Shown: piece by piece, positions 1 through 40,816 of the stretch
Layout: each line of letters begins with the position of its first letter
Position numbering within the stretch: position 1 is the stretch's first letter
Notes under the pieces: model-generated
What the model was told of the DNA's origin: nothing
Databases searched by the model: none
What the model saw: only the letters and a program-made list of their open reading frames with translations
From: Rhizaria sp. SCN 62-66
Taxonomy: Eukaryota
Direction: 5' to 3'
NCBI GenBank assembly: GCA_001724265.1
Contig: MEDY01000281.1
Coordinates: 1-40,816 of the forward strand
DNA length: 40,816 nt
Translations under genes and position numbers: made by a program

Positions 1-1
1 G

Positions 2-1801
2 AGCGGCGCCGCGGCCAACAGCGCCGCGCGCCCCGCAACCGCCGCCGCCGTCGCTGCGGGTCCGGGCTCCGGCCGGGCTGCGCGCGGATCCGTCTTTGGC
101 GGCCAGGGCGGCGTCCCTGGCGTGGCCGCCGCTGCGGGCGGCATCGGCCGCGCAAGCACTGCAAGCACGAGCCGCAGCGCACGCGCCGCCGCAGCCTCTG
201 CCACCGCCACCGCCGCCGCCTCTGCCGCGGCTGCCGCAGCCGCCTCTGCCTCCGCCGCCGCCGCGAGCGCCCCCGCCGCTGGCAGCGCCTCTGCTGCGGA
301 AGCCCGCCTGCTCCGCATGCTCAGCGCCGGCCGCGCCCCCCGCTCCACCGGCTCAGGCGCTGGCGCGAGGTCTAGCGCGAGCTCTGGTGCGAGTGCGCGC
401 GACGGCGGCGGCGGCGGCGGCGCGGCGTGGTCGCTACGCGCCGAGGCGGGCGTGACGGCCGTCGCGCACTGGCTCTCGCCCTGCGGCGGCCACCTGCTCG
501 CGCTCGGGCACGTCGACGGCGCGGTTACCATCCTCTGCGCGCCCGCCGCCGCCGCCGCAGCGTCGGCTGCCGACTGGAGCGCGGGCGCGCCGAGGGCGGG
601 GGCGCTGCGCGCGCTGCGGCCTGCGGCGCGGCTGGCGCCACACTGCAGCGCTGTCACGGCGCTCGCGTGGCTCGACGCCGGCAGTGGCGGCGTTCTCGGC
701 GGCGGCAGCGACAGCGGCGGCGGCGGTGCGGGGCCGTTGCAGGGCCTGGTGCTGGCCTCACTCTCCACCGCCGCCGCCGCTGCCGGCGGCCCCGGCGCAC
801 GCCTCAGCGGCGGCGGCGAGAGCGGCGCCACGCTCGCCCTGCACCGCTCCGCCCTCACGGCAGCGGCGGACACCGGCGCTAGCCAGCCTGTGCTTGCGCC
901 GCGCGCCGCCGGCCCTTCGCTGGCGTGCGCAGCCGCGGCGTGGCGCGCGCTGGCGCTGCTGCAGCTGCCGGGCTCCGCACCCGCGCTCGCCGCGCCCGCC
1001 GCCGTGCCCGTCGCCGCCCCCTCCTCCGCGGCCGCTGTCTCTGCCTCGGCCTTCGCTTTCGCCGCCGCAGCCGCTGCGGCGGCCCGCGTGCCCGCACCGC
1101 CCCTGCTCATCGCCTCGTACCACCCCTTCGTCCCCGCCCCGTCCGCTTACAGTGGCCGCAGCAGCGGTGGGCCGCTGCGCGTTCTGTTGGCGGTCAACGC
1201 CGCGACGGGGCGCGTGCGCGGTCAGCTGGCCCCTCTGCGCGCGCCCCTGCTCGCGCTCGCGCCCGCGGCCGCCGGGGCCGCCGTCGTCGCCGTCGACGCG
1301 GACGCTGCTGCCGCCACCGATGCGGACACGGGCGCTGAGGCAGCTGGTGCTGGCGCCGAGGTTGCGGTGGGCTGCGTGGCCGCGTCGCCGCCCGTGGAAG
1401 GCTCGGCAGCCTTCGCGCTCACGCTCTCCCACTCGCGCGGGGCGATGCGCGGCGCCGCGGTCGCTGCCGCGGCGGCCGCCACCGCCGCCGCGGAGGCCGC
1501 GGCCGAGGAGGAGGCCGCCGCGCGCGCCGGCCTGCTGCGGCGGCCCGGCACGGGCGGGATGCAGTTCACCCAGTCGTTCGCGCTCGTGCGCGCGCAGCCG
1601 CGGGCGCCGGCGCACACGCACGCACACGCCGCGGGCGCCACGGCGGCGCCCGGCTGGCTGCTGCCGGGCATGCGCGCGCGCCTCGGCCTGCCCGCCGTCG
1701 CGGGCGCGGGCGGCACGTTCACTGGGGCGCCCGCGCCGCCGGCGCACCTGGCCGCGCTGTTGGCGGCGTCGCGCCCGTCGACGAAGAGTACCTCCATGTG
1801 A
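2..1801 (+). CDS. WD40-repeat protein, 5'-partial, Ala/Gly-expanded; possibly Cdc20/Fizzy-like
   Basis: The frame is open from base 2 to TGA at 1799-1801, after which GC drops sharply. WD40-like segments: VTAVAHWLSPCGGHLLALGHVDGAVTIL, RLAPHCSAVTALAWLD, GRVRGQLAPLRAPLLALAP. The motif order loosely resembles Cdc20/Cdh1 (inference). AT|GTGAGC at 1798 could alternatively be a splice donor. Confidence 0.65.
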   Translation, partial: SGAAANSAARPATAAAVAAGPGSGRAARGSVFGGQGGVPGVAAAAGGIGRASTASTSRSARAAAASATATAAASAAAAAAASASAAAASAPAAGSASAAEARLLRMLSAGRAPRSTGSGAGARSSASSGASARDGGGGGGAAWSLRAEAGVTAVAHWLSPCGGHLLALGHVDGAVTILCAPAAAAAASAADWSAGAPRAGALRALRPAARLAPHCSAVTALAWLDAGSGGVLGGGSDSGGGGAGPLQGLVLASLSTAAAAAGGPGARLSGGGESGATLALHRSALTAAADTGASQPVLAPRAAGPSLACAAAAWRALALLQLPGSAPALAAPAAVPVAAPSSAAAVSASAFAFAAAAAAAARVPAPPLLIASYHPFVPAPSAYSGRSSGGPLRVLLAVNAATGRVRGQLAPLRAPLLALAPAAAGAAVVAVDADAAAATDADTGAEAAGAGAEVAVGCVAASPPVEGSAAFALTLSHSRGAMRGAAVAAAAAATAAAEAAAEEEAAARAGLLRRPGTGGMQFTQSFALVRAQPRAPAHTHAHAAGATAAPGWLLPGMRARLGLPAVAGAGGTFTGAPAPPAHLAALLAASRPSTKSTSM

Positions 1802-1969
1802 GCAAAGCCCACTCGAAACAGCGTTCAACTTATCTCGATTCAAAATATTACATTATTAATTAGTATTCCGTGACTTATTCTTTCAGCGTACTGCGCAATA
1901 CACTTCTGTTTGTTCTGTTTGTTGATATCTTTTGATGAGTTTCTAGTTGAGCTGGGAGCTCTTTGTTCA

Positions 1970-2419
1970 ATGGCCGTCATTATTTCAAGACTACTCTGGT
2001 TTGCACAACATATTGATTATTTGCAGTTCGTTCGATTGGGATCTTTTTCTGGCTACGCTTGCCATGACCAGTGTGAACATCAACCCTTTAAGACGAACCA
2101 GTAGAAGCGTAGGCGCGTTTGTAGTGAACACGGGACTTACTTGGGTACCACATGCGCTACTGCACCGTTGCAGCTTCCTGATAGCGACATCGTGTATAAG
2201 GATTATACGGCGCCCATCGCTGCGCCTTCTAGAGAGACCAGCATTGCGACGGACAAAACCGGCACAGTGCTGATGCACCCTCGCGACATTTACTTCTCCA
2301 ACGTTGGCTCGGGTCCGCTGGTTCATCGTCTTCAAGCCGTGCCCGGTGGGCCTGCTGCGCGGCGCCGTGCCTGTGGGCCGCGTGATGTCGTGTATTACAA
2401 GCCCGTATTCGGAACATGA
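1970..2419 (+). CDS. Possible small protein or exon of unknown function, with one in-frame TAG (2102-2104)
   Basis: Track ORFs 1910..2104 and 2141..2419 are in the same frame, separated only by TAG (AAC CAG TAG AAG CGT AGG CGC). Codons from ~2180 to 2416 are GC3-rich. Ends at TGA. The start and exon structure are uncertain. Confidence 0.3.
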
Positions 2420-2914
2420 CGACAGCGGAGACACAACCTTTGGCGCGACCGTGTTGAAACACTCCGAGAAGAGCGTTGCGCGTGACAAATGCCAAGCTGA
2501 TACAAGGTTGGCTCAGCTAATTGTTGCGTTTAGGTGTTTCAAATACGGATATTAACGCCATCACGGCATCAGCAACGGATATTTCTGTATTTTCATTGCA
2601 AAGTCATAACGCATTTTGCTCACAATGCTATTGTTTTCTCTTCTTGTTTTGTTTGCATTGCTTTTCGTCAACGCTTATTTTTGTTGTTGTTAAGCTTACA
2701 TTGTTGTGGACTTGTAATTTCACTGCCAGTTTAATTTCACTGGTATTTAGTCACTGTTAAAACACTGAAGCTTCTTTGCACTTCAAATATAGTTTTTTGG
2801 TTAAAAATGGTACATATTTTTTGAATTCATTTCGTTGCAGATACACTTCTTGATCCTCTGAACTATTCACATGAGTCGGTTCTCATCTATACCCCGGGAG
2901 TCCTCACACTCGGC

Positions 2915-5900
2915 TTAGAACGCAGAGCCGCGCGCGATGGCAACCATGGTCGCGTCGCTGGGCACGCCCGTAAAGGCGGGCACCACGAGCGGCGGCTCAA
3001 CTCCGCTGTGCACCGGCGGCGGCAGCGTGCGGCGCGGTGCGTTAGCGTCGCTCTCCGCGGGCGCCATGTGCGCTGGGTCAACGCTCGGCGTCACGTACTC
3101 TGTCACACGCTCAGTCGCCGCGCTACCCGCGCTGCCGCTGGCGCTGTCAGGGCTACCGCTGCTGCCGCTGATGCCAGCGCCTGCGTTAGTACCGCTGGTG
3201 CCCGTGGCGGTGCTCGTGCCGCCAGCAGTGACGCCGCCAGCGCTGACGTTTGCGCTGGCGCCGCTGCTCGCCGCGCCCGCTCGCGGCGGGCCTGCGCGCG
3301 GCACGCTGCTGACCGGCGCGACGGGCGCGGGCGGCGGCATAAACCGCGTTGACGGTGCCGAGCTCATGATGGGCGCCGCTAGCGCTGCGGGCGCGCGCGC
3401 CGACACGGGGAGGTTCGTCGTGGAGGGCGGCGGCGGCATGTGCGGGTCCGGCGCGGCCTCTACGGCGCGCACAATTGCGGGCGCAGGCCGCGGCGCTGGC
3501 ACTGGCGCGGGCGGCGCCGCAGCCGGTGGCGGGCGCGGCACGCGGCCCGGTGTGCGCGTCGGCGCCGCTACCGTCGGCGCTGCGGGCGCAGGGGCAGTCA
3601 CGACGGGCGAAAACGCGGGCGTAGGCGTCGGCGTCGGCATAGGCGTCGGCGTTGGCATGTTTGCAGGCGCAGGCATAGATACAGGCGCAGGCGTGCTCGT
3701 GACGGGCGCTGGCGGAGAAGGAGGCACGCGCGCGGACGCAGGAGCGGTCACGGGTCTGAACGGCGGCACCGCGGCGCGCGGTTGCGCCCGCGACGGCTCG
3801 GTCACAGCGCCGACCGGCCCAAGCCCTTCGTCCGCGGCAGGCGGCGGCACAAAAGCCGTGAGGTCAACCGGTGGCACGGCGACGGGGGGCACCAGCGGCG
3901 TTGTCGCACGCGGGTACCGCGTCACCTCGGTCTCGGCCGGGTGCGGCGTCAAGTGCGGGTTGCGACGGTCGCGCTCACGCGCGGCACGCTCACGCGCGGC
4001 ACGCTCACGCTCAGCACGCTCACGTTCAGCACGCTCACGCTCAGCACGCTCACGTGCTGCGCGTTCACGCTCCAGGCGTTCACGCTCCAGGCGTTCGCGC
4101 TCATTGCGCTCACGCTCATTGCGCTCACGCTCACTGCGCTCACGCTCCGCAAGTTCGCGCTCTGCGCGCTCACGGTTGTTTCTCTCGCGTTCGACGCGTT
4201 CACGCTCAGAGTTTTCACGCTCAATGCGCTCACGCTCGGCGGCTTCGCGCTCGGCGGCTTCGCGGTCAGCGCGCTCGCGCTCAATGCGGTCGCGCTCGGC
4301 GCGTGCGCGTTCAGCGCGTTCACGTTCGCGCACGCGGTTGCGCTCACGCTCGCGATTGGCAGCCACGGCAGCTGCAGTTGCACGGGCCTCTGCCTCCGCC
4401 TCTGCAGCAGCAGCGGCGGCAGCCGCCTCAGCAGCAGCGCGCTCGCGCTCAATGCGCTCACGCTCAATGCGCTCACGCTCGCGCCCTAGTTGGCGCTCAC
4501 GCTCTAGTTGGCGCTCACGCTCTAGTTGGCGCTCACGCTCAGCGCGCGCGACACCGGCCGCACGCTCCCGCTCCCGCTCACGTTCGACAGCAGCAGCTGA
4601 GGCGGCGCGCACTCGCTCCCGCTCACGCTCCCGCTCAAGTGCGCGCTCGCGCTCTGCATGCGCCACGCGCTCCTCGCGGGCGCGCTCGGCAGCAGCAGCC
4701 GCAGCAACACGCTCGCGTTCTGCGCGCGCGACGCGCTCGTTGCGCTCGCTCTCGGCTGCGGCGGCCGCAGCTCGTTCACGCTCAACACGCTCGTTTTCTA
4801 TACGCTCATTCTCGATACGTTCACGCTCAAGGCGTTCGCGCTCAATACGCTCGCGCTCGCGCTGTGCACGCGCTGCTCGTTCCGCGCGCTCCCTTTCGGC
4901 GGCAGCGGCGGCTTCGCTACCGACGACGACGCCACTAGAGGCCGCAGTTGCCTCAGCGATGCTGGCAAACGCGGCGGCGCGGGCAGTGGCGGCAGCCTCA
5001 CGGCGTTCGCCAGCGGCCGCAGTGTTGCCCTCGCCGTAGCGCGCGCCCGCGCGGACGGCGTTACGACGCGCAGCGCGCTCAACCTCGGCGGCCGTCGCCG
5101 CGGCCGCGGACTCTCTCGCGCGCCGCTCGTTGCGTTCTCGCAAAAACCGCTCGCGCTCTGCCGCAGCGGCGCGGTCACGGTCCAGAGCCGCCGCGCGCTC
5201 TGCCGCAGCGCGGTTGGCGGCGGCGCGCTCTGCCGCGGCGGCGCGCTCTGAGGCCGCGCGCGCGGCGGCAGCACGGTCAGCCGCCGCGACGCGCTCTGCG
5301 GCGGCGCGAGTGGCGGCCTCGGCGCGCGCGGCTGCGACGGCGTGGCTCTCACGCAGCGCGCGATCGCGGGCAGCGCGCTCACGCTCGGCCCGCTCGCGCT
5401 CAGCGCGCTCACGCGCAAGACGATCGCGCTCGCGAGCAGCGTTCTCGCGTGCGACGCGCTCGCGCTCACTGCGCTCAAGCTCTAAGCGCTCGCGCTCCAG
5501 ACGCTGACGCTCAACACGTTCGCGCTCAGCGCTCTCGCGACTAGCGCGCTCGCGCTCGGCACGTTCGCGCTCAGCGCGTTCACGCTCATGGACAGCACGC
5601 TCACTACGTTCACGCTCAATGCGCTCCCGCTCACCGCGCTCGTTCTCGGCGCGTTCACGCTCTGCCCGCTCGTGCTCAGCACGCTCGCGGTTAGCGCGAT
5701 CACGATTAGCACGCTCGCGAGCAGCGCGCTCACGCTCCAGACCGCCGCGCTCGCGAAGCTCGCGTGCTGCGTTTTCGTTATCTCCATTAGCGGGGTCGCC
5801 CTCAGCGCGTTCAGCCTCCGCGCGGACGCGGGCATTGTGCTCGTGCAAGGCACGCGCACGCTCGACGCGATCGCTTCCGCCGCGTGCGCGGGCGCTGCGC

Positions 5901-8900
5901 TCGAGGAGCACACCCTCTCGCCCAGCCGCCGCACTGCGTCTGCGCTCCCGCACCCGCTCACGTTCGCGCGACAGGCGCTCCGCATCCAGCTCTTGCTCGC
6001 GGCGCGCGCCAGGCACGTGCTCCGCAACAGCGGGCCCCGGCACAGGCGCAGCCGCCGCTGAGCGCGGGTGGCGGGACCGCGCGCGGGGCACAGGCGTGGC
6101 TGCCGCCACAGGAGCAGTCTAGTGACCCAGATTGGTTACAGCAGCTGTGGCAGGAGCAGCAGGCGCAGCCGGCGAAAGAGCCGCGGCATTCGCGTTCGCG
6201 TTTGCTTCTGCGCGCTCGCGCATGCGGCGCGCGCCGATCGCTCGATACTCTGCGAGGAGCTCGCGATGACGGCGGTCCGCGCGCTCGCGCAACCGCCGCA
6301 TACGCTCTCGCTCGCCTCTGCGTTCGCTGTTGTCGCTCTCAGGGCCGCTGTCGGCGATCTCACGGTCACGGTTGCTGCGTTCACTGTCACTCAGCTCGCG
6401 CTCGCGCGCACGCGCCCTGACGGCCGCGCGGCGCGCCCGCAGCAAGCGCTCGCGCACCCGCTCCCGCTCCCGCTCTGGCTGCCGCCCGCGCTCCGTCGCA
6501 GCGCTGCGGGCGCTGCGGCGCACTGAGCCTACGGCGTCGGCGGCGGGGCGGGCGGGTGCGGCACCGCGGGCGCCAGCGCGGCTGCTCGGGCCAGATTCTG
6601 TAACCGCGTCAGTGTCGCTGCCAGGTGCAGCAGCGCGCCTGCGCCGGGCCGCGCTGTTGGCGCCGCGCAGTTCGCCACTGCCGCTGCGCTCGCGGCTGCG
6701 GCTACGCCCGCGGCTGGCGCCATTACTCCGGCCGATACGCGCGCTTGAATCTGTGCTTTCGCTATCTGAGGCCGCAGGTGTGCGGCGGCGACGACGGCGG
6801 CGACGGCGCCGGACCACTCCCGGATTTTCAGTTGGCGTCGAAGCTGCGTTACCTGCGGCTGGAGTGGCATTGGGGTTTGCAGCTGTTGCTACAAGAGCAG
6901 CGCTGTCTGTCGCGGCGTTAGACTCTGCTGACGCGGGAGCGCGGCGACGGCGACGACGCCGGCGCCGGCGAGTCGCGGTGTTGGCTCCGGCATTGGCCCT
7001 TGCGCTGTCGCCAGTGACGTCGACGTCTGCGTTGCTGCGGTTGTTAGTGCGAGCGCGAGTCCGCGTGCGCGCGCGAGTGCGACCCGGGGGCTGCCGCGTG
7101 TCCGCTGTTGTTGCCGCTGCTGCTGTTGGGGCAGCAACAGGAGCAGTGGCAGCAGGAGCATAGTGCGGCACGTAAGCTGGCCGCGCGCGGTAAAACACGG
7201 AAGACGCAAACGAGGGATCGTAGTCGTACCCGAAGTTGTGTCCGTAAGCGCCGTTGCCGCCATACTGAAACAGCGACATGGAGCGCGCGCGGTGGCGCGG
7301 TGCTGAGTTACTATCCTGCGACTGCTGCTGCTGCTGTTGCTGCGGCTGTTGAGACTGGAGCTGGGACTGTTGCTGCGGGTGCTGTCGCGCCTACCGCCAC
7401 GGCGGCTGGGCCTGGGACTGCGGCAGCTGTGAGTGCCCCTGCTGCGCCCGGAGCTGAGACTGCGAATGCTGCGATTGCTGTAACTGAGACTGGGACTGGA
7501 GCTGAGACTGAGACTGGGACTGGAGCTGCTGCGACGGGGCCTGGAGCTGCTGCGACTCGGCCCGCGACTGCGCATGCAGCTGAGAGAGGTCGTTGTAGCG
7601 ACCGCCGACACTGGAGTAAGCAAGACTGACGTCGCCGCTGGTGTCGTCATGCTCGCTGTCCTCGCGGTCACGACTGTGCTCATCGCCATCCTCGTAGTCA
7701 TCGTCGGCGTACTCGGAGTCATCGAGTGCATTGTGGCTGTGGCTGCCGCCATCCTCGTTGCGGTGGGAGTCCTCGTCGCCGTCCTCGTCATCGTCCTCGT
7801 TCTCGTCCTCGTTGTCAGACTCGTCGCCGCCGCGCTCGTGCTCACGGCCGTCTTCGCGCGCGCGACCAACGCCGCTGCTGCTGCGCCGGTGACCGGCGCG
7901 GTTGTCCTCAGTGTCGGCAAGGCTGCCTTCGTCCTCGTTAGCTTGGTCGCCGTGCAAATTGTCGTGGAAGCCACGGTTTACGCTGCGGCGGCCACTGTTC
8001 GCGCTGCCGTTTTCGTTGTTAGCTCCGGTCGTGAGTCCGTGGTGCCAGCGGTGCGCGTGCGCGCTGCCCGGGCCCGCGCGCATGCTGCTGCTACCGCGAG
8101 TGTTTGTGTTTTCGGCATGCGCAGCGGTAGGTGACGTGGATCGAGCGTTATCAGCATGGGTCTCAGCATGACTGGTGGCGCTGTTGTCAATCTCGGGCTC
8201 AGAGCCTTCGTCGCTGCCCTCGTCGTCGCCGTTTTCGTCAGAGCTGCTGCTGCTGCTGCTGCTACTGCTGCTTTCGTCTTCGTCATCGTCGCTCGCGGCG
8301 ACATTGTCTTCGCCGTCCGCCTCAGCGCTTGCGTCAGCGCCAGCGGCTACCTCCTTGTCTTCGTCTCCAGCCCCAGTCTCGACTGTGCTGGCTGCTGCAG
8401 TTGAGCTCAAGCCAGAGCTCGAAGTCTGACTATCGGCGAGCGTTTGAGTCGCAACAGCAGTCCCAGTTGCCACCTCAACCTCTGGCTGTCCGCTGGCTGC
8501 GGCAACTGTCGTCGCCGCAGTCTGCGCTCTACCCGGCGCCACCGCAGCAGCGGCCGCCTTGTCGTCCCTGTCGGCGACCTTGTCCTTGCCATCTTCGCTG
8601 TTCACACCGCGCGCACCAGATGCAGCAACCGCAGCGGCTGCGGAAATGCTCATGCTGGGAGCAGACTGAGACTGCGAGGCTGCCGCGGTCTCGTGAGTGT
8701 TGGTATTCTCGGCGGGAGCGCCGGCGGAAGTGGTAGCAGCGGCGATGCCGGCGGTGCCACTTGAAGTTGAAGGGGCAGAGTCGAAGAACCCACCAGAGTG
8801 GCGGCCGCGCAAGCGCGCGCTCTCGTAGAGGAATTGGAGCGAGCGCATAGTGCGGATAGGCATTGACAGTCGGGTTGAGAGGCCGAATAGCGGCGAAGCC

Positions 8901-8947
8901 GCCGTCGCGAAGCCCAGCAGGGCCAGCACAGCTACGGCAAACCGCAT
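2915..8947 (-). CDS. ~2,010-aa putative secreted low-complexity protein (signal peptide; acidic, Gln-rich, poly-Arg, ER-rich helical and Pro/Thr/Ala-rich regions); 2 internal TAG read as sense
   Basis: ORFs 7391..8947, 6119..7279 and 2915..6109 share one frame and the gaps are open except for TAG at 7391-7393 and 6119-6121. It starts ATG MRFAVAVLALLGFATAA and ends TAA at 2915-2917 (or TGA at 2867-2869 if TAA were also sense). Confidence 0.8.
3963..5760 (-). repeat. Coding tandem repeats (~15-nt ERxER units; GAGCGC/GAGCGT hexamers) encoding Glu/Arg/Ala-rich helix or coiled coil
   Basis: Recurrent gcgctcacgctc units on the + strand. The protein reads ERERAERERAERERIERE. Confidence 0.85.
4486..4539 (-). 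repeat. Perfect 18-nt x3 tandem repeat (QLERER unit)
   Basis: ctagttggcgctcacgct occurs at 4486, 4504 and 4522. Confidence 0.9.
6119..6121 (-). other. In-frame TAG, putative sense codon
   Basis: AAT CTG GGT CAC TAG ACT GCT CCT GTG; the same frame continues for >1,000 codons. A 21-nt GTAACC...CACTAG intron is a formal alternative. Confidence 0.65.
7391..7393 (-). other. In-frame TAG, putative Gln
   Basis: Context QSQAQPPWR*ARQHPQQQSQLQSQQPQQQQQQQ, inside a continuous Gln-rich tract. Confidence 0.8.
8897..8947 (-). other. Predicted N-terminal signal peptide
   Basis: MR followed by the hydrophobic core FAVAVLALLGF and small residues ATAA at the likely cleavage site. Confidence 0.75.
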
Positions 8948-9825
8948 GCTGATGCAAAGGCTTTTGCTGAAACTACGGGGTATGTTGTAGGAAGAAGAAA
9001 TTAAATAAGAACTTACTGTAAAAACTTAGAAATACCTGAAAAAAATGCTCTTACCGCAGAATGAATGATATGTGCAGAGAAGAGATCAACATAAAAATTG
9101 TTTTCAAGCCCTGATTTCCGCTGATTTCGGTCCACGTCACCGGAATTCCAGGTCACTTTAGCTGCTCACAGTCGTTCACAGTCACTGCCACAAACAAGCT
9201 TTCAAGTTGATAAAGGCATAGTAATAGGTATGTTGACGGCTTTATCGATCTATACTATTGTGCTCTGAAAAATGAGCAGTCAACTTTCTCAGCAACCTAA
9301 TCGACTTGAACAAAGTCAACGCCATACAGCTCCCAGGCTCTTATTCGAGCATTTATAGGTTGTATTTTCAGTTCTACAAAAATTGTATGGAAATCGGAAT
9401 TCACATGTGAACATTGTTTAAATCGAGGTCCAAAACAAAAAAATTTCTAAAATTCACGTGTTCACAACAGGCGGACTACGCATGAGATCTAGCCATTGTT
9501 TCCGAGCGTCTGCAGCGGACTTGTATTTTGCTTGCCAACATCAGGAAACGACTCTATCGTCTTCTAAGTTCGCTCAGAGAGACGGTCGAATTTGATGAGC
9601 CAGACCGATCCTTGACATAAGCAAGCGCAACTGTTCGCTTTCAGATGAGTCTCAAAGCACTGCAGCATGTAACCAAGAACTAGCTTTGTCAATATAACCA
9701 GGTGTATGTATTATTGAAGTAGATCAACATATTATATGGCCATTTTAGAGTTGTGATTCGTGATAATAATACAGCCTTGAAAGAAATAGTATTTAAATAA
9801 GTTTACACGTCACTGCTCTTGACCT

Positions 9826-12660
9826 TTAACTGGTGAGCTCCTGTGAGCAGATTGCAAGGGCAAGCTTTGCACGCAGAACCTCTTTGCTCGAGTAACAGGG
9901 GAGCTCCACGAGCATAAAGCAAGTGTGAGATTGCGGCAGCCGTTCGTCGTTGCGCTCCCACTCTGTCAAGTGAACGCGCATGAATTGCTGCACGTTTCCG
10001 CCACCAGAGCCGCCGCTGCTGGCGTCGAGCCCGGCGGGCAGCTTGGCCATGCCCCACACGAACTGCAGAAACTGCCCGCGCTCCTTGGGCCCCCACTCGG
10101 CGAGCACCTCCCATAGTGCCTCGGCAACGGCGGCCTCGCGCGCGCTCAGTGGCGGCCCGCGCGGCGCAGAGGCGCCCACTGCCGCGCCCGCCTCGCACCG
10201 CGCGCCGTCGGCGCCCACCACCACGGTGAACGCGCGCAGCCGCGCCGCACTGTAGTCTTCGGCACCCGCAAGCCAGCGCCAGGCGGCTGCGGCGCCGCGC
10301 AGCCCCAGCGCCCACCCGCCTGTCAGCGCCGCGCCGCTGGCGCTAGACACCGAGACCGCGCCGGCCGCGGGGTCCACGCCGGCGCGCTGGTCGCAAGCGC
10401 CAGCGCCGTTGGCGTGCGACGCAGCGCCCGCGCGGCTGCTGTCGGCGGCCGCGGGGCCCAGAGCGGCGGCGCCCGCGGCTGCGGCGGGCGCGGTGACCGC
10501 AGCGGACCCCGCGGCAGCGCCGAGCCCGCCGCGGCCGAGCGCGGTCACAAAGGGCGGCCGCCGCAGGTGCGCCGAGGCTGCAGCGGCTCCAGGTGTGGCC
10601 GGGAGAGACCACAACATGCCTTCGCGCACCGCTGCTGCTAGCGCGCCGCCGAACGCGCCGCCCGTGGCTGCCGCAGCCCCCGAGGCCGCCGCGCTGCCCG
10701 CGCGCCTGCCGAGGCCTAGCGCGGCTAGAGATCGTAGCACGGGCGCGTTGCACAGCCGCGCGTGCGCACCTGGGACCACCGCAGCTGGGCCCGCGGCCGG
10801 CGCAGCGGCAACATCGGCGTTGGCCCAGCCGCCCGCGCCGGTAAGTGCGGTCACGGCGGCCGCGGCAAAGGCTGAGCGAGTCGCGAATGTCACGCGCACG
10901 AAGCGTGCTGCGGGGAACAGAGGCGCGCGCCCTGCCGTTGCGCCGCTGTTTCCGGCCGAAGATGCTCCCGCGCCACTGGCAAGGCCGAGAGGGTTGCGCG
11001 CAGCGGTTGCCGCGTCTGCGGCCAGCACACTGTCGGGTAATGCAACTGTGGCCGCTATGTCTGTAACTGCGGCTGCAAAAGCACGCGGCGCGAGCGGACG
11101 GCCCTGACCGTCGGCAAACAGCAACGCACGCGCCGCTGTTACGTCGGCCGCCGCCAGCCGCTGCAGCGCGCCAAGGGGCGCTGTGAATGCCGCGGGCAGC
11201 CGGACGGGAGCGGCGGCACTGTCATCGTTGCCGTCTTCACTGTCGTCGTTGTATCCGTCGTTTGCAATTATGGTGCTATTGTAGCAGTGCGCTAAAGGCT
11301 GAGGAGAGCCATCGGTAAAGCCTGCATTGGATCTACTGAAGAGCTCGCGGATGTCGCTTTCGCTGCTGCGTCCATGCATAGCGTCACTGTCTTCAGCTTC
11401 GTTATTGTTATCTTGAGGCGCTAGAGTGACAGACGATGACGGTAAATCATGCGGAGGCTTCACGTGCCATTCACTACTTTGAGGTTGCACTTTGTCCACG
11501 AAACGTAGATCTTGTTCAAGTACTCCGTCGCGGTCAAAGACGTCAATCCACACCGCTTCGCGCGCACATAGCGCAGACACACACTCTGCCACCGCGTTAG
11601 TTGCGGTGGAGTGGCTTGTCGGAAGAGTGACACAGACCGAGGCGAGGCCGCGGCGCGCTGCCACAGGTAGCCCGGCCACCGCGAGCACCTCACTGTCGTC
11701 CTCGCCGCCGCCGCTGCCGCTGCCCACAGCGCTGTCTGCGGCACTGCTATTTGCTCCAGCATTGTGGTTGCCGCCAGTGTGCGTGCCAAGCCCCGCGCCG
11801 CGGCCCTCGCCGCCAGCGTCGCCGACTACAGCGGCCCACGCCGCAGAAGCAAGTCGCGGGTCGACCGCAGCGCCGGCGCGCGCGGCCAGCGCCAGCAGCA
11901 TGCCGGCCGTCGCGGCCAAGTGGGCCTCGCGCGGCGCGCCTGCCAGCGCGTTGAACGCCAGCGTGTCGCGGTGCGCGCCTTCGCCGTGCGTCGCGTTCGG
12001 CACGGCCACCAGCAGCGGCGGACTTAGCGGCTGCGCGCCCGCGACTTCGGTGCCTGCGGTTAGTGCTCCGGGGCCGCGCGCAAAGCTGGGAACAAAGCCT
12101 GAAACAGCATTGCTTATCGACGTATTGCGACTTGTGCTGTTGCTCATGTTTGTGCTGCCCGCGCTCGTTGTGGCGGCTAAGCGCAGCACACGGCGTGCCT
12201 CGGAGCGCGGCAACCCAATAGCGCTTGCCACAGCTTCTGCAGCTTCCTCAATTTCAAAGCTGCTGCTGTAACCAGTGTAACTTGCATGGCGCAAAGTGCG
12301 GCGCAAAAGAGCTAATTCAACGCTGGAGTTACCGCCATAGACATGCGCCAGCGCGCCACATAGCGCACTTGCGCCAAGGCTCCTGCTCTCTCCGCCGCCG
12401 CCCGCGCCTACACCCTGCGCAGCGCCGCCAGTGCTGCCGCTGCTGCTGCCGCCGTGCGCGGACGCAACAGCCGCTGCAACAGAGGCTGTGAGCACAAGTT
12501 GTGAAACGGTCGCCTCAAGGCCCCACCGGAACGGGCCGGGAAATCCCGCGGCGCCGGCGTTTGTAGCGCCCGTAAGCGTAACGCGCAGCGCATACGCGGC
12601 AGGAACTGCGCGCAGAGAATGGCAGCGCACGTCGCGCAAGCGCCGCGCTAGCTGAACAAG
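9826..12660 (-). other. HECT domain (HERC-type), insertion-expanded; catalytic Cys codon at 9919-9921
   Basis: N-lobe motifs LRVTLTG..AAGFPGPFR, LLVAVPNATHGEGAHRDTLAFN and GMLLALAARAGAAVDPRLASAAWAAVVG. C-lobe LWEVLAEWGPKERGQFLQFVWGMAKLP...RLPQSHTCFMLVELPCYSSKEVLRAKLALAI. Confidence 0.92.
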
Positions 12661-15600
12661 CGCATTGTCTGGCACTGGGCTTGCGCCGATCATTGGAGCG
12701 CTCAAGTCGGCGTTCTGACCGTGACCGTGAGCGAGAGCATGGTCGTGGTTGGCGTGGACGCGTCGCGTTGCCAGAACATCATCCGCAATATCGCCGTGGT
12801 TCATTGCGTTGCTGCTCCCGCCAAGGTTGCTGCTAACATGACGACGGCGCCGCGTGGCTTCATCGCTGCTCGTGCTGTAGTGAAACGCATTAGCGTCCTC
12901 GGTATCAACATCTGCCTCAATGTCATCGTCAGCTTCGGCCTCATTATCAGCGCCAAACTCGAGCTGCGCTTCCGCAGCCGCCGCTTCCGCCTCTGCCTCA
13001 GCCTCGCCCCACAGCTCAGAGTCAGCGTCGGTCATTACGGCGTGAGTTGTCCTGCGTGCTCCTGAATCAGGTTCAGACTCGGAGTCACTGCCACTTGCGC
13101 TGGCTCTGGCAGAAGCACCAGCAAGATTGCTCGCACGGCGGCCGCTGCTTGCGCTAGCGCCGCGCTCATCACTCTCACTAGCAGTGTTTTCGTCAGCGTT
13201 GTCACCAAGAGATGCGTTCGCACTGCTCATGTCTGCGCTGCTATCAAACTCAATGGCGGCTTGACTAGCGCCGGGTACAGGGAGACTTCCTTGCTGCAGC
13301 GGCAGCTCTAACCGTACCGCGGGCGAGGCGTCACAATGCACGCGCGCGGTGGCCATCATCGCCAGCTGCGCCAGTTGCGAGCGCGCAGCGGGAGACGGTA
13401 GCAGCAGTCCTGCGAGTGTGCGCCCGCCCTCTTCTTCCTCCTCCTCGTCTTCGCCAGCAGCAGCGGCCAGACTGTGGTCCTCGCCGTTGTTGTTGTCCTC
13501 TTCGTTGTGCTTACTGTCGTCGTTGTCCTTGGTATCGCTGTCATCGCCCCGGCTTAACTTATCGTCAGCCATCTTGGTGCTCACGGTTACAGCATTGTCG
13601 CTGCGCTGCAACCCGGCACCAACAGCACGTGCGTCGGCCACACTAGCTAAGGCTGCACTCCGCTGCGCGCGCGTTGGCGCCTGTGGCAGTGCAGCCAACA
13701 GCACCGACGCCGGGCCCAGCTCTAACAGACCCATTACGTCGGCTTCAGTCTGCTTGCGCGCGCGGTTAATGCCGCCTGCGCCGTCAGCGCCGTGTTTGCT
13801 AGCACTAGGGTCTATCTCGAATACGCGGCTTACCTTTGGTTCCGCTGCTGCCGCGTCCAGCGTTACAGCCATGGCCAGTTCCAGCATTTCTCCGCTGCCA
13901 TCTGACGCCAGCGTGACCGCAGCGTCTGCAAGCGCGGCTGCGTCAACGCCATGCCAACTGCCCGGTGGGCCAAAGCTGGCGCGGCGCGGCGGTGCAGTAG
14001 CGCGTAATAGTGTCTGCAGTAGCAGGCCCACGCGTAGGAGCACGCGTTGCGAGTCTGCGCTAAGTCGCGCTAATAGCGGCAGTGTGGCGTGCTGTGCAGC
14101 TACAGCAATAGCGAGGCTTTCAACCTGTGCATGCGCACGCGCGCGCGCCCGGTCATTTGCAGCTGCTGCAGACGACTCAGCCAGCGCAAACTCAGTCGCC
14201 GCATCTGCAAGGCCGCTACTTGCCGCAGCACCGGCCCCAGCCTCGTCCTCTTCTTCAGCAATCGCGGCGCCAGTCAAGATCAAACTTGCGGCTGCGTCAA
14301 CCAGCACCGGACTAACAGCAGTAATAGCAGGGTTGGTATTGTTCGGTACAATGAAGGAGTCTATGGGTGGCAGGATGGGGCGCAACGCGGAAGTCAGAAG
14401 GTGTAACGCAGTGGCCTCTTCTTTAGCGGTCTTAGTCGCAGCGAGCGCGCGCAAGCAGCTGGCCCAGATCCACGCAACGGCAACGGCAGCGCGCGCGTGC
14501 GCCCTGGCGCGCGCAGCGCGGCCAAGGCCCTGTGCGGCTGCAGCGCCCGCGCGCACCGCTGCGGCGCGCAGCATTGTCTCTGCGCGCTCAACGCGCGAGA
14601 ACAGCTGCGAATCCTTGTCGCGCTTTGCGTGCAGGCGCACTCCACGCGAAGCTGCGTGCCCGCGCGCGCAGGCAGGCAGCATTGTGCAGTGCAGCACGTG
14701 CGCATTATCCGCGAAGGCGTCCGTTTGCCGCGCGCATTGCCACAACAAAGCGCCACGCGCCTCGGCAGACATCGCGGCTGGCAGTAACTCGCGGATTGCA
14801 ATAGCGACAACTGCAGCGTCAACAACTGGCGCTGCGGCCTCTGCCAAAGCTAGGGCAGCGGCGCGGCTGCTGTTGTTGTGAACAATTGCAGTACCCGCGG
14901 CTTGCGCAATGCCGGTGAGCTACAGAATAGACATCACTGATGTGTAGGACAGCGCACTCATACTTACAGTCGCCGCATTTACGCTATGGGGTGCCGCGGC
15001 AGACACATGTAGCGCGGGCGCGAGAGTTTCGACTGTTGCCTTTGCCGTTGCTGAAGCAACTCGCAGAGCATGCGCAAGCGCAACCGGCACAATAATCAAT
15101 GAACGTGCAGCCGCAGCGTCAAGCATAAGATATAGAGAACGCTGCGCAGCGTCTGCGGCTGCAAACGCACCCTGTTGGTGTAGGTGTCGCGCCCATTGCA
15201 ATGCGCGCGCAAGCCTTTTCAGCCCCAGGCCGTTGCTGGTCCCATCGTCGCTGTCTAACTCGGAGTCCGATTCCGACTGTGGCATTGACTTGAAGTGTCG
15301 CGAGAGCCACTCAGAGGGCAGGTCAGTGACTGCAACGGACACCTTGTTGCTGTGCCGCGCATTGCCCGCGCGCAGTGTCAGGACGCCACACCACGCCTCT
15401 GCGCTAACGCTACAGACCGGCAACGCTAGTTTGTCGCTGTTGCTCATGCCAGCGCCAGCAGTGACGCTAGGCCGCGGTAGCACGCCCCAGCGCTAGGCGC
15501 CAACGCGGATTGCGATGCGCAGCACGCGCTCAATTGCAACAACGGCCTCAAAGCGGCGCGCACTGGCGTCGGAGCGCGCGGCGACGTAGGGAAACAGTAC

Positions 15601-18600
15601 GCCGCCGCTCTCAACCAGCGGAGGTCCTAGCGGCCCAGTCCCCGCCGCAGTGCCAGCGGGGCCCTCGTGGCCGCTGCCGCCGCTGCCGCGGTGCGGAGCC
15701 GACGTCGCAGTGGACACGGCCTTTGCAGCGCTGCGCGCGGTCTCTGCTTGCAGCAGTGCGGCAGACTCGGCGTAGGCCAAGTCGCGCAACGGCAGAAGTG
15801 CCGTTGACACTGGCACTGTTGCGCCCACGATTCCGCCCACGGCAAGCCGAGACGCGGTTATCCAGTCCTGCTCCTCAATGTCGTTGCCGTCATGGCTGTT
15901 GCGGCGGACGGAGCCGCCAGGCTGCGCTTTGCTTGGACCAGGCAGCACACAACAGGGGCCATAGTACTCACCGGCGGCGGCCAGCTCTGCGCCAAGCCAG
16001 GCGATTGTCGGCGCAGCGACAAGCCGCGCCGGCAGCGCTGTGAGCGCAAGCGCGGCCTCAGTCACTACGCTGAGCAGCAGCGTGCGCAGCGGGGCAGCGC
16101 TCTCGCCCAGTGCGAGCGGCGCACGGCCCTCCGCGCCCGTTTCTCGCGCGAAGCACTGTGTCGCGTTTTGCTGTTCTGCGCTTGACGTCTCCATTACTGC
16201 AGCAGTAAGCCCCGCAGCCTTGGCTACTGCGGCGCCCAGCGGCGGTAGCGCGGTGTTATGGGCGGCAGATGCGGCTGTGGCAGACTGGGCGGCGCTTATG
16301 GCCTCAGCACCGGCGCGCAGCGCGTGCGTGGCCCTGGCGGCTATTGTGGCCAGACCAGGCAGACACGCAAGTTGCGAGCGCTCATTTGTTGTGGAGAATA
16401 AATCAGAAGTGCGTTCGCGTGGCTCTTCCTCAGCCGTTTTTGAGGCAGCTGTTGCTTTTGTGACCATAAGTGTCCGGTCAACGCCAAAGCCCTCGCTGCC
16501 AACCGCGTACGTGGCTGCTGCTGCAGCTGCCGCCGCCTGGGCAATTGTGGTGAGTGCACTCTGCGCGCGTTCGCAGTCAGCCGCAGCAAGCGAGTGCCGC
16601 GTCATTGCGCGCGCAAGGACGCGCACAAGGAACAGCAGCGCGTGCGCGGAGCTAGGCGGCGCCGCGGTGACCGTCACTAGCGCGCGGACCCAAGCGGGCA
16701 CAAGCGACACACCTTGCCCCGCAGTTGCCGCACCGCTGCGGACAACAGCAACACTTTCCGTGCGCACTTGTTGCAGCTGCTGTTGCCTATGGGCGTGCGT
16801 CTGCGCGTGTGGAGAAGATAGCAGTGTGGGAAGACCCAGCGCAAGCCCGACAGCTGTGGAGTCCGTTGCGGATGTTGTAGGCTGTGCAGAGCGGGCGACA
16901 GTGGGTGGTGCTGCGACCGCATGCAGCGACAGAGAAACCTCCGTGTGTGTGCCTTCGCGCGCTGCGGTTGCGCCCGGCACAACACAGCCCGACACTGTAG
17001 TCAAGCCGTCCTGAGCATTAACTAACTCACTGTTTCCACGGGTTAACGCATTGCGTACAGCGGATGCAACGCCACTCTCCAGCTCTTGCGTAGCGCCAGA
17101 GTCGAGATGCGCAGTGGCTGCGCGTACTGCTGTTGCCGATAGCGGTGGTGGCACAATTAGCGGCGCCTCATTCACGTCTGTTGCCGTAATGCGAACGTAA
17201 CAGGGGTTTGGAACTAGCAGGCAGCCAGGCTCTGGCGTGCCGTCAGCTGCAACAACGCGCGTGCCACCAAGCCGTTTTCCCACATGTGCCCAGCGTCCAG
17301 GGCGTTCTTGTGCGCGTTCAACCCCCTGGATAGAGCGGTAGCTGGTGTTATACGCGCACACGCGCCAGGCGTGCGTCGGCGCAAGCGTCGCAAGCGAGCA
17401 CGGCGCGTGACGGCCGCCCGCATAGTGACCGCCGTCCCACAGCCCTTGCGCTGCCTCCGCGCCGGCTGCGTTGCTATCAACACCGCCGTCAGTCCGTGAG
17501 TCAGTGACAATCACCGCGGCGGCTGCGGCTGCAGCGGCGGCGTCCGCCGGCATGCCGCAGAGGTCTTCGGCGGCGTCTGATGGCGCAAGCACAAGCGAGT
17601 GGAGCGGTACGCGCCCAGCGCGGTCAGCGCTCACAGTTACCACAGCGGGGACTGTCAGGCCGGAGGGGCGAAACCCTAACACAAGTGCATCAGTGCTCAC
17701 GAGCAAAGTGTCGGCAGAGTCGGATTCGCTCCTGTTCACAGTATAGGGCGGCTTGTAAAGGCGGACCAGGCAGGAGCGCTCGGAGTGCAGCAGTGTGCTT
17801 ATGGTCACCTCTGGCCGCGTCGCAGCCGTCATGACCGCGGTCGCCAGCCGCTCTGCCTCTACTGCCAGCGCAGCCATTCCAGCGCTGCACTCGGCAATGT
17901 TGACGTTGACAGGAACAGAAGCAGACTTATTGTGAGTGCCCGCAGAGCGCACAGTGCGTGCTGACGACTGCAGCAGCAGGCAGCCAACAACGGTCTTCAC
18001 GGCGGCTGCGGTTGACGTTGCGGCGTCGCCACCAGGACAGCCGAACGCAGCAGTGCGGCCCCCAACGGGTTCGTCGTCGTCTGCAGCGGGCGTAAGCGCG
18101 GCGGCCACAGCGCCAATAGAAGCGGGCGCTATTAGCGCAGTCGACAATGACTTGTTTAGCATTGCTAGGCCTGATGGAGTTGACACTGGCAGCCGTGGCA
18201 GTGCTACAACAACGCGCGCTCTACCAGCATCAGTACTGTCACTTACTGAGCGCAATGCAGTTGCTGTAACAGCAGCGTCTGTGCCCGCAGTAGGGGCAAG
18301 TGAGGAGTCAACAAGCCGGGCAATGGGCACCCTTGTTGCTAGTGCGAGAGCTAGCCGAAGAGGCGGCAGCAGCGGAGCAACGAACTGACTTCCGTTGGAC
18401 GTTGCAGCAGTTGCAGTGCGTATAGTGCCTAGTGTGAGTCGGCGGAACATGCTACGCTGCGCGCGTGTGACGTCAAGGCCGCACGCGTGCTCATTACGGC
18501 CGCCGCACGACAAAAGCGTCCGCAGCAGTGCGCGGCGAGCTGCTGCTGCCCCTGCGTGCAACCCACTGGCCAGCGCGCGAGCTGCAGAAAGCAGCGCAAT

Positions 18601-21600
18601 TTCACGGCTGTTGCTGTCGTCAATGTCGTAGTCAATGCTATCGTCGCCGTTGTCGTTCCGCAGCGTGATTGCGAGCGTCACAGTCTCTGTAACGGGCGCG
18701 CGCAGCGGTGCAGTAGCGGGGATTAGCGGCAGTGCCAACGGAGCCAAATCCTCAAGCCGCAGCCACACATATGACGAAGCCCACGCGTCTGCGCCGGCCC
18801 CAGCAGCCGCGGCCTCAGCGGCGTCTGCGTCTGCGCCAGCCGCAGCGGCGGGCGCCAGTCCGCGGAAAGACAGCGTGTGCGGGTTCGAGCCTAATAATCC
18901 CTCTGAGGCGTCGCCCAGGGGCGGGAAATGCACCAACACGGCGCCCACCAGCGGAGGCAACGGGACACGCATGAAGGTTTCAGTAGCATTTCCACTTGCC
19001 GCTTCCATGGCAGCAGCTGCAGCGTTGTTGCGGTTTTGCTCAAGCTCAATGCCGTCAGATCGCGCAGGAAAAGAAGCGGAGCCGCGGGAAGTAGCAGCGG
19101 GCAGCGGAGGCAGACGCAGGTGTAAACCTAGCGTCCCCGCCGTTGGCGTAATGTTTGCACTCGTCATCGCGCTTGCGCGTTCAGAGCCGTGGCGCAACAA
19201 ACCTGGAAGCGGCGCAGGCACAAACATGCCGCTTTGAGTGGCGCTTAGCGTGTCACCGTGACTTTCGGTGCCATTTCCTTGGTACGCGTAAGAGTCCGCT
19301 TGAGAAACGTCGCCTTGGCTGCTCTCAACAGCGTTAAGGCGGCTTAACATCCCGGCGCCAGTGTCGCTGTCCACCATACTAGTCGCGCTGCGCACGCTGC
19401 CGCACGACACTGAGCGCGCACCAGAACCAGAACCGGACTGAGAGCGACTGCGTTGCATTGTCGCTGCCGCGCTAATGTTATTATTCTCCCGACTGGGGGA
19501 AGTACTGCGTTGGGCGGATGATCTTACTGTCACCGCGACAAAGGCCGTATTTCCTGCATTGTTGTCCTCATCGCCATCGGCATTGTTGTCACCGTTGGCA
19601 GCGCGCATTGCAGCCGCTGCAGCCGCTGCCTCAGCTGCGGCCACTGCACCGGCACCACAGGGCGCACATGCGACGATAGTACCACACCGCTGCCTTGCGG
19701 CCAGAGTTGGCAGCGTCTCCCGCATTGCTGCTGCGGCTGCCGGCGTAAGCGCGACCGTCCGGCCGACCAGTAGCGCTGCCGCTGCGCCTGCTGCCGCGCG
19801 CGCCGCGGCGCCCACGGCCCGCACTAGCGCGCGCGGCATTGCGCTCTCGCCCACAGCGGCCGCCGCAGCGGCTGCAGCGTCCACAGCGGGGCTTGAGCTG
19901 GGCACACGGACTGAGATTGAGAGCGAGGCCGCAGCGAGACCCCAGAGGTCGGCGCGGCGCGCGGCGCGGGCGGCGGCGCCGGGATCCGGCGGCTGCGGGA
20001 AAGGGCCCGCCTCGCTGGGGCCCTGAGTGAGCCCTGCCTCGATGCTGACATCAGTGGGGAAGCACGACACGTAGTATGCGAGGCATTGGGGCAGCGAGCG
20101 AGGCAAGCAGGGGCCAAGTGCGGGTGCAATGCGCTCGGTGACGGTCACGGTTGGGCTTGCGCCCACAGGCATTGCGCGATTGGTGCTAGCCACGGGCATT
20201 GTGTTATAAGCGGACAACGCGGCAGTGCTAAGTTTTGGTGCATTGCTATTATCGTTTGTGTTTGCCGTTCCGTCGTTGGTAGGGTCTGTGATGAGGATGT
20301 GTGTGTTTACAGTCAGTCCCGCGTTGGTAGAAATCTCGCTGGCTACCACATCAATCAACGTACGCGGAGGCCGCGGTAACGCGCGCTTGGCATTGCTGCT
20401 CGTGTCGGTGTCAATGCCGCTACAGTCAAGACCCCAGCGCCAGTCATGTGCGCGTGAGGCAAGACCCGCTGCTGCAAGCCCAGCGGCGGCCGTGGGTAAT
20501 GGCATAGCAATGGTGACGGCAGCTGCAGTACCGGGAAACACCAGTCCTGCGCGTGGTGCGTCTTGGGATGCGTTGCTAGAAACGTGGTCTTCAAGCAACG
20601 CGTCGACAAATTTAGCTGCACTGGGGGCGCTGTGACAGAGCGGCAAGGGACTTGTACGAACCGAGCTCTGACTGTTTGCGTCGAGCAAAGACAACATGTC
20701 GCAGTCACCGGCCTCAATCCACCGCTGCAGTACTGCCGTGGCACGGGCACTCAGCGCGGCGCGCACAGCCTTCCACGCTTTAGTTTCAACCGAGGAAGCA
20801 ATTTCCTCTTGATTGTCAACACAGTCATCCGGGCCGCATTTGTTAGCAGTAGAGACGGCAAGCGCCGTGACCGCTAGCGCAAGCACAGAGCCAGGCTTTT
20901 GCACCCAAGCACTCGATTGCGAGCTTGCTGACGTCGACTTGCCTTTACTATTTGTAAGTAGCACTGGGGCCGAGTCAAGTGCAGTGACCGAAAGCGGTCC
21001 ATGACGTGGCGCCGGCGCAACAAACGCGAGCGGTACTACCCTGTATAGAAGAGCTGGCGCAGCCGCAGGCGTGCCCACCCATGGCGCACTGCTACTGCTG
21101 CACGGCTCAGCATTAGTGCTGCCGCCATCGCGCTCTTGGTGCTCCTCAGCAACGCCGGTATACATGCGTGACTGCGCGGCGACTGCTGGCTCGTCGCTAG
21201 CAATGGGCGCAACGCGCACGTGCGCAACGCTCTCGCGCCAGTCGATAAACTGCACGACGCCCGGCACTGCGCCGGCAGCAGGCGGCACCGTCACGGAAAC
21301 AAGGGAGCCTGCGCGCAGCGGCGGAGTAAAGGCCCCGATAACATCAAGTGCTGCAGCCGCTAGCGCAACGTTTTTTAGCGCACAGTCAGTCGATGTGGAG
21401 CCATTGTCATTAGGGTCAAGAGAGAGTGCGGAAAGGATTGACTCCACTGCTGCGGCGTGCCAGGCTAATGGGGTAGGTTGTGATAACACATGCGCGAATC
21501 CCGTTGCAGCCTCCTGTTTGCGGTTTCCGGGACTTACAGCGGCACACGCAAGCAGCGTCAGTGCTGGGTCACCGCGTTGTACTGTAACAAGTGCGCGCAT

Positions 21601-24600
21601 TGCCAGGACTAGCGTCTCACGCACGCGCGCACGCAACGCCAACAGTGCAGCCGCCGAGCCCTCACTGTCCCATACCCACGCGCGCGCACTCTTGCCGTGA
21701 CCGACGTTGTGCTTTGTGACCGAGAAGCCGATAACCGCGTTGTCTTTGTGCTGCAAGTCCGCGCTCGAGACAGAGGCAGCGCCACGCAGCCAGAGATGTT
21801 CGTCACCGGCGGCCGCGATAGTACAAAGCAACGCTCGCGCGACACACATGTTCTCATTTGCGACACCATCACAGCTGCTGTTGACAATGCTAGCAATAGC
21901 CGCGCGGGGCGCACTAATCAACAGCGCAGCGGCGACGAGCTCTGCAATCGCGACCGCAACAGCGGCCGGCACCCACATTTGCTCTGTAGCACTGCTGTTG
22001 TCGCACTCACTGCCAATGTCGCGGGCGTGCGCGGGGGAAACGGCGTGCCGCAATAGCTGTAGGAGCCAGAGAACGTGGTGACGAGAACGGCCCAGCTCGC
22101 AGCGCACGCAGGCCAGCGCGCGCGCTGCTGCAACAGCGGCAACCGTGAGCTCAGACCTGACGCGCTCGCCAGCCGCGACTCGTAGTCGCCACTGACGCCG
22201 CAGCACAGCCCTCACTTCAGCTGCAGCGCCAGCCTTATGTTGTAGCTGCTGCTGTTGCTGGACAGAGGAAGGCCGCGGCGAAAAGGACGGGGGCGACAAC
22301 GGAGGAGAGCTTCGGTGCGACCGGTGGCTCTGTGTGGGCGACAGAGACAGCGACATCGCTGGTGACATCGGTCCTGCGCCCGTGCCGACGCTAGTGTGCG
22401 CGGCGGGAACTTGCTCCCACCAGCGCGATAGGTCAAAGAGCAGTTCGGCTTCTACCTTGCGGCGGTCTGCCAACTGTGCAACAGTGCCAAACGGCGCGAT
22501 ACGGTCTGCGAGTGCAAACGGAATTGTCTCGTCAAAGTTGTTCCGCCAGCCGTCAAACGTCACGCGCACAGCGGCCGCGTGTACCGACACCACACGAGCA
22601 AAGAACCACTTGCCGTGCAAATCACGCGCGTCAACAAGATGGCCCGGACGCAGACTGCGCAAAAACCGGCGCTGCGCTGTTGGAGACATGAGCGCACGCG
22701 CAGAGGCGACGGAGCGTGGGGACAAAGGGGTCGGAAACGGATGCGACTGTTGCAAGTTGCTGTTGAGCGGCTGTTGTTGCTGAGTCTGTTGGCGTGTTGC
22801 TTCTGAGTGTTGGCGCGGGCGTTGGCGGGACCGCAGCCTTGCATACGGCGAGCGCGGGCGACGCCATGAGCGCTCGCTATCGTTGTCGCCGTCGCCGTCA
22901 CTTTCAATGCCAACCCGGTCGTCAAGCGGTGTCTCGTCATCACTGCTGCCAAAGCTACTGAAGCTGCCGACGCTGTACATGCGTGAGAGCGCGGTCAAAG
23001 CATCTACTTGCTCGATGTTAACGCTGGCTTCTACATCACCGCTCACATGTTTTGCGTACGCAGGCCCGGCTTGAACACACCGTGGGAACAAAGGTGCTAG
23101 TGCTGCAGTGCTTTCGCCTTGAACCTGGCCACGAGCAAGCGCGTCCTGCGAGGCGCAGACACGTGCAATGTCGGCTGTGTTGTAGATGGCCGACACAAGC
23201 GCCGACCAGCGCGCCGCGGCGGTGGGCGGAAGTGGCGGCAAGGCATTTGGATGTGGCGGTGCAGCAGCAGAGAGCACTGACGCGTCAAAAATTGAGGACT
23301 TTGTGGCCAAAACCGTTGGCGTCACCGCAGTACCCCCCTGAGGCGTCTGCGACACTGTTGGCCAGAGGGCGAAAGCACTGCCGTTGGCTCCGCGTTTGCT
23401 CACGGGCGGCATCCCGGCACTGTGTGGGTGCGGATGCGGTTGCTGCTGCGTCATGGCTGTTGCAGCAACGGCTAACGCGCCCCCAGCTGTTGAAGAGTCT
23501 TGCCTGCCACTCCCGGGAATCACAACAGCATGAGTCGGCAATAGCGGTACAGCCACAGCGTACGACATTCCCTTGCCGACAACAGTTACATTCTCAATGC
23601 CATCAGCGTCATCCAGTCCCGCAACTGTCGTTGTGGTTGGCACTGCTGCATGCGCAGCGGCAGCGGGTCCTGGCAGCGTCAGCACGCTTGCTTCGCGGTC
23701 CCACACGTGGCTCGGCACAAGTGGCGTCTTTGCTGCAGAGCCCGCAGAGCCAGTGCTTGCAGCCTGGCCTGCGCCCGCGCTTGTGCTTGGTGAAAGCAGA
23801 CCAAGGCCGCGCGCCACAGCCCAGGCTGAGGGGGTTCCTGGTCCGGCGGGCGTGCGTGGCGGCCACTGAAACGCGCCGCCGCGGTGCGCTGCTCCGCTGC
23901 CAGTACCAGTGCCAGCGCCAGTGCCAAGTGCGCTGGGACGGCGGCCAAAAACGCCCGCGGTTAAGCCAGTGCCGTTACGGTGTGCGTGGCCGCCAAACGC
24001 GCTGTTTGCTGGACTTGCTTGTAGTAAAGACGCGGAAGAGGGAGCGGAAGGTGTGGCTAGCGGGACGACACCAAATACAGGCGAGGCAAGCGGCGACGCT
24101 AAGGCAGCCGGGTGATCAGCGCCCAATCCTGTTCCAACTCCGGGCGCAAAGGTGACGCGGGGACCTGTTGCAATTGAGCCTGTTAGCAAAGCCAGTGGCG
24201 CTGCCGGCGCGTGGGTGCTGTCTGCAAGCGGTGACGCCATTGAGATGGACCCGTCGCTGTCTTCTCCGTTTGCGTTTGTACTTGCGCTGTCAGTCATCAG
24301 CGGCTGCAAGCGTGTTGCGCTGCTACTGTGACCTCCAAAGGCAAAAAAGCCTGCGCTGACGGTGGCTTCACGCGCGCGCACTCGCGGCCGGGCGCGCACA
24401 GCATCAACACCACCCGTTGTAGTCACAGTTGGGGAAACAGCACCAGCCAGCGTTGCAGCAGTTAGCGGCCGCGGAGTCCACAGCGCAAATCCTTCGTTGC
24501 TTCCGTTAGCACCATAACTCACTGCGCTAAGACTGTCGCTAAGAAAGCCGTGCGTGTCGTCTTCACTTGTAAAAGCAAGCGCATTTGCAGCAGCCTGTGC

Positions 24601-27600
24601 TGCTGCAAGCTCACCAGAGCTTTCATCGCTGCCAAAAACGCCAGCAGTTGCCGAAGTTGCTGCGGTCCGTGGAGTTGGATGCATATGAGTCTGCGCTTGC
24701 ACTTGAGCACGGATACGCGCCCGGGCCGCCGCATCCGCCCCAACTGACAGCGGTGGCGCCATCACCAGACGCGCGCGGGCCGACAGCAACGCTGCACCGG
24801 GAGCGGTGGCTGTGGCCGGCGTCGGTGCAGTTGTCGCAGTGTCCGGCTCACCGCCGTGCATAAGAGCGAATATATGCGAATACAAGCCGACTTGCGTAAC
24901 AAGCATTGATAAGGCTGGCGCACGCGGAGGCGTGGCGCGCGGCCGCGGCATGGGGGCCAGAGGGCCAAACACCGAGGCCAACGCAGCAATAAGTGCAGTG
25001 ATGGGCGGTTGCCTTGATGCAACCACGATTGCGCCAGCGTTTGGGCTTACAATCGGAGACGCAAAGGCCGCAATTATGGCACTCTGCCCAGGGCTTGGTT
25101 CGCTGGCTCCAACTTCGTCTATAGGGCTGGCGCCTTGACTTTCGCGTTCGAAGTCAGCGACGCTTAGGTTGTCGGCAGCTTGGCTTTGAGGCCCGTCTAA
25201 CATCGGCTGACTAGCATTCATTGTCAATGTAAGCGCAAGCGGCCGCATCAGCTCCTTGCGCGCTGTAAAGGGCATTACAGAGCCCCTCCACGTCCCAACC
25301 CCACTGATGCCTGAACTCGAGCTTGCGCCAAGGCTGGTGTTCGCTGCACGCTGCGAGGCGATTGCGGCGGCCGTGTCAGTTAAAGCCGTGTATGTTTGCT
25401 GCATCTCAGCAGCCCACAGCGCCAACGCGCGGGCTGGGACCAGCGCATCAGCCCCTGCGCTTGCAATTAACGCGGCGGCCACGGCACCAAGCCCGCGACA
25501 CTGTCCTGTTGCCGCTGCTGCGTCAGTAAGCGCGGCAGCGGCGCGGTCCATTGCAGCAAGTTCCAATGCGCAGCGGTCAAGAGCGCTGCGGGGCATTACA
25601 GGCAGCTGCGCCAGCCATACCCGCAACGCGTGCCGCACGCCGCTCTCAACAGCGGTGCGGCGCAATCCGCCGCCCCAAAGACCGCAAACCGCAGCCCCGA
25701 GCGCATGCACGCTTGCGTCGTTCGATAAAGCCACAGGAAAAACACGCGCGGCCCAATGAGCGGTAACAAAAGAGTCGGCGCACGCAGGGGCCGTCCGCGC
25801 CACTGTGCGCGCCTGCTGCCTTATCGAGACTACTCCAGCGCGTGCGTGCGCGATAGCCTCTGCAGCGCCGGCCGTGGCAGCCCTTGTAAGCACAGTCTGT
25901 GCGGACAAACAGGACGCACCATAGCGCAGCGTACGCCGCAGCCAGAGCCCGCGCAGCGTCTCACCAGTGCCAGAACTAGAAGCAGACGGAGGCGCAGCGT
26001 CAGGTGCGGCTAATGAAGTTGCGCGCGGACGAACCCAGTCGCCCGTTGGCGCCGCGGCCAGCGCCGCTGTGGCAAGCGGGGAGAGCAGCTGCGCCGCCGC
26101 GTGTGCTGTAAAAACCGCAGCAGCGGCGGCCACGCTCGGCGCAGTGGTGTTAGGACGCAACAACAGCGGAGGCGCAGCAAGGGCACCGGCTAGCGAGCCA
26201 AGCACGCGCGAGCGCACGCGCGCTGTGACTGTCAGGTGACGCAGTGCGCGCAGCAGTGCGCGGCGGCCAAGGCTAACGTCCGCGCAGGCAAAATCAGATA
26301 ACCAGCGCCACGATAATGACATGACGCCAGCACCAGAAGTGGGGCCGCGCAAAAAGACAGTTGCCGTTAGGGTAGGGCCAAAAAAAGGAATTCCGCGCGG
26401 TGGCACAACAAACACGGGCGCAAAGGCAAATGTAGGCAGACTGCTTTCCGGCTGGTGATGATGATCAGCGTTGTTAGCATTAAGAGTTGCAAGGACTCCG
26501 CTGTTGCGCCGGCGCCGGTTTGCGTTGAGACACAAGTAGCAGCACCTTGGGCAGTGTTTTTGCGCCGCTTCGTGACTGCTAACATCGCCTAAAACTGGAG
26601 CTGCGCATGGATCGCTGTCAGCAGTCTTGTTTGCAGGAGAGCTTGACTTTGATGGCTCAGGTGTGTGTGCTGTACCACGCAGTCCAAGAGCCGGAACAAC
26701 AAGATCTTCAACCACAATTACTGGAGCTGCGAGCAAAGAACGCTGTTTTTGCAGCAGTGGCGCCAGCGACAAAGACCGCGAACGCGAGCGCGAACGGGAT
26801 GTGTCGGCAGTGACTCCAAGCTTATCCCCCAAATCTGCTGTGGCAGCGGCGGCGCGGTGACCGTGGATCGTGGTGCGCTGCTGGGGCGCAAAACCAGCAC
26901 GCACAAAGTCACACCGCCGTGCCCACCGTCGTAGCGTTGCTTGCAGCGCGAGCGACGGGACAAACAGTCCTTCGTCGGGAGTTTCACTTTCACTCTCGTT
27001 GTGATTGCTGTTCGGAGCGCTTTGCGGTCGCAGTTTTAGCGCCACTGCGAGTGCGCCGGCCGCGTCAGTGTTTGGAGCTGGTTGCACATACCCCGCGTCA
27101 ACTGGCAGCAGCGGCAACACCGCTTTGACTTCGCTCGCAGGCATGCTATTCGATATCGAACTCGAGCTGGATCTTGCATTAACGGGCTTTGTTTCAGCAG
27201 CGACCCACTGTACAAGCGAAGCGTAGCGTGCGAAGTCTAGGCGTAGCAGTGCCAGGGCTGGCTGACGCACCCCGTCAAACGCCGCGCGCGCTAGCCGCAA
27301 GAGCCATGAGGGCAGCAGCGGCGCCGCAGTAAGCCGCGCGCGTGTGCGCAGGTGCTGTGCCAAAAGAGCGTGCGCGTCACCAGAATGCGCAAACGCAGCG
27401 AATAGTTCAAGCAGACTTTCAGCACCACTTGCGGTTGCCGCTGCTGTTTCAGCTGCGGCGTCAATCGCGCCGTCCGCGTCTGCGTTTGCACAGCAGCACC
27501 AATGTGCGCTCTCAAGCGCCACCCGCGTTACAGCTGCCTTCGCCTGGGCGGACGCAGAGCGCGCATTGCTCAAAGACATTTCGTTTGCTAAAAGCGCTGC

Positions 27601-30600
27601 GACAAAGCGCTTTTCTACTTCAAACACGCTACTCATGTCGAAGGCACCGGCGCCGCCACCAAACTCGCGCAAGCACTGAGCGATAATAGTAGCAACAGTT
27701 TCAGCAGGTGACAGTACCATTGGTAGCTGTGGTAGAGCGGCAAGCGCGGGGGGCGCAGTTGTAGACGTGCTTCGCGACTGTGGATGCAGCGGTGGCAGCA
27801 CACCCAGTGCGCCACACAGTGTTAATGCCGACGCAGTCGCAGAACTACTACTCGCACTTGCTGAGGCTAAGAACGCGGGGCTTTGACTGTGGGCGCTGAG
27901 TGCTTCTATCCACTGAGTGCGCGCAAGTTCCGTAATACTTGCTATGCGCGTGCGCATCTCGGCCGCTGCTGCAGAGGTTGCGGGCAAATTCGACGGAAGT
28001 ACCAGCGCGTTACGCAGAGTGTCCAGGATACCCGGCCGATATGGCACCGCAACAAAGTCGCGAACAAACGCCAGCTGTGCAGCCTCGCGTTCCCATTGTA
28101 AGCAACAGCTACTGTTGTTCTTGTTGAGTGAACCCGTTTTTGCCGCTGCCGAGGCTGCGGCGTCCATGTAGCGGCGACGGCGCGCGTCAAGCGCCAGCGT
28201 GCGCGCTGCAGTGGCAAGCATGCGGCGCAGTAGTGCGGCGCCAACTTCCGGCCGCGCTGGCGGAAGCAGTGGCGCGGGCGGCGGCGGTAGCGCTAGCGCA
28301 GGCAACAGCGCAGTTGCAACCGCTTCAGTAACAGTCGAACCTGACAGGCTACTCTTGCTACGAATGGGTGTGCGCGCAAGGCATGCTGATAGCCTTTGCG
28401 CAGGAAACGCGGCACGTTTACGGTACAGCAGTAAGACAATCGCTTTATACGCGCGGTGAAGCGCAGGCGGAGTTGAGTTTGGCGGCATTAGCGTCTGTGG
28501 CGGCGGCAGCAGCGGAATCTCACGAAGACTCGGAGTGCGTGGGACGGCCAGCGTCAACGAGGACACAAGTGCGGCTGGACTTGGTGCTACCGGCGCAGCG
28601 TATGCACGTTCATACAGCGCTCCCACGCTATTGTCTCCCGCGCTGCCGTTGGTGCCCATGCCATTGTCCGTGTCAGTTTCATCACGGCCCAACCCACCTT
28701 CACCGTCTGAGAGCGCATAGCCCACGCCTTCAGCAAACAGCGGCAGCTGCGACAGCGCCGCTGTGCTTGCTGCACCAGCTGCTGCGTTTGCAGCTCCACG
28801 CGCTGCATATGCGTTTAATAGCGCCGCAACTGCAGTGGTGTTGCCTGAGTCGATCGCGCGATCGTGACTCTTGCTTGGGGCGCTAACAACAGCTGCCGGA
28901 TTGCAGCCGGCTTCAAACAGCGCAAGCGGTGCAGCTGCAACAAGTGCGGCCATGCTGTTCTGGCGCAGCGCAGTAAGCGTGACAAGAGGCAATCCAGCAA
29001 GCCAGGGTAGAAGAGCCGCGGCTGTGCTTGGAGACTGCTGAATAACACCGCATGAGCTCCTCAGCACTGCCTGCGCTGCAGTCTCCCCGGGTGCCGCGTT
29101 CACACTGTCACCCCCGTTGTCGGACATTGCCAACGTGGTAGACATCGCTTCAACACCTGCAGCCGCGGTGGCGAGCTCTGCAGCGCTGACAATAATGTCG
29201 CCAAGCAGGCCACCACCAAGCGCACGCAGTGATGCGCGCGTGGAGCCGACCGCTGCTGTACCGACACCGGCCAGCGCGACCGCGGCACGCGCACGGGCAG
29301 TTGCCACAGCAAGAGTCTCGCACGCACTCGAGATTACAGCACCAGTTGCGCCATCTGAAGGCGAGAGCAGCAAGCGGAGTGCAGCAGCCTGTCCGGCGCT
29401 AAATGCGCGCGCTGTTGCCTGCTGTGCGGCTACTGTTAGCAACGCAAGCTCTCGCGCTGCGCGCGCGGCACCGTGCCCTGACAAGGTCTCAACAAGAGCG
29501 CATTCAATGGACGGCAACACGCTTGATAATGCTAATAGTGCGTTAGCCGTTGGCGCGGTAATCTGTGCGCGCGGAATGCCCGATGCGTGAGCGTATGGCG
29601 GTGCCGCATCGACGCTGTTACCTGCTGACGTTAGCAGCACGGAGGCAACTGTCGCTACACCGCCGCTAAGTGTCGCTGCACGCTGAATCCGCGCCTCCGC
29701 AAGCAGAGGCACACGGTCCAAGCCCCGGGCCGTCGCGCGCGCTGCGTCAGTTAACGGCGCCCACAGCAGCCCGGCGCCGCGCTCCGCATCAACGAGCGGA
29801 AGTGCAAGCGCGCGTGCGTCAGGGTCAAACGAGAGGAATCCGCTGACTCCGCTCCCGGTCAGCCCGCTGCTTCCACCCAGGGGAGCTGCCGCGACAACTA
29901 ATGCCGACGCGCTCGCGCCTCCGTGGCGAGTGGTGGCAGCGTTATGCGGAGTGTTTGAACACGTCAAGGGCTTCCTTATCATTGTCCACGCAGTTTGAAA
30001 AGAGGTTGTCAGATTTGCGGGATAAATCATCAGCGGCGCAAGTGCATATGCCGCGGGGTCTTGATCCGCGCACGGTGTGGCGCCAAACATAACGCCGCCG
30101 CGCGCGCCAGCCGCCGGTCCGCACACGCGCTCCGGCCAGGCCCTGTTGCGCGAGACCGTCACTTCCCCTTGCTCGTCGACGGTTTCCGGCGACGGCGGCC
30201 GCAACGCCCCGCACGCGCGCGCAACAGCGGTGGCAACCGGCGGCAATACCCGCGCAAACCGCGCGCGCGCAAGCGTGGAGTGCGCGGACAGCAGCGGCAC
30301 AACACAGTCGGCGGGGACAGACACACCCAGGTCGCCGTCCTGAAACGTGACTTGATAGCTGCCGTCGGCGTTGACTGCGCGCACAATTGCGGGGTAGAAA
30401 CTGCCGCTATTCCACCGTGCGCGGACCTCGGTACCTGCGCGGTTCGGCGGCGCACTGGCGCTTGAGCCCGTGCAAGCCCCGGCGCTAGAGCCAGCGACAG
30501 CGCTGAGGGGCGGATGCAACGAGTGCGGCAGCGCAAGCGCGGTTTGGGGATCGCCAGGGCCCGCTGCCGCAGCGGCCGTGCGCACGGGCACCGCGGTAGC

Positions 30601-33600
30601 GGCGGCGGCAAAAGGGAGCGGCGCAAGCGAGGGCTGCGTGGCAACAGCGAATATGGCCGTGTCAGTTGGCAGCACAAGTCGGGCCAGGGTCAGCATTGTG
30701 TGGTTGCAAAGCGCCGCGGCAGCAACCGCCGCGGGCCCCGGACGCGCAGCCAGCGTCACAAGCGCCAACGCGCTAGCGGCTGCTGCTGACCCGTGCGGAT
30801 GTGTCGCCGATACCTTAGCCAAGACTGACGGCGCGGCAAGCAGCGGCACGGTGGCCGCAAGACCTGCGCGACTGCCACAGCCCAACAACAACAGCGGCAG
30901 CGGTAGCGGTAACGTGCTGACTGTACCGGTGGCGCCGGCCACTGGTGGTTGCGGCCAACCGGCAGCGGCGCGTGGCAGCAGAAGCTCTGCGGGCGAGACG
31001 GCGAGCCGCGCAGAGGAAGCGCCCCACGGCCACCACGTTGCACCCACTGTGTGATCGCTGTTACTGTCGAGCACACCGGGTTGGTACGCGAGACGTGGTG
31101 CAACAGAAACGCCGGGAAGCCGATGCGTTGCTGTGGGATCGGCCGCAGTGGGCGCAAGACCGGTACCCCATGCAGCGGCGCCAAGCCCGAGCAGCACCAG
31201 CTCAGCCTGCTCTTTTGCGTTGCTCAGAGTCGTGCTATTACCGTTATTCACAGAAGCTGCAGCAATGCGAGCAAGAGATGTTGTTGCAAGCGCACGCTGG
31301 CTTTGTGAAGGATAGAGTAGTGGAAACGCAGCAATAAAAGCACTGCGGAGCGCGAACTTTATAGCACTGGCTGCCGGAAGTGACATAAACCACGGTAAAG
31401 CGGGATTATCCGATGTAGTTGTTGCCGCTGCTGTGTCGTTTTGCTGGGCAGCTTGTGAAAACAAAGCAGTTTCACATGCAAAGCGCCACTCAAGCACTGC
31501 GCGCTGAGCCGGTGACAACGCGACGCATCGTGCCGGTTCCGCTATTGAGGCACGCCCCTTGGAAATGTTGTGAGCCTTAGTCTGCAAAGTCGCACTTTTC
31601 GCAGCTGTTGTTTCGCTTACGGATTGAACACGCGCACGTGAACATGCAGCAGCAAAGGCAGTGACCTCAGCAGCTAGTGCGTTAGGAGCTGCCGCAAGCG
31701 CAATTAACAAACGCGCACTAATCTCGACCGCAGCTGCAATGACTCGCTCGCTGACTGTGGCAACGGCACAGTCGTGCGCAAGGGCAGCAGTTACGCGTGT
31801 CAGGGCGTGAGCCAGGCCAAGGTTTGTAGTCGTATTATGGCTGCTTAAGCAACACAGTGCAGACATGCAGGCGGAGTCATCTTTACGACTTGCATTGAAC
31901 GCGGAAAAGACTCCTGCGTTTTTAGCGCCAACAAAAGGTCGGATTGCTGGCGCGAGCTGGGTACATGTGAGCGTAAGCGCAGCGCGAGAACTCACTTGCC
32001 ACAGCTCACGGTCGCTCCACAGCCCGCTATTACCGCTGCATGTTAGCACAATCGCCGCGGTGGACGCTGAGCACAGTGCGGTGGGCACAACGCCGCGCAA
32101 CACGCCTGTGGCTGCGTCCCAGTACACGCGCACGGATGCAGGACGACTGTAGGCGTTTTGCACAGTGGCAACAGCGGTGTCGACAACGACATCCATGAGA
32201 GGCAGCGGCGTGTGCGACAAAGGATCTACAACAAGCGCAGTCTTTGCCCCGTTTGTTTCACAGCCATTCAAATTGCCACTCGTGCACATTTGGTTGGGAA
32301 ATGGCGTTACCACATTGTGGGCGGCAGTAGTGCAAAGTGTTGCGCTTACCGTTGCTGTGGCGGCGTCAAATGCCCACATTGATAGCGACTGCGAGAGAGC
32401 ATTGTGCAGCACAACCGCCGTTTGCGCGGAGTCAACCAATGAAGTACCAACATTGGTGTCGATCAGCGCAAGAATATCCTCATTGTCAACATTGTTGAAG
32501 CAGGAGCGCTTAGGTTTTGCAAGGCCAAGGACAAAGACACAAGGTTCGCATACAACGGTTGGATGGCTGTCACAATGAGAACACTTGCAAGAATACATCT
32601 CGATTTGGTTGCTACTTTTGCTCGTATTGGCGTTGGTAACGTTTGCGTTATTTGTCCCACAAACTGCGCAAATGTCGACTGTTTTGATGGTTTGAAGCCG
32701 TTCCTGTGTTTTTTTGCGTTGTAGAATTGTTGACATGACTGTGGCAATGGCACGCGCAACAGGGCAGCTTGTGACAGTGCTGCGAGCAATAGCGTCGATA
32801 GCACAGAGGCCGCTGAGGCCTGCCAACTCAAATAACGCAGGCGCTGCAAGAGAAACTGCAGCAGGCAAAGATGACTGCAAAGCGTGCGGCACCAAGCCAG
32901 ATTTTGCGCCAATAGCGACGCTTTGAAGCTGCAGACTGCTGTCTGAGCCGCTTCCCACTACTGCAAACAGCGCGCTGCGCGCTTTGTCGTAGAGCAATGG
33001 CGCCACAGAGAACTTTGCGTTTGTCTTGACGCGGACTCGCTCCCACTCGCCCTCGCCTTTGCTTACTGTCGCAGCCACACAGGCTGCTAGTAAGCTTGCA
33101 AACACCCCGAAGCCTGTTGTGGCAGCCGCTGCAGTGCCAACCATAGTGGTTGAGGCTGTAACTAATGTCCCACGCAGTAACACCGAGGTCGGCCTCTGCT
33201 GCTGCTGGGGTTGCGACGCAGACGGTGACAGCCACGCGTTGCGCTGCTACTGACTGTTACTCAAGCGTGCCCAAAGCGCGCCGCGAGCGGCAAGAAACTC
33301 GCAGACGCGGTCACCAATGGATACCGCAACGGGAGCGCCGAAACCGCGCCGGGCCGAGTCACCAGCCCCCGCCAGCGTCGCGACTGCTCCGGCCAGTGCG
33401 CTGCTGATATTCTCAGGGCTGAGGCTTGCATTAAGAGCGGCGACAGCCGCTGCCGCGGTGGCCACAGAGGCTGCGGCAACGCCAGCGCGTGCAAGTGCAA
33501 GAACTGATGTGGCAACTGCGCGTGCAGGAAGACCAAAGTCCCCGATACAGAATGCGGGTATTGGTTCGGTACGTCCACTTAAGCCCGCGTTGTGAGGCAG

Positions 33601-36600
33601 CGTAACTGTCAGAGGCAGCGGTTGCAACGTATGTGCGTCATAAACAACACAGTTCCCTGGCGCTAGCGGAGATGTCACGACGAGAAACGACTCCAACGCC
33701 TCTGAAGAGGGGACAAAAGCAACACTTGCGCCAGGCAGAAATGCAAGCACCGCCGCCGCCGCGTTGCTCGCATACACGCGTCCACCCACCGTCGCTGAAA
33801 TAAAGCTGCTCGACTCGCTGTTATGCCCACTGCCGACGTGCGCGCTAGGAGCAGTGCTCGAGCCGCTGCGTACGGAGGCGCGACCGGTGCCAATTCGCTC
33901 GAGGCCGCGCTGTGGCGAGAGCAAGAACACCCAGTGCCCGCAGTCACTCGCGGCGATTGCGACTGTGCCGGCGTCGTCGCCGCGACTGTTATCACCGCCA
34001 AGATCAGTATACTCGTTATAATGATCTTTCATATAACCTTCATCGTAGTCGTCATGGTCAATGCTGCTATACCCTCCAACTAAGCTGTTGCTGCTGGCGG
34101 GACTGGATGCAGTTCCAGCAAGGTGCAAGGCCACAATTGCCTCTGACACTTTAGCGCTTACATTGTTGCTTGAGTGTGAGAGCGCCGTTGTGGGGAGTGG
34201 ATTGAGCGCATTATAAACTGATGAAGCAAGCGCGGTTGCTTCTGCAACGGCCGCTGCGCTGTTTGCGCGGTTGTTATTAGTGCCGGTCACCACAGACTCA
34301 GCCGTAGTTGCCGGTCGCACTGTATTCAAAAGACTCGAGTACCGCGCCCATAAGCCAGCGGCCTCGCCTGAAGTTAAGCCGCCATCAGCAACTGCGCGCG
34401 CATTGGACACGGTTGCCGCCGCAGTTGCAGCGGCGCGCGCGGCGGGCGTATGGAATTGCACTGCGCGGGCTGCGGCTAGCAATAGATCGCGGTACAGCGG
34501 TGTTGTTGTTATTGCGGGCGACAAAAGCGCAGTCGCAAGGGCACACGGGAGCTGCGTTGTTCCTACATGACTCAGCTTTGCATTTGCAGTAGCGCCGCTT
34601 GTGCTGTTGCTTGCAATGTCATTCGCAGCAATGGCGTCAATGCAGGCAAGTAAGCACACGCCGACATCTCCGTGTGTGACGTCGCTCACGGCCGTGCCAA
34701 TTTGCTGCGACTGGGGCGGCGGCGCGCGCGGCGCTGGCAGCTGCGCCTTCGCGCCCACGGCCCCCGCGCAGCCCTCCGCAGGCACGCTTGGCCGGACATT
34801 CACGCCGGCGGTGCCGCCAGGACTTGAATCAGCGTCCGCCACTGCCACAACTGCGGCCGGAGCAACCGTTAGCGCGACGACGGCTGTCGGGGTTGGCAGC
34901 AAAACCCAGTGACGACTTGCCGCTTCGCACTGCGCTGTGTTGCTTGCTGCAGCCGTTCCAGTTGGCATTGCGCTCACGTGCGGCGGGCTCAACCAGACAT
35001 CGCTCGCATCGCTGCCATTATCGCCGTCCTCATGCGAGGCGCCTGCATCGCGCTCGCACCAGTCGCTGTCATCGCCGAGGTCTGCTTGGTTTGAGCTGCT
35101 CTTGTCCATAGTCATGCCTTGCTGCGAAGACAACGCGGTTGCGCCCGCGCCGGCGCTGGCCTTGTTGTTGCGGCCTATGTTCCGCCAGCGATCGCCACCA
35201 GGCAGCGGCTGCGACAGGGGCAGGCGGCCGCTGCTTTTAAGTCCAGTGGCGTCTTCTTCTTCTTCCTCCTCTCCATCCTCTCCGTAGCTGCTTAGTTGTG
35301 AAACTGGCGCGCGCGTGGGCACACATTGCGGCGCGGGCGGTGTCATGTAAAGCTCGTCACCCGGCGTTAGACTGCAAGGTGGACTGGCAACAGGGACGTC
35401 CGCAGTGTTCGTTGCTGACGCTGCTGTTGCGCTTTGCCTTAAAGCATCCGGGGAGCCGCGGGGACGCTTTTTGCGCACACTGCCGCTCGTGTCAGACATG
35501 GCCTCGGCACTGGCACTCCCAGTCGCAATACTGCTTGCGCTAGCGGCTGCTCTTGCGTCCGCAGAGGCAATATCACTGCAGCTGTAGATGATAGGACCTG
35601 TGTCGCGAAGCCACGCGGATGGCAGCGCGCCTAAGAATGCGTGTGATTCCGCGAGATCACGACGCGCAGCACTGTCATAACCAGCGAGAGCACTAACGTG
35701 GACGCTGTCATTCCAGTTTAAGAGCAGCCGGTCAGGGTTATCCTTGCCCGCAGCTGCAACCGCGAGTAAAGCGCTTGCAAACGTACTGGCACCCGCCGCA
35801 GTCACAAAGTCGCAGCGAGAGTCGTCGACAAAAGCGCCGCCCTCTGGGGTTGTGCGTTTGATATAATAGCGCGATTCCGGGACTTTTGCACCCGCGTGCG
35901 ATGATTTTGGGTGCAGTTTTAAAAATGGCGCCAGAGATTGCTTGACATAGGCAGTCTCCGCCCTCTTCGCAGCGGTTTCATTACTGTTACCGACAACCTC
36001 CACACTAAGGGCTGCGTCAAAGTAGCTCGAGCAGACAGTGCTGTTAGCCAAGTTCCACGCCGGAATGTCCGTTGCACCGCCGACAGCGGCGGCCTTCAGC
36101 GCCAGCGCCGCATGCGCGCGCGCCGCGGTCCGCGCTACTGCCGCGGTCAGCGCCAGCTCCGGCTCATCACCCTCGCTGCTGTTGCTGCTGTTGTTGTTGC
36201 TGCACGGCATGCTCTTGCGCAAGTCTGCTTGTGCGGCTGCAACGCCCAGCACTGACGCTGCACGTGCCTCACCATCGCTGCTATGGAGACTATTGAGACT
36301 CTTGCCCGTAACGTCAGGAGTGCTCTGTCCACTGGCGGTCGCAGAACGGCTCGAAACAGCGCGTCCTTGCGGACATTGCGGCCTGTGTGCCGGCGCGCGC
36401 GATGACAGCGGCCACAGCTGCGGCGCGGGGTCGTCGCGACACGTGCACTCGGACCAGGCAGCCTGAAGCGTTTGTGTTAAGTTGTCGCACTTTCCCGAGT
36501 CTAAGTCACCGTCACCATCTATTGCAGCTGCCGCTCGAGACTCAGCGGCGGAGTCCGCAACTGCCTCCGTCTCGGCCTCAGCGTCGGCGCTGCCCCAGCC

Positions 36601-39078
36601 GCCGCCGCGCGCGCCCGCGTCAGCCATGCGCCACAGCCAGCTCACGCGGTCGCCCGCGGCCGCAGTGGCGCCAGGGTTACCGCCAACGGCCGCCAGCAGC
36701 GCGTCGCGGCACTCACGCACTGCCGAGGCCGCCGCGTTTGACCCAGCACGCGTGCCCGCTGCACCCGCGCCGAGCCCCAGCGCTGGCCCCGAAGCGCCGC
36801 GCGCTTCTGCGTCTGCGCTTGCGCTCGTCGTCGCCACACCGCCAGTCGAGCTGCCCGCCGCAGCGGCTGCCGCTGCTGCGCTGGCATCCGTGTCGGCCGC
36901 GAGCGCGGCGACGGCGGCGTCGCACGGCGCGTTGATGTTGGTCACCGTAAGGGCGCCCTCGTCGGCCGCGGCAGAGGGGTACAGAGAGAGCAGGCCTGTG
37001 GCGAGACCGCCGCCGCCGCCTGCGCCGCCCGCAGCAGCCGTGGCCGCAAGTGCTGCAGGCAGGGACGCGCCGAGGGCTGTTGCGCCGTTGGTGTCGGTGA
37101 ACGGCACTGCTAGCACGCCGCCGACCCATGGGCGCGGGGCAATCGAGCTCAGCAGCGGCTGTGCAGCGCAGTGAGACTGGGACTGCTGCTCTGGCACAGA
37201 CTGCGAGTGTACCTGCAGCTTTAGCTGCGTGTGGTGAGGCTGAGGCGGCAGTGATTGCGCGTCAGGTGGCGCGAGCAGAGACTGCGACTGGAGCTGGCTC
37301 TGGGCAGTGTTACCAGCACGGCTGCCATGGTTATAGCTGTTGCCCATAACAAGAAGGGGAATCGTGGACTGAGCACTTGCGCTAGCGCTGGCGCTGTGGT
37401 GGTTGTCACTGGCCGCAATGCGAGCGGCCCACGCAGCCTCTTTTGCCTTGGCCTTTGCTTGAGCGGCAATTTCGTCGCCGCTGACGTCAACATCACCAGT
37501 GCTCGGTAGGCCTGCTTGTACAGCGCTAGCTGCCACCAATGCGCTGCTACTGCTGCTTGGGTTCATTTGCACACCGGTGCTTGTTGTCGCAAGCACACCT
37601 TCTTCTTTCTCATCACCTTCGTAGCTGTTGTCTCGGTCACGCATCGGGGTTTGCGCGGACTGCGTGGCGGCATGCGCAACGCAGCTCTGCTTCAGAGCAC
37701 GCGTGTCAAGCCACACATCGCCGCCGAGCGAGACTAATGTGCTGACACCCTCGCTCGACTCAACCGATGAGTCTCGAGCCGTGCTTGATTCACGATTTCT
37801 GTTCACACCCGCTTGATTGCCACTGCTTTCAGCATCTTCCTTGTTGTTATTGTATAGCTCATGCAGCCTGCGCCAGTGCGTGCGCGGGGCCGCCTCTGGC
37901 ACGGCAGCCGCAAGCGGCACATCCGCGGGTAACCCGTAGCTGCGCACTGCCACGGACAAGTCGTCGCCGCTGATGCCGCCGCGCATGCACACAGTCACCG
38001 CGCCTGCGCCCGCGCTATCGCCTGCGCTGCTGCTGCTAGCAGTGGCCGTGGGCTGAGAGGAAGTCGGAGGCTGAGGCTGAGGCAGGGGCAGCGACAACGC
38101 GCGCCCCGGTCCGGGGCCGACCGACGGCAGGACTAGCGACGTCACGGCCGCCAGCGCGTCAGAGAGCCTTGCTGTCAGCGCGAGCGAGGCTGGGGGAAAA
38201 AGCTGCGGCGCAGTCACGACGCTTGCTGCACCGGGGCCGGCGTAGGCGCCTGCTACGACGCCAGTGTACGCGTCGCCTGCACAGCTGTATACGGCGCCGG
38301 TCGCGTCTGACGGCAAAGATAGCAAGGCCGAGTCAAACAAAGTGCCGACGCCGCTGGTTCCAGCGCGCTGCCGCTGCAAAACCTGCTGCGGACGCGCAGA
38401 GTGGCCGTTACTTTGATGCTGTTGCTGCGTTTGCCGTTGCTCCAGCCGAATCTGCTGTTGCTCTTGCTGCTGGCTTTCGCTCTCTTGCTCGCGCTACCAC
38501 TGCGCCTGCGCGGCCGTTAGATCAAGCGAGTAGCTGTTTGCGCGGCGATTTTCCATTGCAGCGTACGTGCGGAAGGGCGCGAGACGCTTCGAGGCGAGCG
38601 GCACGCACTCACAATACTTGGCGGACCAGCCGTCGTAGCTCACCCACGCGCTCTCCACGCCCAGGCGGTCAATGCGCGCGAAGTACCACGTGTTGGTGTT
38701 GTCCATGCAGTCAACCACGCTGCCTTCGCGCAGACCCGCGCGCCAGCGGGCGTCTCGCGCGGCGGCCGAGGCCGCGGCGGAGGCTGCGGCGGGCGGCAGC
38801 GGCAGTGATAGCGGAAGGGGCGGCGGCGGAGGCAGGCTCCACAGAGGTACAAGCGCAACCGCGGCGGGAAAGGTGCGTGAGTCGGAGCAAGATGGCGGAA
38901 GCGACAGCCATGACTGTGTTAAAACCGCGTTTGACAAAGGCGCAGGAGCAGCGACTGAAACGACCGGTGCCGCCGGTGCTGGAGCCAGAGGGGTAGTTTC
39001 AGCGGCAGGGGAGGCAGCGGCCGCAGCAGGCGCACTATGAGGCCCAGAAAGCTATGAAATCGCCGAGCGGGGGTGCAT
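9826..39078 (-). CDS. Giant (~9,750 aa) HECT E3 ubiquitin ligase, HERC1/HERC2/HECTD4-like; 5 internal TAG read as sense
   Basis: Track ORFs 38494..38937, 33247..38379, 15493..33183, 14920..15483 and 9826..14847 share one frame (all left ends = 1 mod 3). I translated each gap and found only TAG at 39052, 38494, 33247, 15493 and 14920. Candidate ATG at 39076-39078 (AAC ATG). TAA at 9826-9828 follows a complete HECT C-terminus. Confidence 0.85.
14920..14922 (-). other. In-frame TAG, sense codon or the 3' end of a 48-nt intron
   Basis: Context MSIL*LTGIAQ. The segment 14967->14920 also reads GTAAGT...TTCTGTAG (48 nt, frame-preserving). Confidence 0.5.
15493..15495 (-). other. In-frame TAG, putative sense codon
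   Basis: CGC GTT GGC GCC TAG CGC TGG GGC GTG. GC-rich on both sides, with no good splice signals. Confidence 0.8.
22483..22665 (-). other. Agenet/Tudor-like domain, copy 2
   Basis: FLRSLRPGHLVDARDLHGKWFFARVVSVHAAAVRVTFDGWRNNFDETIPFALADRIAPFGT. Confidence 0.75.
30301..30438 (-). other. Tudor-like domain
   Basis: AGTEVRARWNSGSFYPAIVRAVNADGSYQVTFQDGDLGVSVPADCV matches the G..V.A.W....Y.A.I.......Y.V.F.DG pattern. Confidence 0.75.
32539..32670 (-). other. Cys-rich putative zinc-binding module
   Basis: CAVC...YSCKCSHCDSHPTVVCEPC contains three CxxC pairs. Confidence 0.45.
33247..33249 (-). other. In-frame TAG, putative Gln
   Basis: AGT CAG TAG CAG CGC = SQ*QR, directly flanked by two CAG Gln codons and followed by SQPQQQR. 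Confidence 0.85.
38494..38496 (-). other. In-frame TAG, putative Gln
   Basis: Context AQAQW*REQESESQQQEQQQIRLEQRQTQQQHQ. Confidence 0.82.
38563..38745 (-). other. Agenet/Tudor-like domain, copy 1
   Basis: WRAGLREGSVVDCMDNTNTWYFARIDRLGVESAWVSYDGWSAKYCECVPLASKRLAPFRTY aligns by eye with copy 2. Confidence 0.75.
39052..39054 (-). other. In-frame TAG at codon 9 after the candidate ATG
   Basis: ATG CAC CCC CGC TCG GCG ATT TCA TAG CTT TCT GGG. It could alternatively be a splice acceptor (TTTCATAG). Confidence 0.55.
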
Positions 39079-40143
39079 GTTATAGTGCCCGCAATAGCTC
39101 TAAGTTGGGGTTTGACGATACTCCTTGGTGAAGGAGCTGCACTCGCGAGAGCGACGAGGAAGTGATGAGCAACGGCAAGTGAGGGAGGGCAATGTTCAAG
39201 TGTGCATTGCGATAGAAACATCACAGTTTCAAGTTGGCTGTTTATATTATAACATACAGTTAAACCGTGCTGATACATATCTTACATTGATATCTATTTC
39301 AACGATATAAATATTGTGAGATGGTTCGTAAAAGAGACAGGCGGGGGAAGTCGCCTGTTGCGTTGAGTCTGTGCAACGTGTGACCGTGTTTTTAGGAACC
39401 AGTAAGCGCACCAACCTGCACTGCACCATTTGACTTGACCGATGCTCGCGAACTTGGTCGAAACGGCAGCGAGTACCTCGAAACAACGCGAACGTCGTTA
39501 ACGTTAAAGAAACGTCGCTTGATTTACCACCGACGTTTTGTTGCTTGCATATGTATTTGTGTTTGAAAAGGCGTTGGTCTTTCGTGTTTTCTGCAAGACA
39601 TTGTGCGAGCCGTCCCAATCACTGAATCTAGCACTTCGATCATCTGCTTCCAGCTAGGCCAGCGAGGTCAAACAAGCACCTATGGAGGCTCTACTAGCGT
39701 TTTCGAATAATAAGTCTAGCGATGTATACGCTCATCTTGTGTTTATGTGCTGCATGGGTTGGCTTTGCTGACTGAGTGAGCCCAGCGGCGGTGACGCGGT
39801 TCGCACACTCCGTTCTTCGCCCTTGCCGCGACACCACGCCTCGTGTCATATACCTTTTGCTACCAACAATAGCGCCTACCGCAGAGACAGACCAGGTCTA
39901 TTTCTACAACTTCCCAGCATTTTTTTGCTTACACTGTAAACTGCCGATTGCTCTATCATTTTGCGCATACTACACCAACCACAACGACTCGACGACGAAC
40001 AACGACTCTCACCACTCACTCACGTGCCACACCTTTGACTTCTCAATTCTCACCTTCTCACAAAAACCAACGTTTTATCAATACGCGGTTCTTGCTGCTC
40101 CCCCGCCTTCTGCGCGCGCGCTTTAGCTTTCGTTCCACGCCCG
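39079..40143. promoter_or_regulatory. Divergent intergenic region, probable shared promoter/5' UTR region
   Basis: About 1.06 kb of lower-GC DNA between the head-to-head HECT gene (-) and Aha1-domain gene (+). No specific element was identified. Confidence 0.45.
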
Positions 40144-40582
40144 ATGAGTTGCCCACAGTGCCGCGTTCCGAGTGACGAAGAGCACCTCGCCTCTGGCTGG
40201 CACAAGTTCAACATGCGCCTCACGGCCGAGGGCAAGATGCCCATCATGCTCGACAACTACCTCCGCTTTGAGAAGCCCAAGGAGGACGCCGCCGCCGCGG
40301 GCCTCGCCACGCCGGTCGGCGCCGCCGAGGGCGTCGCGACGTACTTGGAACTCAACAAGCGCAACGTCAACCAGTGGCACTGGGAGGAGACGGACCACAC
40401 GGAGTGGGCCAAGGCACGCATGAGCGAGCTCTTCGACGGGCTCGAGGTTGCGCTCGGCGACGGCGCCCCCAAGATCACGTTCACGGGCGTCACTGAGTTC
40501 GCTGGCGACGCTTTCACGCATATCCGCAAAGCCAAGTTCTCTGCCGGCTACGAGCTCTCGTTCGGGCTCGACTGGAAGGCCG
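40144..40582 (+). CDS. Exon of an Aha1-family Hsp90 ATPase activator N-domain protein with an N-terminal Rei1/ZNF622-like C2H2 finger; 3'-partial
   Basis: NVNQWHWEETDHTEWAKARMSELF...GDAFTHIRKAKFSAGYELSFGLDWK matches Aha1_N (NxNNWHW and RKxK motifs). Strong GC3 bias ends at the donor G|GTACGT. Confidence 0.85.
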
Positions 40583-40770
40583 GTACGTTGCGCTGTTTAT
40601 TTCGCCATATTATACTGCAACGTGTTTTTATGAACTTTTGTGTTGTGTTTTATTTGAGGCTTTGGCATTGCCAAATTATCGTAGCGCTTTGGCATTATGT
40701 AATATGAATAAGCTCTTCGCTCACTGCTTTCTTTCTTTGTCACTTTATTTCTTGTTGTCGCTTTGTGTGC

Positions 40771-40816
<46 letters not shown>
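40583..40816 (+). other. Spliceosomal intron, 5' part
   Basis: GTACGT donor followed by an abrupt switch to T-rich sequence in the middle of the Aha1_N domain. Confidence 0.75.
40764..40816. repeat. (GT)n microsatellite running to the window end
   Basis: Perfect (GT)19 at 40779-40816 with imperfect GT units upstream. Confidence 0.95.

Follow-up and report, generated by a model that had tools for sequence, protein, structure and literature searches.

In-frame UAG codons in two adjacent giant genes of a GC-rich eukaryote are probably read as an amino acid

The window, i.e., the whole stretch of 40,816 nucleotides that was analyzed, carries two adjacent genes on the minus strand, flanked on each side by a gene on the plus strand (Table 1). 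The N-terminus of the gene 1 protein resembles a signal peptide, and its C-terminus is rich in Pro; the protein also has acidic, poly-Q, and poly-R tracts and an ER-rich region resembling a coiled coil, and no Pfam family matched it. No Pfam family matched the flanking gene at 2..1801 either, the frame of which was chosen by longest open reading frame (ORF) only. Gene 2 codes for a giant HECT-type ubiquitin ligase. Its C-lobe aligned with that of HUWE1 (E = 1.4e-11), and the motif LPQSHTCF, which contains the catalytic cysteine codon (TGC at 9919-9921), paired with LPSAHTCF of HUWE1 (HTCF, catalytic cysteine). The preliminary description had reported an intact HECT catalytic end, and the Pfam match and the HUWE1 alignment confirm this for the C-lobe and the catalytic cysteine, the match being to the C-lobe only. 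Ahead of it, no match to the HECT N-lobe was obtained in the PF00632 or HUWE1 comparison, and that region is Ala/Gly-rich. The presence of a C-lobe with a catalytic cysteine near the C-terminus places the protein among the HECT E3 ligases. Close to the N-terminus, a domain that we take, from pattern recognition, to be MBT/Tudor-like is related to a paralogous domain in the same gene (BLASTP, 39% identity over 96 residues, E = 4e-14); on the gene 2 protein, Pfam gave a weak Tudor_2 match elsewhere than at 38539..38748.

Table 1. Features of the window and positions of the in-frame TAG codons
Feature	Coordinates	Strand	Details
Flanking gene, 5'-truncated	2..1801	+	599 codons; 77% GC; GC3 0.875; ends in TGA; no in-frame TAG
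Gene 1	2915..8947	-	2,010 codons; ATG 8945-8947, TAA 2915-2917
TAG 6119	6119..6121	-	Gene 1 codon 943; context LGH-TAG-TAP
TAG 7391	7391..7393	-	Gene 1 codon 519; Q-rich tract, context PPWR-TAG-ARQHPQQQ
Gene 2	9826..39078	-	9,750 codons; ATG 39076-39078, TAA 9826-9828; HECT-type ubiquitin ligase
HECT C-lobe	9841..10131	-	Pfam PF00632, E = 9e-18, profile positions 214-300 of 306
TAG 14920	14920..14922	-	Gene 2 codon 8053; context MSIL-TAG-LTGI
TAG 15493	15493..15495	-	Gene 2 codon 7862; context RVGA-TAG-RWGV
TAG 33247	33247..33249	-	Gene 2 codon 1944; context CAG-TAG-CAG (SNSQ-TAG-QRN)
TAG 38494	38494..38496	-	Gene 2 codon 195; context AQAQW-TAG-REQESESQQQ
Presumed MBT/Tudor-like domain, N-terminal	38539..38748	-	Between TAG 39052 and TAG 38494; paralogue at 22459-22668
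TAG 39052	39052..39054	-	Gene 2 codon 9; valid only with ATG 39076-39078 as the start
Aha1-like Hsp90 co-chaperone, first exon	40144..40583	+	146 codons; Pfam Aha1_N, E = 1.6e-10

A eukaryotic origin of the contig is supported by the HECT C-lobe, by the Aha1_N exon, which is followed by GTACGT and AT-rich sequence (GC 0.36) that is probably an intron, by the AT-rich spacers of ~1 kb, by contigs from a polyA-RNA library, and by an Atlas search with the HECT end, in which all 30 matches fell into the same family set and Eukaryota made up 100% of each of the three clusters shown. Searches with the Aha1-like exon found one relative (P0005, 36% identical), no match in the PDB, and no usable match in the Atlas. 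Comparison of this exon and of P0002, a database protein derived from gene 2, with viral contigs gave no match, and there is therefore no sign of a giant-virus origin. The source of the contig is best explained as a GC-rich, intron-poor eukaryote recurring in wastewater and bioreactor metagenomes; a search for further genome contigs of this organism found none. Intron-less ORFs of 30 kb separated by ordinary spacers, as found here, are unlike ciliate macronuclear DNA.

Frame 0 of the two genes taken together contains seven TAG codons, no TGA, and no internal TAA. These counts agree with the preliminary description, which had listed the same seven sites (all on the minus strand and designated here by their low coordinates), had stated that the interruptions were all TAG, with no TAA, TGA, or frameshift, and had put the two genes at ~11,760 codons (2,010 plus 9,750). 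The off-frames of gene 2 contain 279 and 415 stops, and the stops per frame in the three segments of gene 1 delimited by its TAGs number 0/16/91, 0/4/15, and 0/6/25. Each of the eight segments between TAGs is devoid of stops in frame 0 and contains 3 to 243 stops in each other frame, indicating that one frame is coding throughout and that there is no frameshift. Six of the sites are firm, whereas 39052 is counted as probable only, because this TAG is codon 9 and hinges on the assignment of the start. The ATG at 39076-39078 is the only usable one ahead of TAG 39052, which is followed by a 185-codon segment containing no frame-0 stop. Alternatively, this TAG may be accounted for by an intron on the 5' side whose end lies near 39035 (...cctcatag).

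The claim that composition stays coding-like across the TAGs was also borne out. The GC content of 61-nt windows at the seven sites ranges from 0.54 to 0.74, corresponding to the 11th to 82nd percentiles of coding windows, in contrast to 0.39 to 0.49 for the intergenic spacers and 0.36 for the one putative intron. The seven TAGs therefore lie outside AT-rich spacers and introns, in sequence of normal coding composition. Gene callers of public databases do split the locus at these codons, and gene 2 is represented by P0003 (5,896 aa, ending at TAG 15493), P0004 (175 aa), and P0002 (1,648 aa), as would be expected if the TAGs were ordinary stops between tandem genes. We nonetheless regard this explanation, together with that of assembly or sequencing errors, as extremely improbable. 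The pieces are in a single frame, have a coding composition, and abut at junctions with no spacer, whereas the true spacers are 880 to 1,110 bp long with 39 to 49% GC. The next in-frame ATG is located 15 to 814 codons past the TAGs. Downstream of TAG 6119, the 1,067-codon open 3' part of gene 1 is not a separate gene, since it is without an ATG for 814 codons. Downstream of TAG 39052, the first in-frame ATG is found 115 codons on and falls inside the presumed MBT/Tudor-like domain, so that the domain straddles the first ATG of the piece.

Errors are excluded by the identity of TAGs in independent runs and in a second strain. Three of the seven TAGs (6119, 14920, and 15493) recur in independent runs. 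A contig from another study (X4 record 4), representing a strain that has diverged by ~0.5%, shows 12 differences in 2,609 nt, none of them at a TAG, and keeps both 14920 and 15493. These two TAGs are also kept in JGI contig L001, and 15493 is kept in X5 record 12. The TAG-delimited proteins P0004, P0003, and P0002 are identical on 5, 4, and 7 contigs, respectively, and a metagenome scan for the same locus returned one identical 6.2-kb contig. TAG 6119 is kept in a contig from a polyA-RNA library (X9 record 27, 6085-6490), which aligns without gaps and with three differences elsewhere; the site is thus unspliced and unedited in this contig. This RNA evidence comes from a single contig and concerns a single site, and the library may include DNA. 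No contig among those listed from other runs bridges TAG 7391, because of heavy repeat cross-mapping at that position.

Comparison of the strains was also informative regarding selection. Among the 40 rows of differences listed (there being 78 others), 27 coding differences were supported by X4, of which 14 are synonymous and 13 nonsynonymous. The expected synonymous share is ~27 to 30% (P = 0.005 to 0.017 for 14 of 27), indicating that both genes are under constraint. Past the last TAG, six synonymous and four nonsynonymous differences were found among the rows listed. Divergence amounts to ~1.05% in the spacer and ~0.46% in the coding sequence. The reading frame is thus continuous across six to seven TAGs that persist between strains and samples in genes under constraint.

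These data bear on the possibility that both genes are nonsense-mutated pseudogenes or dying genes in which the TAGs are true premature stops. Such a fate would be in keeping with the low complexity and fast evolution of the two genes, which have no detectable homologues beyond the HECT C-lobe: searches for homologues at the TAG sites retrieved the window's own pieces in the representatives database (three of three matches) and self only in the word indexes. TAG is also the stop that is easiest to reach by mutation, as 49 to 51% of the single-base nonsense changes yield TAG under the codon usage of these genes, and three of the seven sites are embedded in Q-rich tracts, one of them in the context CAG-TAG-CAG, and in such tracts CAG to TAG is a single transition. 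The equal-odds value of (1/3)^7 originally proposed for seven TAGs is accordingly too small and overstated the case ~fifteen-fold; the nonsense spectrum based on codon usage gives P = 0.006 to 0.009 (~0.007) for seven TAGs out of seven and 0.013 to 0.017 for six out of six, and position-specific composition gives 0.005. Even at these odds, decay should produce mixed lesions and relaxed constraint, whereas no frameshift, TGA, or TAA is present in 11,760 codons with stop-rich off-frames. Moreover, two adjacent genes are affected alike, TAGs are fixed in the ~0.5% diverged strain and in samples from different studies and years, differences are skewed to synonymous sites downstream of the TAGs as well, and the catalytic HECT motif is intact. 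Pseudogenization thus appears improbable.

Another possibility is the removal of the TAGs by splicing of short in-frame introns. The organism probably has introns, as judged from the GTACGT after the Aha1 exon, and two sites have a suitable configuration. A 48-nt GTAAGT...CTGTAG stretch (14920-14967) has TAG 14920 as its final 3 nt; this stretch is a possible in-frame mini-intron of lowish GC content (5th to 11th percentile of coding windows) and contains two strain differences. TAG 6119 ends a 21-nt GTAACC...TAG stretch. However, both strain differences within the 48-nt stretch change ATG to ACG (X7) and ACA (X4), both coding for Thr, which is codon-like behavior, and the 21-nt stretch is retained in the polyA-library contig. 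The five other sites lack such a GT...AG frame and have a coding GC content of 0.57 to 0.74, compared with 0.36 in the putative intron. All seven introns would, in addition, have to be multiples of three, in the absence of any non-3n intron in 35 kb, for which we infer a chance of (1/3)^7. Splicing is therefore very improbable as an explanation for the seven TAGs.

TAG is rare in frame. Position-specific composition predicts ~41 TAA, 76 TAG, and 47 TGA in frame, and the seven TAGs seen (0.6 per 1,000 codons) represent an approximately eleven-fold under-use. Among the genes of the window, TAG is confined to two giant genes with a weak codon bias (GC3 of 0.61 to 0.69, versus 0.88 to 0.89 for the TAG-free flanking genes, including 0.89 for the Aha1-like exon). 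The window contains only three gene ends, and their stops are TAA, TAA, and TGA, none being TAG. This distribution could also be accounted for by a leaky or ambiguous UAG in an otherwise standard code, in which near-cognate tRNAs would read through UAG, UAG would still end many genes, and long, weakly expressed genes would tolerate a few internal UAGs, the readthrough being governed by context or position and falling short of full reassignment; the three gene ends leave room for TAG terminators elsewhere in the genome. With five readthrough events in an ORF of 9,750 codons, however, hardly any full-length HECT ligase would be made unless every event was highly efficient, and highly efficient readthrough at each of five UAGs amounts to reassignment. 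Classical programmed readthrough involves a lone leaky stop close to the 3' end in a stimulatory context. Here, five and two sites per gene are scattered throughout the ORFs, from codon 9 to codon 8053 in gene 2, away from the 3' end and with no special context. The base following TAG is C in five of seven cases, which matches the background of C after NNG or NAG codons (47%; P = 0.18); a +4 C as a signal for leaky termination was suggested by comparison to first-position composition (P = 0.015) and was rejected, since the effect vanishes against the NNG/NAG control. A merely leaky UAG therefore remains an unlikely account of the locus.

We conclude that UAG is probably translated at this locus, UAA and UGA acting as terminators (probability of about 0.62). 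The genes have in-frame UAG codons without other in-frame stops or frameshifts, as expected of a variant code in which UAG is sense. The inference of such a code in the preliminary description holds insofar as reading of TAG as an amino acid is best supported and the rival explanations fit less well; its odds were overstated, and the signal comes from two genes only. The HECT C-lobe with its catalytic cysteine, downstream of all five TAGs of gene 2, the 1,067-codon 3' part of gene 1, and the presumed MBT/Tudor-like domain are translatable by readthrough only. We infer that translation continues past UAG, with a tRNA bearing a CUA anticodon inserting an amino acid. By analogy with other UAG-only codes, such a tRNA would pair with UAG and not with UAA; its simplest source would be tRNA-Gln(CUG) or a tRNA-Leu, and a release factor that recognizes UAG poorly may contribute. 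A search for tRNA genes within the window returned none, and there were no Rfam matches.

Glutamine is a weak first guess for the amino acid inserted. Within ±5 residues of the TAGs, Q occurs 7 times versus 2.1 (P = 0.036), W occurs 4 times versus 0.7 (P = 0.009), and I is also enriched (P = 0.039), these P values being uncorrected for 20 tests and providing hints only. Single-sequence folding of a 601-residue region spanning TAGs 15493 and 14920 gave a mean pLDDT of 39 and a pTM of 0.25, a fold that is unusable and from which the type of residue could therefore not be inferred.

Reassignment of UAG alone has been described in the Rhizaria. In exLh (Sainouroidea), UAG codes for Leu, whereas UAA and UGA are stops; 384 UAGs were found in 71 genes on conserved Leu columns, gene ends were UAA in 56 cases and UGA in 15, and genes with high expression had the fewest UAGs (Panek et al. 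2017, PMC5304391). The locus resembles exLh in having only UAG in frame, in the UAA or UGA at its three gene ends, and in the absence of TAG from the flanking genes, both of which are strongly codon-biased. It differs in having 7 UAGs in 11,760 codons without an alignable orthologue. In Iotanema spirale (Fornicata) and Protocruzia, UAG codes for Gln and UAA is still a stop (PMC5304391, PMC11687900). As in these organisms, UAG alone would be changed here, and the three sites in Q-rich tracts fit a CAG to TAG origin, but Q is only weakly enriched (P = 0.036, uncorrected) and CAG nonsense mutation would explain this equally well.

In phyllopharyngean ciliates, UAG codes for Leu or Gln, with UAG in 78 to 91% of the genes and a GC content of 27 to 54% (McGowan et al. 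2024, PMC11687900); the same source cites Scotinosphaera as having UAG = Ser. Our locus would share with these systems a sense UAG and UAA as the preferred stop, and several cases likewise come from metagenome-derived assemblies; unlike in phyllopharyngean ciliates, the genes of the window have 60 to 77% GC and TAG is far rarer. Condylostoma and Blastocrithidia have ambiguous stop/sense codes that involve UAA and UAG together or all three stops. Our locus is similar to theirs in that a stop codon would be translated inside genes and stops work at gene ends; it is dissimilar in that UAG alone is affected. An Amoeboaphelidium-type code, described as UAR = Gln (PMC11687900), does not fit, because both genes terminate in TAA.

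The rarity of TAG (7 versus ~76) and its restriction to weakly biased giant genes imply that a reassignment, if it has occurred, is young, inefficiently decoded, or partly ambiguous. We therefore tentatively envisage, as a rather doubtful refinement, an early or incomplete stop-to-sense change of UAG in an undescribed lineage of GC-rich eukaryotes, in which UAG would no longer serve as a terminator and would be decoded, rare, and limited to long, weakly expressed genes. If true, this would provide a natural "intermediate stage" in the alteration of a code, and in a high-GC genome, for which models based on AT pressure would not predict that a stop codon is lost, and the very low usage of UAG could reveal the first steps of reassignment. 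UAG-only nuclear codes are known from very few lineages, namely Iotanema and Scotinosphaera, a single rhizarian, and a small number of ciliates (PMC5304391, PMC11687900). A further case would constitute an independent data point on the uncoupling of UAG from UAA, of particular note because the organism is rich in GC, does not resemble a ciliate, and occurs widely in wastewater systems; our literature search retrieved no report of a reassigned UAG in protists from wastewater or with a high GC content. In practical terms, the 9,750-codon gene appears in public databases as at least three "proteins", having been cut by standard gene callers, which means that eukaryotic bins of the organism are being misannotated.

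In the spacer region at 8876-9539, there was little or no cover in X5 and X9, whereas X4 runs on, which is a weak hint that the X5 and X9 runs may hold RNA.

Translation of the two minus-strand genes confirmed all seven in-frame TAG codons of the preliminary description, at 6119 and 7391 in gene 1 and at 14920, 15493, 33247, 38494, and 39052 in gene 2 (low coordinates), and bore out the absence of other lesions: over 11,760 codons, frame 0 contained 7 TAG, 0 TGA, and 0 internal TAA codons and no frameshift. The two other frames of gene 2 contained 279 and 415 stops, and the eight inter-TAG segments each had no stop in frame 0 versus 3 to 243 in each other frame. Position-specific base composition predicted ~41 TAA, 76 TAG, and 47 TGA codons without avoidance, and TAG was ~eleven-fold rarer than expected. 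Thus, a single frame is selected to stay open end to end, and TAG is the sole stop tolerated there. TAG 39052 is codon 9 after the sole in-frame ATG following the last upstream TAA or TGA and counts only if this ATG is the start, which is probable; the other six are firm in-frame sites. The odds of (1/3)^7 advanced earlier were too optimistic, since TAG accounts for 49 to 51% of stop-creating single-base changes under the codon usage of the genes. The probability of an all-TAG outcome was 0.006 to 0.009 for 7 of 7 and 0.013 to 0.017 for 6 of 6 by codon usage, and 0.005 by the composition model. The pattern is notable but alone not decisive.

Features of the contig, with the evidence for each
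Feature	Coordinates	Strand	Basis or remark
Flanking gene, cut at its 5' end (599 codons, 77% GC)	TGA at 1799-1801	+	Frame chosen by length only
Gene 1 (2,010 codons)	ATG 8945-8947 to TAA 2915-2917	-	Translation
Gene 2 (9,750 codons)	ATG 39076-39078 to TAA 9826-9828	-	Translation
HECT C-lobe, very end of gene 2	Cys codon 9919-9921	-	Pfam, E = 9e-18
MBT/Tudor-like domain	38539-38748	-	Between TAG 39052 and TAG 38494; first in-frame ATG inside the domain
Aha1-like co-chaperone, first exon	40144-40583	+	Pfam Aha1_N, E = 1.6e-10; GC3 0.89

The proposed variant code stands in its TAG-only observation, for which sense decoding is the best available reading, based on seven codons in two genes. We put the probability that UAG is truly decoded as sense at roughly 0.6; the organism would then be a new member of a known, very small class, the UAG-only nuclear codes. 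Because TAG is so rare, a leaky, still partly terminating UAG is a serious variant of this reading, if quite an improbable one, and the low usage also makes an early-stage reassignment a live possibility, bold and rather unlikely. The probability left by sense decoding and leakiness goes to ordinary explanations. Selection of a weak-termination context (C follows five of seven TAGs, P = 0.015) was dropped: the excess vanished against ordinary NNG codons, 47% of which precede a C (P = 0.18).

Parts of both products lie beyond TAGs. The HECT catalytic C-lobe, in which LPQSHTCF aligns with the HUWE1 catalytic motif, is 3' of all five gene 2 TAGs and can only be made by readthrough. The same holds for the domain at 38539-38748, which we take to be MBT/Tudor-like from our own pattern recognition and which is paralogous to 22459-22668 on the same strand (39% identity, E = 4e-14). 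In gene 1, 1,067 codons are open 3' of TAG 6119, with the next in-frame ATG 814 codons on, and this part, too, can only be made by readthrough. That the TAGs end tandem genes fails on the common frame, the zero spacers, and the distances to the next ATG. Domain content hints that gene 2 may encode a chromatin or methyl-lysine-reading ubiquitin ligase. Another stretch of gene 2 weakly matched Tudor_2 (E = 3e-05, below the cut-off). The gene 1 product is secreted-looking and low-complexity; a Pfam search returned no family, and no homologue was found. It has a signal-peptide-like start, two 10-Arg runs, poly-Q, a Pro-rich tail, and ERER/AERER coiled-coil-like repeats across ~700 residues.

The window DNA was present in 11 of the 14 public runs listed, from 8 studies of bioreactors, wastewater, activated sludge, and a microbial fuel cell. 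Contigs of four runs were compared over 2900-22800, a stretch that ends before TAGs 33247, 38494, and 39052. A contig from another study (run X4, record 4; 13022-15630) showed 12 differences, all listed, none at TAG 14920 or 15493; one from run X5 (record 12; 15002-15525) had 0 differences and kept TAG 15493; and one from a polyA metatranscriptome library (run X9, record 27; 6085-6490) spanned TAG 6119 ungapped, with 3 differences elsewhere. A JGI metagenome contig, L001, was identical across 1,125 nt and carried TAGs 14920 and 15493; TAG 7391 was bridged by no contig among those listed. Public gene callers cut gene 2 at the TAGs into proteins of 5,896, 175, and 1,648 aa (P0003, P0004, and P0002), which recurred letter for letter on 4, 5, and 7 contigs, respectively, and gave only self-matches among 1.84 billion representatives. 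These independent runs exclude errors as the origin of the TAGs. This organism comprises at least two strains, in different studies.

Run X4 supported 36 of the 40 differences listed (78 more exist); 27 of the 36 were coding, and the other 9 fell in the spacer. Among those listed, the coding differences were 14 synonymous versus 13 non-synonymous, two of the latter in one codon (27 to 30% synonymous expected; P = 0.005 to 0.017). Downstream of the last TAG, 6 of those listed were synonymous versus 4 non-synonymous; the four listed from other runs were 1 versus 3. Divergence in X4 was 9/~860 (1.05%) in the spacer versus 12/2,609 (0.46%) in record 4, which is coding sequence. The spacer is the one between both genes (region 8967-10027). 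Pseudogenes would be expected to carry lesions of mixed type and frameshifts, to evolve under relaxed constraint, and not to be shared as fixed forms by two strains; the data agree with none of these expectations.

Composition at the TAGs was coding-like, as had been described, with a GC content of 0.54 to 0.74 in 61-nt windows (11th to 82nd percentile of coding windows) versus 0.39 to 0.49 in spacers and 0.36 in the putative intron. This argues against TAGs lying within spliced in-frame introns, all seven of which would also need lengths in multiples of three. Intron-like ends occur only at 14920 (48 nt, GTAAGT...CTGTAG) and 6119 (21 nt, GTAACC...TAG); the polyA-library contig retains the 21-nt stretch, and both strain differences within the 48-nt stretch change ATG to ACG and ACA, each Thr. 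A mini-intron at 14920 is possible.

According to excerpts of PMC5304391, UAG alone is reassigned to Leu in the rhizarian exLh and to Gln in Iotanema; excerpts of PMC11687900 describe UAG as Leu or Gln in phyllopharyngean ciliates, Gln in Protocruzia, and Ser in Scotinosphaera. As in known UAG-only codes, UAG lies within genes, with UAA and UGA at the three gene ends of the window; unlike them, the window combines very low UAG usage with a GC-rich genome and 30-kb intron-less ORFs. The Amoeboaphelidium code (UAR = Gln in the same PMC11687900 excerpts) was rejected because TAA terminates both genes. For wastewater or GC-rich protists, a literature search, supplements aside, listed no description of a code of this kind. 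Strongly codon-biased neighbour genes lacked TAG (GC3 0.88 to 0.89 versus 0.61 to 0.69 in the TAG-bearing genes).

When 1,200 residues surrounding two TAGs were searched exhaustively against representatives, all 3 hits were the window's own pieces, and word-index searches gave self-matches only, leaving the TAG sites with no aligning homologue. Three sites lie within Q-rich tracts, one as CAG-TAG-CAG, and 7 Q residues occur within ±5 residues of TAGs versus 2.1 expected (P = 0.036, uncorrected for 20 tests). The context at 14920, MSIL-TAG-LTGI, would suit Leu; a single-sequence fold of this region (pLDDT 39) was useless for residue choice. Judged from such contexts, Gln is weakly preferred as the first candidate, with Leu next.

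The window, a 40.8-kb metagenome contig, has AT-rich spacers of ~1 kb each, and contigs matching it occur in a polyA-selected RNA library. The Aha1-like exon is followed by GTACGT and >230 nt at 36% GC, probably an intron. In an Atlas search with the HECT end, all 30 hits carried one common set of families, and Eukaryota made up 100% of each of the three clusters shown. Because of these features and the HECT and Aha1_N domains, the evidence points to a eukaryote. No relative matched in a viral collection queried with P0002 and the Aha1 exon. A Pfam search with the flanking gene returned no family; at 1-1860 (77% GC), at least five of six frames, on both strands, are open for at least 150 aa. 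A (GT)n microsatellite ends the window (~40775-40816) and probably broke the assembly. In the compared runs, depth spikes at 6884-7547, ~11703, and ~15670, reaching 325 in X4, and numerous false joints and loose ends accompany them; the cause is low-complexity repeats, rich in CAG/CTG and GCN, that contigs of other organisms also contain.

Follow-up and report, generated by a model that had tools for sequence, protein, structure and literature searches.

Genes and features of the window

The stretch of DNA analysed here (hereafter the window, 40,816 nucleotides in length) carries the following genes and features, in which a bracketed TAG within a motif marks the position of the in-frame codon.

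2..1801, plus strand: gene A, Ala-rich, 599 codons, with its 5' end beyond the window, ending in TGA at 1799-1801
2915..8947, minus strand: gene B, 2,010 codons, ending in TAA at 2915-2917
6119..6121, minus strand: in-frame TAG of gene B, present in L001 and lying without gaps in the poly(A) RNA-library contig 6085-6490 (run X9)
7391..7393, minus strand: in-frame TAG of gene B, PPWR[TAG]ARQ, present in L001
9826..9828, minus strand: TAA terminator of gene C (the giant HECT gene), placed by translation, by the Pfam HECT end and by alignments with HECT ligases
9829..39078, minus strand: gene C, one intronless open reading frame of 9,750 codons for a giant HECT E3 ligase, with its ATG at 39076-39078 and the TAA at 9826-9828 as its stop
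9841..10134, minus strand: HECT C-lobe with the catalytic-cysteine motif SHTCF (PF00632, E = 2.2e-18; HTCF aligned with the HTCF of HUWE1)
14920..14922, minus strand: in-frame TAG, gene C codon 8053, kept in the X5 contig 13022-15630 and in locus L002
15493..15495, minus strand: in-frame TAG, gene C codon 7862, GA[TAG]RWGV, kept in the same X5 contig and in L002
33247..33249, minus strand: in-frame TAG, gene C codon 1944
38494..38496, minus strand: in-frame TAG, gene C codon 195, QAQW[TAG]REQ
39052..39054, minus strand: in-frame TAG, gene C codon 9
40144..40582, plus strand: gene D exon 1, with a zinc-finger-like CxxC...H start and the first half of Aha1_N

The start codon of gene C is the first in-frame ATG after a TGA at 39196, and its product combines two paralogous MBT/Tudor-like domains and one Tudor_2-like domain with the HECT region. 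The Pfam HECT profile (PF00632) matches within the last 100 residues of gene C (E-value as listed), over profile positions 213-300 of 306 only, and the sequence upstream is Ala-rich; a HECT N-lobe, if there is one, would be too diverged or interrupted to score. Across the window, matches to known families are limited to the HECT C-lobe, the Tudor-like domains and the Aha1_N exon. A phmmer search with gene C residues 7350-8549, which span two of the TAGs, against 1.84 billion representatives returned three hits, all three of them the window's own fragments. The homologous-protein search with the HECT region likewise returned the window's own protein alone, a cluster look-up gave no variant members, and the protein P0003, a piece of gene C, had no match in the genome contigs collection.

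The product of gene B has a signal-peptide-like start (MRFAVAVLALLGFATAAS) and continues into acidic, Q-rich, Glu/Arg-repeat and Pro-rich low-complexity regions. Ten of the 11 listed strain differences in this gene are nonsynonymous, with no sign of purifying selection. The frame of gene A is the best one under the codon model in three of three segments, and GC drops abruptly at its TGA. The sequence-only reading had described it as a WD40 gene that appears to end in TGA; the terminator stands, but the WD40 label found no Pfam match at E <= 5. A homologue search with gene A gave no hit, and its single-sequence AlphaFold model (mean pLDDT 37) was set aside as unusable. Its weak ESM look-alikes (0.91-0.92) point to WD40 or a beta-propeller, and the gene A product is possibly a beta-propeller.

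Gene D matches Pfam Aha1_N (E = 1.6e-10) over profile positions 1-63 of 136. The homologue search with it found one relative, at 36% identity, and the ESM Atlas no usable hit; similarity to the 326-aa relative P0004 ends at gene D residue 146 (P0004 residue 179). A GTACGT intron donor (40583-40588) stands directly after exon 1 and opens an AT-rich intron. Since the Aha1_N homology stops at this donor and contigs from a poly(A) RNA library cover genes of the window, the host, judged from its sequence, is a eukaryote; the RNA-library contigs could also be contaminating DNA. Intergenic spacers in the window measure about 0.9-1.1 kb and are AT-rich, against about 60-80% GC in coding sequence. Over the window, ARAGORN reported no tRNA genes and Rfam no match, and no eRF1 gene is present. 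A 73-nt high-depth element at 2320-2392 matched nothing in Pfam, in Rfam or among plasmids, and the genome contigs collection had no match for 29 nt taken from a repeat-like element.

A scan of metagenome contigs returned just two short contigs, both inside the window: the loci L001 and L002, which belong to another assembly collection and match the window at 100% identity over 5372-13031 and 14212-20410. A strain that is about 0.5% divergent keeps both TAGs that are covered as well as the TAA, and the X5 contig 13022-15630 carries 12 differences, none of them within its two TAGs. Eight of the 14 codon changes listed for gene C are synonymous against an expected share of 0.33 (P = 0.05), and this excess points to constraint on the sequence 3' of the TAGs. 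The X9 contig is colinear with the DNA, has no gaps and keeps the TAG at 6119. The organism turns up repeatedly in metagenomes from wastewater, bioreactors and fuel cells (18 runs from 11 studies), and the DNA runs X1-X3 contain the window in full. Read pieces that account for little of the stretch, or parts left uncovered, were excluded as evidence of habitat or expression.

Terminators and in-frame TAG codons

On the minus strand, gene C runs through KLALAICSQELTS into the TAA at 9826-9828, and the minus-strand translation of 9700-12000 ends in SKEVLRAKLALAICSQELTS followed by the stop. GC falls from 0.780 in 10001-11000 to 0.417 in 9001-10000, the first 30 bases past this TAA have about 40% GC by hand count, and another in-frame TAA follows 10 codons downstream. 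The PF00632 match stops four residues short of the terminator. In phmmer alignments with solved HECT ligases, the gene C 'AI' (position 143 in the 150-residue query) pairs with HUWE1 4364/4374, E6AP 866/875 and HACE1 899/909; the tail beyond it is 7 aa long in gene C against 9-10 in these three proteins, which places the TAA at the usual end of a HECT protein. The sequence-only reading had seen a TAA after the named HECT end, with the DNA turning AT-rich soon after, and had expected a HECT protein to stop there. Both the observation and the expectation are borne out by the GC profile and the alignments.

The same TAA is kept in the divergent-strain contig 8967-10027 (run X5), which has nine differences in the 859 nt past the TAA against two, both synonymous, in 199 coding nt, and this was counted toward TAA as a stop. 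At this homology-fixed site in gene C, UAA is, by sequence comparison, a terminator. An in-frame TGA lies 16 codons past the gene B TAA, so that the end of gene B taken alone is compatible with read-through; the sequence there is still moderately GC-rich.

In genes A, B and C, which add up to roughly 12,360 codons, TAG occurs in frame seven times (five in the 9,750 codons of gene C, two in the 2,010 of gene B and none in the 599 of gene A), a density of 0.57 per 1,000 codons for a sense codon, and in-frame TAA or TGA is absent. The three gene ends, a small sample, are TAA in two cases and TGA in one, with TAG in none. Over the span of gene C, the coding frame thus holds no TAA, no TGA and five TAGs, against 17-77 TAA, 37-101 TAG and 87-260 TGA in each of the other five frames. 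The pattern named beforehand as pointing to a ciliate-type code, namely internal TAA with TGA as the sole terminator, is therefore not what the genes display. No frameshifts were seen in the TAG-bearing genes.

Among off-frame stops, TAG accounts for 402 of 1,387 and the TAA:TAG ratio is about 0.8:1. From this share of TAG, we calculate a probability of about 2e-4 that seven random nonsense hits would all be TAG. Gene C has a GC3 of 0.61, with 119 CAA and 172 CAG codons, and A-ending codons make up 20-41% of two-fold pairs; as such codons are not rare, the contrast of no TAA with seven TAGs reflects more than mere GC bias. Were TAA synonymous with TAG, zero internal TAA would have a probability of about 0.046 by our arithmetic (CAA:CAG ratios of 119:172 and 12:47). 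The power of this absence is modest, and that of zero internal TGA, at 87-260 per off-frame, is strong.

Alternative readings of the TAG codons

If the code were standard, translation would truly stop at the TAGs, in pseudogenes or between back-to-back open reading frames, or else the TAGs would be assembly errors, and standard-code gene callers do cut gene C up, with P0005 (5,896 aa), P0006 (175 aa) and P0003 (1,648 aa) among the pieces. However, all fragments share one frame without spacer, frameshift or other stop, where true spacers here are AT-rich and 0.9-1.1 kb long. The stops are solely TAG, at the probability of about 2e-4 given above, and the first 'ORF' would have just eight codons. 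Moreover, the second assembly is identical and the divergent strain keeps its TAGs, and the standard code is close to refuted. There is likewise a very slim chance that the TAGs are lost before translation, either as the ends of short in-frame introns (...TAG) or through U-to-C RNA editing. The last two bases of TAG do match the AG found at 3' splice sites, the organism has introns (gene D), and an in-frame GTN lies 3-6 codons upstream of three of the seven TAGs (14920, 15493 and 6119). For the other four, however, no in-frame GTN is found within 12 upstream codons; the flanks of the TAGs are GC-rich and coding-like, in contrast to the AT-rich intron of gene D, and the gapless, colinear X9 contig 6085-6490 retains its TAG.

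Another possibility, which we consider unlikely, is that UAG is partly reassigned, serving as a terminator in some genes and being efficiently read through here by a near-cognate or weak suppressor tRNA. Such a state would fit the rarity of TAG, the location of all seven in poorly conserved or low-complexity sequence and the C that follows five of the seven, a C after the stop codon being classically the weakest termination context. Yet in gene C a C also follows CAG, CTG, TTG and TCG in 46-51% of cases, and TAGC makes up 283 of the 538 TAGN in the window; the idea of a leaky +4 C context was dropped, since the share of C is no higher than the background of G-ending codons. None of the three genes ends in TAG, and for a 9,750-codon mRNA to be translated whole, read-through would have to succeed at five TAGs in turn; suppression would then be nearly complete and, for practical purposes, amount to reassignment. 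It is also quite improbable that both UAR codons are sense as in ciliate-type codes, or that UAA has a dual meaning, with TAA stopping translation only near mRNA ends. The absence of internal TAA is marginal (P about 0.046) and may be a small-sample gap, and dual-meaning UAA is documented in the relevant passages of two papers (PMC12153298, PMC4967479), a precedent of the kind found in Blastocrithidia or Condylostoma. Against this stand the complete lack of internal TAA despite 20-41% A-ending codons, the off-frame TAA:TAG ratio, which indicates that mutation supplies TAA freely, and the equal lack of internal TGA.

We therefore favour, as likely, a nuclear code of a GC-rich eukaryote in which UAG would stand for an amino acid and UAA and UGA would remain terminators. 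A change confined to TAG had been put forward from the sequence at the outset, and the seven in-frame TAGs, the absence of internal TAA and TGA, and the gene ends (TAA in two, TGA in one) agree with it. Following the reasoning given in the mechanistic passages of PMC5304391, a tRNA with anticodon CUA would read UAG and not UAA. The simplest origin of such a tRNA would be mutation in a copy of tRNA-Gln(CUG), and release at UAA and UGA would persist with an eRF1 whose recognition of UAG is weakened.

Known codes and candidate amino acids for TAG

UAA and UAG are nearly always reassigned jointly, and few nuclear lineages depart from this rule. The earlier description of a TAG-only change as the unusual class is one that we share, yet the class has been published already, in the passages of PMC5304391 and PMC11687900 that treat it. 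TAG-only nuclear codes being known, the present case is probably a further member.

In the fornicate Iotanema spirale, according to the passages of PMC5304391 that describe it, UAG means Gln and UAA and UGA are stops, with UAA at 104 of 119 scored ends and 204 UAG codons in 126 genes; the mechanism predicted there is a tRNA(CUA) together with an altered eRF1, for instance in the GTS motif, and the eRF1 of Iotanema carries T32G. The window resembles Iotanema, so described, in its sparse use of UAG as a sense codon, in having UAA as the main terminator (two of three ends here) alongside UGA, and in the lack of in-frame UAA and UGA. It differs in offering seven codons from one window, in being GC-rich and in coming from wastewater and bioreactor metagenomes. 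The same paper lists the uncultured sainouroid rhizarian 'exLh', with UAG read as Leu and UAA as a stop. Like exLh, the present organism would be an uncultured protist known by sequence alone, with a TAG-only change and UAA kept as a stop, but Leu is without special support here, standing 2.3 log units under Gln and showing no enrichment. Independent UAG-only changes to Gln, Leu or Ser are given in the corresponding passages of PMC11687900 for phyllopharyngean ciliates, Protocruzia and the green alga Scotinosphaera, so that the class, to which UAG alone changed and UAA kept as a stop would assign the present case, recurs.

Unlike the ciliates, the organism has a 29-kb intronless gene, a GC-rich genome and spacers of about 1 kb. 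Ciliate macronuclear DNA is AT-rich and gene-dense. In the ciliate- or hexamitin-type code (NCBI table 6), UAA and UAG both mean Gln and UGA is the only stop; here, too, UAG appears to be sense with Gln as its likeliest meaning, but TAA ends two of three genes and is never internal, and the coupling of UAA with UAG is missing. The codes of Blastocrithidia and Condylostoma, in which all stops are readable, differ from the window in its lack of any internal TGA or TAA in about 12,360 codons. In form, with UAG alone as sense, the proposed code is like NCBI table 15.

Each fresh independent TAG-only case tests whether the coupling arises from eRF1 or from tRNA wobble, and the present one lies in a GC-rich genome, where mutation favours TAG over TAA. 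Recurrence of the organism in 18 runs from 11 studies means that there is enough material to recover the tRNA(CUA), eRF1 and 18S rRNA. Since standard-code callers split the genes, the annotation of eukaryotic bins from such samples will go wrong as long as the code is overlooked.

Searches with the HECT region, with residues 7350-8549 and with gene A gave no homologue covering any TAG. Within 10 residues on either side of the TAGs, Q is observed 17 times against 4.1 expected (P = 0.0095) and W five times against 1.2 (P = 0.0091), both values being uncorrected for 20 residues, and L is not enriched (12 against 11.0). These context statistics appear to support Gln and Trp about equally. A naive-Bayes neighbour model places Q at the top, followed by W (-0.78 log units), S (-1.29), P (-1.33) and L (-2.31); in cross-validation it recovered 87% of true Q sets and only 18% of true W sets. 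A two-feature residue model was dominated by pseudocounts and was discarded. Overall, we regard Gln as the leading candidate, at somewhat less than an even chance, with Trp well behind it and the remainder spread over Leu, Glu, Ser and others.

To our knowledge, no nuclear genome combines UAG as Trp with UGA as stop, UGA being the codon usually captured by Trp. That UAG is read as Trp here with UGA kept as a stop, in a lineage that may be without a sequenced relative, is a doubtful but not negligible reading. Three of the seven TAGs lie in Trp/Arg clusters (QW[TAG]RE, PWR[TAG]A and GA[TAG]RWG). A global alignment of the MBT/Tudor-like paralogues sets a TAG opposite the second Trp of RWWEQ, where the tail alignment, with a shuffle P of 0.84, is not significant alone. 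Elsewhere in gene C the motif WRW occurs three times, and 17 of the 115 Trp of this gene have a second Trp no more than two residues away. Only two Trp occur among the 2,010 residues of gene B, one of which stands two residues from a TAG.

Terminal codon of the HECT gene

The frames on which the reading of the code depends are as follows.

2-1801, plus strand: gene A, 5' end outside the window; terminal TGA 1799-1801, with a GC collapse there
2915-8947, minus strand: gene B, 2,010 codons; TAG at 7391 and 6119; terminal TAA 2915-2917
9829-39078, minus strand: gene C, the giant HECT E3 ligase gene; one intronless gene of 9,750 codons, closed by TAA 9826-9828
39052, 38494, 33247, 15493 and 14920, minus strand: the five in-frame TAGs of gene C, which has no in-frame TAA or TGA
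38410-38754 and 22321-22680: two paralogous MBT/Tudor-like domains of gene C (37% identity, E = 2e-16)
from 40144, plus strand: gene D, zinc-finger-like start and first half of Aha1_N

The sequence-only reading placed the end of the HECT protein at a TAA followed by AT-rich DNA, and this is borne out: the minus-strand translation of 9700-12000 finishes in PCYSSKEVLRAKLALAICSQELTS, then TAA at 9826-9828, and GC content falls from 0.780 in 10001-11000 to 0.417 in 9001-10000. The stop also lies where a HECT domain should end. The Pfam HECT match on the last 100 residues (E = 2.2e-18, profile positions 213-300 of 306) finishes four residues before it. In phmmer comparisons with solved structures, the catalytic HTCF of gene C aligned to the HTCF of HUWE1, and its 'AI' (residue 143 of the 150 queried) corresponds to residue 4364 of 4374 in HUWE1, 866 of 875 in E6AP and 899 of 909 in HACE1. 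Seven residues thus follow 'AI' in gene C against 9-10 in these proteins, and TAA 9826-9828 is therefore the expected protein end. Reading through it adds ten AT-rich codons before a second TAA.

Apart from TAG, the frame of gene C is open as far as 39195, with the first in-frame ATG at 39076-39078; a sixth TAG (39100), ahead of this start codon, probably belongs to the 5' UTR. Across the same span the five other frames contain 17-77 TAA, 37-101 TAG and 87-260 TGA; an open frame of this length far exceeds what chance would produce. Known families are matched only by the HECT C-lobe and Tudor-like domains, including a Tudor_2-like Pfam match, and the remainder of the protein is mostly Ala-rich; phmmer with residues 7350-8549 returned no relative among 1.84 billion protein representatives. 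The MBT/Tudor-like paralogues (...FDGW...), neither recognised by Pfam, lie 16 kb apart within the gene. Standard-code gene calling splits gene C, with proteins of 5,896, 175 and 1,648 residues among the pieces. Its Trp residues are clustered: 17 of the 115 lie no more than two residues from a second W (about 5 expected by chance), in WRW (three times), WLW, WPW, WVW, WIW and WW (twice).

Gene B has a signal-peptide-like start, MRFAVAVLALLGFATAAS, and its protein consists almost entirely of low-complexity sequence: acidic and Pro-rich blocks, poly-Q/S, and long 'RERE' (Glu/Arg) repeats. The frame of gene A shows the GC3 > GC1 > GC2 pattern and the top codon-model score in three of three segments; its TGA end agrees with the earlier description of a WD40 gene ending in TGA, while the WD40 identity was not confirmed. 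In gene D the zinc-finger-like start (CxxCRVP...EHLASGWHKFN) precedes the Aha1_N match (Pfam, E = 1.6e-10, profile positions 1-63 of 136), an architecture found in one metagenomic protein, the 326-residue P0004 (35-36% identity). The likeness breaks off at residue 146, exactly at G|GTACGT and the AT-rich turn, where exon 1 ends at the GTACGT donor of a spliceosomal intron; this marks the window as eukaryotic nuclear DNA. Downstream of this exon, a (TG)n microsatellite closes the window from about 40779.

In-frame TAG and the status of TAA

Genes A, B and C hold seven in-frame TAGs in about 12,360 codons, with no in-frame TAA or TGA, and they end in TAA (two of three) or TGA (one of three), never in TAG. 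Within this one 41-kb window, the proposal that TAG is sense while TAA still terminates is thus supported.

That UAA and UAG are coupled, or that UAA has a dual meaning, is improbable. A-ending codons are common (CAA 119 vs CAG 172 and GC3 0.61 in gene C; CAA 12 vs CAG 47 in gene B), and if TAA had the meaning of TAG, seven TAG and no TAA would have a probability of about 0.59^5 x 0.80^2 = 0.046, a count that is suggestive, not decisive, for excluding TAA as sense. The positive evidence for TAA as a stop is the TAA whose place at the HECT end is fixed by homology; that of gene B counts for less, since 16 codons further on the frame meets a TGA, in sequence still moderately GC-rich. A pseudogene, separate ORFs or an assembly error is rejected, as the interrupting stops are TAG only (P about 2e-4, with TAG accounting for 402 of the 1,387 off-frame stops) and the pieces follow one another in a single frame with no spacer between them, while genuine spacers in the window are about 1 kb and AT-rich. 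A leaky read-through context gives no signal: C follows five of seven TAGs, but it also follows 46-51% of other G-ending codons, and TAGC makes up 283 of 538 TAGN. Against removal of the TAGs as mini-introns, four of seven have no in-frame GTN within 12 codons upstream. At TAG 6119, editing or a mini-intron is further argued against by a contig (6085-6490) from X9, a poly(A) RNA library of a kind that can contain DNA, whose sequence runs colinear with the DNA, the TAG included.

Other contigs bear on whether the TAGs are real. L001 and L002, from another assembly collection and possibly the same sample, are 100% identical to the window over 5372-13031 and 14212-20410 and together span four TAGs and TAA 9826-9828. 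Contigs of run X5 say more, since they belong to a strain that differs by about 0.5%. In the piece 13022-15630 there are 12 differences, none in TAGs 14920 and 15493; the piece 8967-10027 carries 11, of which nine lie in the 859 nt beyond the TAA and two, both synonymous, in 199 coding nt, with TAA 9826-9828 unchanged. Among the differences listed, which leave out 65 others, 8 of 14 codon changes in gene C are synonymous (0.33 expected, P = 0.05), and 10 of 11 in gene B are nonsynonymous, so that gene B shows no measurable constraint.

Amino acid read at TAG

Homologue searches, phmmer and cluster look-up found no homologue spanning any TAG, and therefore only context is available for the amino acid. 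Within 10 residues of the TAGs, Q (17 vs 4.1 expected, P = 0.0095) and W (5 vs 1.2, P = 0.0091) are both in excess, P values uncorrected. A neighbour model places Q first and W 0.78 log units behind, true W sets being rarely recovered. The surroundings QW[TAG]RE, PWR[TAG]A and GA[TAG]RWG form a striking pattern, spotted post hoc; gene C has WRW at three places, Trp fills 6 of its 26 other '?RW or WR?' positions, and gene B has two Trp in total. Helped by precedent in other lineages, Gln is a tentative first choice, somewhat short of an even chance; Trp is unlikely, and the remaining probability falls to some other residue.

Relation to known codes and occurrence

As argued in PMC5304391, a tRNA with anticodon CUA would read UAG and not UAA and one with UUA would read both, so that UAG-only capture would be easy on the tRNA side. 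eRF1 would then have to lose UAG recognition and keep UAA and UGA; the same paper gives T32G in the GTS motif for Iotanema eRF1. The window encodes neither of the two: it yielded no tRNA gene (ARAGORN) and no Rfam match. TAG-only nuclear codes are described there for a sainouroid rhizarian, which reads UAG as Leu, and for Iotanema spirale, which reads it as Gln. PMC11687900 describes them for Scotinosphaera (UAG to Ser), for Protocruzia (to Gln) and for several ciliates of the phyllopharyngean group (to Gln on two occasions, and to Leu). According to PMC9161772, the standard code is retained in relatives of Iotanema. The literature search turned up no paper on UAG as a sense codon in a GC-rich eukaryote from wastewater, which is no proof of absence. 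The code of the window is most likely a further case of this known class.

The stretch 9400-13400 is present in 18 metagenomic runs belonging to 11 studies, with bioreactor, wastewater, activated sludge and fuel cell as their labels, and six of the 18 contain at least half of its sampled words. A GC-rich stretch of about 73 nt in the spacer between genes A and B (2320-2392) is common to many contigs in all four runs examined. Searches of Pfam, Rfam and plasmids gave nothing for it, nor did an exact-match search of genome contigs with its first 29 nt. In X5 it occurs in 14 + 3 contigs at a depth of 150, compared with about 8 in the flanking sequence. The contigs sharing it have unlike flanks on both sides, base 2349 is polymorphic, and the stretch resembles a dispersed repeat or small conserved element.

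Follow-up and report, generated by a model that had tools for sequence, protein, structure and literature searches.

Probable decoding of in-frame TAG, with glutamine as the best-fitting residue, in two long genes of a GC-rich uncultured eukaryote

Nuclear codes that separate UAG from UAA

In NCBI table 6, which is used by many ciliates, diplomonads, some green algae and aphelids, both UAR codons specify glutamine. The locus described here resembles table 6 in that a stop codon appears to be read as glutamine, and differs from it in that TAA is not reassigned: TAA ends both long genes of the window (the whole stretch of 40,816 nucleotides that was analysed) and is absent from their reading frames. 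Nuclear codes that split the meanings of UAG and UAA are rare, and the accounts consulted report them from a fornicate, a rhizarian and a small number of ciliate lineages (PMC5304391, PMC11687900, PMC10553269). UAG alone specifies glutamine, with UAA kept as a stop, in Iotanema spirale of the Fornicata (PMC5304391), and UAG alone is likewise glutamine in the ciliates Hartmannula sinica and Trochilia petrani (PMC11687900). As in these organisms, to the extent of those accounts, UAG in the window lies inside genes, UAA terminates and glutamine is the best fit; UGA here also terminates. [quoted passage not shown] Unlike in those systems, where hundreds of aligned positions are drawn upon, the residue here comes from the context statistics of seven codons, and TAG is used very rarely (about 0.6 times per 1000 codons), with a +4 C that hints at competing termination. 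The GC-rich composition, the long intronless genes and the contig of ~97.5 kb are, in our judgement, also unlike a ciliate macronucleus.

UAG is read as leucine in the rhizarian exLh (Sainouroidea; PMC5304391) and in an uncultivated phyllopharyngean clade (PMC11687900). The locus shares with both, as they are described there, that UAG alone is reassigned, that UAA is the main stop and that the organisms are uncultured protists known from sequence. However, the 384 in-frame UAG codons reported from 71 genes of exLh (PMC5304391) are much denser than those of the window, and leucine fits the context in the window worse than glutamine (likelihood ratio ~60).

Readthrough under the standard code offers another comparison. 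Q-stop-Q motifs, a +4 C and Gln-rich surroundings, which are enriched at the TAGs of the window, favour readthrough in yeast, where the inserted residue is glutamine (PMC13192750). On the other hand, a single stop in yeast yields a few percent of full-length product (PMC13192750), whereas here five TAGs precede an intact domain, and the glutamine context is absent at four of the seven TAGs. At the protein level, the largest gene of the window resembles the HUWE1/TOM1 class in encoding a very large protein whose extreme C-terminus is a HECT C-lobe. It differs from that class in that the C-lobe alone is recognisable, and in its ~9,750 residues, its alanine content (21%) and its three MBT/Tudor-like domains.

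Genes of the window and their in-frame TAG codons

The genes and domains of the window are as follows.

9826..39078, minus strand: gene 1, an intronless gene of ~9,750 codons for a HECT-type E3 ubiquitin ligase; putative start at the first in-frame ATG
38542..38748, minus strand: MBT/Tudor-like 'DGW' domain 1 of gene 1, between the TAGs at 39052 and 38494, with a match to the protein P0008
30334..30435, minus strand: Tudor-like domain 2 of gene 1 (Pfam Tudor_2, E 3.2e-5, 24 bits, under the curated cut-off of 31.4)
22459..22668, minus strand: MBT/Tudor-like domain 3 of gene 1, a paralogue of domain 1
9841..10131, minus strand: HECT domain C-lobe (PF00632) at the extreme C-terminus, 3' of all five TAGs of gene 1
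9826..9828, minus strand: stop of gene 1, TAA with A as the next base; HECT C-lobe alignments to solved ligases end no more than about 10 residues from the ends of query and chain
2915..8947, minus strand: gene 2, 2,010 codons, low-complexity, with two in-frame TAGs; stop TAA followed by G
2..1801, plus strand: 3' part of a gene with a GC content of 0.81 and without in-frame TAG; stop TGA followed by G
40144..40590, plus strand: first exon of an Aha1-like gene (Pfam Aha1_N, E 1.3e-10)

With TAG read as glutamine, positions 9826..39192 form one open reading frame of 9788 amino acids, and under table 11 the reading frame of gene 1 falls into five that share one frame. Gene 1 is continuous only with TAG translated, and its terminator is TAA. 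Its frame contains no TAA, five TAG and no TGA in 9750 codons, whereas the two remaining frames of that strand carry 76-77 TAA, 79-90 TAG and 112-260 TGA. Over the 11,760 codons of genes 1 and 2 combined, the reading frames hold seven TAG and no TAA, TGA or frameshift. A model of nonsense mutation that uses the codon usage of genes 1 and 2 and the observed transition to transversion counts (79:25) predicts TAG for only 51.6% of new stops, and seven of seven then has P = 0.0097. The gene ends in the window, three in number only, are TAA, TAA and TGA, each with a purine next.

The PF00632 match lies above the Pfam cut-off (E 7.2e-18) and covers profile positions 214-300 of 306. The C-lobe matches 65 PDB sequences, the best being HUWE1 (9.3e-12), with HUWE1, Pub2 and TOM1 as the top set; against the ESM Atlas it matched generic HECT clusters only, with scores below 0.9. 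A HECT N-lobe was not recognised by Pfam in gene 1, so that the C-lobe alone is detectable. The C-lobe includes the stretch SHTCF, which we take to hold the HECT catalytic cysteine. As this catalytic lobe follows all five TAGs of gene 1, it is reached only by full-length reading.

At the other end of the protein, domain 1 is 47% identical over 62 amino acids (E 2e-15) to P0008, an otherwise unrelated ENA protein of 2674 amino acids. It is also paralogous to domain 3 (local alignment score 126), which has weak PDB matches to the MBT repeats of SCMH1 and SCML2 (E 0.03-0.3). No in-frame ATG other than the putative start at 39078 lies ahead of domain 1. Outside the domains, the gene 1 protein has no relative detectable with Pfam or in the HMMER search with 1001 amino acids described below. 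The gene 2 protein, which matches no Pfam family, has a hydrophobic N-terminus followed by a Q/S tract, ERER repeats and a Pro-rich tail. The gene at 2..1801 has no Pfam match; WD-repeat-like stretches were seen in it by eye. Between these two convergent genes, the spacer at 1802-2914 has a GC content of 0.448 and 8-22 stops in each of the six frames; real spacers in the window are 880-1110 bases long with 39-48% GC. The frame of the Aha1-like gene is lost, by eye, at GTACGT past ~40590, and the sequence beyond is AT-rich; this exon structure indicates that the organism has a spliceosomal-type gene structure. The Aha1-like protein found no usable match in the ESM Atlas. Within the window there are no tRNA genes, no Rfam families, no eRF1 gene, no pylT or pylS and no genes of the methylamine methyltransferase type. 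Pyrrolysine decoding of UAG is considered unlikely here; the gene structure is eukaryotic.

The TAGs are listed below with the encoded residues around them (an asterisk stands for TAG) and the +4 nucleotide.

39100..39102, minus strand: TAG in the frame of gene 1, 5' of the first ATG, in a probable 5' leader
39052..39054, minus strand: AIS*LSG, +4 C, ninth codon past the putative ATG of gene 1, coding only if that start holds
38494..38496, minus strand: AQAQW*REQESESQQQEQQQ, +4 C, gene 1, 22 residues past the MBT/Tudor-like domain and ahead of a Gln-rich tract; 9 Gln within ±15 residues
33247..33249, minus strand: SNSQ*QRN, the codons being CAG-TAG-CAG, +4 C, in frame in gene 1; 5 Gln within ±15 residues
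15493..15495, minus strand: RVGA*RWGVL, +4 C, gene 1, Trp two residues away, surroundings not Gln-rich
14920..14922, minus strand: SVMSIL*LTGIA, +4 C, gene 1, hydrophobic surroundings
7391..7393, minus strand: PPWR*ARQHPQQQSQ, +4 G, gene 2, within a long Q/S tract; 12 Gln within ±15 residues
6119..6121, minus strand: NLGH*TAPV, +4 A, gene 2

The TAG at 39100 is upstream of the first ATG and therefore probably in the 5' leader, and it was left out of the counts. The earlier note on this DNA had cited four strings, and all four are located correctly: 33247-33249 (minus strand, AGT CAG TAG CAG CGC), 38494-38496, 7391-7393 and 2099-2104 (plus strand). The TAGs at 33247, 38494 and 7391 are in frame; the CAG TAG at 2102 (2099-2104, plus strand) falls in the non-coding spacer at 1802-2914 and so has no bearing on decoding. 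Further in-frame TAGs are found at 39052, 15493 and 14920 in gene 1, at 6119 in gene 2 and, in the probable leader, at 39100. The seven coding TAGs compare with 351 CAG plus CAA codons. A +4 C follows five of the seven, against 25.7% expected (P = 0.015), and none of the three genuine stops. Together, the rarity of TAG and this +4 bias suggest that termination still competes with decoding.

All TAGs lie in non-conserved stretches, as the earlier note had held, and database relatives cover none of them. When 1.84 billion representatives were searched exhaustively by HMMER with 1001 amino acids around 15493 and 14920, two matches came back, both of them pieces of the window itself. Word-indexed protein searches found the window's own pieces and P0008 alone among the best 480 or 8000 candidates by shared words, lists that low-complexity words probably crowded. 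P0008 is a domain-only relative whose alignment stops 22 residues ahead of the TAG at 38494, and neither kind of search found a relative that spans any TAG. At the DNA level, a scan of JGI contigs found just an identical 6.2-kb contig inside the window (L001), GTDB genome contigs gave nothing but an unrelated bacterial Aha1-like match (L002), and IMG/VR gave no match.

Contigs of other origin were compared over 20 kb, with the sites 33247, 38494 and 39052 lying outside. The sources are bioreactor and wastewater metagenomes from several studies. In a strain from a different study, ~0.5% diverged, a contig of run X4 covers 13022-15630 with 12 differences and keeps TAG at both 15493 and 14920. 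A polyA-RNA contig of run X7 covers 6085-6490 without a gap and keeps TAG at 6119, with three differences elsewhere; TAG in mature mRNA is thus seen at one of seven sites, in contigs that may hide partial editing. The TAG at 7391 is covered by no non-source contig among those listed. A further contig, of run X5 (15002-15525) with a library of uncertain kind, also carries TAG at 15493 and extends 30 letters beyond it, one under the bridging rule, and was not counted. The spacer at 8903-9569 has little or no X5 or X7 cover, which was not taken as evidence of transcription. Among the 40 of 111 differences listed, 13 of the 26 in gene 1 are synonymous against a neutral expectation of 32% (P = 0.046), which weakly suggests purifying selection on gene 1; dN/dS among the differences listed is ~0.48, moderately below 1.

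The TAGs themselves are in frame, shared between strains and found in RNA. Their position in frame in long genes and their retention in a diverged strain and in polyA RNA make it very probable that TAG is translated rather than terminating in this eukaryote.

The residue at TAG

Given that TAG is translated, it probably specifies glutamine. A Gln-rich neighbourhood, with at least five Gln within ±15 residues, surrounds three of the seven coding TAGs (binomial P = 0.0006); such neighbourhoods hold 2.7% of all residues and 26.9% of Gln residues. Over the seven TAGs, the number of Gln found within ±15 residues totals 27, where true Gln sites give 23.0, random sites 6.2 (P = 0.002), Trp sites 7.0 (P = 0.0009), Leu sites 6.6 (P = 0.0024) and Glu sites 5.1 (P = 0.0008). 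A binned ±20 classifier, which includes ±1 and ±2 bins and identifies true Gln sets correctly in 73% of cases, scored Gln at 26.9, His at 6.3, Ser at 2.1, Leu at 0.8 and Trp at -0.4. After calibration, Gln is favoured by likelihood ratios of 170 against Trp, 60 against Leu, 1536 against Glu, 31 against Ser and 11 against His; for the eight other residues compared the ratios span 11 to more than 1000, being lowest for His and far higher for Tyr. This signal is carried by three of the seven coding TAGs only, the remaining four being uninformative in the ±20 classifier.

Trp comes first in a position-specific classifier of narrow width (±2 or ±3), because three of the seven TAGs have a Trp within two residues (W*, WR* and *RW; P = 0.005 under Gln). 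The Trp-minus-Gln score under true Gln has P = 0.003-0.01 at ±2/3, 0.05 at ±5 and 0.14 at ±1. By codon counts, CAG to TAG is the most frequent of the single changes that yield TAG, and TGG to TAG comes second. The Gln context signal is confounded, since CAG to TAG is the commonest route to TAG whatever TAG means, and the enrichment in Gln tracts is confounded too, since low-complexity Gln tracts tolerate change. The preference of the earlier note for Gln over Leu, Glu, Tyr and Trp is accordingly borne out by the wide context and the ±20 classifier, whereas the narrow windows favour Trp and the signal is open to this confounding. Most probably, on the context statistics of seven codons, Gln is the best fit at TAG.

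An internal comparison of paralogues was also tried. Domains 1 and 3 align until 16 residues before the TAG at 38494; past that point this TAG faces Q if the alignment is continued without gaps and W if gaps are allowed, and the comparison was set aside as ambiguous. No repeat copy covers any TAG informatively.

Alternative readings and significance

It is rather unlikely that TAG is a sense codon for another residue, of which Trp, through a tRNA-Trp(CUA), would be the most interesting, with Leu, His, Ser or Glu as the others; the Gln-rich settings would then only mark where CAG to TAG changes arise and are tolerated. Such tRNA-Trp(CUA) genes are the amber suppressors of C. elegans. A Trp lies within two residues of three of the seven TAGs, as it does for 14.5% of Trp and 4.9% of Gln residues, and reading TAG as Trp gives WW, WRW and WRW, where WRW occurs three times and W.W seven times among 117 Trp. 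The first rank of Trp in the narrow classifiers and the place of TGG to TAG as the second commonest route point the same way, and for a residue other than Gln there is the precedent of UAG as Leu reported for the rhizarian exLh and a ciliate clade (PMC5304391, PMC11687900). Nevertheless, the Trp signal emerged after 20 residues and several window sizes had been tried, the wide context is improbable for Trp, Leu and Glu alike (P = 0.0009, 0.0024 and 0.0008), and the combined classifier with its ±1/±2 bins favours Gln ~170-fold over Trp, ~60-fold over Leu and ~11-fold over His. No description of a nuclear UAG = Trp code was found in the titles and abstract openings of the literature searched. 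The bolder proposal that TAG is Trp is held to be highly doubtful. Trp could also arise with no change of code, if A-to-I editing turned UAG into UGG, and the three TAGs near Trp codons would suit sites that are functionally Trp. This is hardly credible, as the X7 contig bridges 6119 and reads TAG unedited, in agreement with the earlier note's argument against editing, at that one site only; 6119 is not among the three Trp-adjacent TAGs, contigs drop rare variants and the RNA library may hold DNA.

Readings in which the code is standard or ambiguous treat the TAGs as premature stops in weak contexts that a near-cognate tRNA-Gln reads through inefficiently, with no dedicated suppressor tRNA. 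The +4 C bias, the one exact Q-stop-Q motif (33247), the Gln-rich neighbourhoods at three TAGs and the great rarity of TAG all fit low-efficiency readthrough, which in yeast is reportedly raised by Q-stop-Q, +4 C and the Gln content of the transcript, with Gln inserted (PMC13192750). However, the efficiencies given for yeast are ~1.6-8% per stop (PMC13192750), so that five in series would leave practically no full-length ligase, whereas the HECT lobe beyond the last TAG is intact and free of stops; moreover, four of the seven TAGs are outside Gln-rich settings and the TAGs predate the strain split. Inefficient readthrough is thus considered improbable. Even less probable is that the TAGs are true stops, within decaying pseudogenes or between separate genes that share a frame by chance. 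The table 11 pieces are indeed long open reading frames, publicly recorded as separate proteins (P0002, P0003, P0004, P0006, P0007), their products are largely orphan low-complexity sequence, and the dN/dS among the differences listed is only moderately under 1. Against this, 11,760 codons contain no TAA, TGA or frameshift, every one of the seven interruptions is a TAG (P = 0.0097), the TAGs persist between strains and one of those in gene 2 is spanned by polyA RNA. In addition, the pieces are separated by a single codon with none of the AT-rich sequence of the real spacers (39-48% GC), and in the piece with the conserved MBT-like domain no ATG precedes that domain. Finally, there is scarcely any likelihood that the TAGs are artefacts of assembly or sequencing, or mark where very short in-frame introns end (3' YAG). 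Introns often end in TAG, and upstream of the TAG at 38494 both a GTACGC and a word resembling a branch site, CTAAC, were seen by eye; yet the span from GTACGC to TAG cuts the tail of a conserved domain and, at 73 bases, is not a multiple of three and shifts the frame, for which reason a short intron at this TAG was rejected. The same TAGs recur in contigs from other runs and studies, the RNA contig across 6119 has no gap, and the sequence on either side of the TAGs is GC-rich and resembles coding DNA, in contrast to the AT-rich stretch past the Aha1 exon.

The reading preferred here, that UAG alone is a sense codon with glutamine as its likeliest residue, is on balance favoured. The nuclear DNA of a GC-rich uncultured eukaryote would then be one in which TAG is ineffective as a terminator and serves as a rare sense codon (~0.6 per 1000 codons), with genes terminated by TAA and TGA. 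The predicted decoder of UAG is a tRNA-Gln with the anticodon CUA, a single change from CUG; less likely, a normal tRNA-Gln might outcompete a weakened release factor at UAG. Both the tRNA(CUA) and the release-factor change are predictions. A further, rather speculative possibility is that the locus captures a change of UAG to Gln early on, while the code is still ambiguous. TAG would then be tolerated rarely and mainly in weak termination contexts, marked by the +4 C and by surroundings rich in Gln, whereas termination would fall to TAA and TGA followed by a purine at +4. At such a stage, TAG might be decoded without fully dedicated machinery, and the organism, a free-living eukaryote outside the ciliates that is rich in GC and appears repeatedly in wastewater reactors, would be a natural ambiguous intermediate.

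Since the public gene calls for gene 1 and gene 2 are split at TAG (P0002, P0003, P0004, P0006 and P0007), standard pipelines mistranslate this lineage. If the preferred reading is true, the locus would represent a further independent origin of the split between UAG and UAA, in a GC-rich wastewater eukaryote, and the low frequency of TAG together with its context bias would make the ambiguous-intermediate route testable in a natural organism.

Gene content of the window

Four genes are found in the 40.8-kb window, in which GC content is 0.63-0.81 within genes and 0.39-0.48 between them:

2-1801, plus strand: partial left-hand gene, running off the left end, with a TGA stop at 1799-1801
8947 to 2915, minus strand: gene 2, 2,010 codons, with a TAA end
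~39078 to 9826, minus strand: gene 1, with a TAA end
from 40144, plus strand: first exon of an Aha1-like gene (Pfam Aha1_N, E 1.3e-10)

The left-hand gene is 81% GC and all three plus-strand frames across it are almost without stops, so ORF length does not suffice to tell which frame it uses; WD-repeat-like stretches, judged by eye, led to the choice of frame 2. The product of gene 2 (2,010 residues) is of low complexity, with a hydrophobic, signal-like N-terminus, acidic and Ser tracts, a Q/S tract, Arg runs, ERER-type repeats over hundreds of residues, and then a Pro-rich tail; no Pfam family was found in this protein. Strain contigs from two public sequencing runs, X4 (a different study) and X7 (polyA RNA), lack 15 bases at window 3972 and 4233, both within a 15-base tandem repeat array (3970-4324), so that the ERER repeats vary in length without a change of frame. 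The frame of the Aha1-like exon, read by eye, breaks at GTACGT, and AT-rich sequence 3' of the exon leads into a (TG)n/(AC)n microsatellite of 26.5 copies at the window end (40764-40816); this part may belong to an intron or mark where the assembly stops.

Gene 1 (9826-39078, minus strand) would encode a HECT ligase of ~9,750 residues, 21% of them alanine. Its last 97 residues match the C-lobe of the HECT domain (PF00632, E 7.2e-18, profile positions 214-300 of 306) and 65 solved HECT ligases, best HUWE1 (9.3e-12), in alignments that reach to ~10 residues from both ends; of the HECT domain only this lobe is recognisable, the N-lobe not being recognised. Three MBT/Tudor-like "DGW" domains lie elsewhere in gene 1; the first shares 47% identity across 62 residues (E 2e-15) with a domain (residues 169-230) of P0008, a protein of 2,674 aa in an ENA assembly, although the two proteins are otherwise unrelated. 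P0008 also contains a GLRNLGSTCF stretch that by eye resembles the Cys box of ubiquitin-specific proteases, and the DGW domain may be common to ubiquitin-system giants of related protists. For sequence other than the DGW domains and the C-lobe, no relative was returned, either in exhaustive searching with a stretch of 1,001 residues or in word-indexed searching of other parts. A eukaryotic host is indicated by the gene structure, the HECT and Aha1 domains, and the occurrence of the DNA in polyA RNA libraries. The window's DNA turns up again in runs from bioreactors, wastewater, and activated sludge (13 rows listed, 10 holding part of the window, 6 studies), and three of the listed rows that hold it may be its source.

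In-frame TAG codons and their probable translation

Translation table 11 splits gene 1 into five same-frame ORFs (147, 1710, 5896, 187, and 1673 aa) with a single TAG between neighbors; with TAG read through, they join into a single 9,788-codon frame. Counting from the ATG at 39078, the first in frame, gene 1 has 5 TAG (39052, 38494, 33247, 15493, and 14920) and neither TAA nor TGA in 9,750 codons, a TAG at 39100 being left out of the count as it lies upstream of that ATG. Gene 2 likewise has 2 TAG (7391 and 6119), 0 TAA, and 0 TGA in 2,010 codons. Over gene 1, the two remaining frames of that strand contain 76-77 TAA, 79-90 TAG, and 112-260 TGA. Three gene ends are seen: TAA-A, TAA-G, and TGA-G. 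The four strings from which the earlier note had argued that TAG encodes Gln (at 33247, 38494, 7391, and 2102) are all present, but the CAG-TAG at 2102 lies in the non-coding spacer of two convergent genes, with 8-22 stops in every frame, and is therefore irrelevant to decoding.

An X4 contig covering 13022-15630 differs from the window at 12 positions, all listed, none of them at 14920-14922 or 15493-15495. Since both codons are thus kept in a contig from a different study, the in-frame TAGs are not assembly errors. An X7 polyA-RNA contig covering 6085-6490 has 3 differences, all away from the TAG at 6119, which is consequently present there, neither edited nor spliced out, with the caveat that contigs drop rare variants and that RNA libraries may contain DNA. 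That the TAGs are artefacts or intronic is very improbable, and so is UAG editing, against which the X7 contig speaks at the one site 6119. Divergence of the X4 strain is 0.46% in the coding DNA of 13022-15630 (12/2,609) and ~1% in the 8948-9825 spacer (9 differences over ~860 bases).

Were the codons random nonsense mutations, a model built on the codon usage of both genes and the observed 79:25 transition:transversion ratio predicts 51.6% TAG, 23.5% TAA, and 24.9% TGA, so that seven TAGs out of seven has P = 0.0097. The ORF pieces of gene 1 abut, with none of the AT-rich spacers (0.9-1.1 kb) that separate real genes in the window. The HECT C-lobe, the gene's sole recognisable catalytic part, lies downstream of all five TAGs, and no ATG precedes the conserved first MBT-like domain in the piece that carries it. 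Strain differences are listed for 40 of 111, with 9 in the 8948-9825 spacer, 5 in gene 2 (1 synonymous), and 26 in gene 1; 13 of these 26 listed differences are synonymous vs. 32% expected (P = 0.046), which is weak evidence of purifying selection on gene 1. Taken together, the strain and RNA contigs, the all-TAG bias, the abutting pieces, the domain placement, the selection, and the gene ends make it very probable that TAG is translated, and it would be surprising if the TAGs were true stops. That TAG is sense is well supported.

The residue probably encoded by TAG

When 1.84 billion representatives were searched exhaustively by HMMER, using 1,001 residues around the TAGs at 15493 and 14920, 2 hits came back, both the window's own pieces. 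Word-indexed searches gave own pieces and one domain-only relative, whose alignment ends 22 residues before the TAG at 38494. No tRNA or Rfam family was found in the window, and the three contig collections scanned added no further DNA of the organism.

Context tests were calibrated on the gene 1 and gene 2 proteins themselves. Within ±15 residues, the seven TAGs have 0, 9, 5, 0, 1, 12, and 0 Gln, a sum of 27 that is typical of seven-site sets of true Gln (mean 23.0; P of at least 27 = 0.36).

Mean Gln sum within ±15 residues for other seven-site sets, and P of reaching 27
Random residues: 6.2; P = 0.002
Trp sites: 7.0; P = 0.0009
Leu sites: 6.6; P = 0.0024
Glu sites: 5.1; P = 0.0008

At least 5 Gln within ±15 are found at 3/7 TAGs, vs. 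2.7% of all residues (P = 0.0006) and 26.9% of Gln residues; gene 1 alone has such a setting at 2/5 (P = 0.0045). A wide-context classifier (five distance bins, out to ±20), which recovers true Gln sets in 73%, gives scores of 26.9 for Gln, 6.3 for His, 2.1 for Ser, 0.8 for Leu, and -0.4 for Trp. After calibration, the likelihood ratio in favor of Gln is ~170 vs. Trp, ~60 vs. Leu, ~1,500 vs. Glu, ~100 vs. Arg, ~31 vs. Ser, and ~11 vs. His.

Narrow position-specific classifiers (±2 or ±3), on the other hand, place Trp first, because a Trp codon stands no more than two residues away from three of the TAGs: TGG TAG (38494), TAG CGC TGG (15493), and TGG CGG TAG (7391). Under true Gln sites, the observed Trp-minus-Gln score has P = 0.003-0.01 (±2/±3), 0.05 (±5), and 0.14 (±1, where the two scores are nearly tied). 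For Trp proximity, taken as 3/8 sites, P is 0.005 if the sites are Gln and 0.10 if they are Trp, and 3/6 gives similar values. Read as Trp, these three TAGs would give WW, WRW, and WRW, and gene 1 already has WRW three times and W.W seven times among 117 Trp. The combined ±20 classifier includes the near bins and still strongly favors Gln; the Trp proximity signal, which emerged after many comparisons, is regarded as a minority observation left unexplained. The Gln meaning proposed in the earlier note thus stands as the best-fitting assignment on calibrated wide-context statistics, an unproven one that rests on three informative codons and is at odds with the narrow context.

Known codes, rivals, and termination context

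UAG alone is reassigned to Gln in Iotanema spirale and to Leu in the rhizarian exLh, UAA remaining a stop in both, and a CUA-anticodon tRNA is argued to be the sole reader that spares UAA (PMC5304391). In phyllopharyngean ciliates, UAG alone is likewise described as Gln or Leu, with UAA still a stop (PMC11687900). The window resembles such UAG-only codes in pattern, with in-frame TAG and TAA/TGA stops, but differs in the rarity of TAG, its context bias, and a GC-rich, apparently non-ciliate host. Table 6 does not fit, since TAA is a stop in the window's genes. Titles and abstract openings of the papers retrieved on nuclear UAG codes, UAG = Trp, and wastewater protists describe neither this organism nor a nuclear UAG = Trp code.

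The context tests presume that the TAGs sample the sites of the encoded residue at random, whereas for so small a number of TAGs their mutational origin counts. By codon counts and the mutation model, the commonest single change creating TAG is CAG to TAG, followed by TGG to TAG, and Gln tracts tolerate change; enrichment in Gln tracts is therefore expected if TAG means Gln and, to some degree, under any meaning. That TAG is sense and encodes another residue is a minority prospect, and we lean towards TAG being a rare sense codon for Gln.

The +4 base is C at 5/7 in-frame TAGs (25.7% expected; P = 0.015) and a purine at all three genuine stops (9826, 2915, and 1799). In other eukaryotes, +4 C and +4 purine mark weak and strong termination, respectively. 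Leaky readthrough under the standard code, without reassignment, would fit this bias: in yeast, near-cognate readthrough, which inserts Gln, is raised by +4 C, a Q-stop-Q motif, and transcript Gln content (PMC13192750). The yield there is ~1.6-8% per stop (PMC13192750), however, and five events in series at such yields could not supply the ligase, while Gln context is absent at four TAGs; pure readthrough is hence a minor and rather improbable rival. With TAG read as a sense codon, its usage is very low (7 vs. 351 CAG plus CAA), and this rarity and the +4 C bias suggest that decoding of TAG still competes with termination. An incompletely settled TAG reassignment is an attractive reading.
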